A stretch of DNA of 56,976 nt, from the NCBI GenBank assembly GCA_001822075.1, contig MHPK01000006.1, positions 1 to 56,976 of the forward strand, read 5' to 3'. The first letter of the stretch is position 1. The number at the start of each line of letters is the position of its first letter. Positions 1 to 56,976 of the stretch are shown piece after piece. Under the pieces are notes generated by a model, which was given only the letters and a program-made list of their open reading frames with translations, had not been told where the DNA came from and searched no databases. The stretch comes from Candidatus Staskawiczbacteria bacterium RIFOXYB1_FULL_38_37. Lineage in GTDB: Bacteria; Patescibacteriota; Minisyncoccia; Minisyncoccales; Staskawiczbacteraceae. Made by a program: the position numbers and the translations under genes.

Positions 1-123
1 AAATCAATATTTAAATTATTACAATAACGAAAGGCTGCATCTCGGAATTAATTTTAAAACACCCGTCGAGTGCGTCCAAGCTATTGGTTAGAAAGCGCAC
101 CTAGCGGCGGGGAAAAAACTCAA

Positions 124-148
124 AAGCCCCCGCCGAAGGCGGGGGCTT
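124..148 (-). terminator. GC-rich hairpin (CCCGCC-gaa-GGCGGG family), probable intrinsic terminator
   Basis: aagcccccgcc-gaa-ggcgggggctt perfect stem, followed by a U-run on the minus strand, just downstream of the 175..549 stop. Confidence 0.7.
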
Positions 149-174
149 CAATCGCTCAAACAGGTCTGAGCGAT

Positions 175-549
175 TCATTTTTTTTGGCGGGTTTGTTCGG
201 CTTGGCGGACCTGTTTTTCGTCCATGCCGAAGTGATGGGCTATTTCGTGCCAAACCGTATCTTTGACAGCCCTTTTAATGTCTTCTGGATTTGAAAAAAC
301 TTGTTCCATTGGATTTTTAAATATAGTTATTTTGTCGGGCAAAACCTGACCGTACGATTCCCTTTTTGTTTGAGGCACGCCCTCATATAAACCAAAAAGA
401 AATCCGCCTTTCATGCGCAGTTTTTCTATTTGATAAAGCGAAGGGTCGTCTTCAATAACAATTTCCACATTTTTTAATTTTTGCAGAAATCTTTCGTCAA
501 TTGCATCGATCCCCTGTTTTACTAATTGCTCAAATTCTTCGTGGTTCAT
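175..549 (-). CDS. Zincin-like metallopeptidase family protein (Zincin_1)
   Basis: LFGLYEGVP, PDKITIF and HEIAHHFG zincin motifs. Confidence 0.85.
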   Translation of the reverse strand: MNHEEFEQLVKQGIDAIDERFLQKLKNVEIVIEDDPSLYQIEKLRMKGGFLFGLYEGVPQTKRESYGQVLPDKITIFKNPMEQVFSNPEDIKRAVKDTVWHEIAHHFGMDEKQVRQAEQTRQKK

Positions 550-617
550 AGCGCGATGCTAATATACTAATACTATACGTAAAAAGACGTTTTTTCAACG
601 TCTTTTTGTTTCAATTT

Positions 618-3600
618 TTAAATATTTTCTGTTTTTCTAATTTGCGAAATTCTTTGGATGAGCTCTTTTTCTGCTCTGTAAACCCTTCTTCTCTTTTTGC
701 TGTTATCAACCCATTTTTCAACTCCCAAAAACATTCCAGACCTCAACATCATAATTCCCGCTAAAGCTGCCAGCAATGGCAAAAAGAATGAATCCAACCA
801 AATGTTATTAGTCAAACCAGTGGAAATTGAGCTGGCTCCATATACAGCTGTTCTTGTTACAATTACAGACGCACTATTTGTTGGGTTATAACCTGAATTT
901 GAGCTTGTAGCAGAAACACTATTGGTTAAGGTTGTGGTTCCGTAAGAAAAATTCTGAGATGAAGCAACCTGTGTTTGGTAAGTAATTGTTATTGTCTGGC
1001 CTGAAGGAATTGTGCCCAAATTTATTCCAGAAGTGATGTCTCCTGAATATGAGTTCGGGTTGTAGCTATAGTTGTAATTGGAAGCTCCTGACACAACAAG
1101 CTGGTCTTTGTAAATAAGGTTGTTTGCCAGATAATCTCTTACCACAACATTTTGCGCATCCTGATTTCCGGTTGCTTGTATTGTGACCAAAAACATTAAA
1201 GTATCAGATGGATTTGCATAAATTGTATTTGAAAATCCTGAGCCTCCAGATGTCAAATTTCTGCCGGTCTTTGTGATTGTGAGCAAATTCCCTGCAGGTC
1301 CCCCTGTGTAAAAGGTCATATCCTGGCCATAAACTATTTGGCCGTCGTTAGACTGGGCAACAGCTCTAAAGTGGTATGTGGTATTGTTGTTTAAGTTAGC
1401 AATATTTTGGCTGAAAGTGCCAGAAGAATTTTTTAGATTATGTGTTGTTTCGTTTCCATAGCTGGTGCTTGTTCCCCACTGAAACCAAACATAAACATTG
1501 TTGTAGCTATTGTAGCTGTCGTATCCATACACATAACCGTTTAAAGTAGCTTGGTTGTTGTATACATTTGTTGCAGAATTTGTCTGCACACTTACATTAT
1601 TTTGCTGGTTAATATTTACAGAGCAAGATGCGCTGTCGGTTTGGGAACCTGAAGTAACATTAACTGTGGCTGTCTGGTTTCCTGATCCTGAAAAAGAATT
1701 TGTGCAAGTTTGCGAGCTTCCGCTGCAGGCTCCAGACCATGAGTATGTATAGTTTCCTGTGCCCCCTGTGGTTGAAGATATAAAGCTGACGGACTGGTTT
1801 GAGTTAGCCGGGTTTGGAGAGGCATAGCAAGAAACATTTAAATCGTTTTGAGTTGTACAGCTTCCGTTATTACATGTCTGGTTGCCAGAGCAAGTAGTTT
1901 TTAACTGAGATGAAGAAGAATCAGAACAATATGAATTGACAGCTCCCGGATTATGGCAGGTATATGTTCTGTAATTTTGGTATACATTGTTTGACTGGCA
2001 GAACGGGTCTCCAATATATCCGTTGCTTCCGCAGTCAGAGTTTGTGTCGCAGGCAATGCTTTGAGTTGCGCAACTGCCGTTAGAACATGTCTGGCTAGCT
2101 GTGCAGTCTGTAATCAACTGGTCGTTTGTTGAACTTGAACAGCTTGCCGAAGCTGTTCCCGGATTGTTGCAGATATATGTTCTGTATGTTTTGTAAACAT
2201 CTCCTGATTTGCAAAAAGCATCTCCAATATATCCGTTGCTTCCGCAGTCAGAGTTTGTGTCGCAGGCAATGCTTACATTGTGGCACTGGCCGCTGCTGCA
2301 TGTTTGGTTGGCTGTGCAGTCTGTAATCAACTGGTCGTTTGTTGAACTTGAACAGCTTGCTGAAGCTGTGCCGGGGTTGTTGCAGGTGTATGACTTATAA
2401 ATTTGATAAACATCTCCAAATTTACAATAAGGAGATCCAAAATATCCATTAGTTCCGCAGTCTGAGTTGGCGCTGCAAACAATATTGATATTATGACAAT
2501 TGCCGTTAGAACATGTCTGGTTGGCTGTGCAGGTATTTTTTAATTGAGCCTGTGTGGAATTAGTACAGCTTGCGTTGGCTGTGCCGGGATTTAAGCAAGT
2601 GTATGTTTTGTAGTTTTGGTATACATTTCCTAACTGGCAAAATGGGTTGCCTGTAAATCCGTTGGTTCCGCAGTCAGAATTTTGGTTGCAGGCAATAACA
2701 ATGTTGTGGCAGGCGCCAGAAGAACATGTTTGGTTGCCCGAGCAAGTTTGCGTTAACTGAGAAAGGCTTGAGTTAGAACAATAACTCTGGGTTGTGCCAG
2801 GATTATTGCAGGTATGGGTAATATAATTTTTATAAACAGAATTGCCCTGGCAGAAAGGAGAGCCAATGTATCCGTTTGCCCCGCATTCGGAGTTATTATT
2901 GCAGGCAATGCTTTGAGTTGTGCAGCTGCCGTTTGTGCAAGTCTGGTTTGGAGAACATGTTTTAACTAACTGAGGAGTATAAGAGCCTGAGCAATAGCTT
3001 TGGTTAGTGCCCGGATTGTTACAGGAATATGTAATAAAATTTTTATAAACAGAGTTTCCCTGGCAAAAAGCGTTTCCTGTAAGGCCATTCGTTCCGCAAT
3101 CAGAATTTGACCCGCAAGCAATATTTAAACTTACACAGCTTCCATTATTACAGGTTTGGTTTGTTCCGCATGCTTTAGTTAACTGCGCTGTTGTGGAATT
3201 TGAACAAAAACTTTCGGCAGTTCCGGGTTTGTTGCACGCATAAGTTGTAAAATTTCTGAAAACATTTCCGTCCTGGCAGAAAGCGTTTCCCGTAAACCCG
3301 TTGGTTCCGCAGTTTGCGTCAGTATTGCAAGCAACAGTAATTGTTGCGCAATCACCATCTGAGCAAGTTTGATTTTGAGAACAGGTCTGTTGCAATTTTG
3401 GAAGACTTGAGTCGGAACAATAGCTCTGGCTGGTTCCGGGTTTGTTGCATTTGTGAGTGATATAGTTTTTGTAAACTGAATTGCCCTGGCAGAAAGCGTC
3501 GCCAACGTATCCGTTGGTTCCGCAGTCGGAATTTTTGCTGCATGTAATGTGTATGTTTTCACATATTCCGTTATTGCAAGTCTGGTTTGCGCCGCAAGAA

Positions 3601-4787
3601 TGCTGCAACTGAGGCACAATATTGCTGGTACAGCTTGAGTTTACGGTTCCTGGATTAAAACAGGTATAAATTTTGTAATTTTTGTAAACGGAATTATCGT
3701 TAGTATTGCAAAATGGTTCTCCGGTGTATCCGTTTGTTCCGCAATCTGTATTAGAACTGCAGGCGATGTTAACGCACTGGCCGTTTTGGCAAGTTTTTCC
3801 GAAAGCGCAGGTTGCATAATATTTTTCAGTTGTTTTATTACTGCAATATGCATTAGCTGTGCCTGGGTTGTTGCAGGTGTAGGTTTTATAGTTTTTGTAA
3901 ACATAGTTGCCCTGGCAAACGGAACCTCCTGTCCATCCATCTGTTCCGCAGTCAGAATTTTGGTTGCAGGCAATGTTTATATTTTGACAGTTGCCGTTAG
4001 AGCAAGTTTGGTTTTGAGAGCAGGTTTGTTGCAACTGAGCTTGTGTTGAGTTAAAACAACTGGCCGAGGCTGTGCCGGGATTTAAGCAAGTATATGTTTT
4101 ATAGTTTTTGTAAACTGAATTGCCTTGGCAGAACGGGTCGCCAACATATCCATTGGCGCCGCAGTCTGAATTGGTGTTACAGGCAATGTTTACGCACTGG
4201 CCGTCAGAACATGTTTTACTCTCACCACATTGCTGGTATATATCTTCTTTCTCATTGCAAGAATTATACCAGTAAACAGAATTTCCTTCGCACTTTTTGT
4301 ATGCGTGAGACGTACAAGCAGGCTGGGCCGTAACAGTAAAAACAATATCGTTGTAGTCGTGGTCTCCGCCATGGCCCAAATCCTCAAAACTTACTCTCCA
4401 TTGATTCTGGCCTATGTTTGAAATAATAGCATGCACTGTGTTGTCGCTGTTTCTTGAAGCAGGCCCCGTATACCATGTGCGCCCGACTCCGCTTACTATA
4501 TAAAAAATAAGCTCTGTGTTCTTTTGGAACTGGCCTAAGGTAAATTGGGTTCCATACTGAGTAGTCTCGCCGTATCCTAACAAACGTTGCTGGGGGCTGC
4601 TTAACCCAAACGCATCGTTAAAATCTGCCGACGAAGACTCAAATTGAACTGTCACGTTGCTGTTTTGTGAAAGTATAATTGTGCCCCCATCTTCAGCTAT
4701 TACGAGACTTGGATTTAATAATAACGCAAGCAAAACTAACGTTGAAAGCGATGTGCCTGCGATTGTTAATTTGAGTGCTTTTTTCAT
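618..4787 (-). CDS. Large Cys-rich repeat surface protein (signal peptide, DUF4114-like N-domain, 11 x ~71-aa repeats, PKD/Fn3/DUF11-like domains, C-terminal anchor)
   Basis: FEDLxxGGDxDYND motif; C-x-xNSDCG repeats; C-terminal ISTG, hydrophobic helix and basic tail. Confidence 0.8.
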   Translation of the reverse strand: MKKALKLTIAGTSLSTLVLLALLLNPSLVIAEDGGTIILSQNSNVTVQFESSSADFNDAFGLSSPQQRLLGYGETTQYGTQFTLGQFQKNTELIFYIVSGVGRTWYTGPASRNSDNTVHAIISNIGQNQWRVSFEDLGHGGDHDYNDIVFTVTAQPACTSHAYKKCEGNSVYWYNSCNEKEDIYQQCGESKTCSDGQCVNIACNTNSDCGANGYVGDPFCQGNSVYKNYKTYTCLNPGTASASCFNSTQAQLQQTCSQNQTCSNGNCQNINIACNQNSDCGTDGWTGGSVCQGNYVYKNYKTYTCNNPGTANAYCSNKTTEKYYATCAFGKTCQNGQCVNIACSSNTDCGTNGYTGEPFCNTNDNSVYKNYKIYTCFNPGTVNSSCTSNIVPQLQHSCGANQTCNNGICENIHITCSKNSDCGTNGYVGDAFCQGNSVYKNYITHKCNKPGTSQSYCSDSSLPKLQQTCSQNQTCSDGDCATITVACNTDANCGTNGFTGNAFCQDGNVFRNFTTYACNKPGTAESFCSNSTTAQLTKACGTNQTCNNGSCVSLNIACGSNSDCGTNGLTGNAFCQGNSVYKNFITYSCNNPGTNQSYCSGSYTPQLVKTCSPNQTCTNGSCTTQSIACNNNSECGANGYIGSPFCQGNSVYKNYITHTCNNPGTTQSYCSNSSLSQLTQTCSGNQTCSSGACHNIVIACNQNSDCGTNGFTGNPFCQLGNVYQNYKTYTCLNPGTANASCTNSTQAQLKNTCTANQTCSNGNCHNINIVCSANSDCGTNGYFGSPYCKFGDVYQIYKSYTCNNPGTASASCSSSTNDQLITDCTANQTCSSGQCHNVSIACDTNSDCGSNGYIGDAFCKSGDVYKTYRTYICNNPGTASASCSSSTNDQLITDCTASQTCSNGSCATQSIACDTNSDCGSNGYIGDPFCQSNNVYQNYRTYTCHNPGAVNSYCSDSSSSQLKTTCSGNQTCNNGSCTTQNDLNVSCYASPNPANSNQSVSFISSTTGGTGNYTYSWSGACSGSSQTCTNSFSGSGNQTATVNVTSGSQTDSASCSVNINQQNNVSVQTNSATNVYNNQATLNGYVYGYDSYNSYNNVYVWFQWGTSTSYGNETTHNLKNSSGTFSQNIANLNNNTTYHFRAVAQSNDGQIVYGQDMTFYTGGPAGNLLTITKTGRNLTSGGSGFSNTIYANPSDTLMFLVTIQATGNQDAQNVVVRDYLANNLIYKDQLVVSGASNYNYSYNPNSYSGDITSGINLGTIPSGQTITITYQTQVASSQNFSYGTTTLTNSVSATSSNSGYNPTNSASVIVTRTAVYGASSISTGLTNNIWLDSFFLPLLAALAGIMMLRSGMFLGVEKWVDNSKKRRRVYRAEKELIQRISQIRKTENI
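1850..4190 (-). repeat. Intragenic tandem repeat, ~213-bp unit, 11 copies, 8 Cys per unit
   Basis: ccgcagtcagag recurs at 2029 and 2242 (213 bp apart); protein repeats counted directly. Confidence 0.9.
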
Positions 4788-4864
4788 AATAGTAAAATTT
4801 ATTTTAATGGCCTATGCTATCATAGGCATATTGTTTTGTCAAATTTTTTTCTAGGTTTCTTTTT

Positions 4865-5542
4865 TTAGGTTTCCAACTCAGCCCGAACCACAATTCTTTG
4901 ATAGTCTTTGCCCGGAGGCCAGCAACTTATCAAGCTTAATGTGTTGCTGTTTGAATTTGCTGCGCCAGATGAAACATTTTCCCCCCTTGCAATGATAGTT
5001 TTTTGTTTCACCGCGTAAGTATATTGCTTATTGTTTAAGCTAATTAAAACTTTGTCTCCATGATTCAAGTCGCCCAAGTCGCTAAAAACCCAGTCATGCT
5101 TTATTTTGGGCCAGCCTTCGGGAGCCGAGTGCCCAAGAATTACCATTTGGCCTATTTGCCCCGGATATACAGAGCCGGGATAAAAAACAACTCCGCCGTC
5201 TAAATCTTGCATTATAATTTTGGTGTCTGAGCTTTGAGAAAAAATTATGGGAACTGAAATTCCAAGCTTTGGGATTTCCAGTGTGTTTTGTTTTTCAGTG
5301 TATGTTGTTTTAACTTGTTCAACTGCTTGCCCGGCATTCTGGCTGTGATTGGGATAAAAATAAATATCATTAATTGATGATGCGTCTATTGTGGGATATG
5401 GATTAAAAAAATCGCTCACTAAGCCAGAAACTGCTCTGTAATTAAAAATCCATGAAACATCATTCCAGTTTATAACAAAAAAGCTTGCAAGATATATAAA
5501 AGCTATAATCTTTGCTGTTTTAATAAGCTGTTTTTTGTTCAT
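4865..5542 (-). CDS. Sortase family protein
   Basis: LEIPKLG, ILGHS, TLSLISCWP and C-terminal R (H/C/R triad); N-terminal TM. Confidence 0.85.
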   Translation of the reverse strand: MNKKQLIKTAKIIAFIYLASFFVINWNDVSWIFNYRAVSGLVSDFFNPYPTIDASSINDIYFYPNHSQNAGQAVEQVKTTYTEKQNTLEIPKLGISVPIIFSQSSDTKIIMQDLDGGVVFYPGSVYPGQIGQMVILGHSAPEGWPKIKHDWVFSDLGDLNHGDKVLISLNNKQYTYAVKQKTIIARGENVSSGAANSNSNTLSLISCWPPGKDYQRIVVRAELET

Positions 5543-5560
5543 GTTTATAGAAACGGAATC

Positions 5561-6529
5561 TTAAATTATTATTTGATGCGAGACAGCAAGAATTAACAAG
5601 TTTTTGTTTAAAAACGCGGCAAAAGCTAATAGAATTAACATGATAAGCGACCGAAAAGCAATTTTTTTATCTAAAACCGAAACATTAAATAAAAGAATAA
5701 AGAGTAAAATTCCTGTTATAATTAATAGGCTTCCATAAATAACTTGCTGCACGAGCACATTATAACTATAAAAAATAAAATTTAAAATCCTTGAACGCAA
5801 ATCGTTGTTGCCTGAGTTATTTAAGGGCGCTAAATAATTAAAAATTGTAGATTCTGGTAAAACTATTTTATCATACATCGGAGATTTGTCTAATGAGAGC
5901 TGTTCGTTCTCTATAATTTCTGGCGGTAAAGCTTGCTCAGTTTTCTGTTCTATATTGCTGTATTTTTGAACTGGAATTTGTTCTAGAAGTTCTGAGCCAA
6001 AAAGCTGGACAACTACAATAGCATTATTGGTACCGAATCCCGTCAAAACAGCTGTTCCTACCTCTTTATAATTTTTGTTTAGCATATTTTCCCTGTGCGA
6101 GGGCGAATTAAGCCAGGCGTTAAAAGCTTCACCTGAGTCATAAAACCCAATAGCTAAATTTTCACCTGCATATTTATATTTATATCCTGACTGCAAAAAC
6201 CAATACCATGGCGTCAAGCCGCGGGGGCTGGTATGCGAAAAATACTGTTTTTGAACCATGTCTTCAGCTTTCATTTCAGCTGCCTGGTCCAATCTCCAGT
6301 TTTCTGACAAAGGCTGTAAGCCATATGAGCTTCTAGTTTGGTTAAGTATGGCAACAAGGTCTGTTTTTGTTATGTCGGCGATAAATAAATTACTGGGAAA
6401 ATTAATAAAAACCAAAGACGATAATATCTTAAAAGCTAACAAGCAAATAACAAAATAAAGCAATGCCTTGCTTTGTAAAATAGTAACAAAAACAGCAGTA
6501 AGATTATCCTTTTTAAGAAAATAGTTCAT
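5561..6529 (-). CDS. CAP/SCP domain membrane protein
   Basis: KAEDM..YFSH, AGENLA, WLNSPSHRENML motifs. Confidence 0.9.
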   Translation of the reverse strand: MNYFLKKDNLTAVFVTILQSKALLYFVICLLAFKILSSLVFINFPSNLFIADITKTDLVAILNQTRSSYGLQPLSENWRLDQAAEMKAEDMVQKQYFSHTSPRGLTPWYWFLQSGYKYKYAGENLAIGFYDSGEAFNAWLNSPSHRENMLNKNYKEVGTAVLTGFGTNNAIVVVQLFGSELLEQIPVQKYSNIEQKTEQALPPEIIENEQLSLDKSPMYDKIVLPESTIFNYLAPLNNSGNNDLRSRILNFIFYSYNVLVQQVIYGSLLIITGILLFILLFNVSVLDKKIAFRSLIMLILLAFAAFLNKNLLILAVSHQIII

Positions 6530-6618
6530 AAGTATCTTTAGTTGTGATTATATAATATATATAATTTTTTGTCAAAAAAAATGGCCTTTTGAGGCCATGG
6601 TTTTAAACTTTTTAAAAA

Positions 6619-7437
6619 TTATTTATAATATGCCCTTTCAAATCTTAAATCTATGTATTGTAAATTTTTTCGCTCGTCTAAATTAATTTTACCTGCAAGC
6701 AACAAATTTAATTTTGTAATTTGCAAATCAACATCAGAATTTTCGCTTAAATTCAAAAAAATCTGCCAGCTTTCTCCAGTTTTTATATCCAGCCTTTCAG
6801 AACTTGAAATAACAGCTTCATTTACATCTACTTGAAACTTGTCTGCAAGGTTTTTTTTAACCTTTAAAACGGCCCCCATGATGTTTTTTCCAACAGCTTC
6901 TTGACCCTCATAATTTTGAGCGCTGCTTGTCAACTGGGTTATGAATGTCATATTGCTTGGTAAGTCCTGCAATCTTTCAAAAATTATGCCTGATTCGTCG
7001 ATATAAAAACAACCTTCGTTGTTCTGGCTGCAATATACAGCAACAGGCTGCCTTTCTTTTATTTCAACAGCTATAGAGTCTGGAAAGTTTTTCTTTATTT
7101 TAAGGCTTTCAGCTTCCGGAAAATCTTCTAAAACCTGCTTTTGAATATTTTTTAAGCTGGCTAAAAAAATGCTTTCAGAAGTTACGTTAAAATTTAAAAA
7201 CTTAATAAGCTTTTTGTTTGTTTCCTTCAAAACTATATTTTTAATATCATTGGTTTCTATTTTTTGGGTTCCTGAAATAATTATGTTCTTTATTTGGAAT
7301 TTATCAAAAAATAACAAAAAGTAAAGAACAGCTGCAATCAAAACCAAAAGCAAAATAGAATACCAAAAAACAGGCGCCTTCAGCAATGACTTTTTCGGCT
7401 TTATTTTTCTTTTAATATGCCCCTTTCTGTAAGACAT
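6619..7437 (-). CDS. FtsQ/DivIB-like cell division protein (POTRA domain)
   Basis: Basic N-terminus, TM, KKNFPDSIAVEIKER and YIDLRF. Confidence 0.7.
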   Translation of the reverse strand: MSYRKGHIKRKIKPKKSLLKAPVFWYSILLLVLIAAVLYFLLFFDKFQIKNIIISGTQKIETNDIKNIVLKETNKKLIKFLNFNVTSESIFLASLKNIQKQVLEDFPEAESLKIKKNFPDSIAVEIKERQPVAVYCSQNNEGCFYIDESGIIFERLQDLPSNMTFITQLTSSAQNYEGQEAVGKNIMGAVLKVKKNLADKFQVDVNEAVISSSERLDIKTGESWQIFLNLSENSDVDLQITKLNLLLAGKINLDERKNLQYIDLRFERAYYK

Positions 7438-7440
7438 GGT

Positions 7441-8478
7441 TCACAGCTTCCTTTTAAATTTACGTATTTTTTCTATTATATAATTTATCCAGTATTTATT
7501 AGAAATTATAAAATCCTGAGTTTTTGCATATTCTTTTTTGTATCCGCCAAAGCCCATCTTAAAAAGCGTGGGGCCTGCCCATGGATGTTTTGGAAATTTT
7601 TCAGGGTCGGTAAATCCCCAAAAATCATAAATTTTACACCCTCTTTTTTTTGCTTCTTTTATCGCCTCCCATTGGATAAGATAAGGTATTGACAATTTTG
7701 AAAATTTGCCCAAAGAAGCTGCCTGATGGTAAAAAGCGATTTCAGACCAAAAGATAATCATAGCTCCCGCCACAGTTTCCCCGTTATGCTTTCCGAACAA
7801 AAGCAAAACCTGGCCGTCTCTTAAAAAAATTTCAAATTCTTTTTCGATAAGCTCTTCTGAAAAAGGAACGAACCCTTGCCTTCTTGAAACCTCTTTATTG
7901 AGTTTTTGGTAAATATCAATGTCTTTTAGGTCGGCGCTTTTTACAATTTTAACATCTTCATTTTCTGCAACCTTTTTTATTAGATAGCGCGTTGTTTTTC
8001 TCATGTTTTTTAAAAGCTCATCTTCTGGAAGAAACAAATCTAATTTCCAGGTTGCCTCATAAGAGCTGGCGGGCATTGGAGACTCTCTAAATTTTAAGTC
8101 TTCAAAAATAGTTTGATTTTCCTTATTTAATTCAAAAAGCGAAGATATTCTTATAAAACTGGCTTTTTCCTGATTTGCAACATTATTTAAGTGCAATAAA
8201 ATAAGTTCTAAAATTTCTTTTTTATCTTTATAGCTCAGTCCGTTTAAAATCACGGGGCCATGGGGAATAAACAAAAAGGCGCCTCTTTTAGCTAAAATTT
8301 TAAGCGCTAAAACAACGCCAATAATTTTTTCATTGTTGTAAATTCCCATCCGCCAAATTTTATTTTTCATTGCCAAATTAAATTCGCCCCAGTTCCATGA
8401 CTGTAAAAAAGTTTTTTCTGCGCAGTTATGCAAAAACTCTTCCCATTCTTCTTTGTTATTAATTTCTTTAATTTGCAT
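7441..8478 (-). CDS. FemABX-family peptidoglycan peptidyltransferase
   Basis: FLQSWNWG, PHGP, QWEAIKEAKKRGC-YDFWG, FKMGFGG. Confidence 0.85.
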   Translation of the reverse strand: MQIKEINNKEEWEEFLHNCAEKTFLQSWNWGEFNLAMKNKIWRMGIYNNEKIIGVVLALKILAKRGAFLFIPHGPVILNGLSYKDKKEILELILLHLNNVANQEKASFIRISSLFELNKENQTIFEDLKFRESPMPASSYEATWKLDLFLPEDELLKNMRKTTRYLIKKVAENEDVKIVKSADLKDIDIYQKLNKEVSRRQGFVPFSEELIEKEFEIFLRDGQVLLLFGKHNGETVAGAMIIFWSEIAFYHQAASLGKFSKLSIPYLIQWEAIKEAKKRGCKIYDFWGFTDPEKFPKHPWAGPTLFKMGFGGYKKEYAKTQDFIISNKYWINYIIEKIRKFKRKL

Positions 8479-8489
8479 TTTTATCTAAA

Positions 8490-8933
8490 TTAATTCCCTA
8501 TAATTTGCATTTGGATTTTTCTGTTTCTCGGGCTGTCCAGTTCAACCAAAAAAACTCTTTGCCATTGGCCAAGCTGGAGTTCTCCTGAAATTATATTTAA
8601 AGTAACGTTAACCAGCAAATGAATTGCCTTGCAGTGGGAATGGCCGTTTATACATTCATTATCGCATAAGTTTACATTTCTCTCAGATAAATTATCGTGT
8701 TTGTAACTTTCAGACCTGGCAGCTGTTTTTTCAATATTTTTTTTGAAATCTTCAATAAGCAAAGGTTCGTTTTCATTAACAATCAAAGCGGCTGAAGTGT
8801 GCAAAATCTGCACATTTACAAGCCCGTCTTTTATCTTGTTTTCTTTTATAAACTTCTCAATAAATTCTGTTATATCAACAAAATCAAGAGTTTCTTTTGT
8901 TTTAACATCAATTGTTTTATTTTTAATTTTCAT
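8490..8933 (-). CDS. YjbQ/UPF0047 family protein
   Basis: HTSAAL..NENE, NGHSH, LGQWQ..F..ELD. Confidence 0.9.
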   Translation of the reverse strand: MKIKNKTIDVKTKETLDFVDITEFIEKFIKENKIKDGLVNVQILHTSAALIVNENEPLLIEDFKKNIEKTAARSESYKHDNLSERNVNLCDNECINGHSHCKAIHLLVNVTLNIISGELQLGQWQRVFLVELDSPRNRKIQMQIIGN

Positions 8934-10203
8934 TTTTTTTCAGAAATTTAATAATCCTTTCTGCGTCTTTTTGCGAAATATTTATATGAGTCGGCAGGTT
9001 CAATGTCATTTTTGCCAGTTTCTCGGCATTCGGGCACACGCCTATTTTATAATGCATTTGCTCTAATTTTGTATCAAAAGGAGCTATGGGCGTTGTATAC
9101 CAGTCCCCCAATAAAATATTTTGCTTGTGCCAGGCTTTATAAATTATTTCGTGGGCTTTTTGATGCTTTATTGTAAAGCGCAAAAATACGCTTGATAACT
9201 TGGGAGGCAAAATAAATTCTGTGTCTTTTAAATTTTCATAGTAATAATCGGTAATTTTACGCCTGTGATTATTAAAATTACCCAATTTTTCAAACTGGTT
9301 AATAGCCATTACAGCTAAAGCATTCGGTAGGGCTTTTGGAAAATAATCCGGCCTTTGTCCCCTTTTTTCTTTCCAGTGCACTGCTTTTGACAAAATATGG
9401 AGCCATTGGGACAAAATTAAAAATATCTTTCCCAAATCCAAAAAATTATAAACCGGCAAAATAATATAATAAAGTAAAATTGGATGCAAAAGCTGCTGAA
9501 GGACCCACAGCGAATTTGGCATGCCAAATTCGTCCTGAGCTTGCCGCAATTTATCGGCAAGCGAAGGGTCGTTTGTTACAGCCATTCCGCCATAAACAGA
9601 CGAAATAATTTTATCGCGCGAAAAGCTGAAAAATGCAACTTTGCTGTGCGAGCCTACTTTTACTCCATTGTATTCAGCTCCCAAAGAATGAGCGCAGTCT
9701 TCTATCAAAATTAAATTATTTTCAGCGCAAATCGCCCTTATATTATCCATATCAGCTGGCAGTCCAAAAGTGTGCTGAACAATAACCGCCCTTGTTTTTA
9801 CGTTAATTTTTTTCTTTAAATCCTCTGCGCTAATATTAAAATCATTCTCGTTGCAATCTATATACAAGGGTTTCAAACCCGCCCACAAAACAGGGTTTAT
9901 TGATGCGTTGCAAGTAAAAGCTTGTAGCGCCACGTTATCTCCATTTTTTAACCCATCAACCTCCTTTAAGGCTTTTAGAATTGCATAAAATGCGCTTCTC
10001 CCAGAATTAAAAGAAACCGCGTATTTTACCCCAAGATATTTTTTAAATTTATCTTCTAAATTATTTATTGCTTTACCGCGCTTCCAAAGCCACGGCCGTA
10101 TAATTAAATTCAGGGCGAGTTTTACATCGTCTTTTTCAACATTGGGGCTTAACGAAATTGATATTGGCCCGCCACGGCGGGTAAACTTAAAATATTTGCT
10201 CAT
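8923..10203 (-). CDS. DegT/DnrJ/EryC1/StrS PLP-dependent aminotransferase (start re-called at MSKYFK)
   Basis: FNSGRSA, HTFG, IEDCAH, FSFSRDK, NLPTH. Confidence 0.85.
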   Translation of the reverse strand: MSKYFKFTRRGGPISISLSPNVEKDDVKLALNLIIRPWLWKRGKAINNLEDKFKKYLGVKYAVSFNSGRSAFYAILKALKEVDGLKNGDNVALQAFTCNASINPVLWAGLKPLYIDCNENDFNISAEDLKKKINVKTRAVIVQHTFGLPADMDNIRAICAENNLILIEDCAHSLGAEYNGVKVGSHSKVAFFSFSRDKIISSVYGGMAVTNDPSLADKLRQAQDEFGMPNSLWVLQQLLHPILLYYIILPVYNFLDLGKIFLILSQWLHILSKAVHWKEKRGQRPDYFPKALPNALAVMAINQFEKLGNFNNHRRKITDYYYENLKDTEFILPPKLSSVFLRFTIKHQKAHEIIYKAWHKQNILLGDWYTTPIAPFDTKLEQMHYKIGVCPNAEKLAKMTLNLPTHINISQKDAERIIKFLKKNEN

Positions 10204-11812
10204 AAAGTTTTTGGGGCACCCGGCCTTCCAGTAAAACAGCATCGCCCTTGGTGCAAAACAACGTAATCTGGGAATAAATGTCGTTAGGATTTTCTGAAAA
10301 AATTATATTTTTTTCTTTCATTCCGGCTTCAACAGCTCCTTTTTTAATATCTTTAAATTTGTCTTTTGTTGTTATTATGGCAACATCGCAAACCTGGCCG
10401 ATTTTTCTGCCGATTTTTTCGTGAACTTCTGATGACTTTTTGCCAAGCTCTATTAAACACGGCATAATAATAACCTTTTTTTGCGAAAAAATTGAAAGAT
10501 AATCTAAATCTGCCAAAACGCCGTCGGGATTTGCAGAATAAGAAGAATCAATTATATTAATTCCGTGTTTTTCTTGTTTTAATGTTATGCCCGCCTGCTC
10601 TGGTTTTATGTCTTTGCATGCGTTTGAAATTTCTTCGAGGCTCATCCCCAATTCTCTAGCCGCGCAAATCGCGGCTAAAAGATTTTGAACATTTTGCCTT
10701 CCCAAAACATTTGCATCAAAATGAGCCAAATTTTTGCCTCCGTTTTGTAAATTTTCAGCAGCCATAAAAGAAACGAAATCTTTGGAAATCTCAATATTAT
10801 CTGCAAAAATATTTGTTTCAATTTTGTTTTTATTTAGGCTGTAAACTTTTTTATTTTCCGGGCTTAATTTGGCCGTTCTTTTATATAAATCTAAACAATA
10901 TTTATTGTCTCCGTTTACAATAAGCAAGCCGTTTTCTGGCAAACATTCTGCAAGCTCTCTGCCGCCTTCAGCTGACAGCAAATTTTCTAATGAACCAAAT
11001 AGCGAAAGATGCTGTTCGTTAACGCCAGTAACAACACCAATTTCAGGTCTTAATGCAGAACAAACTTCTTTTACTTTGCCTTTATTGTAAGCTCCAACCT
11101 CTGCTATAAAAAATTGGTAGTCTGGCTTTAAATCATTTAAAACACATTTTGCGATGCCGATTTCAGAATTTTGGTGCTCTTTTGTAGACAGCACTCTAAA
11201 TTTATTTGAGAGTATAGTTGCTAAAAATTCTTTTGTCGAGGTTTTTCCATAAGAGCCCGTGATACAAATTACTTTAAGGTCTTTTGATTCTTTTATTTTC
11301 AAAGCGGCTTTTTTCAAAATATTATTCCTCAAAAGCACGAAAAACGGCTGAAAAAAAAGCACAATAAAAGAAACAATTAACGGAAGCAAAATATCAACAG
11401 CTAACAGCCATGCGAGTTCCTGTTTGTCTGATACATATAAATAAAGCCATGCTAAAAACAAGACAAAAGATAAAACAGAAATTGATGTCAAAAATATTGT
11501 TTTTAACGTTATTTTTGGCTTTTTTACGTTTTCAAACGCAAATTGTTTTAAAAATATAAAAGACTCTAAAACGTAAATAAAAAATAAAATTAAAAACCAT
11601 ATTGAAAACAGCTCACTGGCAAAAATAAAGGCCGAAACTAAAATGATTTTAAGCGGAAAAAAATAATTTAAAACGATTTTTTTGCCTTTATATGTTTTGA
11701 AATGATCCAAAAAACGGCCGACATGGTATTCTTTCAGCTGCCAAAGATAAATCCAAAAAAGAAGATATTTTACAGTCCTTATAGACCAAAAAATAGTAAA
11801 AATGAGATACAT
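10187..11812 (-). CDS. Mur ligase (MurF-like) with N-terminal TM region
   Basis: ITGSYGKTSTKE P-loop, IIDSSYSANP, IELG. Confidence 0.75.
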   Translation of the reverse strand: MYLIFTIFWSIRTVKYLLFWIYLWQLKEYHVGRFLDHFKTYKGKKIVLNYFFPLKIILVSAFIFASELFSIWFLILFFIYVLESFIFLKQFAFENVKKPKITLKTIFLTSISVLSFVLFLAWLYLYVSDKQELAWLLAVDILLPLIVSFIVLFFQPFFVLLRNNILKKAALKIKESKDLKVICITGSYGKTSTKEFLATILSNKFRVLSTKEHQNSEIGIAKCVLNDLKPDYQFFIAEVGAYNKGKVKEVCSALRPEIGVVTGVNEQHLSLFGSLENLLSAEGGRELAECLPENGLLIVNGDNKYCLDLYKRTAKLSPENKKVYSLNKNKIETNIFADNIEISKDFVSFMAAENLQNGGKNLAHFDANVLGRQNVQNLLAAICAARELGMSLEEISNACKDIKPEQAGITLKQEKHGINIIDSSYSANPDGVLADLDYLSIFSQKKVIIMPCLIELGKKSSEVHEKIGRKIGQVCDVAIITTKDKFKDIKKGAVEAGMKEKNIIFSENPNDIYSQITLFCTKGDAVLLEGRVPQKLYEQIF

Positions 11813-11839
11813 GTGGATAGGTGCTGGGTTTTTCGCTCA

Positions 11840-12586
11840 CTAAAGCGAGCTTAAAACTTTTTCTGCCAGCAATTCTGGCATTGTTTTGTGCATTAAATGG
11901 TCGGCGCCCTCAATTATTATAAGCTCTGAATTTCTTATTTTTTCATTTATAATTTTCGCATTATCTAAAGGAACAGACTGGTCCTTGTCTCCCCAAATAA
12001 TAACCGTTGGCACTCTTATAAATGACAGATGATGCGACAAATCATCGGCTACCGCGTTCAAATAAGTTTGTTTCATTATGCCCTCTGCATAAACATAATC
12101 TGATTTTCTGATGATAAATTTGTAAATCGCTTTCCTAAAAAATGCGTAGTAAGGCAAAAAATAAAAAAATTTAACAAACTTTGAAATTTTTGCCAAAAAT
12201 CCCTTTTTCGCTGTTTTCTTTCTTATGACGGCTGCTGCCACCAAAAATAATTTTTTAACTCTTTGAGGATATTTTACAGCAATTTTTGCCGCCAATGCCC
12301 CGCCAAAAGAATATCCAAGCAAATAAAATTCTTGTATTTCAAGCAGGCGGGTAAACTCTTCAAACCAGCTTACGTAATCGTTGATAGTCCACGGCTTTGT
12401 TAATTTTCCGCTTTCTGCAAAACCCGGCAAATCAGGAACTACAACCTGATACCCTTGCTTTGAAATGATTTCTGCTTCTTTTATCCATTTGTCAGATCCA
12501 GAGCCCCACCCATGCAAAATAATAAACGGAGCTCCTTTGCCCATTGCAATATAGTTTGTTTTTACTCCGTTAATTATTATTTCCAT
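11840..12586 (-). CDS. Alpha/beta hydrolase
   Basis: LHGWG, DLPGF, GYSFGG, IWGDKD, ADH. Confidence 0.9.
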   Translation of the reverse strand: MEIIINGVKTNYIAMGKGAPFIILHGWGSGSDKWIKEAEIISKQGYQVVVPDLPGFAESGKLTKPWTINDYVSWFEEFTRLLEIQEFYLLGYSFGGALAAKIAVKYPQRVKKLFLVAAAVIRKKTAKKGFLAKISKFVKFFYFLPYYAFFRKAIYKFIIRKSDYVYAEGIMKQTYLNAVADDLSHHLSFIRVPTVIIWGDKDQSVPLDNAKIINEKIRNSELIIIEGADHLMHKTMPELLAEKVLSSL

Positions 12587-13881
12587 TATTTAATTACTTT
12601 GAATCCGCAATATTTTTGTAGTGCTTTTGGAACCCTTATGCTCCCGTCTTTTTGCTGGTAATTTTCCATTATCATTATTAAAATTCTGCCAATTGCAAAA
12701 GCAGTGCCGTTTAATGTGTGCGCAAAGTTCATTTTTCCTGATTTGTCTTTATAACGTATATTTAATCTTCTTGCCTGAAAATCTGTGCAGTTTGAAGTTG
12801 AATGGGTTTCTCTGTATTTATTTTCCGAAGGAAGCCATGTTTCAATGTCATATTTACAAGCTGCCGGCCTGCCCAAGTCGCCCGTGCATATATTTATTAC
12901 CTGATATGGCAAACCCAAAGCTTTCATTAATTTTTCTTCAATAGATAAAAGCAACTGATGCTCTTTTTTTGAATCTTCTTGTTTTGAAAATATAACCATT
13001 TCCAGTTTATCAAACTGGTGCACTCTTAAAATTCCTTTTGTGTCTTTTCCATAACTGCCGGCTTCCCTTCTAAAACAGGTTGAAAAAGCAACATATCTTT
13101 TGGGTAAATCTTTTTCATTTAAAACTTCGTTAGCATGCATTGCCACCATTGGCTGTTCTGAAGTTCCTGCTAAAAACATTTTGTCTTCTGCCAAATAATA
13201 TGCTTCTTTTTCATCTGTTGCTTCAAAATATCCTGTTCCCCGCGCCATTTCTTCTTTTAACATTACCGGAGGAATTACGGGCACAAATTTCTCTCCTGAC
13301 TGCGCAAGCAGGTTTCTTGCAATATCCATTACCAGATTTATTAAAGCAAATTCAAGCAAGGGCAATTCGTTTTTTAAATATCCAAACCTAGAGCCCGCAA
13401 CCTTTCCTGCTCTTTCTGTATCTATTAAATCTAAATCTTTTCCCAACTGCATATAGTCCTTGGCTGTAAAACTAAATTTTGGTTTTTTGCCGACTTGTCG
13501 CATAATAACATTTTCCGACTCGTTTTTTCCAACCGGCACATCGTCAAAAGGAATGTTTGGCAGCTGCAAAAGCAAAGGGTTTAATTCATTTTCAATTCTT
13601 TCCAGTTCCGGCTCCATTTCTTTTATTTTTCCCTTAATCTCTTTTGCCTGCTCAATAATTGGCTCGTTTTTAAATCCTCCGCCGCCTTCGCCTGTGGGCT
13701 TCGGCGAGCCAAGCCTGCTGATTTTATTTTGCTCGGCTTTCAGATTTTCCATTTCAGTCATCAATTTCCTTTTTTGTTTGTCTAACTCCAAAATTTTATC
13801 TACGTCAACTTTGGTCTGCTTTTTCTCGCAGGCCTCTTTTACTTTATTTGAATTTTCTCTAATAAAATTTACATCAAGCAT
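12586..13881 (-). CDS. serS: Seryl-tRNA synthetase
   Basis: MLD start, GTSEQ, FRREAGSYGKDTKGILRVHQF, HTLNGT. Confidence 0.97.
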   Translation of the reverse strand: MLDVNFIRENSNKVKEACEKKQTKVDVDKILELDKQKRKLMTEMENLKAEQNKISRLGSPKPTGEGGGGFKNEPIIEQAKEIKGKIKEMEPELERIENELNPLLLQLPNIPFDDVPVGKNESENVIMRQVGKKPKFSFTAKDYMQLGKDLDLIDTERAGKVAGSRFGYLKNELPLLEFALINLVMDIARNLLAQSGEKFVPVIPPVMLKEEMARGTGYFEATDEKEAYYLAEDKMFLAGTSEQPMVAMHANEVLNEKDLPKRYVAFSTCFRREAGSYGKDTKGILRVHQFDKLEMVIFSKQEDSKKEHQLLLSIEEKLMKALGLPYQVINICTGDLGRPAACKYDIETWLPSENKYRETHSTSNCTDFQARRLNIRYKDKSGKMNFAHTLNGTAFAIGRILIMIMENYQQKDGSIRVPKALQKYCGFKVIK

Positions 13882-14002
13882 GTTTCTATATTTTATATAA
13901 TTATTTTTTTTCCATTAAAAATAAATACTCACAATGCTTTCCATCATTATTTATCCATTTATTTTTTATAATTATCTGGCTCTATTTTGGGGGTATTTCT
14001 CG

Positions 14003-14146
14003 TTACTCAGTCACTTCTTCTATTTTAATTGCATAAACAAGTTTATCTTTTATCCATTCAATAAAATTATTCAACGCCTGTTCCTCACTATCCGCCTCAA
14101 TCTCCATTTGCTCATTTATTTTGCATTTAATACTATATTCTTTCAT
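14003..14146 (-). CDS. Small 47-aa protein absent from the ORF track, DpnD/PcfM-like motif
   Basis: Manual translation MKEYSIKCKINEQMEIEADSEEQALNNFIEWIKDKLVYAIKIEEVTE; starts 11 bp after the MTase stop. Confidence 0.5.
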   Translation of the reverse strand: MKEYSIKCKINEQMEIEADSEEQALNNFIEWIKDKLVYAIKIEEVTE

Positions 14147-14156
14147 GTGCAAACAG

Positions 14157-14984
14157 TTAAAAATTTAACAACTTAATTTGTTGTTCCTCTAATCTTTTTC
14201 TATTCTTTACAAACTCTAATTTGTATTCTGGTTTAATTTTTCCCTTATTTTCTAATCTGTCTAGAATCATTTTATAATATTTCGGATGTATCTCACAAGA
14301 AATAAAATTTCTTTTTAGCTCTTGGCACCTTACAACCTCAGAGCCACTCCCCCCGAACAACACAAAAACATTGTCACCATCCCTTGTACTTGCTTTTATT
14401 AACATTTCAACCAATGCCAATGGTATTTGGCAAGAATGAAAGGTTTTATCCTTGGAAATATTTTTAACTAAATCAAAATAGAACCAAGAATAAGGCATCC
14501 TTCCAGAATTGCCATCTGCAATTCTTTTTTGTATCCTTTTATCAGTTGGATTTTGATAAGGCAGCGCGATTTGTTCTTTATAAAAACTATTATTTTTTGT
14601 TTTAGTGGCATGTAAAATAACTCTATGGGCAGTAGTAAATTTTTTATCGCTATGACCAATGTTTGAGTTATAAACCCAAACATAATCATTTACTAAAAAG
14701 GCGTTATCATCTAAAAATTTTACTCTTAAATATGCGTTCTGTTTTGGATAATTCATCATAAACAAATTCCCAGTTGGTTTTAAGACTCTCATACATTCTT
14801 TTGTAAGTTTAATATACCAATCAATATACTTATTCCATTCAGCTGTAAATTTTTTACCGGCATAATTTATGCCAACATTATAGTCTGGGTCCCCATAAAC
14901 CATATCAATTGAACTATCTGGCATTCTTTTCAAAACTTGTAGAATGTCCTCGTTAAAAATTTTATTTATAAAATTGTCTATCAT
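14157..14984 (-). CDS. Site-specific DNA methyltransferase (N4-C/N6-A, beta-class order)
   Basis: DPDY catalytic-motif variant near the N-terminus; FGGSGS SAM-binding motif near the C-terminus. Confidence 0.85.
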   Translation of the reverse strand: MIDNFINKIFNEDILQVLKRMPDSSIDMVYGDPDYNVGINYAGKKFTAEWNKYIDWYIKLTKECMRVLKPTGNLFMMNYPKQNAYLRVKFLDDNAFLVNDYVWVYNSNIGHSDKKFTTAHRVILHATKTKNNSFYKEQIALPYQNPTDKRIQKRIADGNSGRMPYSWFYFDLVKNISKDKTFHSCQIPLALVEMLIKASTRDGDNVFVLFGGSGSEVVRCQELKRNFISCEIHPKYYKMILDRLENKGKIKPEYKLEFVKNRKRLEEQQIKLLNF

Positions 14985-15820
14985 TTTCTATTTTGATTTA
15001 TTAAGTTATACCTAACCGACTTTAAAAATTTAATTGAAGTTATATCTTGCGGATTAGTAAAAGTGTAGGCATATAAATTAAGCGCATCAAATCCTTTTTG
15101 TTTTTCCCTGACCACATAAATGCAAACTATTTCTTTTATTTTTATTTTTAATTCTGGTTTTTGTTTCGCTTGCCAATAATAAAGAAAAGGATGATAAATT
15201 TGATATACCGAAAAATTTGTTGGCTTGCCATTTTTCGCCTCAAAAATCCCTATTTTACCATTAAATTCAACGGTTAAATCAATCTCAATTTGGACATTAT
15301 TTAATTTTAGCCCTATATTTTTGCCAAAACTATATTCCAAATTAGCTTTTGTTCTGTGGGGAAAATATGTTTTTGGTCTACTATCAATATCCGAATTATC
15401 AAACTCTTTATCCTGACCAAATAAAAAATGATGTAAAATTCTCTGGTTGTTTGCAACCGATAAAATATTTGATTCGCTAGTATTGTATTGATTTAAAATT
15501 GATTTTCTATATTGCCAATCAATTACTTTTTTTATCGGTTCAAAATTATGATAAATTTTTTCTATGTTTTTGACAAACTGATGCTTTCCGCTTCCCAAAT
15601 GAATAAGAGCAAAATCTTCTTTTTGCAAGGCAATGGGTAATTTTTCTTTAGTATCCAACTTCGTAGCATCAAAATGATTTTGAAAACCAATTCTTTTAGA
15701 AACCGCTTTTACTAAATCGTTATCAAAAATAAAATCATTTTTATTTTTACAAATTTTAAAAATCACCGACAAAACTTTTTTCTTTTTATTTTCTTTTTTA
15801 AAAATCTTTTTTGCAGCCAT
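14981..15820 (-). CDS. Putative type II restriction endonuclease (PD-(D/E)xK), start re-called at MAAKK
   Basis: QIEID...IFEAK motif; 4-bp overlap with the MTase gene. Confidence 0.65.
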   Translation of the reverse strand: MAAKKIFKKENKKKKVLSVIFKICKNKNDFIFDNDLVKAVSKRIGFQNHFDATKLDTKEKLPIALQKEDFALIHLGSGKHQFVKNIEKIYHNFEPIKKVIDWQYRKSILNQYNTSESNILSVANNQRILHHFLFGQDKEFDNSDIDSRPKTYFPHRTKANLEYSFGKNIGLKLNNVQIEIDLTVEFNGKIGIFEAKNGKPTNFSVYQIYHPFLYYWQAKQKPELKIKIKEIVCIYVVREKQKGFDALNLYAYTFTNPQDITSIKFLKSVRYNLINQNRK

Positions 15821-15825
15821 ATTTT

Positions 15826-17322
15826 TTATTGTTTTGGTCTCATTAATGGAAATATTTGGCATTCTCTGCCGGGTTTGTCTATTAAAAATGAAAATAATCT
15901 TTCTGAAACTCCAAATCCGCAAGTTGGAGGCATTCCGTGTTCTAACGCCTCAATAAAATCTTTGTCATATCTTTGCGCCTCCTGGTCGCCCGCATCTCTT
16001 AATTTCTGCTGTTCTTTAAATCTTTCTGCCTGGTCAATTGGGTCATTTAATTCTGAATAACCTTTGCCATTTTCTGAGCCGGCTATAATCACCTGAAAAC
16101 GTTGCACTTTATCAGATTTTTCCCCGCCTGCGCGGGCAGGCATTCTTTTTGCCAAGGGCTCCATAATAATCGGCACATTAATTAAAAATCCTGGGCCTGA
16201 AATATTTTTTCTGCAGTGTTTCCATAAGTTATCAATCGCTCTTGTTTTATTAAAACCTTTTTTATCGTAATCAATGCTTAATTTATTTAACGTTTTTTCT
16301 ATTTCCGGCAAACTGGCTTGGTCAAGATTTATGCCGGTATATTTTGCAATAGTTGACTGATAATCGTATTTTTCCCATTTTTTGCCGAAATCAACATCAA
16401 ATCCCCTGATTTTAAATTTTAATTTGCCAAATGTTTTTTTGGCAATGTATTTATACATCTCCTCAACTAATTTCATTCCCTGTTCATAATCAGCATAAGC
16501 CCAGTAAAATTCCATTTGCGTGTAATCCTGCAAATGTTCTGAATCCATGCCTTCATTTCTGAACTGCCTGCCTATTTCAAATGTTTTTTCAAATCCTGCA
16601 ACCATTAGTTGCTTTTGCCACAACTCGCCCATTGAAATGCGCAAATAAACATCCATATCCAAGGCATTATGATGGGTTTTAAAAGGCCTTGCGTCAGCTC
16701 CGCCCGGAGTTGTTTCTAAAACAGGAGTTTCAACTTCTAAAAATCCTTTTTTCATTAAAAATTCCCGTATAGAATTCCAAAAAATAGCCCGCTTTTTTAC
16801 CATTTCCTTAACTTCCGGATTAAACATAATATCCAAATATCTTTTTCTCAAACATTCTTCAACATCCTGCAATCCGTGCCATTTTTCCGGCAAAGGCAAT
16901 AATGCTTTTGAAAGCATTTTATAATCTTCTGCTTCAATTGTTTTTTCTCCTCTTTTAGTTTTAAATAAAGTTCCTTTTACTTCAACAAAATCTGCAATGT
17001 CAAAAACATCAAGAAAAAACTGGTAGCCTTTTGCGCCTATTTTATCTTCTTTTATAATAACCTGAATTTTACCTGCCTGCGCAGGCAGGTCAGAGCCGTC
17101 GTTAATATCCAAAAAGGTAGCTCCGCCATGGCCTCTTTGCGCCATTATTCTGCCGGCTAAAACTACAGGTTTTTTAGATTTAGATAATTTTGAAAAATCT
17201 TTCAAAACTTCTGCAATTGAATTAGTTCTTTTTGTTTTTGCAGGGTAAGCCAAAAGCCCGGCTGCCTCCAGCTTTTTTAATTTTTCTATTCTAGTTTTTC
17301 TAAGTTCTTCTATAGTTGGCAT
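15826..17322 (-). CDS. lysS: Lysyl-tRNA synthetase (class II)
   Basis: LPEKWHGL, RYLD, GGADARPF, YSELNDP, GMPPTCGFG. Confidence 0.97.
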   Translation of the reverse strand: MPTIEELRKTRIEKLKKLEAAGLLAYPAKTKRTNSIAEVLKDFSKLSKSKKPVVLAGRIMAQRGHGGATFLDINDGSDLPAQAGKIQVIIKEDKIGAKGYQFFLDVFDIADFVEVKGTLFKTKRGEKTIEAEDYKMLSKALLPLPEKWHGLQDVEECLRKRYLDIMFNPEVKEMVKKRAIFWNSIREFLMKKGFLEVETPVLETTPGGADARPFKTHHNALDMDVYLRISMGELWQKQLMVAGFEKTFEIGRQFRNEGMDSEHLQDYTQMEFYWAYADYEQGMKLVEEMYKYIAKKTFGKLKFKIRGFDVDFGKKWEKYDYQSTIAKYTGINLDQASLPEIEKTLNKLSIDYDKKGFNKTRAIDNLWKHCRKNISGPGFLINVPIIMEPLAKRMPARAGGEKSDKVQRFQVIIAGSENGKGYSELNDPIDQAERFKEQQKLRDAGDQEAQRYDKDFIEALEHGMPPTCGFGVSERLFSFLIDKPGRECQIFPLMRPKQ

Positions 17323-17450
17323 GCTTCATAGAACATAAAACATGGAACATAAAACAAACTACGACGTTTTTGTTATGTGTTATGTGTTCTATGTTATGTA
17401 ATTTATTTATCTTATCTTATTTTTTGAAAAGCGTCAAAGCAAATTTCACA

Positions 17451-17491
17451 CAAAAAAAAATGGGCGCTGTGATATTGCTATCACAACGCCC
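17451..17491 (-). terminator. Intrinsic terminator of the PEP-CTERM gene
   Basis: gggcgctgtgata...tatcacaacgccc stem next to an A-run (U-run on the minus strand). Confidence 0.75.
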
Positions 17492-17523
17492 TTGCGCACT
17501 CACTCAGAGCATAAATGCTAATA

Positions 17524-18153
17524 CTAAGCGTGCCGGCGGCGGAGGTAAACCGCGATACTACTCAATGCGAATCCGAGCATCATCACAATGCTCGACGGCT
17601 CGGGCACGGCAAGGAAATCTCCTTGCAGTCCGAATTCCACAGTAAACCGAGTTCTTCCCGACACATACAAGTCGGGATACTCAGTAAGTGTGACCGTCAG
17701 TAAAAAGGCTTGGGCTTTCGGCGACCACACGTCTAGAGAGCCCGAAAAGTCGCTCCAGCCATAGGAATAGGAGTCCGAAACTCCTTCAAAAATCTCCACT
17801 CCATCGTAGTTTGTTGTGCTGGACGACGCCCACGAAGTTTCTGAAGTTGGAATTTCAAGGCCCCTTACCGACAAAGTTGCAGACCAGTGGTCTGGGTCAG
17901 CGGCAGTTGGAGCATTGAAGGTCCAAATTGCATTGTTTACCTGAAAGGGCGTGTGTACATCAAACCATGAGTGGGAAAAATCGTTGCCATCGCCAGCATA
18001 CCGCTGGCTTCCCATGGCAATGTAGAAATTAGGCGGATACATCATGCTGTCCGTGATAGTAGACCCTTCCACCAAATAGTTGGCCGAGGCCTTGCTCGCA
18101 GCTGCAATCACCAGCAACGCCAACACTACTGTCATCGCATTCATCCCTTTCAT
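17524..18153 (-). CDS. PEP-CTERM sorting-domain secreted protein
   Basis: Signal peptide; C-terminal VPEPSS, TM, then RRRH; SD aaggag upstream. Confidence 0.85.
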   Translation of the reverse strand: MKGMNAMTVVLALLVIAAASKASANYLVEGSTITDSMMYPPNFYIAMGSQRYAGDGNDFSHSWFDVHTPFQVNNAIWTFNAPTAADPDHWSATLSVRGLEIPTSETSWASSSTTNYDGVEIFEGVSDSYSYGWSDFSGSLDVWSPKAQAFLLTVTLTEYPDLYVSGRTRFTVEFGLQGDFLAVPEPSSIVMMLGFALSSIAVYLRRRHA

Positions 18154-18296
18154 CTCAACTCTCCTTGTCTTATGGACCTTTTAGGTCCTGTTTTGGAAAA
18201 CGGTAAATTGTTACGTAAATACGCGTTTTGAGCTTCAAAACATAACCTCCTTTCGTTTGTTTGAAGCCCTTTTTGTTAATGTTCACCTATACTATT

Positions 18297-18325
18297 ATCA
18301 TAGCATATTTAAACAACCTTGTCAA
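18297..18325 (-). promoter_or_regulatory. Sigma70-type promoter
   Basis: TTGACA-17 bp-TATGAT with TG extended -10 on the minus strand. Confidence 0.75.
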
Positions 18326-18378
18326 TAGCACAAAAAAACACCCCGCCATTTTAGGACTGGACGTAGCAAAAAATATAA

Positions 18379-20313
18379 CTACTTTTCTGCAAAATACCAG
18401 TTTAAAACTTCTTTTGCCACAGGCAAAGTTACAGCTCCCAGGCCGTTAACTCTTTCTACTGTCATAACTAAAACTATCTGCGGATCTTCGTAGGGGGCAA
18501 AAACAGCTGACCAAACATTAAAGCGGTCTTTATATCCGATTTCAGCAGTGCCTGTTTTTGCTGCCACAGAAAAGGGCAAATCATTTAAATAAGTTGAAAG
18601 CCCATATGGCTGGACAACGCCGTCTCTCATGCCTTCCCTTACAATTTCTAAGTTTTCAGGGTCAATAAAATTGCTTCTTATAACTTCAGGAGAGAATTGC
18701 TTTACCAGTTGAGACGAACCCGGAGAGCCAGAGATTATTTTGTTTACAATTTGTGGCTTGTATAAAGTGCCTCCGTTTGCAATGGCGCAATAGGCTGAAG
18801 CCACCTGCAAAGGAGTTGTCTGCAAGTCAGACTGGCCGATTGAAAGGTTATATGTGTCGCCATCCCACCAGCCCTCGCCTTTCACTCTTTTTTTCCAGTC
18901 TGGGTCTGGAATAAGGCCTGAAAATTCGCTTGGCAAATCAATGCCGGTTTTTTCATTCCAGCCAAAAAGCGACAGATATTCTTTTATTTTTGTGGGGCCC
19001 AAGCCCTTTTGGTCTTCATATCCCCCGCCAATTGTATAAAAATAAATGTTTGACGAAACAGCCAGAGCTTTCTTCATATCAACCCAGCCGTGCGGAGCAA
19101 CCCCCCCATACCTGTAAACAATGCTTGGGTCGTATTGATTAGGAACTAAGATATATCCAGGGTCGTTAATTTGTTTTGTCGGTGAAATTAATTTTTCCTG
19201 CAAGGCAGCTGCGGCCTCAAAAGGCTTTATTGTTGAGCCTGTCGGGTACTGGCCTTGTATTGCGCGGTTAAAAAGTGGCTGGTTAACATCGTTTTGTAAG
19301 TTATCATAATCTTCTTGGGAGATGCCTCCAGAAAATAAGTTATTATCATACGAAGGGTATGAAACAAGCGCCAAAACAGCTCCTGTTTTAGGGTCCATTG
19401 CCACAGCAGCTCCCTTTTTTGCTCCGACATTTTCCAGACTTTTTCCTAAAGCATTATAAATACGTTCTTGCAAACCGGCATCAATGTTTAAAACTAAATT
19501 ATATCCTGGCTCTGGCTCTGATAATATTTCAGTTCCCTGCTCAATGCCCGAGGCTGTTTTAACTTCTTTTTTCTGCCCGGGCGTTCCTCTCAAATAAGTT
19601 TCATAATATCTTTCAAGCCCGGTTTTTCCAATGTAATCGTTAATTGCATATCCCGAAGAGCTTGAATATTCATCTTTGTTTATTCTGCCCGTGTATCCTA
19701 AAACTTGTGAAAAAACAGCGCCTGAAAAATAATTTCTTTCTGTGTTCTGCTGGATTTTGCAGCCTGAAAAATCATTCATCTTTGTTTCTAAAACCAAAAG
19801 GTTTTCGTGGCTTATGTTTTCTGAAACCAAAATTTCAGTTGAACCAGAGTCTATAATTTTTTGTTTAATATATTCAGAAGACATTGCCAAAACTTCGGCT
19901 ATATCATCAATTTCGTTTGAAATTTCCTCAGAAGACATTAAGAATCGCCTTCTGTCGCACACAAAATCAAAAGCCGGAGAATTAGAAACAAGCTTTTCAA
20001 AATTTATATCGTAAATCACTCCTCTTTCGGGTATTATCAACAATGCGCTTCCCTTGTTGTTTTCAGCAGCTGTGTATAATTTTTTGCCCCCGATTATCTG
20101 GAAAAAAAACACCTTTGAAAAAAAGGTTAAAGCCACTAATAAAAAAATTACCAATAAAATATACGGCACTTTTTCTGCCAAGGGCACTTCAAGCTTTTTT
20201 TCAGTAATGCCTAAATTCTCCTCTTCTATTTGGGCAAGCTTATCTAAAAAAACTTCGTGGGTTTCTATGGAACCTGGCAGGCGCTTAATTTTGTATTTGC
20301 TGTAAAAATTCAT
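18379..20313 (-). CDS. mrdA: Penicillin-binding protein 2
   Basis: PERG, STIK, SSN and KTG motifs; downstream of mreCD. Confidence 0.92.
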   Translation of the reverse strand: MNFYSKYKIKRLPGSIETHEVFLDKLAQIEEENLGITEKKLEVPLAEKVPYILLVIFLLVALTFFSKVFFFQIIGGKKLYTAAENNKGSALLIIPERGVIYDINFEKLVSNSPAFDFVCDRRRFLMSSEEISNEIDDIAEVLAMSSEYIKQKIIDSGSTEILVSENISHENLLVLETKMNDFSGCKIQQNTERNYFSGAVFSQVLGYTGRINKDEYSSSSGYAINDYIGKTGLERYYETYLRGTPGQKKEVKTASGIEQGTEILSEPEPGYNLVLNIDAGLQERIYNALGKSLENVGAKKGAAVAMDPKTGAVLALVSYPSYDNNLFSGGISQEDYDNLQNDVNQPLFNRAIQGQYPTGSTIKPFEAAAALQEKLISPTKQINDPGYILVPNQYDPSIVYRYGGVAPHGWVDMKKALAVSSNIYFYTIGGGYEDQKGLGPTKIKEYLSLFGWNEKTGIDLPSEFSGLIPDPDWKKRVKGEGWWDGDTYNLSIGQSDLQTTPLQVASAYCAIANGGTLYKPQIVNKIISGSPGSSQLVKQFSPEVIRSNFIDPENLEIVREGMRDGVVQPYGLSTYLNDLPFSVAAKTGTAEIGYKDRFNVWSAVFAPYEDPQIVLVMTVERVNGLGAVTLPVAKEVLNWYFAEK

Positions 20314-20840
20314 ATAAATCTTATTTGACGGCTGTTGTCTTTTGGCTTTAGATATTTTTTATAAATATAAAACGTTATATTAGCAAAAAACAAACTGTAA
20401 ATTATTTCTGCGAGGAAATTCCATCCAAAAGCCAAATATACAGGTGAAAAAAACGGAAAAAAAGAAAGCAGGCTTACAAATAATTTATACGCAGCAAAGC
20501 AAACCAAAAAAAGCGATGAAAAATGAGTTAAAGGATAGCTGTCTCTTTCTTCTTTGAGGGAGCTCTGGATTTTTTTTGTGAAAACAGCCAAGGCGGCTAA
20601 CAAAATTATTGAAGTTCCCAAATTAAGATAAGAAAAAACATCTAAAAAAAATCCTGCCGTTACAGCATAGAGAATTATGTAAAAATAATTTCTCTTGTCT
20701 TCAAAAAAAACTAGCAGAAAAAAAAGTATGAAAACCGGATTTAAAGAGCCGCCCAAAAAAATGAAATGCGCAAAAAAACTATTTTGCAAAAGCGCAAAAA
20801 AATAAAATAGAATAATTGCAATAAGAGGTTTGGCCCACAT
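20310..20840 (-). CDS. mreD: Rod shape-determining protein MreD-like
   Basis: Polytopic membrane protein with GFFLD, between mreC and mrdA. Confidence 0.7.
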   Translation of the reverse strand: MWAKPLIAIILFYFFALLQNSFFAHFIFLGGSLNPVFILFFLLVFFEDKRNYFYIILYAVTAGFFLDVFSYLNLGTSIILLAALAVFTKKIQSSLKEERDSYPLTHFSSLFLVCFAAYKLFVSLLSFFPFFSPVYLAFGWNFLAEIIYSLFFANITFYIYKKYLKPKDNSRQIRFI

Positions 20841-20847
20841 CAGATTA

Positions 20848-21693
20848 TTACGGCTGTTTATAATTGGTTATTACAAATAAGTTGTCTGTGTTTTCAACCT
20901 CAAAAAATGGCTTTAGTTCTGCTGACTGAAAAGGCTTTTGGTCGTCTTTGTTTATTTTGGTTATCTTGCCGACTAAAAGATCTTTTGGAAATACTTTTTC
21001 CAAAGAAGAGCTTAAAACAACGTCGCCCTCTTTTATCTCTTGGTCAACTTGAACTAAATCTAAATAAATAGAAAGCGAACCTGAGCCCCGCACTACTCCG
21101 TTAATCTGCTGGAGAGAACCATCTTCTAAAACTCTCTGGACCATAACATCTATGGCGCTGTTTTTATTTGAAATCAGCATTACCTTTGAAAAGTTTTCGT
21201 AAACTTCAAAAATTTTCCCAAAAATTACCCCGTGCTGGTCAATAACCGGCATGCCTTCGGAAAGTCCGCCAGAAGCTCCCTTGTCTATAGACACTATGTC
21301 CTGGCCGTCGAATCCTATTTGAGAAGCCATAACGTTGGTAAAATTCTTTTCTTGGCAGCTATTAGAAAAATCAAAAATCGCCTCCGTGTTTTTTTGGTTA
21401 GAGATTAAAACAGATATTTTATATAAAAGGTATTGGTTCTCTTTTTTAAGATTTTCGTTTTCTTTGGCTAAATCAGACAGGTTTAAAAACGAGTCTAAAA
21501 ATCCCGACGTAGAAACACCAGCAGAAAAAAAGGTTTTCTGCGCAGGAGAAGATAAAATATAAAAATAATTTTTAAGCGGTTTGCTAAAAAGATTTAAAAC
21601 AGCAACAAAAATAAACAAAATAATCAAACAGGACAAAATTTTAAAATAATTTCTTTTCTTTTTATTTATAGGGGACCAAGTAAAAAGATTCAT
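20848..21693 (-). CDS. mreC: Rod shape-determining protein MreC
   Basis: TM, coiled coil (LAKENENLK), IDKG..G...GMPV, FPKDLLVG. Confidence 0.9.
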   Translation of the reverse strand: MNLFTWSPINKKKRNYFKILSCLIILFIFVAVLNLFSKPLKNYFYILSSPAQKTFFSAGVSTSGFLDSFLNLSDLAKENENLKKENQYLLYKISVLISNQKNTEAIFDFSNSCQEKNFTNVMASQIGFDGQDIVSIDKGASGGLSEGMPVIDQHGVIFGKIFEVYENFSKVMLISNKNSAIDVMVQRVLEDGSLQQINGVVRGSGSLSIYLDLVQVDQEIKEGDVVLSSSLEKVFPKDLLVGKITKINKDDQKPFQSAELKPFFEVENTDNLFVITNYKQP

Positions 21694-21794
21694 AAGTATA
21701 TTTGTTTAAGTAAATTCTACATCAGCATCTTTTTTTATGCAAATTTAGTTGTCCCCACTTGTAGAATTTACGTGTAATAAAAAATTGAGTTCTC

Positions 21795-21905
21795 TGGTGA
21801 CGATTACCTACTCTCGCCCTAATGGACTACCATCGGCCTTGGTGTATTTCACTTCTGAGTTCGGAATGGGATCAGGTGGGACAACACCAGTATAATCGTC
21901 ACCGG
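21795..21905 (-). rRNA. rrf: 5S rRNA
   Basis: Complementary ends ggtgacgatt/aatcgtcacc; reverse complement contains CCCATTCCGAAC and GTAGG. Confidence 0.92.
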
Positions 21906-22445
21906 AAAACTCAATTAATAAAAATTTTCCGGAAATATTTTAAAATAAAATCTGTATCTATTTAAACTTACGTTGTGAATCGAAAGATATAGACCCGCTG
22001 TTCAGTACGACCAAACTCGAAATTCGAATATCGAAATTCGAAACAAATTTTAATTTTCAAAACTTAAATGTTCAAAACCCGTCGTGTTTTGGATTTTGGT
22101 TATTTGGATTTTTGATATTGTTTCGGATTTCGTACTTCGGATTTTTCGACGCACTGAACAGCAGGTCTATGATTTATTAGTACTCCCCGGCTGAAGGCAT
22201 TACTGCCCTTACACCTGGAGCCTATCAACCCCGTCATCTACGGGGAATCTATGAGTTCTCATCTTGGAGTTAGTTTCGCGCTTATATGCTTTCAGCGCTT
22301 ATCTATTCCCGACTTAGCTACTCAGCAATGCCCTTGGCAGGACAACTGATACACCAGAGGTCAGTTCATTCCGGTCCTCTCGTACTAGGAACAAATCTCC
22401 TCAAAACTCAACGCCTGCGGTAGATAGGGACCAACCTGTCTCACG

Positions 22446-23164
22446 CTTATACCACTTATTACTAAGTGCGTGGACTATACCATATTCCGTATATTTGTAA
22501 CTATTTTTTTACGGAACCCGACGTTTTATAAAATTATTTCTAATTTTATCTGCCCTAAAAATAGGACAAGTCTCTACGGGGTTAATGTACGTACTTTTCT
22601 ATTTTTGGAATAATTTAATTCCCGAAAAGTATCAATTAATTTCGCAAGAGCTTCAAAATCTTTTTTATTTTCAACTTTACTTTTTGCAATGATAATCTTT
22701 TTTAGAAGCGCCACCTGTAACTTTTTCATCACAACGTATGGCTCTACTAAATTTAAAAATTTGATTATATTTTCTTGTTTTCCGATGATATATTCTAGAA
22801 TACCATCTTTTCTAATTCTTATATAACCAAGATTTATCATCGAGCAAAGTTTCTCAAAATTTTTCTGGTCTTTCTGCGATTGGAACAAGACAATATACGG
22901 CGCAACTTGGAAACCAAACTTGTATGTTTTGTTTGGCTTTAATTGCACATAAATACTGCCGTCTCCATCGAGAAAACCAGCTAAATATGCTCTTTTTGTT
23001 TGCGAAATCAACTTTTTCATACACAACTTCCCTCGGTATTATCCTAACATATGACAGGTTAATGTTCAATACTTTGTTAGGAATTCACCGATATGAGTCG
23101 GTTTGCTATCACAATTGCTCATGAAAGCCGCCGTGTTGATCTCGATATATATGGTTCATTTTTG
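22446..23164 (-). mobile_element. Group I intron at 23S position 2593 (E. coli numbering)
   Basis: Exons rejoin as UUCAAACCGU|CGUGAGACAG; U before the intron, terminal G; gactatac core motif. Confidence 0.9.
22574..23026 (-). CDS. Single-motif LAGLIDADG homing endonuclease, I-CreI-like
   Basis: YLAGFLDGDGSIYVQLKPNKTYKF resembles the I-CreI N-terminus. Confidence 0.92.
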   Translation of the reverse strand: MCMKKLISQTKRAYLAGFLDGDGSIYVQLKPNKTYKFGFQVAPYIVLFQSQKDQKNFEKLCSMINLGYIRIRKDGILEYIIGKQENIIKFLNLVEPYVVMKKLQVALLKKIIIAKSKVENKKDFEALAKLIDTFRELNYSKNRKVRTLTP

Positions 23165-23253
23165 ACGGTTTGAACCCAGCTCACGTAACTTTTTAACCGG
23201 CGAACAGCCGGACCCTTGGGAGCTTCTCCACCCCCAGGATAAGTTGAGCCGAC

Positions 23254-24164
23254 CACAAAATTCTATTATTACTAATAGCGCAGACTATACCTTTATTTAG
23301 ATGTCCATCTAAATACCAACGTTTTATAGTATATAAAAAATAATACTATCTTCATCCTGCTTTTTGCAGGAATCCAGTCGTTACGGGGTTGCGAAAACCT
23401 ATTTTGTACATCATCGAAGGGATAATATACGGACTAATGATATTGGCTAATTTTTTTGTTTCTTCTTGGTTGCAATACATTCGATATCCTTTATCGCGGT
23501 CGCGATAATAATTTATTTTGATATCAAAAATATCTTTAAAGCATTCCTGCAGAAAAATTATTTCCGGTAAGGAAAAGGAATATGTGCTTATATCAATTTT
23601 ATTTTTGGAATATGAACCATCGTCCATAATCCAAATTGCCAAGATAAAAGGATTTAATTCTTTTTTAATTTCAACCGGAACTATTTTTGTTCCATTTTTG
23701 TAATCATTTCCTCTATAAAACCTTTTATATATTTCTGTAAAATATGGATGTCTTATTGTCCTAAACCACCACGATTTTTCATATTTATTGCCATTTTTAT
23801 CGTATCTGTAACTTATTTTTGGTTCAGTAAATACAAATGATTTAAGTATTTGGTATTTCCAAATAACATAATCTTTTTGCGCTAATCCATGTTCTACCTT
23901 AAAGTTGACATTTTGGGCGCCTTTACCCAAACGCATCGTTCCATCGCCAAGAAGCGATCCAATAATCAAATCTTTCTGCATTTTTGTCAGCAAAAGAGAC
24001 TTTTTAATTGGAATCCACTTTTTATGCCAATGTTTATTTTCGCAACTTCCCACGGTGTTGACCATATAATTGTGTAATTTACTTTATTATAGCAAATTTA
24101 CTGGGTTTTTTATATGGCTTTCTCCGTTATGAGTTGGTTTACTTCCTCGACATTCGGCTAATTC
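23254..24164 (-). mobile_element. Group I intron at 23S position 2504
   Basis: Exons rejoin as CACCUCGAU|GUCGGCUC; terminal G. Confidence 0.88.
23352..24065 (-). CDS. LAGLIDADG_2 (I-SceI-like) homing endonuclease
   Basis: LIIGSLLGDG and LAIWIMDDG motifs. Confidence 0.9.
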   Translation of the reverse strand: MVNTVGSCENKHWHKKWIPIKKSLLLTKMQKDLIIGSLLGDGTMRLGKGAQNVNFKVEHGLAQKDYVIWKYQILKSFVFTEPKISYRYDKNGNKYEKSWWFRTIRHPYFTEIYKRFYRGNDYKNGTKIVPVEIKKELNPFILAIWIMDDGSYSKNKIDISTYSFSLPEIIFLQECFKDIFDIKINYYRDRDKGYRMYCNQEETKKLANIISPYIIPSMMYKIGFRNPVTTGFLQKAG

Positions 24165-24219
24165 ATCGAGGTGCCGAACAGAGCCGTCGATAAGGACTCT
24201 CGGGCTCTACCAGCCTGTT

Positions 24220-25144
24220 CATGTTTTCACATAGACTATATCTTCACCCGCCCAAATATTTATTTTTGGCGGGGACGGCGTTTTAGCAAGGATTTTACCC
24301 TCGCTCTGTCTGAGACTTCAGACAAGTCGTTACGGGGTCAGGAAGAAAGTTTATAATTAAAATAATTAATAATATAATTTTTAATCAGCAATTTTAATTT
24401 TTCAATTTGTGAATGGGGAAAATAAATTGCAAACCCCTTCTTCTTTTGTTTTACTTTCGTTTGAATGTCAAACTTTTTAAGTATCGCCGAAGAAACAATA
24501 TTTGCTTCTTTTTCACTCACATTTCCAAGATAAAGATAACTACATTTATCTCTTTGATAATAATAGCCATCATCCATATACCAAACCGCAAACATTTGCG
24601 GTGAAATATATTTTTCCAGATTTTCCGGAATTATCTTTTTCCCTTCTGGATAAAACATTTTTCTTAATTTTCCCAAATAGGGGGTGGATTGCGATTGATG
24701 TCTCCAATACTTATATTTTCTTTTTGTCAAAGGATGGATTCTCTCCATATATTTTGGTTTTCCCTGGAATAACTGCTTTAACCTTTCTATTTTCCAAATA
24801 AGATATTCTTTTTGCTTATATCCATGTTCTAATCTTAATCGTGCGTTATTTTCCCCAGTTTTTTGCAAATATCCGTCTCCTAAAATTATTCCAAAAAGAA
24901 TTGATTCTTGCTCCTTAGATAAAGAAATCATGATTTTAGTAAAACTATTCTTCCGACTTCCCACGGTATTCCAATGGATTTTAAACCCTTTTTTGAGGGA
25001 AGACCAATCCATGGTTCACCGTTATAAGCCGTACGTGCCTGGAAAAAGTGGTAATTTCCCAAGCGCCCATTCTCACGAATGGGTTGGACAACAAACTCTT
25101 TTTCCCGCCTGCGCCGATAACTTTCGGCGGGCAGGTCAGAGTCT
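24220..25144 (-). mobile_element. Group I intron at 23S position 2449
   Basis: Exons rejoin as GGGGAU|AACAGGCUG; terminal G. Confidence 0.9.
24338..25012 (-). CDS. LAGLIDADG_2 (I-SceI-like) homing endonuclease
   Basis: ILFGIILGDG and FAVWYMDDG motifs; true start may be MISLS at 24932. Confidence 0.9.
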   Translation of the reverse strand: MDWSSLKKGFKIHWNTVGSRKNSFTKIMISLSKEQESILFGIILGDGYLQKTGENNARLRLEHGYKQKEYLIWKIERLKQLFQGKPKYMERIHPLTKRKYKYWRHQSQSTPYLGKLRKMFYPEGKKIIPENLEKYISPQMFAVWYMDDGYYYQRDKCSYLYLGNVSEKEANIVSSAILKKFDIQTKVKQKKKGFAIYFPHSQIEKLKLLIKNYIINYFNYKLSS

Positions 25145-25654
25145 ATCCCCGGAGTAGCTTTTGGCTGATGATCTTCTCATTTTCTATAAAAATGAGTCGG
25201 TTCACTAAGTTCTGCTTTCGCAACTGCGCGACATAGCCGTCTTGCAGTAAAGCTGGCTTATGGCTTTGCCCTATCGCTTCGATTTCCATCCGAAGCTAGC
25301 CAACCTTTAAACGCCTCCATTACTCTTTAGGAGGCAAGTGCCCCACTTAAACTGCCCATTAAACACTGTCATCCCAAGTTAAGGGAATTAGAATTATAAT
25401 TTTCAAAGATGGGTGTTTCATTGGCGGATCCATCCCGCCCGAAGGCGGGACTTCAAATCCTCCCCACTACGCTACGCATCGAAAATCATAAACCAATATC
25501 TAACTACAGTAAAGCTTCCGGGGTCTTTCCGTCTAGCCGCAGGTAGGCAGCATCTTCACTGCCATTGCATTTTCACCGGGCGCCTCGTTGAGACAGTCTT
25601 CAAGTCGTTAAGCCATTCATGCGGGCCGGAACTTACCCGGCAAGGGATTACGCT

Positions 25655-26186
25655 CAATTTTGTTACTTAGTGTTAATTAAGTCATTTTTAACACCGGTGC
25701 AGTCATTTCTGCTGCATTCTGCATGTCGCCATGCAGTTCAGACTATATCTTGCGTTCATTGAAAAAAAATGCGGGTAGAGGCATTTCGCATGCCCGCCTA
25801 ATGTCAATTTACGCCTTGGCGTATAGTCGTTGAGGGGAATAATTATTCAATAATCAATGAAAGGGAAACAAAAGAGATTGTTGCTCTATTGTTTTCCCTT
25901 CTCAGTTTAGCCATAACTCTACTCTTGCATCGTTTTGCCGATGCATCGTTTGAAGCACGGAAGGTCGTGTATCTCATACCACCGCTACAATCAATATATC
26001 GTTCCTCATACGTTAATTGATACACTCTTTCACTTACTTCTCTTTTTTTCATGGCTTTCTCCTTTATTCTTCCCTGCTGATTGTCCGCACCGAACATATT
26101 TTCACCCACGATACAATCGGGGTAATGTCGGATACAACGGAGTTTCCAGCATATAGCCAAGTTTTACAAAAGCAATTGCGTTTGTT
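25655..26186 (-). mobile_element. Group I intron at 23S position 1931
   Basis: Exons rejoin as AAAGGU|AGCG; P1 CAAAGGU/GCUUUUG; terminal G; AAUCAGCAGG core motif. Confidence 0.88.
25843..26052 (-). CDS. Small basic intron-encoded protein (69 aa), no recognisable homing-endonuclease motif
   Basis: ATG at 26052 preceded by aaaggagaaagcc; occupies the loop where the L1917 intron has its endonuclease gene. Confidence 0.5.
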   Translation of the reverse strand: MKKREVSERVYQLTYEERYIDCSGGMRYTTFRASNDASAKRCKSRVMAKLRRENNRATISFVSLSLIIE

Positions 26187-26200
26187 ACCTTTGGACGATT

Positions 26201-26949
26201 TCTCTCTTTTTATTAGTCCTTCGAGAGGTAAATCTCGGGACAGCCTTTATGTCGCCATAAAGAGCGGACTATATCATCCCGTTTCAAAAAATTAATTTTG
26301 ACGGGCTTCGCGTATAGTCTCTGAGGATAATAGAAATTTGTATATTGAGGATTCTTCAAATGGTTTGCGATGCGTCATTTTTTCTGCGATTCTTGCAATT
26401 TTTATCATTCCCTTTTTTGTTAAGTGTTCTCCCTTATCCATCATTTCAATAACTTTAACAAATCTTTCAAAATCATTTATTTTGGCTTTGCCAAAACATT
26501 TATAATTTTTGAAAAAAGGAATAATTTTTTCTTGCAATTCGCTTCTATTTCTGACGCAATATTTATAGAGAGGGTCCCATTTTCCTTGTTTTATATTTCT
26601 CGCGTTGTGCGCGTATATATGTCCGCAAGCAAAAAATTTTTCTAATTTATGAAGCAAATCTTTTCCTTTTAATGATTGTGAAACATTAAATTCAGGAAAA
26701 ACTTGCCATTTATTTTTTGCTCTTGGAGATTGAAATATATTTACAAGAAAAGACCCTTCTCCATCTACAAACCCAGTAATCCATCCACATATTTCTATTC
26801 TTTCCTGCTGATTGTCTGCACTGAATGCTTTTTTACTTTGCATAATATCAAAGGGGTAAATACACCTTTAATATATTATAACATAGTAGCATCAGATACT
26901 ACAGAGTTTCCAGCATATAGCGAAGTTTTATAACTACAATCGTCATCTT
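26201..26949 (-). mobile_element. Group I intron at 23S position 1917 (apparent omega-A)
   Basis: Guide sequence GACGAUUGUAGUUAU pairs both exons (AUAACUAU and AAUCGUC). Confidence 0.85.
26292..26843 (-). CDS. Single-motif LAGLIDADG homing endonuclease
   Basis: WITGFVDGEGSF, FNVSQ, IIPFF, EHLT. Confidence 0.92.
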   Translation of the reverse strand: MQSKKAFSADNQQERIEICGWITGFVDGEGSFLVNIFQSPRAKNKWQVFPEFNVSQSLKGKDLLHKLEKFFACGHIYAHNARNIKQGKWDPLYKYCVRNRSELQEKIIPFFKNYKCFGKAKINDFERFVKVIEMMDKGEHLTKKGMIKIARIAEKMTHRKPFEESSIYKFLLSSETIREARQN

Positions 26950-27644
26950 ATAGTTATCGCCGACGTTCATTGGTGCTTCATTCAGTGAGCCTGAACCTTA
27001 CGGCTCAGACCCCCAAACTTAACATTCCAACACTGGTCAGGCCTCACCCCCTATACATCCTCTTACGAGTTAGCAGGGAGCTGTGTTTTTGATAAACAGT
27101 CGCTTGAAGTACGTTTGTTGCATCCCGACCACCTTGCGGTGGAGGGAAGGCCATATTGCGAACTTACGGCCACTTGTTTGCCGAGTTCCTTAACGAGGTT
27201 TCACCCGTTCACCTTAGCATACTTACGCTTGTCCACCTGTGTCGGTTTGCGGTACGGTTCGAATACAATTAGCTTGATAGCTTTTTTCTGGGCATCGCGC
27301 TCATCTCAATTGTCCCGCCAAAGGCGGGGCTTTTCTCGCACCTTGATTTACCTTAGTGCAAGAGCGTGAAATCCAATAATCCGCTGAAACTACTGTAATG
27401 CGTCTTTCTATCAAAATGTATCCGAGGGTCGGAATATTAACCGACTGTCCATCAGCTGCCCCTTTCGGGTTTGCCTTAGGACCGCCTAACCCTTGGTTGA
27501 ATACCATTGCCAAGGAAACCTTGGACTTTCGGTGTGCAGGGCTTTCACCTGCAATGCGGTTACTCAGGCCAACATTCTCTCTTCTGAGCGCTCCACCGTC
27601 GTTTACACTTCGGCTTCAGTGCCCTCAGAATGCTTCCCTACCAC

Positions 27645-27770
27645 TACCGCTCCTCGCTACTGCTCGTCGCTTCATCATCGAATTACGAATTTGTTACGAA
27701 TTTACTAATTCGTACATTCGTATTGATTCGTTATTCGTTGATGAGCTCCGAACAAAAGTGAGGAGCAGTA
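27645..27770 (-). other. IVS-like long hairpin insertion in 23S helix 45
   Basis: taccgctcctc...gaggagcagta closing stem enclosing tacgaat/attcgt micro-repeats, adjacent to the conserved tgcttccctacc block. Confidence 0.65.
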
Positions 27771-29620
27771 ATCCATGTCTTCGGTATTAGACTTTAGTCC
27801 CGATAATCTTTGGCGCATCTCGCCCCTGCCTTTCCAAAGGAAAGACTTTGGGCAGTGAGTTGTTACACACTCTTTAAAAGATAGCTACCTCTAAGCTAAC
27901 TTCCTGCCTGTCTAGGGCAAAATACTTCCTTAAAAACACTTAGTCTAATTTAGGGACCTTAGACGATGATCTAGGCTGTTTCCTTTTTGACCACGGAGCT
28001 TAGCCCCCGCAGTCTAACTGCCTATCCAAAACACACGGTATTCGGAGTTTGATTAGAGAACCTGGAGAAACTCCAAGGAATTCTATTCAGTGCTCTACCC
28101 CCGTGTGCTGTTAATAGACGCCAGCCCTAAAGCTGTTTCGGGAAGAACCAGCTATTACGTAACTCGATTAGCTTTTCACTCCTTGCCACAAATCATCCAA
28201 GAGGATTGCACGCCTCACTAGTTCGGACCTCCTCCCGCCTTTCGGCGGGATTCATCCTGCTCATGGCAAGCTCGTCACGCTTCGGGTCCTGAATATACAA
28301 TTATAATTCGCGCTTTTAACACTCGCTTTCGCTATGCCTCCGCCCCAAAAGGGCTTAGACAATTATATATCCAGACTCGTTGGCTCGTTCTGCAAAAAGC
28401 ACGCCGTCACCCCGCCAAAGGCGGGGCTCCGACTCTTTGTAAGCAAATGGTTTCAGGTACTATTTCACCGGGGTCACCCCCCTACTTTTCACCTTTCCCT
28501 CACGGTACTGGTTCACTATCGGTGATATTGATTATTTAGCCTTGGCCGATAGTTCGGCCTGCTTCCTGCCAGGTTATCATTCCCGACAGTACTCAAGAAT
28601 CATAGCAAAGAGCATAATAAGTATTTTAGAATACGGGGCTATTACCCTCTATGGCGCCCCTTTCCAGGGTGCTTCTTTTAACACTATTATTTTGTATTCT
28701 CTCTCAGCAAGCATTACCTCGCGCTCCGCGCGAAAAATTTTAAATTTAAAATTTTAAATTTTTAATTCCTTTTGCGAAGCAAAAGGTAGTGCTCCTGACG
28801 CTACAACCTTACAACCCAGAATCTAAAGATTCTGTTTAGGCTTCCCCCTGTTCGCTCGCCACTACTAAGGGGATAACTTTGTTCTCTTTTCCTCCGGCTA
28901 CTGAGATGTTTCACTTCGCCGGGTACGCTTCTGTCCAACTTTTTAAACTTTAAATTTTTAAAGTACAAAAAGCTGGACAGATAATATGAGATTAATCATA
29001 TTGAGTTTCCTCATTCGGAAATCACCGGATCAAAGGTTGCTAGCCACCTCCCCGATGCTTATCGCAGGCACGCCACGTCCTTCATCGCATCAATATCCCA
29101 AGGCATCCGCCATTCGCTTATAACCTGACCTGCTGCTCAATGATTTCTGTCTTTTAAAAAATCATTGAGCAGCAGATCTATATCTTTCAATAAATTCAAA
29201 TGAATTTACGAAGATCACCATTCCATTTTCTTTTTGCGTAAAATGGAATTTTTTGCGTAAGTTTACCCGCCTAAATTTTCAATAAGAAAATTTGGCGAGG
29301 TTAATAGATACAGATTTTATTTTAAAATAAAATCTTATGCCCGCTTTCGCATAAAGCTACGGCGGGTAAATATGCTTTAGTTTACCTACTTTCTAACCAA
29401 GCAAAGACCCCTGTCTAAAACTTAGTTAGAAAAACCTGTTAAAAATTGCTGGTGGCAATTTTCCATCAAAGGAATTTAACAGGGTTAAATTTTCAATGTT
29501 CTTGGTTTTAATAAATTAAAAACCGCCTTTGCGAAGCGGTCATTTACTAACACAAAAAGTCAGACAGTTATCCGCTTCGTTTTTTGATAGTAGTTTTTAA
29601 TATATTTACCATGTAAATCT

Positions 29621-29649
29621 ATCTTATTAAATTTATTTACCCTTGTCAA
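29621..29649 (-). promoter_or_regulatory. Putative dedicated 23S-5S promoter
   Basis: TTGACA-17 bp-TAAGAT; boxA-like AGAACATTGA (~29493-29503) also found upstream of 16S (~41742-41751). Confidence 0.65.
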
Positions 29650-29721
29650 TAGCCATATGGCTAATTTACAATTTTCAATTTTTAATCAATTCCCCAAACT
29701 TTCAGGTTGTCCTACGACAAC

Positions 29722-29750
29722 TTGACAAGTATTCTTTACTATGATATGAT
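29722..29750 (+). promoter_or_regulatory. Sigma70-type promoter
   Basis: TTGACA-17 bp-TATGAT. Confidence 0.75.
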
Positions 29751-29833
29751 AATAATATAGCACAAATAAACTTCCCGACCATGTGTCGGACGGCCCTGGC
29801 AGGCCGAACTCCTAACAAGAAAGGGAAACTGCC

Positions 29834-30055
29834 ATGAGGTTTTACATTGAGAGGGGAGACAAACGCAATTTTGCGGCAGTTGTCATTGACGCGGCCGAAG
29901 CGCAAAATGACATTGTAGTGGAAGCACTCGGCAAACACTGCCTCTGTCAAAGAGGCATCGTTGGGGGGTCTATCACGACTTCCGTGACAGACTTTCAAAC
30001 CGAAAGTGCCCTGCGAGAACATCTTCAATCTCACGGCCTGCGCGTTCAAGCGTGA
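29834..30055 (+). CDS. Small hypothetical protein (orphan cassette)
   Basis: Own promoter, purine-rich RBS aaaggga, downstream terminator 30090-30120. Confidence 0.6.
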   Translation: MRFYIERGDKRNFAAVVIDAAEAQNDIVVEALGKHCLCQRGIVGGSITTSVTDFQTESALREHLQSHGLRVQA

Positions 30056-30291
30056 ACCGACAACCCGAGCAAGGGTTAAGCTGCTACACGCCGCGGACGA
30101 AAGTCGCGCGGCTTTTATTTTCAAAATTATTTGAATCAAAAGGGCGATATAATATTCGTCCCTAATTTTTGAAACGTTCGTAAAATTGGAGACAGCAAAC
30201 AAAAAGGCGTGGTACGTACACGCTTTTTTGTTGCCCCGCCTGCCCTGCCGGCAGGCTTTGGGGCCCTTTCAAATTGGACGTTATGTCAAAA

Positions 30292-30978
30292 TTATTTTTC
30301 TTCTATCTTTTTGTACATGTCAGAAATAATTTTTCCTGCTGTTTCCTTTCCGCCAAGTCCGATTGCCAAACCCGCGCCAAGAGCCAATGCTCCAACTATG
30401 CCGTAAACAATGCCAGTGTACAGTGTTACTACCAAAGCATTGTTCGGCAAAAGCTGGCCCAAAATCAAGAATATGGCAAATATCCAGATTGCCCATTTTA
30501 CAATTGAAGCTGCCAAATATCCATATCCGATTTTCAGCCTTTCCACAGAAACCCTTACAACTTTTTCAACAATATCAGAAATAACTATTGCGACAACAAA
30601 CACCAGCACTGCCACAATAACATTTGGCAGATAATTTAACACTCTGGTTAAAAATCCTGCGAAGGCAGTGAGTTTTAACACGTCAACTGCAATCAACAAA
30701 GATATTATAACGAACACCCATTTAAAAATGGCTCCGATAAATTCTGCGGGATTTACTTCAAGGTTTGCCCTTTGCAAGGCTTTTTTCCATCCCTCCTTTT
30801 CAAACAGCTTGTTAAATTTTACCGACTTTAGTATTTCGCTTATTATCCTGCCAATCCCCACTGAAATCAAATAGCCGATTATAAAAATTACCAAGGCCAA
30901 TATCAGGTTTCCGATAAAGCCTATAAATTGCTGTATAAACGGCTGGATTAACGTTAAAGACCAATCACTATATGTCAT
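30292..30978 (-). CDS. TM_helix-repeat membrane protein (MscS/CmpX-associated family)
   Basis: YLPNVIVAVLV, LAIGLGGKE. Confidence 0.8.
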   Translation of the reverse strand: MTYSDWSLTLIQPFIQQFIGFIGNLILALVIFIIGYLISVGIGRIISEILKSVKFNKLFEKEGWKKALQRANLEVNPAEFIGAIFKWVFVIISLLIAVDVLKLTAFAGFLTRVLNYLPNVIVAVLVFVVAIVISDIVEKVVRVSVERLKIGYGYLAASIVKWAIWIFAIFLILGQLLPNNALVVTLYTGIVYGIVGALALGAGLAIGLGGKETAGKIISDMYKKIEEK

Positions 30979-31198
30979 AATTATTATTAATAATTTTAAG
31001 TTAATTAAAGTATAATCTGCTCGGTGCTTTTTAGCTGTTTAGCCGAGCGCGACCTTTAACTATATATTTATATATTATCCCAGCCCCATATAACTAAATC
31101 AAGAGTAAGCCTGTGGATAACTTAACATTGATATGAATATATGATATATTAAAAAAACAATAAACATTAATTTGTTCTTTAACAAGGAGGACTCAATA

Positions 31199-31507
31199 AT
31201 GATAGTCGTTCTAAATGGCTGCATGCTGCTAATCGCTGTAATGTTGGCCATATGGCTGGCAATTCTAGTTTTTGATTGGCTGTTAAAAACATCTTTTGAT
31301 ATTTTTAACATTTGCCCGCGGTGCGGTTCACATTCGTCATACGTATACAGAATTCTGCGCTGTGCAAGAACTGAAGAGAGAACCAAAACTGCCTATTTCG
31401 CGTTTGATGAAAAAATCCGCCAATGCATAGGTTGCGGCCACTCTCGCTTAGTTAAGCGATATGGGTGCACTGTCAGAGTTAGACGGCGCAATACGCGAAG
31501 AAGATAA
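31199..31507 (+). CDS. Small membrane-anchored zinc-ribbon protein (start re-called at MIVVL)
   Basis: AAGGAGG at 31184-31190, 8 nt before ATG; TM helix, CPRC...CIGC; terminator 31516-31554. Confidence 0.7.
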   Translation: MIVVLNGCMLLIAVMLAIWLAILVFDWLLKTSFDIFNICPRCGSHSSYVYRILRCARTEERTKTAYFAFDEKIRQCIGCGHSRLVKRYGCTVRVRRRNTRRR

Positions 31508-31577
31508 GGTTCTTGCCCCCGAGAGTTCCAAACTCTTCACGGGGCTTTTTTTTTGCAGAAAATCCAACGGCTCAACT

Positions 31578-31916
31578 CTAAACAGGATGAGCCGTTAAAA
31601 TTTCTTTTATCCTGTCTGCTTCCTCTTCTACCACCGGACCAAAATATTCTCCCGAGTGCGCGCGCTGACCTTTGTAGACAGGTTTTTTTTGGTCTAAATG
31701 CAAACTAAATTCAAAGTCATTGTCCCCGCCTAAAGCTCCTGCATTATGGCGGGCAAGCTTCTGCTTCACGTAAACGTGAAATCTTGGATAATTGTCTCCG
31801 GCTAATTTTCTGACCAGATTATATTCATTGTTTTCTTTTGTATCAATAATCACATACCCAATCTTGCGCGCCACACTGACAATATTCTCTTTTATATTTT
31901 TAATTATAAAATCCAT
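31578..31916 (-). CDS. Conserved-looking hypothetical protein
   Basis: YPRFH..LHLDQK..HSGEY; host-like codon usage. Confidence 0.75.
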   Translation of the reverse strand: MDFIIKNIKENIVSVARKIGYVIIDTKENNEYNLVRKLAGDNYPRFHVYVKQKLARHNAGALGGDNDFEFSLHLDQKKPVYKGQRAHSGEYFGPVVEEEADRIKEILTAHPV

Positions 31917-32029
31917 TTTAAAAAATAAAATTTATCTAATTATTTCAGGTTATCATATGATAACCAATGCTGGTAGCAACTATGGCTTTCACGATGTTGC
32001 GCTTCGGAGCAGAATGCAGGACGCAACCC

Positions 32030-32058
32030 TTGACAACTATATTCTTATATGATATACT
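32030..32058 (+). promoter_or_regulatory. Sigma70-type promoter
   Basis: TTGACA-17 bp-TATACT. Confidence 0.75.
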
Positions 32059-32176
32059 TAATTTATCGTGAAATTCCTGTTCGTATGAATGGGTCATCCC
32101 GCCAAGGCAGGATAAGAAGGCTGATTCTCTGCCTTAATCAAAGAGAATGTTCGTTCTTTCCAAAGTGAGGTGACGT

Positions 32177-32467
32177 ATGTCCACCAAATTCACCATCGTT
32201 TCAGCGCCGTCTAAGTGGGAGTTGATGCTCGCCTTGTTTGATCACAAGCATCATAGTGTCTCTTTTCGGTTATATTCCGAAAATGGGACATCTTCGCTTG
32301 GACACCCAAATTTCCTAGTTGAAATACGTGGGGTTTTACTGGAAGATGGCTCAGGCGAGTCGTTCTGTTTCAATGGCTATCACATAGTAGAATCGGGACA
32401 TATTCAGAGTGTGAAGGGCTGGTTCCGCACTTCCGACCGCAAAGGTTGGTTGCAAATCGTAGACTAG
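32177..32467 (+). CDS. Small hypothetical protein (orphan cassette)
   Basis: SD GAGGTG, own promoter, terminator 32502-32528. Confidence 0.7.
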   Translation: MSTKFTIVSAPSKWELMLALFDHKHHSVSFRLYSENGTSSLGHPNFLVEIRGVLLEDGSGESFCFNGYHIVESGHIQSVKGWFRTSDRKGWLQIVD

Positions 32468-32595
32468 TCCATTCAGACCCGAGCATGTCATAAAACTGCT
32501 CCCCAACACATGTTGGGCTCTTTTTTTTGCAAAAAACTAGCCGTGTTCAAATTTAATTATCCTTCGACTACGTTCAGGATGATCGAGTTTTTATT

Positions 32596-33699
32596 TTAAC
32601 CATGCTTGAACTCTATCACATCGCCGTCTTTAACAATATATTCTTTTCCTTCTGTTCTTAATTTTCCCTGCTCTCTAGCTTTTGCATAACTTCCTGCATC
32701 AAATAAATCTTTCCAAAACACAACTTCGGCTTTCACAAATTTATTTTTAAAATCAGTGTGTATTACTCCGCCGGCAATTGGAGCCGTATCGCCTTTTTTT
32801 ATTGTCCAAGCTCTTGTTTCATCTTCGCCTGTTGTCAAAAAAGTTATTAAATTTAAAAGTTCGTATGACTTTTTAATCAAAATATCTGTTTCAGATAATT
32901 CCGGCAAACCCAAATCCTTTCTTTCTTCTGTTGATAAACCTTCTGCCTCAAACTCTGTGGCTATATCAATAATTAAATACTGCCAGTTGTTTTTATTAAA
33001 AATTTCCAAAATATTTTTATCTATTTCTTCGTCTTTCCCGTTTAACAAATATAATCTTGGCTTAAAAGTTAACAACTGAAAACTTTTTAAAACTTCCTCC
33101 TCGTCGGGTGTAAAACTTTGGTCAATTAAAACTTTTTCCTGCGACAAAAATTCTTTGGCCTTTTTACAAACAGCCACCAAGCCCAAACTCGCCGAAGGCG
33201 GGATTGAGGCTGGCCCGCCCAAATGCCCAAGGCTTTTGGCGGGTTTCTCTAATGCTTTATTTATTGTTTCCAAATCTTTTAAAATAAGCTCAACATCTAA
33301 AATTTCTTTTTCTTTTAACGGGTTTATTTCTGTTTGACCTGCCTGCGCAGTCAGGGTGTTTATAATATCTGAATTTTTAAAAGCGCGTAAAACATACAAA
33401 ACCGCATCGGTTTCTCTTATGTTCGCCAAAAATTTATTTCCCAATCCTTCGCCCTCTGACGCTCCCTTCACCAAGCCGGCAATATCAACAAAATCAACCG
33501 TGGCATAAATTTTCTTTTTTGATTTTGACAGTTCTGCCAGCTTATCAACCCTTTCATCCGGAACCAAAACAACCCCTACATTAGGGTCAATTGTGCAAAA
33601 AGGATAATTGGCAATATCAACCTCCTTTTTAGTTAATGTTTTAAATAATGTGGACTTGCCCACATTCGGCAACCCCACAATCCCAATAGACAAACTCAT
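32596..33699 (-). CDS. ychF: Redox-regulated ATPase YchF (Obg family)
   Basis: [39 protein letters not shown]. Confidence 0.95.
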
Positions 33700-33781
33700 A
33701 GTAAAATTATGCCACAAATTTTTAAAAATTAAAAGTACTTAAATAAAAAAAGGACGCGTGGGGGCGTCCTTGACTGGATTA

Positions 33782-34183
33782 TTAAAGGTGCGGGCAATTA
33801 AATGGCAAGGGGTGCGGCTGTTTGCCGCCATACACTATAACCCCTACTATACAGGGTTTTTCTCTGACCCTTTCTTTTGCTTCTAAAAATTCAAGCGCAA
33901 AAACTGCGAAGTCTGACAGAGAGGCGCTCTCTGAACGTAAAAACTCGCGAGCCTGCTGCCGGGTCACAAAAGCAATCAAGTAAGTGCCCATATCGCAAAG
34001 TGTTTCAGTATCTCGGAAAGTTATGCTGGCGAATTTATTTTTCCCGCGCTCTTTTAGCGCGTAAAAAATCTCGGGCACTTCGAATGATTCATTTTCGGCT
34101 ACAAAAGGATACCATCTGCTGGATATTCTCTTTTCTCTTTGAATGGCTTGCCAAAAATAAGAATTTTTGCAAATAGCTACCAT
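33782..34183 (-). CDS. Hypothetical protein (orphan cassette downstream of tRNA-Ala)
   Basis: Perfect SD AAGGAGGTG; terminator 33745-33771. Confidence 0.65.
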   Translation of the reverse strand: MVAICKNSYFWQAIQREKRISSRWYPFVAENESFEVPEIFYALKERGKNKFASITFRDTETLCDMGTYLIAFVTRQQAREFLRSESASLSDFAVFALEFLEAKERVREKPCIVGVIVYGGKQPHPLPFNCPHL

Positions 34184-34234
34184 CTTACACCTCCTTTAAG
34201 TCCTTTAAGGTTTTAAAGGTGCCGTGTAAACTAG

Positions 34235-34305
34235 TGGACCCTGCGAGAATCGAACTCGCATCTCCTCGTTGCAAACGAGGTGTTTTACCATTGTACCAAG
34301 GGCCC
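34235..34305 (-). tRNA. tRNA-Ala(UGC)
   Basis: Cloverleaf, anticodon arm CCUCG-UUUGCAA-CGAGG, G3:U70, UUCGA T-loop. Confidence 0.93.
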
Positions 34306-34318
34306 GTATTTTTAAATT

Positions 34319-34759
34319 TTAACTTATCATTAATATCTTAACTTCTGCTGACTTAAAATCAAATTTATCTCCCACTCTTTTATTCATTAACTCTTTTCCT
34401 AACGGAGATTGATATGATATTTTATTTTTTAAAACATCTGCTTCCGCCGGAGCTGTAATTGTGTATGTTTCTTCGTCTTTCCCAAATAAAATTTTTACTT
34501 CACAGCCTATTTGCACAGAATCTGTATCTGATTTTTCTCTGACAACAGCATCATTAATGGCAGATTCCAACTCGGCAACGCGCATTCTCAAAAAAGACAT
34601 TTTATCTCTGGCATCGTGGTAAGCGGCATTTTCTTTTAAGTCTCCAAAGGCTGCGGCCTCTGCTATCAGCTTAACAATCTCTTTGTTTTTTACAGTCTTT
34701 AAATAATGCAGTTCGTCTTTAAGTTTTTTTAAGCCTTGTTTTGTAAAATATTGCGCCAT
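34319..34759 (-). CDS. greA: Transcription elongation factor GreA
   Basis: GDLKENAAY, ISYQSPLG. Confidence 0.9.
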   Translation of the reverse strand: MAQYFTKQGLKKLKDELHYLKTVKNKEIVKLIAEAAAFGDLKENAAYHDARDKMSFLRMRVAELESAINDAVVREKSDTDSVQIGCEVKILFGKDEETYTITAPAEADVLKNKISYQSPLGKELMNKRVGDKFDFKSAEVKILMIS

Positions 34760-34812
34760 GTTTCAATTTTACATAAATTGCGTCCTTTTTCAAGCCTGAG
34801 CTGTCAGATAAA

Positions 34813-37800
34813 TTAAATAATTCTATTGAACACAAAATATGCCCCTATGGCAAACAAAAGATAAGCTATAACACTGGCTACAACTGCTAGAATTATATGA
34901 GAGGAAATAAATTGCGCCAGCTGACTAAGAAAGGATTGCTTTTCTGAGAGTTTTGGAATTTTAAGACTAATTGATCCAGCTGACTGCAAATTTCCAGATT
35001 CAGCCTTTACTGCTATTAAAGTTATTTCTTGGGCCTGGTCTGATTTTGCCTTAAAAGTGATTTTCTTTTCAGAATACGGTTCTAAAGAACCGATATTCAT
35101 GCCATAAACTATGTTTTCTGAAGAAGGCTCGCCGTCTATCTTAGAATCCCCTTGATAGCTCATGCCTTCAGGCAGTTGAACTGTGGTTGTAACTTCTCCT
35201 ATGCCTTCGGCTGTGTTATTTGCCACCACCAGTAAAAATTCCAAATTATGGCTCTGCGTAAGGTCGGGATTTTCCTGCCACTCGCCTGTTTTTTGGTCTT
35301 TTGCAAAAAGCTTCAGGCTAAGCGCGCCAGATGAACAGTCTTTGGGGCAAGTTAAGGCATCTTCTTGGCAATTGCAAGTATCATCTCCGCAGGTAGATTT
35401 TGATTTGCAATATTCATCTGGGTTATATCCAGCGCATTCTCCATTATCGCAAAAAGAATCCTGGCAATCTTGATAAATTTCCTGTATCTGGCCTGTTGAG
35501 TCATACCAATAGACATCATCGTTATAGCACCCCTTTCTATAGTTTTTGATATAGGTAAGGGAGCTGCTGCACTTCTGAGTTTTTTGGCATACATACCCGC
35601 ACTTTCCGTCTTTGCACGACCACGAAGGTTCTTGCGTTTCAGAACAATTTCCATATCCGCAGGATGTACTGCCCTGGCACGTTTTATCAGACGACCAGTC
35701 AAGACATTCATCTGAATCATACTGCCCGCAGATTTGTTTATAAGATGTATCAGAGCACTTTACTTGGCCTTGTTCGCAATCATTTTGGCATTGCTGTGTT
35801 TGTTGAGAGGCAGTCTGTTGTTCGGTTTCCTGCGGCGGCAGGAGTTCCGATTCTTCTCCGGCGCAACTATTGCTTGGGTTGCACAAATATGTGCAACTTC
35901 CATTTTCGCACCTCCATGAGGGCTTGTATTCTGGAGGGCATATTCCGTATCCGCAACTAGTATCGCCCGAACATATTGTGGCAGTTGACCATTCAAGACA
36001 AGTGTCAGAATCATATTGCCCGCAGGTCTGCCTATGAGATGCGTCAGAACACTTTGCCTGGCCTGATATGCATTCATTGGCGCATTCATCTGATGGTTCG
36101 GGTTCGGGTTCGGGCTCTGGTTCGGGCGTTTCATTTAAACACGTATTAACGCACGTTCCTGTTTCAATTATAGGATTTCCAGAGTTTAGCGGCTGGGTAA
36201 CCCAATAGCCGTATGGAGCTATATTATTTTGGGGAGTATAAATTTGGCCGTTAGGAATTAAAATTCTTGTTGTGCCGTTTATCAAAAATAAAGCCGGATT
36301 TTGCTGGAGAACTTGATAAGTGTGTCCGCTGTCTTGGTTGGGTGTTAATCTATAAAGATTATAATGATTAGGAACTCTCATTCCTGTTAAAACATAATCT
36401 GCGCTATCGCTTACAAGGCTGCTAACAAGACTTTGCCTGTCCTGCCTGAAAAATGTTAACTGGTCAAATTCCTGCAAAAGCGCGTTCATTGCTGTAGATT
36501 CGGCAGTTCTGTCTGCTGTAGTGCGGGTGTCTTGGTCTTCGCCGTTGCCAGATGAATTGAACCAGCTTATGCCGTCAGAGCCCGTAAGCAAAACATGAAA
36601 AACATTTTCAGTCCAATATTTTGCGTAATTTAAATTAAATGTCTGGTTTTGCGGACTTTGCAAATCATAAGACCAATGGCTGAGCCACACGCGCAAAGGC
36701 ACCGAAGGTCCGGAAAGAGTTGCTGCGCGAATAGAATTAATCCCCAGTTTAAAACTGCTGAAGGTTATGTTTTCATAAGTTGCTATATCTTGGTGCGTGC
36801 CCACCTTTACGCCAGAGCCATAAGGCCAAAGCAATCCCGGTCTAGGATAAGCGGAACTATGCATAAAATTTGCATTATCTGTCATCTGCGCATTTGGATA
36901 ATATGATTTCAAAACATTGTAATACGCCTGGTTCAAATATTCAGCTTCCATATCCCAAGCAACAGAATTCCACATCAATTGTATATTTGTGGTAGCGGGC
37001 CTCGTCCATTCATATGTCCAAGGAGTGATGTAGTTATAAAGGGTTTGGCCTTGAGGAATTACAAATCCGTACTGAGCCAGTTTTGAGGCCATCGCAGGAA
37101 AGCGCGGATCATTTTGAATGCCGTTCCACCAAGCTTCAACGCGCTCGTTATAGGCTGGATAATAAAGAGACTCGTTGCATGGGGTGTCAGAATTATCGCC
37201 AGAAGGAATAAGGCTGGAAGGCCAGGGTTTTGCAAATCCCACATCAAATCCTATTTCATAATCAGACTGAAGATAATTAATTTCTTTTCCGCCGAGACCG
37301 ATATAATCATTTAAAAATGTTTGAAGCCGGCTCTGGTTTTCTGAAACCCAATTATTCCACCAGGGGCTTCTGTAATTAATCGCGTATCCATCAACTTTGA
37401 TATACGGACTTGTGCACCCGGGAGGCACTGGAACATCTTGCGCTCTCTCGCATGTTGAAAGGTCATTAGGGTTTGCGCAAGACCCCGGAATAATTATATT
37501 ATCTTTATCGCCCACTGTATCTATATAATCTCCCCATCTCGGATAAAAATAGTTAAGCACTGCCCTAAATCCTTTTGGCTGGCCGTCTGTAATGGTTTTT
37601 ATTCTTGCAACCTCTGCAGTATTGCCTATGTCTGCTATTTCAATGTAAGCTACCGGAACAATGTGCCAAAATTGCTTGTTATAAGCGCTTCCGGTTTGAG
37701 AATATATCCTGCCTACAGAACAGCTTGTGGTCCCGCACCAGCTGTATGCTATGCTTACATTTTCCCACTGGCAGGTGGAGTTGCATCCGTCTTCAGCTGA

Positions 37801-38034
37801 AAAATTTCCGTCATCGCACTCTTCTCCCAAATCCTCTTCAACAATGCTGTTGCCACATCCTCCTGCCCCAGAGCTTAAAACAGGGAGCTTTAAAAAAGCC
37901 GGGCCTATTTTGAAATCAAATGATTCCCATTTTATTTTTTTAATAGCATCAAAATTTAAAATACAAAAAACAGCAGAACAAATTAAAATAATTGCCGCAA
38001 AAATAATTAAAACTTTCCGCGTTCTAAAACCCAT
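34813..38034 (-). CDS. Large extracellular membrane-anchored protein (DUF4215-like Cys motif, aromatic-rich central domain, PE linker, Cys-rich repeats, DUF11-like)
   Basis: EECDDGN..EDGC, PEPEPEPEP, two CxxxCxxGQxKC repeats, TM at both ends. Confidence 0.75.
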   Translation of the reverse strand: MGFRTRKVLIIFAAIILICSAVFCILNFDAIKKIKWESFDFKIGPAFLKLPVLSSGAGGCGNSIVEEDLGEECDDGNFSAEDGCNSTCQWENVSIAYSWCGTTSCSVGRIYSQTGSAYNKQFWHIVPVAYIEIADIGNTAEVARIKTITDGQPKGFRAVLNYFYPRWGDYIDTVGDKDNIIIPGSCANPNDLSTCERAQDVPVPPGCTSPYIKVDGYAINYRSPWWNNWVSENQSRLQTFLNDYIGLGGKEINYLQSDYEIGFDVGFAKPWPSSLIPSGDNSDTPCNESLYYPAYNERVEAWWNGIQNDPRFPAMASKLAQYGFVIPQGQTLYNYITPWTYEWTRPATTNIQLMWNSVAWDMEAEYLNQAYYNVLKSYYPNAQMTDNANFMHSSAYPRPGLLWPYGSGVKVGTHQDIATYENITFSSFKLGINSIRAATLSGPSVPLRVWLSHWSYDLQSPQNQTFNLNYAKYWTENVFHVLLTGSDGISWFNSSGNGEDQDTRTTADRTAESTAMNALLQEFDQLTFFRQDRQSLVSSLVSDSADYVLTGMRVPNHYNLYRLTPNQDSGHTYQVLQQNPALFLINGTTRILIPNGQIYTPQNNIAPYGYWVTQPLNSGNPIIETGTCVNTCLNETPEPEPEPEPEPSDECANECISGQAKCSDASHRQTCGQYDSDTCLEWSTATICSGDTSCGYGICPPEYKPSWRCENGSCTYLCNPSNSCAGEESELLPPQETEQQTASQQTQQCQNDCEQGQVKCSDTSYKQICGQYDSDECLDWSSDKTCQGSTSCGYGNCSETQEPSWSCKDGKCGYVCQKTQKCSSSLTYIKNYRKGCYNDDVYWYDSTGQIQEIYQDCQDSFCDNGECAGYNPDEYCKSKSTCGDDTCNCQEDALTCPKDCSSGALSLKLFAKDQKTGEWQENPDLTQSHNLEFLLVVANNTAEGIGEVTTTVQLPEGMSYQGDSKIDGEPSSENIVYGMNIGSLEPYSEKKITFKAKSDQAQEITLIAVKAESGNLQSAGSISLKIPKLSEKQSFLSQLAQFISSHIILAVVASVIAYLLFAIGAYFVFNRII

Positions 38035-38371
38035 TCGTTAATTATAGTTGAAATAAAAGAACCAGTCAAAAACAAAAAATCCCCCTCGCCAAAGGCGCGG
38101 GGAATTTTTTGTTTTAGTTTCTTAAAGTTGTTTTCCCGCCGAGGCGGGACCCCGCTATGGCGGGGCGAATTAAAGGAGAATTTCTAGCGACTCTCCTCAA
38201 AACGCTTCAGAGTTAAAATCAAAACGATTCGACGAGCTCATCGAACTGAGCAAATCGAACCATTCTGATATTTTTCTGAGTCGACTACATAAATTCTGAA
38301 ATTCGCCGATTGGCGAACCAAAATTTTTAAAAAAATGATCCACGACCAGCTTCCGCTAGCCGTGCCTTGTT

Positions 38372-39156
38372 CATGATTTTCTCTATATCGCTATAAAGCA
38401 TGGACTATATCTTCATCCTATCGCAAAATATCTTTGATTTTACCGGATGGTAAGAATTTACAATTTCTGCAAACTTTTTATGATGCTTGGAAGATATAAA
38501 TATCCGCCAATAATCAGGGTCAACTTTTTTGCTTGGGTTATGAATTTTCCCGCTTTCTATCCCTATATCCGAAAGCATAGTTTTAATTTTGTTCATCTTG
38601 TCCAAGTCCTTCTGTACTAATTGGATATAAAACCTATCTTTTGTGTGCGGAATTCCTCCCTCAGCATCAAAGAATCCTCTGATATAAAAAGCTTTTTCAG
38701 AATTATCTCTTAACCTTGAAGGATCAAATCTAAAATCCAAATCTTTACAAAGAGTTTCCAAGACATAAATATTTCTGTCTTTTCCTTCCTTGTAAATCCA
38801 AGAGTTGCAGTCTATTTGCTTTAACAAACCTTGTAAATTCTCAAGCCATTGCTTATTTTTCTGAGCGAATCTAATTCTTTTGCCTTTATTCAAGGTCGCA
38901 TCATGGATTGCTCCATTCAAATAAGCGATGATTTGATATTTTGTAGTAGGAGTTCGGCGTGTAGTCTCTGAGGGGTCACTCGCCAAAAATTGAATATTTG
39001 GGCGAGGACTTCCCTGCTGATTTTCTGCACCGATTGCATTTTCACTCATGATATAATTATATCATGAGTAGCATCGGATACACAGATGTTCCAGCATACA
39101 GCCAAATTTGTCAGCCACATTGCTGTGGCAGGTCGCAACAAGTGCAGTTTGCACCT
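38372..39156 (-). mobile_element. Group I intron at 16S position 1498
   Basis: Exons rejoin as AAGUCGU|AACAAGG; terminal G; AAUCAGCAGG and gactatat core motifs. Confidence 0.88.
38405..39049 (-). CDS. LAGLIDADG-family endonuclease (two motifs)
   Basis: AYLNGAIHDA and YIRGFFDAEG. Confidence 0.85.
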   Translation of the reverse strand: MSENAIGAENQQGSPRPNIQFLASDPSETTRRTPTTKYQIIAYLNGAIHDATLNKGKRIRFAQKNKQWLENLQGLLKQIDCNSWIYKEGKDRNIYVLETLCKDLDFRFDPSRLRDNSEKAFYIRGFFDAEGGIPHTKDRFYIQLVQKDLDKMNKIKTMLSDIGIESGKIHNPSKKVDPDYWRIFISSKHHKKFAEIVNSYHPVKSKIFCDRMKI

Positions 39157-39241
39157 ACGACTTAGCCCCTCTTACTGAATCTAGCTTAGGGCCCTTGCGG
39201 GCACTTCGGCTATCCCCAGCTCGCTTGGCTTGACGGGCGGT

Positions 39242-40191
39242 ATTGAGATCAAATAGTAATTTGTCTCGCACCACCGGACGAACGGTTTTCCCGTATCCTG
39301 GCGGTTTCCATCAGAGAATTGTGCTTTTTGCCCATTGATCGCATTTTATCTCGCAGTTTGACAATTTTGACGTAGCCAGAATCAGTCAAATGCTCTTTTC
39401 TGCGATACATTAACACAATTTTTTTAAATAATTTGTAGACCTTGCATTTTTTTGTCTGCAGATTGTATTCATCAAGAAAGGGAAATAAATAATTATTCAT
39501 ATCGTCCGCGCCCGTAATTTTGTATTTTACGTGCGGATACCAACCGTAACGGTCGTATGAACAATCATATAATTTTCCGCAACCGATTGTAATTAATACT
39601 CTTTCAAGTATTTCTTGATCATCGGCTCGGAGTTCGATTTCAAATTCGGCGCGAACTTGAACACCTCTGCGGTATTCATCGTTTTTGCCGATACTTACTG
39701 AAAACGAACCTTCTCCATCAATAAAACCTGCCACATAATGCGGGTTTAATTTTTCTCTATGGATTTGTTCCTTCCCGATAGGCGCTTTTAATTTACGATT
39801 ATAACGTTTATCGGTACTACGAACTCTGCTGACTTCTTGCTGTTGCATAAAACTAAAATTGCTTTTAATTTTTTCCTGAGGTTAGTTATACAACTTAATT
39901 ATATAACATTGCCAAAGAAACAACAACAAGATCTCCCCGGGTCATCTTAAAAAACTTTTTTCTACATCTCGGCCTTCCGATTATTGTAATTCTATAATTC
40001 TCAGATGACTTCCCTGTGTACTCGATAGGTCATCAGAATCACAACCTTTTAATGAAGGACTCAAGCTATAAAATGCCTCCCCACCCTTCAATTTAAATTT
40101 CACAATTTAAACCTGCGGATCGGCTTTGCGCAATCTGAGATATGCGTAGTAAGATTTTCACTTACTTTTTTCTAAAACTGCCGGGCATCCC
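39242..40191 (-). mobile_element. Group II intron (IIC-like) at 16S ~1397
   Basis: D5 AACCGCCAGGAUACGG...CGUCCGGUGG; D6 with bulged A; 3' AU; EBS1 GAGUAC (40018-40023) complementary to exon GUACUC. Confidence 0.85.
39249..39848 (-). CDS. Single-motif LAGLIDADG homing endonuclease in group II intron
   Basis: YVAGFIDGEGSF, LFPFLD, EHLT. Confidence 0.9.
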   Translation of the reverse strand: MQQQEVSRVRSTDKRYNRKLKAPIGKEQIHREKLNPHYVAGFIDGEGSFSVSIGKNDEYRRGVQVRAEFEIELRADDQEILERVLITIGCGKLYDCSYDRYGWYPHVKYKITGADDMNNYLFPFLDEYNLQTKKCKVYKLFKKIVLMYRRKEHLTDSGYVKIVKLRDKMRSMGKKHNSLMETARIRENRSSGGARQITI

Positions 40192-41918
40192 GAGTACAAG
40201 ACTCAGGAACGTATTCATCGCCACGTAGCTGATTGGCGATTACTAGCGATTCCGGCTTCATGAGGGCGAGTTGCAGCCCTCAATCCGAACTGAGACCGGC
40301 TTTGATGGGATTAACCTCCGCCTCTCGGCATCGTACCCATTGTACCGGCCATTGTACCACGTGTGCAGCCCAGGTCATCAAAGGGCCATGCGGACTTGGC
40401 GTCATCCTCGCCTTCCTCCCAATTATCTCGGGCAGTCCCCTATGACATTTAAAACATAGGGCAAGGGTTGCGTTCGTTACCCGAATTAACGGTACGTCTC
40501 AAGACACGAACTGACGACAGCCATGCAGCACCTGTGCTAGTGTCTTGTGGAGGGCTCTAATTTCTTAGAGCTTTCACTAGCATGTCAAGACCTGGATAAG
40601 GTTCTTCGTTTGTTGTCGAATTAAGCCACATGGTCCACCGCTTGTGTGAGTCCCCGTCTATTCCTTTGAGTTTTAGTGTTGCCACCGTACTTCCCAGGCG
40701 GAATACTTAACGCGTTAGCTTCGCCACTGGCAGGGTCGACACTACCAATAGCCAGTATTCATCGTTTACAGCGTGGAATACAAGGGTATCTAATCCTTTT
40801 TTCTCCCCACGCTTTCGTCCCTCAGTGTCAGGGTCGTCCCAGCTAACTGCCTTCGCTTTTGGTGTTCCCGACGATATCAACGGATTCCACCCCTACTTCG
40901 TCGGTTCCGTTAGCCTCTAACGCCCTCTAGTATAGCAGTATTGAAAGCATTTCAAAGGTTAAGCCGATGAACTTTAACTTTCAACTTACTATGCCACCTA
41001 CGGACCCTTTACGCCCAATAAATCCGGGTAACGCTTGAGGATTCTGTCTTACCGCTGCTGCTGGCACAGAATTAGCATCCCCTTATTCATGTGGTACTGT
41101 CTCCCCGCCAAAGGCGGGGTTCCTCCCACATAAAAGAACTTTACACCCCGAAGGGCTTCTTCATTCACGTAACGTCGCTCCGTCAGGCTTTCGCCCATTG
41201 CGGAAGATTCTCGACTGCAGCCTCCCGTAGGAGTATGGGCCGTTCTCAGTCCCATTCTTGGGGGTCGCGCTCTCACGCCCCCTACCCGTCATAGACTTGG
41301 TAGGCCGTTACCCTGCCAACTATCTGATAGGCCGCAGGCCAATCTTCAACCGGTAATCCTTGCGGACACCCTTTACCCTTGCGGGACTATCATGAATTAC
41401 CCAACCTTTCGGCTGGCTATACATGTGTTGAAGGTTTGTACCTACGTGTTACTAAGCCGTTCGCCGCTATCCCTTGCGGGATCGCTCGACTTGCATGCCG
41501 GTATCCACGTTACCAGCGTTCACCCTGAGCTAGGATCAAACTCTCAAATATACAGTTTGATTTACTACTCTTGCTTTGAATAAATCCAAAGCAATTAGAA
41601 TAAACTACTAATGTGTTCCCGACAAAAACACAAAGTGTATTTTGACGGGATAATTCGAAACAACTTTAAAAAACTAATTTTATGGTTGTTTATTTATTAA
41701 ATTTAGAATGGTTTTTCTAAATTTAATTTCATATTCAATTATCAATGTTCTTTTTCAGCGGATCAAATTACCGATACGCCGAGTGAAAAAAACACCCGCG
41801 TCCACGATGCAAATGTATTGTATCGGGACGCGGACGTTTTTCAGCTACGAAAACGTTAAATTGTTTTATTTAGTTTTTGCGGTAGTAGAACTTAATACTA
41901 TTTTCAGCTACATTGTCC

Positions 41919-41947
41919 ATATTATTCCATCTAAACCCCAATGTCAA
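41919..41947 (-). promoter_or_regulatory. Putative 16S promoter
   Basis: TTGACA-17 bp-TAATAT. Confidence 0.6.
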
Positions 41948-42008
41948 GCCGTTTATCCAATTTTGCCCAAATTCACCCAATTTTGGTTCTCCTGGCATAA
42001 ATATAAAA

Positions 42009-42281
42009 TTAATCATATAACTTGCTGTGTTTTGCAATCATTAAGAATAAAACTGTGTTCTTATCTACCTGTTCGTATATTGCCCTAATATCGCCAGTTA
42101 TATTAACACTTCGCAGATTCTTCATTTCTCCACGTAATTGGTGATTATTCAAAATCGGATTGAAAGGATTTATTTCAAATAATCCTAACCTTTCCTCGAA
42201 ATTCTTTTTAATTTTAACAGAAAGTTTTTTATATTGTTTCTTGAAGTTTTTACTAGAAACAATATCCATATTATTTTTCAT
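42009..42281 (-). CDS. RelE/YafQ-superfamily type II toxin
   Basis: FKKQYKKL, LNNHQLRG, RSVNITGDIR, H..LY. Confidence 0.85.
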   Translation of the reverse strand: MKNNMDIVSSKNFKKQYKKLSVKIKKNFEERLGLFEINPFNPILNNHQLRGEMKNLRSVNITGDIRAIYEQVDKNTVLFLMIAKHSKLYD

Positions 42282-42549
42282 TAAGAAGTTTCATGGCTTC
42301 TTTGGCTGACTTCGCAACGATGAAATTTTCCATTTTTCCATCGTGCCACTCTTTACTTACCTTGAGAAGTTCTTTTTCAACCTCCGGTTTTAGTCTTGGC
42401 TCCAAACTAACCGAAAACTTGCGAGTCCTTATAAACTCGCGCAAATGAGCATTTACAATAGTGGAGAGCGGAACCCCCATCTGTGCGGCAATCTTTTTTG
42501 CCTTTGCCTTTTCCGCCTTATCAACCTTAACGTTTAAGATAGTTTTCAT
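42271..42549 (-). CDS. RelB/DinJ-family antitoxin
   Basis: LNVKVD...AKKIAAQMGVPLSTIVN ribbon-helix-helix; overlaps the toxin gene. Confidence 0.85.
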   Translation of the reverse strand: MKTILNVKVDKAEKAKAKKIAAQMGVPLSTIVNAHLREFIRTRKFSVSLEPRLKPEVEKELLKVSKEWHDGKMENFIVAKSAKEAMKLLNEK

Positions 42550-42617
42550 AATGTATCTGTTGTATATATAATAGTTATATTTTTATCTTATTCTATCTAA
42601 ACCCCAATGTCAATACC

Positions 42618-43409
42618 TCAACGTTTGTTCCAGTAGTTGATTATTTTTTGCCTTCGGCGGTCAATGGAATCTGTTGAGGCGATGCCGGGGCCTGCAATGC
42701 ACCCGCCGTTGCAATTTAAGATGTCTAACAGTTTTAGCTCGGTCTTATTTGCAAACTCCTTCAAGGTTTTTTCTACCAATTCTGGCCCTGAAACAACGTC
42801 ATATTCTGGATCAGTAAATTTTTCTATAATGCCAGCTGACTGCGACAGCCCGCCAGACACAGGGTAAAGCCTTGTGGGTACTGCTTTAATATCAAAAACA
42901 GCTAACATATCCCGTTTTTCTGGCCGAATTTTTTCTATATCAAAAACTATTTTTAATTCTTTGTATGTTAAAACTAAAATATCAAGTTCCGGCCTGTCTT
43001 CTGAAGCTTCCAGCTTTTTCATTATGCAAGGGCCAATAAAAACTTTTTTACAGCCTGGATATTTTTTATTGCAAATTTTGGCTGTAGCTGACATGGGAGA
43101 ATCAATGGGGCTCAAATATTGAAAAAGCTCAGGATATTTGTTTCTTATTATGCGCACAACTGTTGGGCATGGGTTTGTAATATAGCGCCTGTCGGGGTGA
43201 AGCTTTGTTAAAGCTAAAAGCTGTTTGTTTGTTTCTTCGGCTCCCCTTGCCACTTCCGCAACATATTTAAATCCCATGCGCTTTAACATTCCCACAATTT
43301 GCGGATATTCAAAAACCACGGGAAAAGACGGGGCAAGCATTGCCACTATCTTTTCATTTTTATGAATTAGGCTAAAAAGTTTTTTTATATCCGGGCTGAA
43401 ACTCTCCAT
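42618..43409 (-). CDS. Stand-alone [FeFe]-hydrogenase H-cluster domain protein
   Basis: LAPS, TNPCP, IGPCIMKKLEA, CNGGCIAGPG. Confidence 0.8.
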   Translation of the reverse strand: MESFSPDIKKLFSLIHKNEKIVAMLAPSFPVVFEYPQIVGMLKRMGFKYVAEVARGAEETNKQLLALTKLHPDRRYITNPCPTVVRIIRNKYPELFQYLSPIDSPMSATAKICNKKYPGCKKVFIGPCIMKKLEASEDRPELDILVLTYKELKIVFDIEKIRPEKRDMLAVFDIKAVPTRLYPVSGGLSQSAGIIEKFTDPEYDVVSGPELVEKTLKEFANKTELKLLDILNCNGGCIAGPGIASTDSIDRRRQKIINYWNKR

Positions 43410-43999
43410 GTTTTATTTTTATAGAAATAAAAAATAATAAGCGAAATCAATCCTCCTGCCAAAGCTGTGGCAAGTTGGTTTAACCCCATTGCCTGCAAAA
43501 AAACAGCTGGCACAATAGAAAGCTTAAAATAAATATTTGCAATCAAAAATAAAAATAAAAACTTTGCTAATGCGGGCAAGCCAATTAGAGACCCGACCTC
43601 TAAAAGCTTGCTAAATACGTTTTTCAAATTAGAAGAGGTCGGGTCTCTTTTAAGCTTAAATTCGTAAATTTTTTTAAAAACCAGAATTAAAATTAAATTT
43701 CCCAGCCATATAAACGGCAAAAAATAAACTAAAAAATAAGTAAACGGACCAAAAACCAAACCTCTTGCCAAAACACCCAAACTAGGCAAAACAGCCAATG
43801 GAATATAATATTTTTTAGGAAGATACACCGCGCCCAAAAACAAACAAGCATTAACAATTGTTCCAACAAGCCACTGCGGATGCCCAAAAGCAAACGGCGC
43901 AAAAAATGATAAAATTGATACCGATGCGAAAACCAAATTAGCTTTCATCTCCGAAATTTGCAACGGCAAGCTTAATGTTATTTCTTTTTCTTGTTTCAC
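43385..43999 (-). CDS. Membrane protein, ECF S-component-like
   Basis: QWLVGTIVNA, PFIWLGN, QLATALAG; GTG start supplied by an inserted element. Confidence 0.65.
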   Translation of the reverse strand: MKQEKEITLSLPLQISEMKANLVFASVSILSFFAPFAFGHPQWLVGTIVNACLFLGAVYLPKKYYIPLAVLPSLGVLARGLVFGPFTYFLVYFLPFIWLGNLILILVFKKIYEFKLKRDPTSSNLKNVFSKLLEVGSLIGLPALAKFLFLFLIANIYFKLSIVPAVFLQAMGLNQLATALAGGLISLIIFYFYKNKTWRVSARI

Positions 44000-44099
44000 C
44001 CCGTTAGAAGTCTGTTTTATATGATAAAAGTATCAATTTAAACAGAACTTTGTTGGTTTGATATACCCCGTTCGTGCATATTTATAACTTCTAACGGGG
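43999..44099. mobile_element. MITE-like element, CCCCGTTAGAAGT terminal inverted repeats
   Basis: TIRs at both ends, flanked by ttca direct repeats. Confidence 0.75.
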
Positions 44100-44126
44100 T
44101 TCATATAATTCATTATATCAAAAATT

Positions 44127-44954
44127 TTATTTTTCTTCTTCTTTTTGTTTTTCTCTTTCAGCAACAAACTCCTTTACATCCTCATAACTCATCTGCTTCG
44201 GCCACCAAAGGTTTCCATCAACATCATAAATAGGAACCCAATAATTCTCTTCTATATTTTCTTGCACAGTTCGAGAAAGTTCTTCGCCTCGCTGCAATTT
44301 CATTGTTTGTTCTTCTCCTGTTTCTTCCTCTATTTTCTTTTCCTGTTGACTGACATTAAATACTATCCCATCAAACGAACGAGGTGCCACCCTAAAAGTT
44401 GCAACATATCCTTCTGCTGGAGGAGGGTTCGGCAAACCAACTGTCGGCCCGAATGTACGCGCTTTAATTTGTTCGTCTGTATGATACTCCCCGCCATCAT
44501 ATTTTTTTAAAAATTTTGTTGTGAAAATAATACCAAGAGTATTCGGACAATCCATCCACGGAGCATTCTTAATTTTATCAATATCTCCACCAACGACATT
44601 AAAAAATATTTCCAAGCGTTTTCTTTTTTTAGCTCTTTCCGCCCATTGTTCCTTGGTCAATTTTTCTCCGTGTAAATAAGATTTCCACAGCTCATGTCCC
44701 AAAAGTCCCTCTTTCAAAATTCTTGGTAAAACTTCATCCATCGAAATTTTTATATTACCAGATTTGTCATAAATATTTTTGAGACCATGGATTGCTGTCC
44801 CCTTTTCATTTATATCCTTAACTTTCGCCATTACTTTTTCAATCACTTCGTGCGAGAGTTCTTGGTCAATTTGAGATTCCATTTTTATTTCGGAATGTTG
44901 TTCGGCGGTTCCCTCCTGCTGATTTTCGTCTCTGTTTTCAAAATTTTCTGGCAT
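44127..44954 (-). CDS. Hypothetical protein
   Basis: 275-aa ORF with acidic N-terminus; no family recognised. Confidence 0.75.
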   Translation of the reverse strand: MPENFENRDENQQEGTAEQHSEIKMESQIDQELSHEVIEKVMAKVKDINEKGTAIHGLKNIYDKSGNIKISMDEVLPRILKEGLLGHELWKSYLHGEKLTKEQWAERAKKRKRLEIFFNVVGGDIDKIKNAPWMDCPNTLGIIFTTKFLKKYDGGEYHTDEQIKARTFGPTVGLPNPPPAEGYVATFRVAPRSFDGIVFNVSQQEKKIEEETGEEQTMKLQRGEELSRTVQENIEENYWVPIYDVDGNLWWPKQMSYEDVKEFVAEREKQKEEEK

Positions 44955-45019
44955 ATAAGGTTATTTATGAAATAAATTACACTTACGCCGCAAAGATATT
45001 GCGGCGATGCATTTATTGT

Positions 45020-45214
45020 TTATTTTTTCCTGCCTGCGCCAGCAGGCCAGTCTTCTATTGTTATTTTACCGCCTTTTAAATTCAAAACAACTTTTTGGCG
45101 CTCTTTCAACTTTAATTCTTTGACCATTTCAACCGGAATTGTCACACATAAACTTGTTTTTCCCACCCTTGTCAGTTTTCTTATGTTTTTTTCGCTTTCT
45201 TTTTTATCTGACAT
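45020..45214 (-). CDS. AbrB/MazE-family DNA-binding protein
   Basis: RKLTRVGKTSLCVTIP..MVKELKL. Confidence 0.85.
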   Translation of the reverse strand: MSDKKESEKNIRKLTRVGKTSLCVTIPVEMVKELKLKERQKVVLNLKGGKITIEDWPAGAGRKK

Positions 45215-45234
45215 ATTTTACAAATTAGGAATAC

Positions 45235-45258
45235 GTATTTGAATACGTATTCAAATAC
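45235..45258. promoter_or_regulatory. 24-bp perfect palindrome, candidate operator
   Basis: gtatttgaatac|gtattcaaatac just upstream of the AbrB-like gene. Confidence 0.6.
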
Positions 45259-45262
45259 TTAC

Positions 45263-46072
45263 CTAAACTACATTAAACCGACTATTTTTGTATTCCCAAT
45301 TTTTGATTAAATGAGAATATTTATTTTCTAATTTTAAATAATCTTCTTTCAAAAGCAACTGCAATTTTATATTTGGATATAATTTTCTAAATTTTTCGTC
45401 CCTTATTTTTGAGTATTTCCAAAGAAAATTTTTGACTTCAATATATTTATTAAATTTTGGAAGATAAAAATCCGGCGTATAGCTTTGAGAGCCCAAATCA
45501 AATGTTTTCGGCTCGTATTTCCATTCAACGCCCAAATAATTTTGCAAACGAGCATAATTCGCTTCCCACCGGCTATAAAAATAAATCGAATTGCTTATGT
45601 CTTTTCTAATCCCCGCCTTGCCTCTTGAAGCCTTGGGCGAGGTAGGTTTGCCACCCGTTACTGCCATATGACATTTATTACTACAATATTTTCTGTTTGC
45701 CCATTCAATTGCTACAAATTTTTTTCGACATTTTGGATTAGCGCATATAATCTCAACCCGTGGAACTTTCAATATTCCTTTATACGGACTCTTTCTACCC
45801 ATTGAAGCTTTCCCTATCTTTATTTTTGTTTCATCAGATTGAATCCTTCCTAAATTAGAATCTTTTGCGGCACAGCTGTGGTTACAATAAATTTTTGGAT
45901 CACTCGGAGTAGCTTCAAAAAATTTTCTGCAGCATTTACATATTCTTTTTTCTCTTTTTCTTACAGAATCAAAAAGACCCTTTTTCCAATTTTCTTTCAT
46001 TATCGCACTCTGCCTTTCCCTGTATTCTATATTTTTGTAAAAATTTCTAGGCATTAATATATTATACCACAA
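45263..46072 (-). CDS. Putative endonuclease (Cys-rich/NUMOD3-like N-terminus, PD-(D/E)xK C-terminus)
   Basis: CxxC...YC..SC motifs, SDETKIKIG, SRWEAN, YTPDFYLP..YIEVK. Confidence 0.7.
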   Translation of the reverse strand: MWYNILMPRNFYKNIEYRERQSAIMKENWKKGLFDSVRKREKRICKCCRKFFEATPSDPKIYCNHSCAAKDSNLGRIQSDETKIKIGKASMGRKSPYKGILKVPRVEIICANPKCRKKFVAIEWANRKYCSNKCHMAVTGGKPTSPKASRGKAGIRKDISNSIYFYSRWEANYARLQNYLGVEWKYEPKTFDLGSQSYTPDFYLPKFNKYIEVKNFLWKYSKIRDEKFRKLYPNIKLQLLLKEDYLKLENKYSHLIKNWEYKNSRFNVV

Positions 46073-46124
46073 AATAAAATCCCGAAAAATATCTCAGGAT
46101 TTTATTCTACTTTACAAAATATTG

Positions 46125-46196
46125 AGCCGATGGTCGGATTTGCACCGACAACCTATACTTTACAAAAGTATTGCTCTGCTGTTGAGCTACATCGGC
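46125..46196 (-). tRNA. tRNA-Thr(UGU)
   Basis: GCCGAUG/CAUCGGC acceptor stem, AUACU-UUUGUAA-AGUAU anticodon arm. Confidence 0.88.
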
Positions 46197-46203
46197 AGAG
46201 TAA

Positions 46204-46521
46204 TTATTTCTTATCTTTTAGCTCTTTGTCAATTTTTTGGGCGTTTTTTCTTATGCCGTGCATCACAGAATCAATCTTAGATTCAACCTTAAGCGTTAAA
46301 ACCCTGACCCACGAAAGAATCTTGTGCAAAAAAATCTGCCTTTTGAATACAAGCAAAAAACTATTTATCTTCTCTTGTATTTTAGGCGCAAAACCAGAAC
46401 CTGGCAAAACAGTTTTTCCGTTTTGCGGCAATTCAACCAAAGCTGGCGCCTTTCTTGAAGAAATAAATACTATCCCTAAAACAGAAATAACAAATATAAT
46501 TGTAACAATAAGCTCAGCCAC
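46204..46521 (-). CDS. Hypothetical membrane protein
   Basis: N-terminal TM; co-oriented after tsf. Confidence 0.65.
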   Translation of the reverse strand: MAELIVTIIFVISVLGIVFISSRKAPALVELPQNGKTVLPGSGFAPKIQEKINSFLLVFKRQIFLHKILSWVRVLTLKVESKIDSVMHGIRKNAQKIDKELKDKK

Positions 46522-46533
46522 TTTATTTATAGT

Positions 46534-47118
46534 TTAAATTTCGTAACGAATGAATTTTTTGACCTCTATATTTTCGCCTATTTTAGCGACAGCTTCTTCA
46601 ATGATGTTTTTTATTGTTTTTGAATCGTCTTTTATCCAGGGCTGTGATAACAAAGAAATTTCCTGCTTATACTTGCTTAATTTGCCTTCTAATATCTGTT
46701 TTACAATGTTTTCCGGTTTTCCTGAATCCTTTATCTGCTCTTTGTGAATTTTTGTTTCTCCGTCTAAAAATTCCTCTGGAATGTCTTCCTCTTTTGCAAA
46801 CAAAGGCTTCATTGCCGCAATTTGCAAACAAATTTCGTGGGATAGCTCTTTAAATTCCGGAGACTTTGCCACAAAGTCAGACTCGCACCTTATATCAAGC
46901 AATACGCCTGTTTTTAAATTGGGGTGCAAATAGCTGTCAATAATGCCCTGCTTTGTTTCACGGCCTAATTTTTTGCCAACCAAACTTTTTCCCCACATGC
47001 GTAAAAGTTCTTTTGCTTTTTCTACGTTGCCATTAGCTTGGTCTAGGGCTTTTTTCACTTCAGACACAGAAACTCCTGTTTCTGCGCGAAGCTCTTTTAT
47101 TTGTTCTATGTCTGCCAT
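46534..47118 (-). CDS. tsf: Elongation factor Ts (short form)
   Basis: IKELRAETG, CESDFVAK, GENI. Confidence 0.95.
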   Translation of the reverse strand: MADIEQIKELRAETGVSVSEVKKALDQANGNVEKAKELLRMWGKSLVGKKLGRETKQGIIDSYLHPNLKTGVLLDIRCESDFVAKSPEFKELSHEICLQIAAMKPLFAKEEDIPEEFLDGETKIHKEQIKDSGKPENIVKQILEGKLSKYKQEISLLSQPWIKDDSKTIKNIIEEAVAKIGENIEVKKFIRYEI

Positions 47119-47119
47119 T

Positions 47120-47815
47120 TTACTCTGGTTTTGAATTTTTAATTGTTTCTGCTACTTTGTCTATTATATACTTTACAGAAGAAATTGCATCATCGTTGGC
47201 GGGTATAACATAATCTGCTGTTGCAGGATTAATGTTTGTATCAACTAAAGCTATAATTTTAATGCCTTTTATTTTTGCCTCTTTGGCCGGTGTTTCATCT
47301 TTGTCTAAGCCGAATATGAATACGGCTTCCGGCAGTTTCTGCATATTTTTTATGCCCTCAAATTTTATTTTCAAAGTTGCCAGTTCTTTATCAAAATTCA
47401 ATCTCTCTTTTTTTGTATATTTTTCAAGCTCGCCAGCTGCCCTCTTTCTTTCTAATTCTTTATAATATGCCACTCTTTTTGATATGGTTTCAAAATTGGT
47501 AAAAGTGCCTCCGAGCCACCTCTCTGTAACATAAGGCATGCCGCATTCTTCGGCTGCATTTTTCACCAAATCTCTCAGCTGAATTTTTGTGCCAACAATC
47601 AAAATTGTTTTGCCCTCTGAAGCAAGTTTTGAAATAAAATCTAAGGCCTTTTCAAGCTCTTTTGCTGTTTTTTCCAAATCAAAAGTGTGGACATTATTTT
47701 TAATGCCAGAAACATATTGCTTCATTGACGGGTGAAGCTTTGAGACTCTGTGGCCAAAATTAACTCCTGCCTTCTCCATTTCCTCAACGTTCAACTTTGC
47801 TGGTTTTATTGCCAT
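47120..47815 (-). CDS. rpsB: 30S ribosomal protein S2
   Basis: AGVNFGH, RWLGGTFTN, DTN, IPANDD. Confidence 0.96.
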   Translation of the reverse strand: MAIKPAKLNVEEMEKAGVNFGHRVSKLHPSMKQYVSGIKNNVHTFDLEKTAKELEKALDFISKLASEGKTILIVGTKIQLRDLVKNAAEECGMPYVTERWLGGTFTNFETISKRVAYYKELERKRAAGELEKYTKKERLNFDKELATLKIKFEGIKNMQKLPEAVFIFGLDKDETPAKEAKIKGIKIIALVDTNINPATADYVIPANDDAISSVKYIIDKVAETIKNSKPE

Positions 47816-47904
47816 TTTAAATAGAAGTTTGCATATAATTATCAGGGGCGAATTTTCGAACCAGATAATTATACAAACCCCGCTCAGCGGGGCTTTACTT
47901 CCGC

Positions 47905-48135
47905 TTATTTCCTTTTCTTTTTTACGCTAACTCTTTTTTTAGACATCCTTTCTTTGAATTTTTGGACTCTTCCCATTGTATCTATAACCTTTTCTGTTTT
48001 TGTATAAAAAGGATGGCACTGCGCGCAAACCTCAGTTTCTATAAATTCCCTTGTAGAACCGACAGCAAACGTGTTCCCGCAGGCGCACTTTACCGACGCT
48101 TTTGAATAATATTTTGGATGTATATCTTTCTTCAT
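47905..48135 (-). CDS. rpmE: 50S ribosomal protein L31 (start re-called at MKKDIHP)
   Basis: IHPKY, CACG, CAQCHPFYT. Confidence 0.95.
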   Translation of the reverse strand: MKKDIHPKYYSKASVKCACGNTFAVGSTREFIETEVCAQCHPFYTKTEKVIDTMGRVQKFKERMSKKRVSVKKKRK

Positions 48136-48297
48136 AAAACATGGAACATAAAACATGAAACAAAAAACGACATCGCCGTTTATTATATATTCCATGCTAT
48201 GTGTTATATGTTTTATATAATAGCAAACTTTTTAATAAAAAGCAATATCTTCAATGTAAATGTTGAATTTAACTCCAAAAATTGTTATATTATTTAA

Positions 48298-49116
48298 ATG
48301 GAACAAGATTTCTCGCAATTTACTCCGGAGGATTGGAAAAATTACAGGCCAGAACCAGAAAGCTCTTCGTCGCCTGCGGGCTCCTCAGGGCGATTATCAC
48401 AGCAAGCTGTGATAATCGAAATACGGGCTGGCACGGGCGGAGACGAGGCCGGGCTTTTTGCTGCAGACTTATACAGGATGTATTCAAAATATGCCCAAAG
48501 CCGCGGCTGGAAGCAACGCGTTTTAGATTCAAGCGCCTCAACAATTGGCGGGTATAAAGAAATAGTTTTTGAGATATCGGGAGCTGGAGCCTATGATAAT
48601 TTGCAAAACGAAGGCGGAGTGCACAGGGTGCAACGGGTCCCGGAAACAGAAAAGCAAGGCAGAGTTCACACTTCAACTGCCACTGTTGCTGTTTTATTAA
48701 AACCTAAAAAAACAGAAATAAACATAAGCCCTGCTGACCTTGAAATTTCAACCTATAAGGCTTCGGGCCCCGGAGGCCAATATGTAAACAAAACAGAGTC
48801 TGCTGTAAGAATTGCGCACAAGCCTTCAGGTCTTGTTGTCACTTGCCAGTCAGAAAGAAACCAGCTTCAAAACAAAGAAACAGCCATGGCTCTTTTGTCA
48901 GCGCGGCTTTTACAAAAACAGGAAGAGTCTGATTTATCAAAATTAACCGAAGAAAGAAGAGAGCAAATCGGCTGGGCAAAACGTTCTGAAAAAATAAGAA
49001 CCTATAATTATCCTCAAAACAGAATAACAGACCACAGAATAAATAAATCCTGGCATAATTTAGAATCAATTCTAAACGGAAATTTAGAGCCTATAATAAA
49101 AACGTTTAGAAAATAA
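48298..49116 (+). CDS. prfA: Peptide chain release factor 1, lacking most of N-terminal domain 1
   Basis: EIRAGTGGDEA, RVPET (PxT), GGQ, IRTYNYPQ. Confidence 0.88.
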   Translation: MEQDFSQFTPEDWKNYRPEPESSSSPAGSSGRLSQQAVIIEIRAGTGGDEAGLFAADLYRMYSKYAQSRGWKQRVLDSSASTIGGYKEIVFEISGAGAYDNLQNEGGVHRVQRVPETEKQGRVHTSTATVAVLLKPKKTEINISPADLEISTYKASGPGGQYVNKTESAVRIAHKPSGLVVTCQSERNQLQNKETAMALLSARLLQKQEESDLSKLTEERREQIGWAKRSEKIRTYNYPQNRITDHRINKSWHNLESILNGNLEPIIKTFRK

Positions 49117-50530
49117 GGCCTTGGCAATAAGAAGACATTGTGCCTTCATCCATAAAGGTCTGTATGCAACCAGCTCTTGTGTATACGCTGTTAGCATAAG
49201 AAGAAGACCCTCCGTAGTACCTTGAAGCAGCATTTTTTTCTGCTGTTTTTGTTTTAGCTCCAGCTCCCAAATCAGCTAAATACAAACCTGAAGCTGTAAA
49301 AGAATCTGTTATGCCCCACGGGTCAGGAGTCCTGCCCAATAAGGTTTTTAATCTGTCTTCAAACAATTTCCATGTAGAAGGTATAAATTGCGCAGGGCCC
49401 ATGGCTCCTCCCCATCCGTATGGCTGGCCCCTCACATAGGCTGGAATCCAGCAAGAAACAGGAGTATCGTAAGCGCTTCTGCCCAATTTTTGTGTAATTT
49501 CTAAAAATGGCGCAACATCTCTTGTGGGCTTCATAATTCTGATTACAACAGCTCCTGTTGAAATCTTTTTTCCCTCTCCTGTTACAGCGTTTGTCAAAAC
49601 GCACTGGCCCACGTTTCTGCCAATAGCAGATTCCTGGCTTATTATGGCCAAAAGAAACGCCGGCCTTATGCCAACCATATTTCCAACGTTTTTGGCCATC
49701 TCAATTGCTTCTCCAAAATTTGGAGCCTCTGTATCAGCGGTTCCAGCCAAAGAAAATAACATTGCTCGGATTTTAGCTTTTTTAGCCTCAATTTCATTTT
49801 TGTCTGCCAGCTGTTTTTGATATTCAGCTTCTGTTAAATTCAAATATTCCTGCTGTTGCCGCTGATTTTGCTGGTTTTCTTTTTTCTGCAATGTCTGGAA
49901 GGCTATGGTTTTTTGAAGCTGATCCACTTCCCCGTCCATCTTTTCTTTTTGCCCTTCCAAATAAGATTGAAGGTCTTTTGTGCTGTCTAAAAGCTCGCTC
50001 ACTTTTTTGTTTAACCCTTCCAAATAAGCTATATTGCTAAAAAAATTAAAAAGATTTCCCTCTAATAAAATTATAAACGATGGCTTCTGGTCTTGCTCGT
50101 AAATCTTCCTTAAAATATTTTTTATCTGGTTTTGTGATTCTTCAATATCATAAAAGGTTTTATTTATAGATTCCTGAGTGTCTGTAATTTGCAAACCCAG
50201 ACTGTTAACCTTGACATTGCTCTGGCTAATCTGATAATCCAAATTTTGAATTTTCTTTTTAAGGGCTGCTATCTGGTTTTGAAGGGTGTTTTTTTGCTGG
50301 GTTGTTTTTGTAATATCCTGGCTTATAAGCTCTGACTGCTCGTCATAATAGTCTGAACATTGCTGCAGTAAATTTTTGCAGTCAGCTGAAGACATATTCG
50401 GGCAGCCTGTATTTGACTCTGAAATTTGAGCGCATTGGTCAGCCAGATCAGCGGCTACAAAAAAAACAGGAAACATTATCCCTAAAAGCAAAATAGACAA
50501 AAATAATGACTTTGCGTTACGTAAAAACAT
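49106..50530 (-). CDS. Coiled-coil lytic murein transglycosylase-like protein
   Basis: QES, GAMGPAQFIPSTW; long coiled coil; signal peptide. Confidence 0.8.
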   Translation of the reverse strand: MFLRNAKSLFLSILLLGIMFPVFFVAADLADQCAQISESNTGCPNMSSADCKNLLQQCSDYYDEQSELISQDITKTTQQKNTLQNQIAALKKKIQNLDYQISQSNVKVNSLGLQITDTQESINKTFYDIEESQNQIKNILRKIYEQDQKPSFIILLEGNLFNFFSNIAYLEGLNKKVSELLDSTKDLQSYLEGQKEKMDGEVDQLQKTIAFQTLQKKENQQNQRQQQEYLNLTEAEYQKQLADKNEIEAKKAKIRAMLFSLAGTADTEAPNFGEAIEMAKNVGNMVGIRPAFLLAIISQESAIGRNVGQCVLTNAVTGEGKKISTGAVVIRIMKPTRDVAPFLEITQKLGRSAYDTPVSCWIPAYVRGQPYGWGGAMGPAQFIPSTWKLFEDRLKTLLGRTPDPWGITDSFTASGLYLADLGAGAKTKTAEKNAASRYYGGSSSYANSVYTRAGCIQTFMDEGTMSSYCQGLIF

Positions 50531-50645
50531 TACAAAAATTATTCTAATTTCTAATTAAATATTAATTTCTATTTATCTTTATTATCTCTTTTTTTAATAA
50601 AAAAACAACCCTGTTTTCCACAGGGATGTTCAAAGACGCAATCTT

Positions 50646-51302
50646 CTATTTTTTCTGTTCTTTTGGCTCCTCTATAACTTCTTCTGCTTTCTTTTCTTTT
50701 TCCACTTTTTCAACTTCGTCAACTTTTTCTTCAACTGGTACAGCTAATTCTTCTTCCACTTTTTCTGGGGGGGCTGCAGAAACCACGATTTCGTCTGGTT
50801 TTGCTGTTGCTTTAACATCTGGAGGCAGAAGCAAATCTTTCACTAATATATGGTCCTCAAAAGTTTCCAAGCTTTCAATAGAAACTTTAATTTCGTGGGG
50901 AAGATTTTGCGGCAAAGCTTTGACTCCTAATTCTGAAAAATGCCTTACCAGTGTGCCCCCTAATTCTTTTACGGCAAGCGACACGCCCTCGAAAACCAAA
51001 GGAACTTTTGCTTCCACCTCTTCTTTCAAAGAAGCTTGAAAAAAATCTATGTGAATTATTTTATCTGAAACAGAATTTTTTTGCACTTCATGAATAAGCA
51101 CCGGCCTGCCTTCTTTTTCCCCTTCCACTTGAAGCTCAATCAAAGAACTTTCGCCAGCTTCCTTAAAAACTTTTTGGAATTCTTTTAAATCAATTTCAAC
51201 CATGACGTTTTTAACGCCAGGGCCGTAAACAATAGCCGGAATTTTTCCTTCATTTATTCCGCTGCCTATTTCCTTTCTAATTTTAGCTGATAAACTGATC
51301 AT
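50646..51302 (-). CDS. rplY: 50S ribosomal protein L25 (CTC form)
   Basis: IPAIVYG, HIDF, LPHEI. Confidence 0.93.
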   Translation of the reverse strand: MISLSAKIRKEIGSGINEGKIPAIVYGPGVKNVMVEIDLKEFQKVFKEAGESSLIELQVEGEKEGRPVLIHEVQKNSVSDKIIHIDFFQASLKEEVEAKVPLVFEGVSLAVKELGGTLVRHFSELGVKALPQNLPHEIKVSIESLETFEDHILVKDLLLPPDVKATAKPDEIVVSAAPPEKVEEELAVPVEEKVDEVEKVEKEKKAEEVIEEPKEQKK

Positions 51303-51356
51303 TTTAAATTAATTTTAATAAGTTTAACGTAGCGATATAATTTAATCATGTTTTAA

Positions 51357-51566
51357 TTATTTTTCTATATGTATGCACTGGACGGGGCAAGCCTGAGCGG
51401 CAGATTCAGCGCACTCTACTTTTTCAACTTCTAATTCCTCCACTTCCTGTTTTGCAGCATCCTTAATGTGCGATTTGCCATCTTCTTGCGCCTCAAAATA
51501 TTTTGGGCACACAGCCTGGCATGATCCGCACCCTATGCACTTTTCTATTTCTAATTTAATCTTCAT
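51357..51566 (-). CDS. Ferredoxin
   Basis: CIGCGSC...CP and ACPV. Confidence 0.9.
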   Translation of the reverse strand: MKIKLEIEKCIGCGSCQAVCPKYFEAQEDGKSHIKDAAKQEVEELEVEKVECAESAAQACPVQCIHIEK

Positions 51567-51698
51567 AAATGAAAATGCGATACTAATATACTAATTCATG
51601 CTAATTATACTAATGCGTAAATATTCGCATTATTAGTATGCATTCGCATATTGGCATCGCATTTAGAGTATATTATATTTCTTTAAAAAAGTAAAGCC

Positions 51699-52586
51699 CT
51701 ATGCCTTGTTTGCTGAACCAAATATTCCAATCTTCCTTTCAACTACTTTTGTCACTGCTTCTTGCGCTAAAGGCAAAAATTTGTAAGGGATTGCCTCTTC
51801 TGGGTTTTCTGCCAGCGCCCTTCTTAAATTTTCAGAAAATGCTGATCTTAATTCTGTATTGATATTTATTTTAACTATTCCCAGTTTAATCGCTTCTTTA
51901 ATGTCGTCGTCTTGCGTGCCGGAACCGCCATGCAAAACTAAAAATTCCGCAGAATTTTTACCCTGAGCCCGTCGAAGGGCCTCTTGGATTTTTGCTAATA
52001 AATCTAATCTTAAATTTGGGTCAATGCCGGAAACCTCAATGCCATGGAAATTTCCAATGCTCACAGCCAGTAAATTCACTCCTGTTTTTTTTATATATTC
52101 TTTTGCATGGCCTGGCTTTGTTAAATCATCTTCTTTTATCTCAAATTTTTCTGAATAAATTTTTGAAGAATCAGTTCCTATCCGGCCGACCTCTCCCTCA
52201 ACCAAAACATCTTTCCATCCAACATATTTTTTAACTTTTTTTGTAATTTCTATATTTTTTGGCAAGGGCAGTTTTGAACCGTCAAAATGCACCATGTCGT
52301 ACCCTGCATCAATCGCCATTTTTGAATACTCAAAAGATTTTCCATGATCTAAATTCAAAAAAATTGGCAAACCAGTTTTTTTTCTTAAAACATCCCTCAA
52401 AGCCACTGCCTCCTCCAACCCAAAAAATTTGCTCTCGCCTTCCGAGGTTCCCAAAATCACCGGCGACTTTAATTCTGCGCATTTTTCAACAATGGCTTTC
52501 ATCTGCGAAAAATCAGAAAAATTAAACTGGGGCATTGCCCACCCTTCTTTCTGCGCTTTTTTAAAATAATATTTAAGGTTTTTCAC
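51699..52586 (-). CDS. fba: Class II fructose-bisphosphate aldolase (start re-called at GTG 52586)
   Basis: NLDH, EGEVG, GNFHG, LVLHGGSG, KININT. Confidence 0.9.
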   Translation of the reverse strand: MKNLKYYFKKAQKEGWAMPQFNFSDFSQMKAIVEKCAELKSPVILGTSEGESKFFGLEEAVALRDVLRKKTGLPIFLNLDHGKSFEYSKMAIDAGYDMVHFDGSKLPLPKNIEITKKVKKYVGWKDVLVEGEVGRIGTDSSKIYSEKFEIKEDDLTKPGHAKEYIKKTGVNLLAVSIGNFHGIEVSGIDPNLRLDLLAKIQEALRRAQGKNSAEFLVLHGGSGTQDDDIKEAIKLGIVKININTELRSAFSENLRRALAENPEEAIPYKFLPLAQEAVTKVVERKIGIFGSANKA

Positions 52587-52654
52587 CCCGTTAGAAGTCT
52601 TTTTTAGACCTCTCAATTATTTTTATATCTCCCCGTTAACGACTTCTAACGGGG
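52586..52654. mobile_element. MITE-like element, second copy
   Basis: ccccgttagaagtc...gacttctaacgggg flanked by ttca direct repeats. Confidence 0.75.
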
Positions 52655-52660
52655 TTCATG

Positions 52661-53713
52661 CTATTTTTCTATGCAAAAATTATTTTCTCCGCACTCTTCT
52701 TTTAAAACCTCAACCGGCTCAAATTTTGAATTTTTGTCTAAAAGCCCGTTTTTTGCCCCGATTTCAGACAAACAGGCTTCAGAGTTCGCTATGCCGAGCT
52801 GTATGGCTTTTTCAATATCGCCGCCACTTCTTATATAATCTGAAAGAAACCCAGAGGCAAAAGAATCTCCTGCTCCGGTTGCGTCGATAACTGGCAAATC
52901 TTTGTGGCCGACTACAGAATAAAAATATTTTCCGTCAGAAACAATAGCTCCCTCTTTTCCTTTGGTCATTGCAACTATACCCGGACACATTTCATCAATT
53001 TTTTTAAATATTTCGGGTTCTTCGCGAAAAGAAACTTTTGTTAAGAATGATGCTTCCTCCTGGTTTAAAACCAAAACATCTATTTTTTTTAAAATTCTCT
53101 GCAAGTCTTTTGAAGGCAAAGAAAGCTGAGTATTTCCGGGATTTACGGCTATTTTTATTTTATTTTCAAAAGCAAAATTTACTATGTCTTCAAATGGTGT
53201 CGCCTGCCTGCCGGCAGGCAGGCATAATAAACCTGAAAGCGGGGCTAAATAAATCCATTTTGTTTTAATTTTATTCCACGGAATTTTATTTTTATCCAGC
53301 AAATCAGACGCTCCGCGGTATGCTAAAATTGTCCTGTCTTCTCCTTCGCTTGAAATTATAACAGAGTAATTTGTCGCCTTTTCCTTTGTTTTTAAAACCA
53401 AACTTGTATCCACTTTAAATCCCTTTAATTCACTTATGATTTCGTTTCCTGCTGGATCATCCCCGACAACTCCGCAAAAAGCTGTTTTAAACCCCTGTTT
53501 GGCAAAAGTGGCAACCACGTTAGTTCCGCCTCCGCCAGTGGTAAATTTTATATCTTCAACATCAATTTTAGAGCCTAAAGCCAGGCAAATTCCTTCACCC
53601 GTAACAGAATCTTTATCGCCTGCCTGCGCAGGCAGGTCTTTGGTTGCCTTAAACGCCTTGGATTTTAAATTAATATCCTGCGCCGCTGACCCAAATGTTA
53701 TAATATCGTACAT
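52661..53713 (-). CDS. PfkB-family carbohydrate kinase
   Basis: GGGGTN, NQEE, DATGAGDSF. Confidence 0.92.
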   Translation of the reverse strand: MYDIITFGSAAQDINLKSKAFKATKDLPAQAGDKDSVTGEGICLALGSKIDVEDIKFTTGGGGTNVVATFAKQGFKTAFCGVVGDDPAGNEIISELKGFKVDTSLVLKTKEKATNYSVIISSEGEDRTILAYRGASDLLDKNKIPWNKIKTKWIYLAPLSGLLCLPAGRQATPFEDIVNFAFENKIKIAVNPGNTQLSLPSKDLQRILKKIDVLVLNQEEASFLTKVSFREEPEIFKKIDEMCPGIVAMTKGKEGAIVSDGKYFYSVVGHKDLPVIDATGAGDSFASGFLSDYIRSGGDIEKAIQLGIANSEACLSEIGAKNGLLDKNSKFEPVEVLKEECGENNFCIEK

Positions 53714-53800
53714 GATTTTATGAGCAAAGCGAATAAAATCATCCTGAGCCTTCGCAGGGCGAAGGATATACCTTGCTCGTTTAATTTTAAATTTAAAATT

Positions 53801-54112
53801 TTAAATTTTAAATAACCTGCCCCCAGAAAAAATGAATAAAATGGCGAATATCGCTAAAGCTAATATCGCCGCTATTATAATTCCCACTCTTCCGTCCTTT
53901 AAAAAAGCTTTTACAAAGAGATAAAGAAAAAATAAAAAACTAAGTAAAGATAAGATAAGAGAGAGAATGGCGAACGGCCAACTAAAAATAGTGCGAGAAG
54001 TATATGATGCCTCTATTCCATAGTACAAAGCTCCAAAAATAAAAATAACAGACAAAACTAGAGAAAAAATTGTCCAAAAAATTAACGATTTTTTATTATC
54101 TAAAAAAGACAT
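53801..54112 (-). CDS. Small membrane protein
   Basis: Three hydrophobic segments. Confidence 0.6.
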   Translation of the reverse strand: MSFLDNKKSLIFWTIFSLVLSVIFIFGALYYGIEASYTSRTIFSWPFAILSLILSLLSFLFFLYLFVKAFLKDGRVGIIIAAILALAIFAILFIFSGGRLFKI

Positions 54113-54146
54113 AATTTTATAAATTTAATAATATTTATTAATTATT

Positions 54147-54671
54147 TTATCTTTTGTTTTTAAACGGTGCTCTTGATGGTGTAAAAAGCAGGGCTTCTTT
54201 TTCCAAATTTTTGTCGTCTTCAAATTTTTCTATGACCGCATCCAGCAAGTCGGGCAAAATTCTATTCGCCGGACTGAATTTTTTAATGGTTCCAAGGGGA
54301 GACGAACTTTCCATTGCTTCTTTTTCTTCCTTTTTAATTCTTTTTAATCTTCTCTTTCTATTTTCAACTAATCTTTTGACAATAATTTTATAACCACTGT
54401 CATCCTGCAACAAACATTTCTGGACGTTAGTTATCTTTCCATTACCAACACCGAGTAATTTTATAATTTCATTATAAGTATATTTTCCAGACAAAAGTAC
54501 TGCAATTTCAATTCTCCTCATTAAAGTTGCAATTTCATCGGCCGTCAGCAAACTTTTAATAAACAGGCGAACCTCATTTCTATCCTTTAATGAATCTATC
54601 ATATCATAAAACTCGCCTATCATCTGGATTCTGTTCTGTTTTGGTAAATTATTTAAATGAAACGTCGTCAT
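54147..54671 (-). CDS. TrpR/YerC/YecD-like regulator
   Basis: LLTADEI..RRIEIAVLL..TYNEI...LGVG..KIT. Confidence 0.85.
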   Translation of the reverse strand: MTTFHLNNLPKQNRIQMIGEFYDMIDSLKDRNEVRLFIKSLLTADEIATLMRRIEIAVLLSGKYTYNEIIKLLGVGNGKITNVQKCLLQDDSGYKIIVKRLVENRKRRLKRIKKEEKEAMESSSPLGTIKKFSPANRILPDLLDAVIEKFEDDKNLEKEALLFTPSRAPFKNKR

Positions 54672-54678
54672 CTTACTT

Positions 54679-54704
54679 ACACCCGTGCACTAGTGCACGG
54701 GTGT
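54679..54704. promoter_or_regulatory. 26-bp perfect palindrome with ACTAGT core, candidate operator
   Basis: acacccgtgcactagtgcacgggtgt, 7 bp upstream of the start codon. Confidence 0.65.
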
Positions 54705-54730
54705 GTTTATATTTGACTATTTATATTAAA

Positions 54731-56976
54731 CTATTTTTTATCGTTAAGCTTTTTTTCGGTTTGGGCGATGGCAATTTTTGTTTTTATTACAGAATCAGGA
54801 TTCAGCGAAATTGATTCAATTCCTAGTTCCACCAAAAATTGCGCGAAATCCGGAAAATCAGAAGGCCCTTGCCCGCATATCCCAATATACTTTTCATTAT
54901 TTTGGCATACTTTTATTGCTTCTTCAATAAGCTCTTTTACAGCTTCGTTTTTTTCGTTGCCTATTGCAGACAAATTTGAATTGTCTCTGTCTAAGCCCAA
55001 GGTCAATTGCGTAAGGTCGTTGGAACCAATTGAAAACCCGTCAAAAATTTCCAAAAACTTTTCGGCCAAAATTACATTAGATGGAACTTCGCACATAACA
55101 TAAACTTTAAGGCCTAATTCTTGGCTTAACCCATTTTCTTTCATAATTTCTAAAACCCTTTTACCCTCTTCAACTGTTCTGCAAAATGGAACCATTACAA
55201 CCACGTTATCTAAGCCAAACTCTTCTCTTACTTTTTTAATAGCTTTTAGTTCCAGAACAAAAGCGTTTTTAAATTTTGGGTCGTAATACCTTGAAGCTCC
55301 TCTGAAGCCAATCATCGGGTTTTCCTCTTCTGGTTCATACAACTCGCCGCCAACCAATGACCTATATTCATTTGTTTTAAAATCAGAGAATCGCACAATA
55401 ACAGGCTTTGGATAAAAAGCTGCTCCGATTTTTCCGATTCCTCCGGCTAATTTATCAACATAGAATTTAATTTTATCATCATACCCCAAAGTCAGCTGGT
55501 CAATTTTTTTTCTTAATGCCGGCGATAATTTTTTGTAATTTATCAGGGCATTAGGATGGATTTTAATATCATTTGCAATTATAAACTCTTCTCTTGCCAG
55601 GCCAACGCCGTCGTTTGGAATAAAACTCAAATTAAACGCGTTTGAAGGCTCGCCCACATTCATTAAAATTTTGGTTCTTGTTTTCTGTATATTTGAAATA
55701 TCTGTTTTTTTAATTTCAAACGGAATAATTCCGTCATAAACCACTCCTGCTTCCCCTCCTGCGCAGGAAACTGTAATTTTTCTGCCAGTTTTTATTTTTT
55801 TTGTGCCCTCAGCTGTGCCCACAACTGTTGGAACTCCCAATTCCCTGCCCACAATTGCGGCATGGCATGTTCTTCCGCCTCTGTTTGTCACAATAGCTTT
55901 TGCAATTTTCATTGCCGGAACCCAGTCGGGGTCTGTCATATCTGTTACCAAAACTTCGCCCTCTTTAAACTTTTCAATATCTTTTACAGACATAATTACT
56001 TTTGCGGTTCCCTGCCCGATTTTACTGCCAACGCTCATTCCCTCTGCTAACACTATTTTTTTAGCAGCAGAATTTATTATATATTCTTCCAAAACACTAA
56101 GATTTTTTTTACTTTGAACAGTTTCCGGCCTTGCCTGCACAATAAACAATTCGCCGGTTTTGCCGTCTTTTGCCCATTCCATATCCATTGATTTTTTATA
56201 ATGGTCTTCGACTATTACAGACCATTTTGCCAAAGCCAAAATGTCTTTATCACTGATGCAAAAATTTTCTCTTTCTTTTTTTGTTGTTGCAAGGTCTTTA
56301 GTGGGATTTTTTGGGTCTTTTGTGTAAGTTAATTTTACCAATTTTGTGCCTAGTGTTTTTTCTAAAATTGGAGCAAATTCCTGCCTGCCGGTAGGCACGG
56401 CTTTTTTTAAAGTTGTTTCAAAAACATAAAACTGGTCAGGGTCAACCCTGCCTTTCACCACATTTTCTCCCAAGCCATAACTTGCGTTTATTAAAACAAC
56501 GTCTCCAAAACCGGATTCTGTTTCGCAAGAAAACATAACTCCCGAAGTTCCCAAATCAGACCTAACCATCTTTTGCACGCCAACCGATAAAGCAACAGAA
56601 AGATGGTCAACTTTTACCTGCTCTCTGTAAATAATTGCTCTGTCTGTAAAAAATGAAATAAAACAATTTTTAACAGCCCGTAAAAGCTGTTCTCTCCCGG
56701 TAATATTTAAATAAGTTTCAAACTGTCCGGCAAAAGAGGCGTCCGGATTGTCTTCGGCCACTCCGGAAGTTCTTACAGCAACATCTGTGGCGTTGCTGTT
56801 ATATTTTTTTGATAATTCCTCGTAGGCCTCAAATAAATCTTTTTTTAATTCTTCTGCAAAAATTCCTGTTTCAATTTTTTCTCTGGCTGCTTTGCCGACT
56901 GTCCTTACAGATTGCAAATTTTTGGGATTTAAATTTTTAAAAATTTCTGATAAAGATTTATCAAATCCGTTGGCTT
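54731..56976 (-). CDS. ppsA: Phosphoenolpyruvate synthase (5' end beyond window)
   Basis: SFAGQ, QARPETV, GGRTCHAAI, GLARE, FSIGSNDLTQ, ICGQ. Confidence 0.95.
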   Translation of the reverse strand, partial: ANGFDKSLSEIFKNLNPKNLQSVRTVGKAAREKIETGIFAEELKKDLFEAYEELSKKYNSNATDVAVRTSGVAEDNPDASFAGQFETYLNITGREQLLRAVKNCFISFFTDRAIIYREQVKVDHLSVALSVGVQKMVRSDLGTSGVMFSCETESGFGDVVLINASYGLGENVVKGRVDPDQFYVFETTLKKAVPTGRQEFAPILEKTLGTKLVKLTYTKDPKNPTKDLATTKKERENFCISDKDILALAKWSVIVEDHYKKSMDMEWAKDGKTGELFIVQARPETVQSKKNLSVLEEYIINSAAKKIVLAEGMSVGSKIGQGTAKVIMSVKDIEKFKEGEVLVTDMTDPDWVPAMKIAKAIVTNRGGRTCHAAIVGRELGVPTVVGTAEGTKKIKTGRKITVSCAGGEAGVVYDGIIPFEIKKTDISNIQKTRTKILMNVGEPSNAFNLSFIPNDGVGLAREEFIIANDIKIHPNALINYKKLSPALRKKIDQLTLGYDDKIKFYVDKLAGGIGKIGAAFYPKPVIVRFSDFKTNEYRSLVGGELYEPEEENPMIGFRGASRYYDPKFKNAFVLELKAIKKVREEFGLDNVVVMVPFCRTVEEGKRVLEIMKENGLSQELGLKVYVMCEVPSNVILAEKFLEIFDGFSIGSNDLTQLTLGLDRDNSNLSAIGNEKNEAVKELIEEAIKVCQNNEKYIGICGQGPSDFPDFAQFLVELGIESISLNPDSVIKTKIAIAQTEKKLNDKK

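Follow-up and report, generated by a model that had tools for sequence, protein, structure and literature searches.

A GC-rich 18-nt palindrome carried in frame by housekeeping genes of Candidatus Staskawiczbacteria matches the joined ends of a GIY-YIG nuclease cassette

Palindromic DNA lying within protein-coding genes is best known from the Rickettsia palindromic elements (RPEs), reportedly described by Ogata et al. in 2000, which are about 100-150 bp long, have family consensus sequences and are confined to Rickettsia. Very short mobile palindromes, with nested copies and some of them within genes, are also represented by the 21-27-nt small dispersed repeats of Nostoc, said to have been described by Elhai et al. 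in 2008, and by the coding palindromes of M. jannaschii, reportedly described by Suyama et al. in 2005; we know of no enzyme-bearing parent for either, and their sequences and hosts are probably unrelated to those presented here. MITEs are non-autonomous derivatives of inverted-repeat transposons (PMC10969869, PMC2229807). In the REP/RAYT system (REPtron; PMC3733652), which includes intragenic REPs, the palindrome is imperfect, 20-40 bp long and marked at one end by a conserved tag, GTAG or CGTC. GIY-YIG homing endonuclease genes are dealt with in two reviews (PMC3943268, PMC3984707).

In the present study we have analysed a window of 56,976 nucleotides from Candidatus Staskawiczbacteria bacterium RIFOXYB1_FULL_38_37, whose genome (G000) was compared with 40 relatives in a set of 41 genomes. 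Several of its genes contain P18, an 18-nt GC-rich palindrome with the sequence CCTGCCTGCGCAGGCAGG, or P20, which is P18 with CG added at the centre (20 nt, CCGG-centred); a literature search found no published description of this element. Like the RPEs, it is palindromic selfish DNA inserted in frame and without disruption into housekeeping genes of a small AT-rich genome, where it encodes an extra surface peptide; it is set apart from them by its length of 18-21 nt, by its presence in many phyla and by a nuclease-bearing full-length relative. The window search located CCTGCCTGCGCAGGCAGG with 0-2 mismatches at 13295, 16123, 17072, 33338, 45029 and 53619, against no match in 100 dinucleotide-preserving shuffles. 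Together with two P20-type copies and a decayed intergenic one, these are the nine copies reported in an initial annotation of this DNA, all found where it had placed them, and the peptides LLAQSG, PARAGG, LPAQAG, LTAQAG, PAGAGR, LPAGRQ and VPTGRQ are encoded as it had predicted. Over the whole of G000, with up to three substitutions tolerated, 33 copies were counted (15 P18-type and 18 P20-type) and none in the reversed genome that served as control; at up to one mismatch the 41 genomes together hold 89 P18 and 107 P20. The exact P18 18-mer was also found in many CPR lineages and other phyla, in MAGs of many unrelated studies. Neither P18 nor P20 contains a stop codon in any frame, and the genes carrying them, among them gyrB, dnaG, secA, aminoacyl-tRNA synthetase genes and ribosomal protein genes, are conserved and keep their reading frames open.

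The gene lysS, on the minus strand, contains a perfect P18 at positions 17072-17089, read as D-LPAQAG in an OB-fold hairpin loop, which in the predicted structure lies between strands 68-74 and 85-91. Among 30 orthologues this site is filled in G000 only, 22 being empty and 7 holding other GC-rich inserts, and a 92%-identical LysRS allele without the insert was found. A P18 variant at 16123-16140, read in frame 0 as PARAGG, stands exactly between ATG and GAA with at most one ambiguous duplicated base, in a predicted loop (residues 383-406, pLDDT <50), so that both lysS inserts would occupy loops, as had been supposed. The corresponding site is empty in 26 of 30 orthologues; G018 carries an 18-nt copy, and G007 and G020 carry 36 nt, in which the same two 9-nt arms enclose a further 18 nt exactly at the palindrome centre. 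A copy is present at 16123, but its description as perfect or slightly decayed may need correction: it shows the arm signature of the 36-nt relatives, and instead of a decayed 18-mer it may represent a longer element that has collapsed.

In serS, a P18 with two substitutions (13295-13312) is inserted within a Lys codon and read as N-LLAQSG, and in ychF a P18 with one substitution (33338-33355) is inserted within a Thr codon and read as T-LTAQAG. The former occurs in none of 29 other orthologues and the latter in none of the 28 others covering the site; the ychF of G001 has a separate perfect P18 at a different position. A 64-aa ORF on the minus strand (45020-45214) carries near its C-terminus a P18 with two substitutions (45029-45046; PAGAGR, frame 0). 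DW(K/Q)K forms the C-terminus of all four paralogues of this gene in G000, and the copy in the window exceeds them by exactly 18 nt, after TGG; the name AbrB-like given to it earlier is unverified, since a Pfam search with the ORF gave no match at E<=1e-5. The pfkB-family kinase gene has a perfect P18 (53619-53636; D-LPAQAG) at a site that is filled, always by perfect copies, in G000, G001 and G024 and empty in 27 of 30 orthologues, and at pfkB site B the sequence GA-18 nt-A of G001 stands against GAA in G000, with zero duplicated bases. The same gene holds a perfect P20 (53203-53222), which with an adjoining stretch bearing a compensating +1 nt (53189-53222 in all) replaces C-DN by C-LPAGRQ-ATP. 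This P20 lies at TG^CGACA in G000, G001, G010 and G011, with a +1 indel (+4 in G001) 5-6 nt downstream, and the two codons between palindrome and indel are out of the ancestral frame. A comparable extra base is found beside the P20 in serS of G005. Finally, a gene identified by Pfam as belonging to the ppsA/PPDK family contains at 56380-56400 a 21-nt P20 derivative with one extra base and substitutions (two, when 56380-56399 is taken as P20), read as A-VPTGRQ and present in none of 29 other orthologues; without the 21 nt the protein reads KK-E-F, against KK-G-F in relatives.

Alignments with orthologues or paralogues show that filled and empty sites in lysS, serS, ychF, pfkB and the 64-aa gene differ by exactly 18 nt without target duplication and that most or all relatives are empty, in agreement with the earlier observation that removal of exact lengths (21 nt in ppsA) restores the family sequence. 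At four of the seven G000 sites compared with orthologues, the insert is absent from every relative examined, including the same-genus G001, which has insertion sites of its own. P18 is usually inserted right after a purine (preceded by GA in 24/54 cases and by GG in 13/54), and the 64 clear genic copies are distributed over the reading frames as 54, 8 and 2 (chi-square p=3e-17), the predominant frame giving (D/G)-LPAQAG. The exact 18-nt differences support the view of the initial annotation that a selfish mini-element acting at the DNA level enters housekeeping genes and is kept where frame and a tolerant loop allow. Its claim that only insertions of 3n nucleotides survive holds for P18 and fails for the 20-nt P20, whose genic copies are compensated by +1, +4 or -5 nt or replaced by a 21-nt variant (6 of 13 longer forms in relatives have 21 nt), 6 of 18 copies being outside any ORF of >=80 aa, where 6% would be expected. 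Lineages show bursts of one form or the other, with 17 P18 and no P20 in G024 and 1 P18 and 24 P20 in G003.

The palindrome is no orphan. When the two ends of a GIY-YIG nuclease cassette of 279-300 nt, which is read in frame within restriction-modification genes, are joined, they give P18, a match that is new here. The left 9 nt of the cassette and its right 9 or 11 nt give P18 or P20 exactly, 1-2 nt being common at the junction, and in one host gene of a WOR-3 MAG a P18 is accompanied by an in-frame GIY-YIG unit of 291 nt that has the same ends and by an ends-only hairpin of 39 nt. Among 80 metagenome loci encoding relatives of the WOR-3 cassette nuclease, 48 have P18/P20-type ends 279-300 nt apart; exact P18 or P20 is absent from the 80 short cassette loci. 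All 48 cassette lengths are divisible by 3, the host ORF reads through 44 of them, and the two bases before the cassette are GA in 32/48 and GG in 13/48, a flank bias that it has in common with the palindrome, as it has the reading frame. PF01541 (GIY-YIG) was matched in 8/8 cassette-bearing proteins scanned (E 5.6e-16 to 6.9e-11), the domain lying inside HsdR, DUF1156 and type ISP genes by Pfam, and the 8 cassette hosts whose domains were checked are all restriction-modification-type genes. Since P18 is found in housekeeping genes, the host ranges of the two differ. Related host genes carry the cassette at matching positions; it occurs in at least 4 host contexts, and its ends-only derivative is found at more than 150 different sites.

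In its GIY-YIG domain and its recurrence at the same positions of related hosts, the cassette (though not P18) is similar to GIY-YIG homing genes, from which it appears to differ by being in frame within the host ORF rather than in an intron or intein, by its bounding inverted repeats and by its several host contexts. P18 and P20, in turn, are similar to MITEs in being gene-less, dispersed, built from the termini of a longer element that bears a gene, and amplified in lineage-specific bursts; they differ from them in having no target-site duplication and only 18-20 nt, and in that their partner encodes a GIY-YIG nuclease, no known transposase, and is not found in the same genome. The full cassette was not found in G000, nor by protein search in five copy-rich relatives, and the cassette left-end motif gave three one-mismatch matches in the 41 genomes, the single one inspected not being a cassette. 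G000 has four small free-standing GIY-YIG genes, 38-45% identical to the cassette nucleases over about 65-70 aa, and G024, with its 17 P18, a single weak GIY-YIG match.

We propose, with a probability of roughly 60%, that P18 and P20 are miniature gene-less mobile units, each formed by the outermost 9-11 nt of both ends of the GIY-YIG cassette. The data show that they enter as exact units without target-site duplication, mostly after a purine, and that the genic survivors keep the frame and sit in tolerant loops. The length of P18 is frame-neutral and that of P20 is not, the latter showing compensating indels, the 21-nt form and intergenic over-representation. Once inserted, copies decay without compensatory changes, and independent bursts of P18 or P20 have taken place in separate lineages. 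The encoded loop would probably have no function of its own. The copies may be mobilised in trans by a member of the GIY-YIG nuclease family to which the cassette enzyme belongs, an enzyme that we only infer, since no cassette was found in G000 or its 40 relatives. To our knowledge, GIY-YIG enzymes are homing or repair nucleases and not transposases. As a more tentative proposal, the cassette might be the autonomous member of an undescribed prokaryotic mobile class, translated inside genes and mobilised by its GIY-YIG nuclease, with P18 as an ends-only derivative, the smallest transposable unit known, spreading across phyla and among the essential genes of ultra-small bacteria with the nuclease in trans. 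If our reading is right, an 18-bp unit behaves as mobile DNA and colonises essential genes owing to its lack of stop codons, its length of six codons and its insertion in loops, which would lower the minimum size known for transposable units, offer a simple natural origin for loop insertions in conserved proteins and account for part of the unexplained protein length variation in CPR bacteria. Furthermore, the link to the cassette provides a candidate mobilising enzyme open to laboratory tests, and annotators should recognise the repeat as a frequent cause of apparent indels in MAG marker genes.

The derivation might also run in the opposite direction, the palindrome being older and moved by other means, and the cassette arising from P18/P20 by insertion of a GIY-YIG homing-type gene at the palindrome centre. 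In the cassette the 9-nt arms of P18 are indeed separated by additional sequence, independent nested growth at the centre is seen in the additional 18 nt of the lysS copy of G007 and G020, and other composite forms exist. Some longer palindromes of Bacteroidota and Rhodanobacter MAGs also have P18 in their middle. However, the inverted ends of the cassette extend over about 14-15 nt, beyond the P18 arms, and an empty P18 was not seen at any cassette host site, while the common flank bias and frame suit either direction; we hold this order of events to be unlikely.

We also regard it as quite unlikely that a RAYT-type Y1 (HUH) transposase mobilises P18 and P20 as REP-like hairpins by way of single-stranded DNA. 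IS200/IS605-type chemistry involves insertion without duplication and hairpin-forming units, and both properties of P18/P20, which are short GC-rich hairpin repeats as REPs are, would be compatible with it. Other palindrome families do flank Y1 genes: two of the three Y1_Tnp genes of G000 are bracketed by palindromes of their own, and in relatives about 9 of 17 Y1 ORFs (20 loci inspected) show repeats of an identical or near-identical palindrome next to the gene or inside it. P18 and P20, however, bracket none of the three Y1 genes of G000 and none of 20 Y1 loci in eight relatives, and at the one locus where a P20 is found upstream of a Y1 gene, at a distance of about 125 nt, that gene is bracketed by a different palindrome. 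Y1 is present in 14/20 genomes with P18/P20 and in 11/21 without (Fisher p=0.34, the related genomes being non-independent and several incomplete), and no Y1 match was obtained in G001 (31 copies), G021 (15) or G015 (7). Unlike REPs, the units are perfect palindromes, mostly genic, without a GTAG or CGTC tag, and their flanks show a purine bias only and no tetranucleotide. With no bracketed Y1 gene among those inspected, no co-occurrence and no tag, the REP/RAYT link is unsupported.

That each P18 or P20 is the scar of a full cassette, reduced by an internal deletion to its GC-rich ends, with no movement of the short unit itself, appears very unlikely. The junction of the cassette ends, the resemblance of the 16123 copy to a centre-deleted 36-mer and the occurrence of cassette, ends-only 39-mer and P18 in one gene would all suit such an origin, but the many P18 and P20 of the 41 genomes exist where the cassette was not found, relatives have no cassette at any of nine aligned sites, and the hosts of cassette and P18 differ.

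It is highly improbable that the palindrome is kept for a function, be it as a DNA-uptake signal, as an mRNA hairpin or as a site that binds a protein or organises the chromosome, although its exact sequence is common to several phyla, 11 of the 15 P18 copies of G000 are on one contig representing 24% of the genome (p=8e-5), and orthologues of just 70% identity have perfect copies at one pfkB site. Insertion sites are not conserved among orthologues, copies are patchy even within genera (17 vs 0 in two genomes of genus g16), and known DNA-uptake signals are present in far higher numbers. Decayed copies lose the hairpin, their substitutions not being compensatory, and the serS copy folds no better than shuffled sequence (z -0.19); nothing in them points to selection after insertion, and the role as mRNA hairpin or protein-binding mark put forward in the initial annotation is unsupported. 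A search for RNA runs holding the stretch found none.

An assembly or library artefact is extremely unlikely, since the exact insert-bearing LysRS is recorded from 44 contigs of several sources and Logan contigs (not raw reads) of another four runs, each belonging to a different study and none flagged as possible source, contain both lysS copies with 0 differences, the presence of copies in MAGs of unrelated studies and the in-frame compensations and decayed copies typical of evolved DNA being further arguments against it.

The intergenic copy of the window, a decayed P20-like palindrome at about 30235-30256, lies between ORFs 29702-30202 and 30292-30978, immediately after a terminator-like hairpin.

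P18 and P20, the 18-nt palindrome CCTGCCTGCGCAGGCAGG and its CCGG-centred 20-nt sister form CCTGCCTGCCGGCAGGCAGG, in which CG is added at the centre of P18, are best filed as an extremely small form of in-frame selfish palindromic DNA, with a full-length relative and a candidate mobilising enzyme. The finding of the initial annotation is real, and its reading, that of a short selfish palindrome carried inside genes, is largely right. The six P18 sites it had listed in the window, in serS (13295-13312), lysS (16123-16140 and 17072-17089), ychF (33338-33355), a 64-aa gene that it called AbrB-like (45029-45046) and pfkB (53619-53636), match with 0-2 mismatches each, and 100 shuffles of the sequence gave zero matches. 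The CCGG-centred variants were also recovered, P20 at 53203-53222 and decayed forms at 56380-56400 and about 30235-30256.

The window has a G+C content of about 38%, its long ORFs are nearly all on the minus strand and its rRNA genes are bacterial, which together match what is expected of an ultra-small bacterium of the Patescibacteria (CPR). The genome containing it (G000) comprises 762,385 bases in 7 contigs and is estimated to be 98.8% complete; the G+C of contigs C6 and C3 (0.375 and 0.374) is slightly higher than that of the others (0.363-0.367). Allowing up to 3 substitutions, the repetition claimed for the window extends to 33 copies in G000, 15 of P18 type and 18 of P20 type, against 0 in the reversed genome, with further hosts that include dnaG, gyrB, secA, pnp, rpsJ, rpsP and the genes of an ATP synthase subunit and a P-type ATPase. 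The P20 copies are distributed over six contigs. Contig C6, which represents 24% of the genome, holds 11 of the 15 P18 copies (binomial p=8e-5), an excess that could be due to local hopping, to a recombined segment or to mixed binning.

Each host gene was aligned with up to 29 orthologues drawn from 40 related genomes, and the copies in lysS, pfkB and a 64-aa gene proved to be exact 18-nt insertions against empty sites in relatives or, for the 64-aa gene, in paralogues. Site 1 of lysS is filled only in G000, where it reads DGS-DLPAQAG-KIQ; of the 30 sequences, 22 are empty there and 7 have different GC-rich palindromes inserted in that loop. At site 2 exactly 18 nt stand between ATG and GAA, with 26 of 30 sequences empty. 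A perfect P18 occupies site A of pfkB in G000 and two relatives, G001 and G024 (27 of 30 empty). Site B is filled only in G001, as GA-P18-A where G000 has GAA; the unit is thus exactly the 18-mer, with no duplicated base. The 64-aa gene has exactly 18 extra nt after TGG, and 4 of its 4 G000 paralogues are without the insert. None of the 28 other ychF orthologues covering the site has the G000 copy, and G001 has a separate P18 at another position of that gene; the serS copy and the 21-nt copy of the ppsA-family gene are each found in 0 of 29 other orthologues. Of the 7 G000 sites for which orthologues were available, 4 are filled in none of the relatives examined, a same-genus genome included, so that gain, loss or both are recent. 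In a 90%-identity LysRS cluster one allele is without the site-1 insert, reading DGSD-KIQ, and has an RLPAGRQ insert elsewhere.

The location in loops that had been anticipated for the inserts is also seen in a predicted LysRS model of moderate confidence (mean pLDDT 71.5), with insert 1 in the turn that connects strands 68-74 and 85-91 and insert 2 in the loop of residues 383-406, where pLDDT is below 50. The LysRS OB-fold loop (window 17050-17100) is an insertion hot spot shared by several repeat families. In seven other genomes (loci L014, L016, L020, L023, L024, L029 and L033) it is occupied by GC-rich palindromic inserts that differ from one genome to the next, and one contig of sequencing run X17 has a 138-nt replacement there. 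The LysRS of G000 is 85-87% identical to those of other-genus genomes and 82% identical to that of G001, which is of its own genus (loci L013-L042), and it shares its site-2 insert with three of those other-genus genomes, which hints at recombination of the gene between lineages.

We pooled 164 different contexts in which the exact 18-mer occurs, taken from G000, its relatives, other phyla and viral contigs. At loci of at most 50% G+C, 64 copies sit in a clear ORF 150 aa or longer and are read as LPAQAG (54), PACAGR (8) or CLRRQ (2), and the Cys codon is lost in both frame-0 copies of the window. With both sides counted, a purine immediately precedes the unit in 258 of 328 flanks. In genic copies the preceding dinucleotide is GA in 24 of 54 and GG in 13 of 54; around copies without an ORF of at least 70 aa through them (n=19) a purine is found in 27 of 38 flanks and GA is not favoured. 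The GA bias before genic copies must be only partly a target preference, with Asp and Gly codons in loops contributing to it. Folded as DNA, P18 gives a hairpin of -6.5 kcal/mol whose 7-bp stem is closed by a GCGC loop. The decayed serS copy has no folding advantage over shuffled sequence, and the substitutions in old copies are not compensatory, hence there is no sign of selection on the copies once inserted.

The proposal that only insertions of 3n nucleotides survive stands for P18 (18 nt) but not for P20 (20 nt), whose genic copies are compensated or are 21-nt versions. In pfkB, P20 lies at TG^CGACA in four genomes with one extra base (four in G001) 5-6 nt downstream, and two codons are consequently read outside the old frame; in G003 a P20 takes the place of 5 nt, which leaves the sequence 15 nt longer. 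The P20 in serS of G005 adjoins one additional T, and the ppsA copy of G000 has the additional base inside the element. Longer forms are rare in the relatives, with 13 matches in 9 of 41 genomes, 6 of the 13 being 21-nt versions. Since serS is essential, its P20 probably arose in one step of 3n length, through an imprecise insertion that was 3n by chance or through a donor copy of 21 nt, and not through two events in succession. Six of the 18 P20 copies of G000 lie outside ORFs of at least 80 aa against 6% expected (p=5e-4), and P18 has no more than one such copy among its 15.

When one mismatch is allowed, 13 of the 41 genomes (G000 and its 40 relatives) contain P18 and 18 contain P20, and a reversed control pattern has 0 matches in each of them. 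The two forms burst independently of each other: G024 has 17 P18 and 0 P20, G003 has 1 and 24, G021 has 3 and 12, and G016, of the genus of G024, has neither. In a reference-genome collection the exact 18-mer occurs in at least 120 stretches; among the 80 matches listed are many classes of the Candidate Phyla Radiation (CPR), Bacteroidota, uncultured Gammaproteobacteria, WOR-3, Terriglobia and others, and the copies listed are mostly in the LPAQAG frame within long ORFs. P18 is also present in 25 viral contigs. In Bacteroidota, Rhodanobacter and a Parcubacteria MAG (loci L130, L138, L159, L169, L191, L195, L197 and L203), complementarity extends for 8 bases beyond the exact 18-mer in both directions, so that it forms the core of longer palindromes; these are mostly intergenic.

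A full-length relative was located in a WOR-3 MAG (locus L196), where one long ORF contains P18, a 291-nt unit with P18/P20 arms at both ends and a GIY-YIG nuclease domain in frame, and a 39-nt hairpin consisting of the ends only. A metagenome scan with this nuclease returned 80 loci, of which 48 have the ends CCTGCCTGCGCC and CGGCAGGCAGG, sought with at most 1 mismatch each, at a spacing of 279-300 nt. All 48 unit lengths are divisible by 3, and the host ORF reads through 44 of them with at least 30 aa on either side. The two bases before the unit are GA in 32 of 48 and GG in 13 of 48, the same flank bias as that of P18. The contigs range from 0.32 to 0.65 in G+C, and the hosts checked with Pfam are type I HsdR (at two positions), DUF1156 and type ISP/Eco57I-like genes. 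P18 or P20 results when the 9 nt at the left end of this cassette are joined to the 9 or 11 nt at its right end, which makes these two ends-only relatives of the cassette. The GIY-YIG nuclease may be the mover of the short units.

The converse order of events may also apply, a GIY-YIG gene having entered a pre-existing palindrome that was not derived from the cassette. The full cassette was not found in G000 nor in five copy-rich relatives. The end-motif search of the 41 genomes gave no cassette; it had three one-mismatch matches, and the one of the three that was inspected proved to be something else. In viral contigs only 3 partial matches of 20-28 residues were obtained. Some P18 or P20 copies may instead be deletion scars: the arms of the lysS copy at 16123 are exactly those of a 36-nt relative that G007 and G020 have at this site, a match that argues for collapse of longer forms, of which this copy may be a product. 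A larger insertion sequence with P18/P20 ends was rejected, the sole bracketing pair of half-sites in G000 (100-1500 nt) being two P20 copies 358 nt apart.

An origin in a REP system with its Y1_Tnp transposase (RAYT) was likewise rejected after a search of the 41 genomes and inspection of 3 G000 genes and 20 loci in relatives, since P18 or P20 brackets a Y1 gene in 0 of these 23 and the presence of Y1 does not track that of the repeats (14/20 vs 11/21 genomes, p=0.34). Two of the three G000 genes, and many of those in relatives, are flanked by palindromes of their own; in G029, smpB lies between a Y1 gene and a nearby P18. Readings as a DNA-uptake signal or a binding site were considered and rejected. 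An assembly artefact is rejected because the exact 498-aa LysRS with both inserts is recorded from 44 contigs of several sources and both lysS copies are covered with 0 differences in Logan contigs (not raw reads) from four runs of four studies, none flagged as a possible source. None of the runs found to contain the stretch is an RNA run.

Returning to the GIY-YIG nuclease as candidate mover, G000 has four free-standing small GIY-YIG genes, 38-45% identical to the cassette nucleases over about 65-70 aa, and counted together with UvrC such genes are present in 35 of the 41 genomes. The HMM used for GIY-YIG was built from 20 ORFs. Candidates for in-frame cassettes in G017 and G003 (long ORFs) and G021 (end motif) were rejected as free-standing, tRNA-adjacent GIY-YIG genes. 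In several CPR lineages a free-standing GIY-YIG gene lies between a fossil 5' tRNA half and an intact tRNA gene (L005 1440-1914, L153 1680-2110, L370 1400-1830 and L164 6730-7260), and P18 or P20 is inserted there at one and the same D-loop position, either in the fossil half or in a tandemly repeated tRNA. We read these copies as a probable further tolerant landing place; they could also represent a functional link to the GIY-YIG gene.

The nearest described kinds to P18 and P20 are Rickettsia palindromic elements (RPEs), MITEs and REPs. RPEs are said to have been described by Ogata (2000), repeats of Nostoc by Elhai (2008) and coding palindromes of M. jannaschii by Suyama (2005). A literature search at the level of titles and abstract openings gave nothing relevant on the two sequences or their peptide, on palindromic repeats within genes of Patescibacteria/CPR, or on GIY-YIG units as in-frame mobile cassettes.

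G000 contains at least four further GC-rich palindrome families, a CAGCTG-centred 16-mer (7 copies), a 25-mer, a 27-mer and a 17-mer hairpin, some copies of which are in frame within genes (example positions C1:10801, C2:38339, C6:118311; C1:77238, C3:36802, C4:117664). One of the encoded peptides, SAKGGPASGW, is found in both LysRS and PfkB of relatives. Two Y1_Tnp-like ORFs (C1:36228-37016 and C4:105342-106082) apparently have Phe at the expected catalytic Tyr, each being flanked by its own palindrome family, and the C1 gene also contains its flanking palindrome in frame. The 23S rRNA gene of the window has large insertions and spans about 4 kb (25087-29135), with extra 23S pieces several kb off at 22170-22411 and 23176-23251 and ORFs in between, a layout (21795-29135) that suggests several intervening sequences or introns. 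Domains D1-D4 of a group II intron are matched in Rfam at 39768-39873 (52 bits), adjacent to the region of the 16S rRNA gene and across the end of a 199-aa ORF.

Follow-up and report, generated by a model that had tools for sequence, protein, structure and literature searches.

Shine–Dalgarno-led accessory gene cassettes in a Staskawiczbacteria genome whose 16S rRNA tail lacks the anti-Shine–Dalgarno sequence

In the Bacteroidota, initiation is independent of the Shine–Dalgarno (SD) sequence, a few genes nevertheless carry strong SDs, and CCUCC is kept in the 16S rRNA. CsrA/RsmA proteins exert translational control through GGA motifs that overlap the ribosome-binding site, and 'moron'-like islets are genes that were acquired horizontally and stand alone, each with a promoter and a terminator of its own. 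Organisms without an anti-SD were reportedly treated by Lim et al. in 2012, a study to which Amin et al. refer. For such organisms, the available text of Amin et al. 2018 (PMC6107228) gives as a general rule that the SD motif is not enriched before open reading frames (ORFs). In Parcubacteria, CCTCCT was detected in 48% of 16S genes, and SD helices are probably not formed in the members that lack the anti-SD, according to the available text of Tsurumaki et al. 2022 (RNA 28:1041, PMC9297842). Anti-SD loss in Parcubacteria is known, and an absence of SDs from such organisms is accepted as its corollary. Here we describe textbook SDs on a defined minority of genes in two full genomes, and in homologous families of several further anti-SD-less genomes.

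The window, which is the whole stretch of DNA analysed, comprises 56,976 nucleotides of Candidatus Staskawiczbacteria bacterium RIFOXYB1_FULL_38_37 (contig MHPK01000006.1), a very small groundwater member of the Patescibacteria whose genome (G000; 762 kb, 7 contigs) is 98.8% complete. A sequence-only reading of the window had claimed that the 16S tail lacks the anti-SD, and this was borne out. A genome-wide search of the 7 contigs found one small-subunit gene only, its tail is GGAUCAUUUUUUU, and CCUCC is absent. The last exon reads ...GCGGAAGCTGGTCGTGGATCA and then TTTTTTTAAAAA (window 38356–38324, minus strand) without CCTCC, and near the 3' end, where CCUCC was looked for, the tail of this single gene is GGATCATTTTTTT. 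The features of this end are as follows.

38324..38356, minus strand: end of the last 16S rRNA exon, with the 3' arm of helix 45, GGATCA and then TTTTTTTAAAAA, which replaces CCTCCTTA
38405..39848, minus strand: two 16S introns with LAGLIDADG ORFs (39249–39848 and 38405–39049), separating the 16S body from the 3' exons

CCTCC follows helix 45 at 0 of 20 loci (G000 and 19 relatives showing the helix-45 pattern, from five families of the order), although one of the 20, L008, is doubtful as a 16S gene. The 16S tails of G024, G181, G418, G386 and G571 were not found, and these genomes stand outside the anti-SD counts. An anti-SD could also be hidden in a further intron, the spacer, a separate RNA or a post-transcriptional addition, with the SDs being read normally. 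Two introns are already present near the 16S 3' end, and a CTCC lies about 165 nt 3' of GGATCA, both of which favour such an arrangement. However, the CTCC belongs to a spacer hairpin, of which it forms one arm, and it is not conserved in relatives, which have TTCTTC or other sequence there instead. The intergenic CACCTCC-type sites of the genome yielded no candidate for a trans-acting anti-SD RNA; by eye, the CACCTCC, ACCTCCT, CCTCCTT and TCACCTC sites are mostly reverse complements of SDs, tRNA ends or rRNA. In addition, the same 16S tail is conserved family-wide, and an SD signal is wholly absent from the core genes. A hidden anti-SD is very unlikely.

Most genes of this genome conform to an SD-independent pattern. 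An SD match of at least 4 nt is absent from 778 of the 827 called genes. Core genes show no SD signal: the G frequency is 0.08–0.15 at −13 to −2 and 0.06 at −1, which is below the level further upstream (the depletion at −13 to −1 was computed on 698 confident genes), and A climbs to 0.55. Within the window, 3 of 44 confident genes have a match of at least 4 nt, and 17524–18153 alone has one of at least 6 nt, which agrees with the earlier statement that the housekeeping genes have no SD.

Against this background, a small tail of strong SDs stands out at real gene starts. A purine-rich motif of the GGAGG type 4–12 nt before the start codon, as expected of canonical SD initiation, is present in four of the five window cassettes described below, and matches of at least 6 nt precede 18 of 827 called genes. 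At 7 nt or more, they were found at 8/827 called starts versus 4/3089 internal ATGs (p=8e-4) and at 1/825 in windows shifted by 60 nt; at 8 nt or more, the counts are 5/827 and 0/3089. The longest canonical SDs in this minority measure 9–10 nt, and some reach past the core (AAGGAGGTG three times, TAAGGAGGTG once). AAGGAG lies upstream of 9 GC-rich genes, compared to a mean of 0.84 for 19 other permutations of the motif. GTG follows GGAG in 6 of 30 cases near starts versus 0.9% genome-wide (p=2e-7), and the SDs accordingly fit a canonical 16S tail of the kind that this genome lacks, as had been supposed. The raw number of SD 6-mers followed by a start codon and an ORF of at least 40 aa is 173, inside the range of 94–201 for scrambled motifs; SDs are thus in excess only where the gene start is real and the match is long.

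Genome-wide scoring of SDs against GC, which the sequence-only reading had proposed, linked the two. Matches of at least 6 nt precede 11/81 GC-rich genes versus 7/746 others in G000 (p=7.5e-8). The same SD-led class is present in G023, the second complete genome of the family (9/73 versus 4/660, p=3e-7). The mean GC of SD-led genes lies above the median in both genomes: 0.430 versus 0.362 for G000 and 0.496 versus 0.423 for G023. SD-led GC-rich genes are shorter and have a lower native codon-use (hexamer coding) score. Promoters with at most one mismatch were found at 15/62 GC-rich genes versus 12/354 others, and terminators at 25/81 versus 108/746. The promoters are of the sigma-70 type that is also used by the core genes of G000. 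The class includes ordinary enzymes of the cytoplasm, namely a second UppS, a polyprenyl synthase, and NUDIX, OMP-decarboxylase and phosphoribosyltransferase proteins.

Five small ORFs of the window had been described as GC-richer than their surroundings, and they exist as described (GC 0.433–0.514 versus 0.377 for the window). The cassettes and their core neighbours are as follows.

17462..18325, minus strand: cassette 1, with the −35 at 18325 and a TG-extended −10 that ends at 18297
17524–18153, minus strand: ORF of cassette 1, 209 aa with a signal peptide and a PEP-CTERM tail; SD AAGGAG at 18161–18166, terminator at 17491–17462
Leader of cassette 1, about 140 nt, minus strand: hairpin with AAGGAGG (18245–18251) in its loop
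29722..30118, plus strand: cassette 2, with a promoter at 29722–29750, AAAGGGA at 29819–29825, an ORF of 73 aa at 29834–30055 and a terminator at 30092–30108
30292..30978, minus strand: MscS-like channel, core neighbour; A/T-rich leader, no SD; syntenic in 6/6 relatives
31122..31554, plus strand: cassette 3, with a promoter at 31122–31150, SD AAGGAGG at 31184–31190, an ORF of 102 aa at 31199–31507 and a hairpin with a T-run at 31515–31554
32030..32528, plus strand: cassette 4, with a promoter at 32030–32058, a structured leader of 118 nt, SD GAGGTGA at 32167–32173 and a terminator at 32502–32517
32177–32467, plus strand: ORF of cassette 4, 96 aa, from a large uncharacterised family
32596..33717, minus strand: YchF GTPase, core neighbour; no SD; syntenic in 6/6 relatives
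33750..34196, minus strand: cassette 5, with SD AAGGAGGTG at 34188–34196, an ORF of 133 aa at 33782–34183 and a terminator at 33771–33750
34319..34759, minus strand: GreA, core neighbour; no SD; present at 4/6 syntenic loci

The GC of the ORFs at 17524, 29834, 31199, 32177 and 33782 is 0.514, 0.514, 0.434, 0.464 and 0.433, respectively. All five had been credited with an SD-type ribosome-binding site, which applies to four, with spacers of 7 nt (AAGGAG), 8 nt (AAGGAGG), 3 nt (GAGGTGA) and 4 nt (AAGGAGGTG); the ORF at 29834 has only the weak AAAGGGA, which falls short of an SD in the scoring used. The near-consensus promoters of four cassettes were recovered by a promoter search, with 11/12 matches and a TG-extended −10 at 18325, 29722 and 32030, and 10/12 at 31122. 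The intrinsic terminators also stand: four were found computationally (17491–17462, 30092–30108, 32502–32517 and 33771–33750), and the fifth, after 31507, was read by eye. Cassette 5, which lacks its own promoter, lies directly downstream of a tRNA gene (34235–34305).

The products are diverse. The C-terminus of the cassette 1 protein comprises a PEP motif, a hydrophobic helix and a basic tail, and its PF07589 score of 20.7 bits lies exactly at the cut-off; G000 has four PEP-CTERM proteins. For the exosortase model PF09721, the only one searched, the best hit was a PMT-like glycosyltransferase, whose 16.4 bits did not reach the cut-off. No homologue of the 73-aa protein of cassette 2 was found in a protein search; the promoter and 5'UTR of this cassette are kept at the syntenic site in G010, before a different ORF. 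By eye, the cassette 3 protein has a hydrophobic stretch at its N-terminus, as well as two CxxC pairs. The 96-aa protein of cassette 4 was modelled with a pLDDT of 80.7, and it has no PDB fold match at E <=0.001 and no match in Pfam or NCBIfam. Its structure matches in the Atlas are below 0.9 and serve as leads only (Bacillota, tailed viruses). The conserved leader of this family has no match in Rfam.

Chance matches or mis-called ORFs, with no real class behind them, are the least probable of the explanations considered. They would account for the unremarkable raw 6-mer count, for cassette 2 with its weak SD and lack of a homologue, and for the absence of cassettes 3 and 4 from the automated gene calls. 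However, long matches occur at real starts only, the permutation control singles out AAGGAG, and G023 as well as syntenic slots of G008 show the pattern again. Cassette 4 encodes a conserved family whose model reaches a pLDDT of 80.7, and for cassette 1 there are paralogues and a Pfam match. Finally, the boundaries of cassettes with core genes are spanned by independent contigs of public sequencing runs. No RNA data set was listed for window 29136–34300, and in two runs labelled metatranscriptomic, which are probably DNA, the only contigs were of the 23S leader and the MscS-like gene; these do not address expression.

The positions of the cassettes point to insertion into a conserved core. The order MscS-like gene, 112-aa gene and YchF is kept in 6/6 relatives, followed by GreA in 4/6. 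Of four cassettes checked in six relatives, none is at its G000 site, and the 96-aa cassette alone has a homologue (31% identity, in a different slot of G008). In G001, of the same genus, YchF abuts the tRNA gene, and the 133-aa gene is absent between them. Elsewhere, comparison with G023 shows an insertion of 3.6 kb, which is an SD-led isoprenoid block (C6:122.0–125.6 kb). Some cassettes adjoin tRNA or rRNA genes.

Their distribution is patchy. A reciprocal best match in G023 was found for 8/32 G000 genes with an SD of at least 5 nt versus 372/728 typical genes. Seven of these eight are genes of typical GC with a match of 5–6 nt, and the eighth is a 9-mer-led phosphoribosyltransferase gene with only 28% identity. 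The SD is kept in the G023 partner in 0/8 pairs, and strongly SD-led G000 genes have no orthologue in G023. Among 41 family genomes, the second UppS occurs in 2 and PEP-CTERM genes in 4, and among 400 other genomes in the class, 7 carry the 96-aa family. A search of 150 further genomes of the order for the 133-aa ORF gave one weak match, interrupted by internal stops; a Staskawiczbacteria homologue exists, and its locus was not found in genome contigs. The five ORFs had been regarded as orphans, a label that does not suit 32177–32467, whose family numbers 1852 clusters, nor 17524–18153, with its PEP-CTERM domain. Two cassettes have no homologue in a word-based search of 5.8 billion proteins.

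Where homologues could be named, they are patescibacterial (4/4 named clusters, from 10 clusters looked up). The nearest relatives of the second UppS (41–47% identical) and of the phosphoribosyltransferase (56–61%) come mostly or entirely from metagenome-assembled genomes of the candidate phyla radiation (CPR). The sequence-only reading had proposed CPR restriction together with SD conservation as the mark of an endogenous system, and the data lean towards such a patescibacterial system over import from outside the CPR. An Andersenbacteria genome with GGATCACCTCCTT has strong SDs on 4.8% of its genes, in a set of 316 kb of about 1.4 Mb from what is itself a weak SD user. Many of its SD-led genes are small, with N-termini that look signal-peptide-like or pilin-like by eye, which makes a source of this kind plausible.

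The explanation that we favour, at roughly even chances, is that the cassettes are mobile accessory genes from a patescibacterial pool, whose SDs were shaped by anti-SD ribosomes and carried over here. The five ORFs belong to a genome-wide minority of accessory cassettes, about 2–4% of genes. Each is a stand-alone unit with a canonical SD, a leader and a short GC-richer ORF, often also with a near-consensus sigma-70 promoter and an intrinsic terminator, and the window cassettes and the 3.6-kb island are inserted between conserved core genes. We infer that the source pool circulates among Patescibacteria; it would include anti-SD-bearing lineages with strong SDs on small, secreted or accessory genes, in which the SDs would have been shaped before becoming idle in G000. 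Because the 16S tail of G000 cannot pair with these SDs, initiation would follow the SD-independent route of the core genes, with their A-rich, weakly structured leaders. Of the three readings offered earlier, namely delivery to a host, recent horizontal acquisition and SD-based regulation, the best fit is to recent horizontal acquisition, although how recently and in which direction the genes moved is likewise inferred.

Several observations count against mobile genes from such a pool. Neither a donor nor a near-identical copy was found, and the best homologues are 56–71% identical. None of the scanned neighbours of the window cassettes is an integrase, a transposase or a phage gene. The GC of SD-led genes tracks the host, and a common foreign pool predicts otherwise. 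SDs are kept where an idle motif should have decayed, and 5' modules are better conserved than their cargo. A phage origin, considered separately, was rejected: tblastn of the 96-aa and 133-aa proteins gave no match in 50,697 phage records, and the 96-aa protein had none in IMG/VR.

The first reading had also raised delivery from an epibiont, with cassettes formatted for host-cell ribosomes, which would express them once DNA or mRNA had been transferred. The fit of the SDs to a canonical 16S tail absent from G000 is consistent with this, as are the self-contained units and the four PEP-CTERM proteins, for which the exosortase model stays below its cut-off. Nevertheless, nothing points to delivery: no transfer machinery or signal is linked to the cassettes, their promoters are of the type of G000's own core genes, and the class holds ordinary enzymes and csrA. 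All named homologues are from the CPR, and the exosortase argument depends on one model. An anti-SD-bearing CPR genome, that of Andersenbacteria, shows this minority class too, and no foreign ribosome is thus needed to explain the format. We consider host delivery extremely unlikely.

A weightier alternative, possible although less probable than the mobile-pool explanation, is that the SD 5' modules are under selection in anti-SD-less cells and are read by an RNA-binding protein such as CsrA or by local RNA structure. Accessory genes, often for surface or secreted proteins, would then have a separately controlled translation regime. The earlier proposal of a coordinated format is upheld insofar as promoter and 5'UTR formats are shared. 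In the 96-aa family, an SD stands at the start in 9/9 members (30–47% identity), at least five of which are in genomes of different families with an anti-SD-less 16S tail. The 3' part of this SD pairs with codons 2–3 (5 pairs, 2 with compensatory change), and a hairpin with a CGUAUG loop keeps its pairing while both arms vary (by eye). G000 and G024 have the isoprenoid block in common at 71.5% DNA identity, and AAGGAGAAAAA before uppS and the SD before the NUDIX gene are kept in both; the 16S tail of G024 was not found. In anti-SD-less G569, the OMP-decarboxylase/phosphoribosyltransferase pair has TAAGGAGG and AAGGAGGTGA. A paralogue of cassette 1 (C1:50062–50832) has the same 5' module: −40 to −1 is 90% identical between the two PEP-CTERM paralogues, compared to 51% for the coding sequence and 28% for the proteins. 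A 17-nt SD-spacer-ATG module, ACAGGAGAATA(G/C)CGATG, does not vary among its 5 copies, which are spread over 3/41 family genomes and mostly stand before unrelated ORFs; the reversed control gave 0 matches. In the hairpin upstream of it, both arms have changed and the pairing is kept (by eye). The GC offset that follows the host genome and the CPR-only named homologues also suit selected modules.

CsrA is a candidate reader. The csrA gene is present in G000 (C4:136700–136855, 88.6 bits) and in 30/41 family genomes; it is a GC-rich cassette itself, with AAGGAGGT upstream in G023, and most SDs of the class contain A(N)GGA. A two-site CsrA model, with a second GGA further upstream in the leader, is not supported by the counts of upstream GGA motifs per leader, which are not in excess (0.86 versus 0.78 in G000, 0.20 versus 1.13 in G023). 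CsrA requires GGA, and GAGGTG(A) in two members of the 96-aa family is without it; the GTG extension fits a 16S tail and not the CsrA consensus. More generally, no mechanism is known by which GGAGGUG is read without CCUCC. Some SDs look eroded (GAGGGTG in G570, GGGAACGGAGA in G024 and AAAGGGA in cassette 2), and copies of the module may be recent duplications. Because the strong-SD genes are lineage-specific, there has been little time for decay in most of them. The further claim, that in anti-SD-less Parcubacteria the modules are no relics and, read by CsrA or another RNA or protein, give accessory and surface genes a second, separately switchable translation regime beside the SD-independent core, is in our view rather unlikely.

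If the SDs are relics, as they would be in genes carried over from a patescibacterial pool, they mark the young, mobile part of very small genomes, and the flow of genes between uncultured Patescibacteria could be traced with them. If the SDs are maintained, a reader of SDs other than the 16S tail would exist, which bears on start-site choice across much of bacterial diversity. The concrete gene list makes both readings testable.

A literature search, whose scope was outside subscription journals, returned PMC9297842 as the sole paper on this subject and none on SD-led genes in anti-SD-less CPR. Compared to 'moron'-like islets, the cassettes are alike in atypical GC, patchiness, insertion at core genes or tRNAs, and self-contained expression signals. 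They differ in that no phage or integrase context was seen, a donor was not found, and 5' modules are common to unrelated cargo. Regulation by CsrA/RsmA resembles the present case in the presence of csrA, the A(N)GGA in most SDs and one leader with AAGGAGG in a hairpin loop; it differs in that second GGA sites are not in excess and some SDs have no GGA. The Bacteroidota are similar in the A-rich leaders of most genes and a small SD-led minority. CCUCC is kept there and gone here, so the SD-led minority is without a known reader. The Parcubacteria of Tsurumaki et al. 2022 (PMC9297842) have the same loss of the anti-SD at the rRNA level, and the available text of that paper does not describe an SD-led accessory minority, its format or its conservation. 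As far as the available text of Amin et al. 2018 states it, their rule holds for the bulk of G000 genes. The surveys of Amin et al. and Lim et al., as that text presents them, sought genome-wide motifs, and a tail of 1–2% of genes with very strong SDs would escape them.

The genome under study (G000) comprises 762,385 bp in 7 contigs, is 98.8% complete, has a GC content of 0.36-0.375 and follows the standard genetic code; contig C6 opens with the window, which covers its first 57 kb. Named homologues are labelled 'Patescibacteria group', 'Candidatus Paceibacterota' or 'Candidatus Staskawiczbacteria', and the public runs containing the window sequence are groundwater and soil metagenomes. The rRNA operon (window 21795-29135 and 38324-41551) is intron-rich. 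The 16S gene consists of three exons and includes two LAGLIDADG ORFs, in addition to the four in the 23S gene, which falls into at least three Rfam pieces. The 23S ORFs are:

22574-23026, LAGLIDADG ORF
23352-24065, LAGLIDADG ORF
24338-25012, LAGLIDADG ORF
26292-26843, LAGLIDADG ORF

Because of the introns, the Rfam 16S model was forced onto 40147-41551, and the sequence contradicts this placement of the 3' end. The 16S is broken off after ...CTTGTAC and picks up at 39243 (ATACCGCCCGTC...); a second break follows AAGTCGTA, and the gene ends in ACAAGGCACGGCTAGCGGAAGCTGGTCGTGGATCA, followed by TTTTTTTAAAAA. Read exon by exon, the window bears out the sequence-only reading, which had placed the tail correctly. 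A group-II D1-D4 element (Rfam, 39768-39873) overlaps the first-intron LAGLIDADG ORF of the 16S at its 5' end. The 1073-aa ORF between GreA and the 16S (34813-38034) had no Pfam match at E <= 1e-4.

Only one SSU gene was found in G000. A helix-45 pattern drawn from the window had one site each in 20 of 41 genomes, namely G000, 15 of 24 members of its family and 4 of 16 genomes from elsewhere in the order; one of these loci, L008, has no 16S context and is doubtful. CCTCC, the anti-Shine-Dalgarno (anti-SD) sequence, followed the pattern at none of the 20 loci, all of which continue into A/T-rich sequence. In G000 a CTCC lies 165 nt further downstream, where it forms one arm of a hairpin in the spacer; relatives differ in sequence at this position.

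Genes were called with our own caller, which is based on hexamer log-odds trained on long ORFs and ignores the SD in start choice. It returned 827 genes covering 89% of the genome. Of the five small cassette ORFs of the window, listed below, it overlooked numbers 3 and 4, which have atypical codon use:

17524-18153, cassette 1, 209 aa, PEP-CTERM protein
29834-30055, cassette 2, 73 aa
31199-31507, cassette 3, 102 aa
32177-32467, cassette 4, 96 aa
33782-34183, cassette 5, 133 aa

Upstream of 698 confident genes there was no SD peak; G dropped to 0.08-0.15 from -13 to -2 and to 0.06 at -1, and A climbed to 0.55. The SD score was the longest exact match to TAAGGAGGTGATC that contains GGAG, GAGG or AGGA and ends 3-12 nt before the start, and 778 of 827 genes had no scored match. 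Matches of at least 6 nt occurred at 18 of 827 starts vs 28 of 3089 internal in-frame ATGs (p=0.005). At 7 nt or more, the counts were 8 starts vs 4 internal ATGs (p=8e-4) or 1 of 825 control stretches displaced by 60 nt (p=0.04), and at 8 nt or more, 5 starts vs no internal ATG. An SD 6-mer with a start codon and an ORF of at least 40 aa was found 173 times, within the 94-201 of six scrambled motifs, which counts against a broad excess. The SD signal is confined to long matches at real gene starts. GGAG near starts continued into GTG in 6 of 30 cases in G000, compared with 0.87% genome-wide (p=2e-7); the figure for G023, the second complete genome of the family, was 1 of 20 and not significant.

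These matches are concentrated in GC-rich genes, defined by a GC content at least 0.06 above the median: SDs of at least 6 nt precede 11 of 81 such genes vs 7 of 746 others (p=7.5e-8). AAGGAG stands before nine GC-rich genes, compared with a mean of 0.84 for its 19 other permutations. GC-rich genes are also shorter (median 152 vs 210 aa), have a lower native coding potential score, and more often carry a terminator (25/81 vs 108/746) or a promoter within one mismatch of TTGACA-17-TATAAT (15/62 vs 12/354). This promoter type is native, since perfect promoters also stand before core genes. G023, a single contig of 661,750 bp from another genus, has a GC content of 0.426, a 16S tail reading TTTTTTT and no SD peak either. 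There, SDs of at least 6 nt precede 9 of 73 GC-rich genes vs 4 of 660 others (p=3e-7), the top match being AAGGAGGTGA. The statistics of both genomes confirm the SD-led gene class that had been proposed for an anti-SD-less genome, and extend it from the window to the whole genome and the family.

In total, 34 SD-led candidates were listed, some of them overlooked by the gene caller, and 26 of those beyond the window were scanned against Pfam. Thirteen had a match and the other 13 had none. The matches were an OMP decarboxylase, a phosphoribosyltransferase, a polyprenyl synthase/UppS/NUDIX operon, STAS, a B3/4 domain and a methyltransferase, as well as a B12-radical-SAM enzyme, PRA-CH, a PP2C-like protein, a carbonic-anhydrase-like protein and a PEP-CTERM paralogue. 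Among the five window ORFs, only 17524-18153 matched a family, PEP-CTERM, exactly at the cut-off. In 150 further genomes of the order, the 133-aa ORF had a single weak match, which contains internal stops. A search of 5.8 billion proteins returned one cluster besides its own, 61% identical and derived from a Staskawiczbacteria metagenome-assembled genome. For the 102-aa and 73-aa ORFs, a word-based search, which distant relatives can escape, returned only their own clusters.

The 96-aa ORF (32177-32467), by contrast with its earlier description as an orphan, belongs to a large uncharacterised family. Of 400 further genomes in the class, 7 from 7 families carry it, and a profile search retrieved 1852 clusters (50% identity) at E <= 0.001, 757 of them at 1e-10 or better. 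Three of nine looked-up matches were named, all Patescibacteria or Paceibacterota; six were nameless. The family has no Pfam model, and its predicted fold (pLDDT 80.7), a small domain rich in beta structure and with a single helix, had no PDB match. Some members are tandem duplications of about 200 aa. The ORF is preceded by a conserved, structured leader of about 100 nt (window 32059-32176; loci L155 and L159-L164), in which the arms of a hairpin with a CGUAUG loop vary while pairing is retained. In a second small hairpin, the 3' part of the SD pairs with codons 2-3, so that CGUAUG recurs at the start codon. The leader had no Rfam match. It could represent a new cis-regulatory RNA, to which the protein it precedes perhaps binds.

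Comparison with relatives shows the cassettes to be insertions. In a DNA search of window 29136-38100 against 30 relatives, only core genes and the 23S leader were matched. The order MscS-like gene, 112-aa gene, YchF is retained in all six relatives examined, with GreA next in four, and in G001, of the same genus, YchF directly abuts the tRNA/GreA segment. For the four cassettes tested, the sole homologue was one of the 96-aa ORF (31% identity), located in another slot in G008. Slots in relatives are occupied by other small SD-led ORFs; in G008, 9 kb contain several with SDs of the AAGGAG type, in a listing that takes the best-SD start per ORF. At the cassette 2 slot of G010, the promoter, leader and ...GAAAGGAAAAACTGCCATG are retained ahead of an unrelated ORF. 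Logan contigs from public runs, which may share the source sample, span the cassette-core junctions. Cassettes lie directly downstream of tRNAs in three genomes (L159 in G330, L162 in G514, and window 34235-34305), an arrangement that hints at tRNA-side insertion or co-transcription with the tRNA.

Between G000 and G023, 393 reciprocal best hits were found (median identity 59%), covering 372 of 728 typical genes vs 8 of 32 genes with an SD of at least 5 nt. Seven of these eight have only a 5-6-nt match and typical GC, the exception being a 9-mer-led phosphoribosyltransferase gene with 28% identity; the SD is retained in none of the eight G023 partners. Taken together, the insertion and distribution data make the case for young, mobile accessory genes.

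PEP-CTERM genes number four in G000, with four more in 3 of 40 family genomes. The G000 genes are:

C6:17524-18153, PEP-CTERM gene (cassette 1)
C1:50062-50832, PEP-CTERM gene
C7:84359-85168, PEP-CTERM gene
C6:140095-140916, PEP-CTERM gene

All eight are GC-richer than their own loci, and seven have an SD match of at least 5 nt. No exosortase was found above the Pfam cut-off in G000 (762 kb). The four G000 genes share conserved 5' modules; their proteins have signal peptides (by eye) and C-terminal anchors in common but diverge in the middle, and look like a variable surface-protein set. In the leader at window 18245-18262 and at about 50930 of C1, AAGGAGG lies in the loop of a GCUUCAAA/UUUGAAGC hairpin; the window copy is followed by a three-codon frame, ATG TTT TGA, whose ATG is absent from the paralogue.

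Another SD-led set is an isoprenoid island:

G000 C6:122024-125634, 3.6 kb, amino-acid-kinase-like gene (which we take to be a candidate isopentenyl-phosphate kinase), NUDIX gene, second UppS, polyprenyl synthase

Its UppS is a second copy beside the native one (C7:45646-46308) and otherwise occurs, among 41 family genomes, only in G024 (71% identity); the next relatives (41-47% identity) are nearly all CPR metagenome-assembled genomes. The island is missing in G023, where the same flanking genes are adjacent, and G024 is its sole sharer among the 41.

That these SDs are idle in G000 is about as likely as not. The other reading, that something still reads them, is possible but less likely, and has several observations on its side. 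The 96-aa family has an SD at the start in 9 of 9 members, though the proteins are 30-47% identical (GAGGTGA, GAGGTG, AAGGAGGTG, AAGGAGG, AGGAGGTG, AAGGAGG, AGGAG, AAGGAGGT, TAAGGAGGTG). CCTCC is absent from the 16S tails of at least five of the nine carriers (G000, G008, G204, G330, G514); the tail of G371 reads TTCTCCTTTT and that of G482 is canonical. G482 has, besides its patescibacterial 16S 3' end, a second one (GTAACCGTAGGGGAACCTGCGGTTGGATCACCTCCTTACC; L172, G482:C118), which in this 88%-complete bin is probably contamination. The block shared by G000 and G024 has 71.5% DNA identity over 3.2 kb (proteins 65-73%) and retains AAGGAGAAAAA ahead of uppS and an SD ahead of the NUDIX gene, but not the one leading the first gene; the 16S tail was seen for G000 only. 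Homologues of the decarboxylase/phosphoribosyltransferase pair, 56-61% identical, occur in three metagenome-assembled genomes of Patescibacteria, with TAAGGAGG, AAGGAGGTGA and AAGGAGGT in G569 and an eroded GAGGGTG in G570, both with anti-SD-less tails.

Conservation of 5' regions over cargo favours active reading as well. Two PEP-CTERM paralogues are 90% identical from -40 to -1, 51% in coding sequence and 28% in protein. The module ACAGGAGAATA(G/C)CGATG occurs without variation five times in 3 of the 41 family genomes: G000 has three copies, G024 one and G181 one; its reversed control had no match. The ORFs behind it encode two PEP-CTERM proteins, a 107-aa protein and a 72-aa protein with CxxC pairs, and one is cut by a contig end. 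In these alignments, the 5' modules outlast their cargo. Finally, SD-led genes have a mean GC about 0.07 over the median in both genomes (0.430 vs 0.362 in G000, 0.496 vs 0.423 in G023).

A candidate reader is CsrA. Its gene lies at G000 C4:136700-136855 (L157 1501-1737; 88.6 bits), and 30 of the 41 family genomes have one. The gene itself takes the form of a GC-rich cassette under a promoter of its own, TTGACT-17-TATAAT; in G023, AAGGAGGT stands before it, and other SD-led genes share the GC-rich stretch in which it lies. In the csrA leader, CUUUCC can pair with GAAAGG over the GGA adjoining the start. Most of the SDs contain A(N)GGA; GAGGTG(A), without GGA, occurs in two 96-aa family members, and a second GGA site upstream in the leaders was not enriched. 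The CsrA consensus fits the GTG extension less well than the 16S tail does. Idle and read SDs lead to differing, testable predictions.

A possible source is indicated by 316 kb of an Andersenbacteria genome (16S end GGATCACCTCCTT), in which SDs of at least 6 nt precede 4.8% of 336 genes vs 0.9% of internal ATGs, the strongest at small genes with signal-peptide-like or pilin-like N-termini (by eye). Thus even anti-SD-bearing CPR use the SD for only a minority of their genes, and for the same kind of gene, which would make anti-SD loss cheap and provide a pool where such start sites are under selection. There is good support for an origin of the SD-led genes as mobile accessory cassettes from a patescibacterial pool. 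Delivery of the cassettes to a host, an earlier suggestion, found no support and is very improbable.

An SD-led accessory minority in anti-SD-less genomes had no prior description in the literature searched. Loss of the anti-SD is already known: Tsurumaki et al. 2022 (PMC9297842) detected CCTCCT in 48% of Parcubacteria and state that in the rest SD helices are probably not formed. Amin et al. 2018 (PMC6107228) give as a general rule that organisms without an anti-SD have no SDs.
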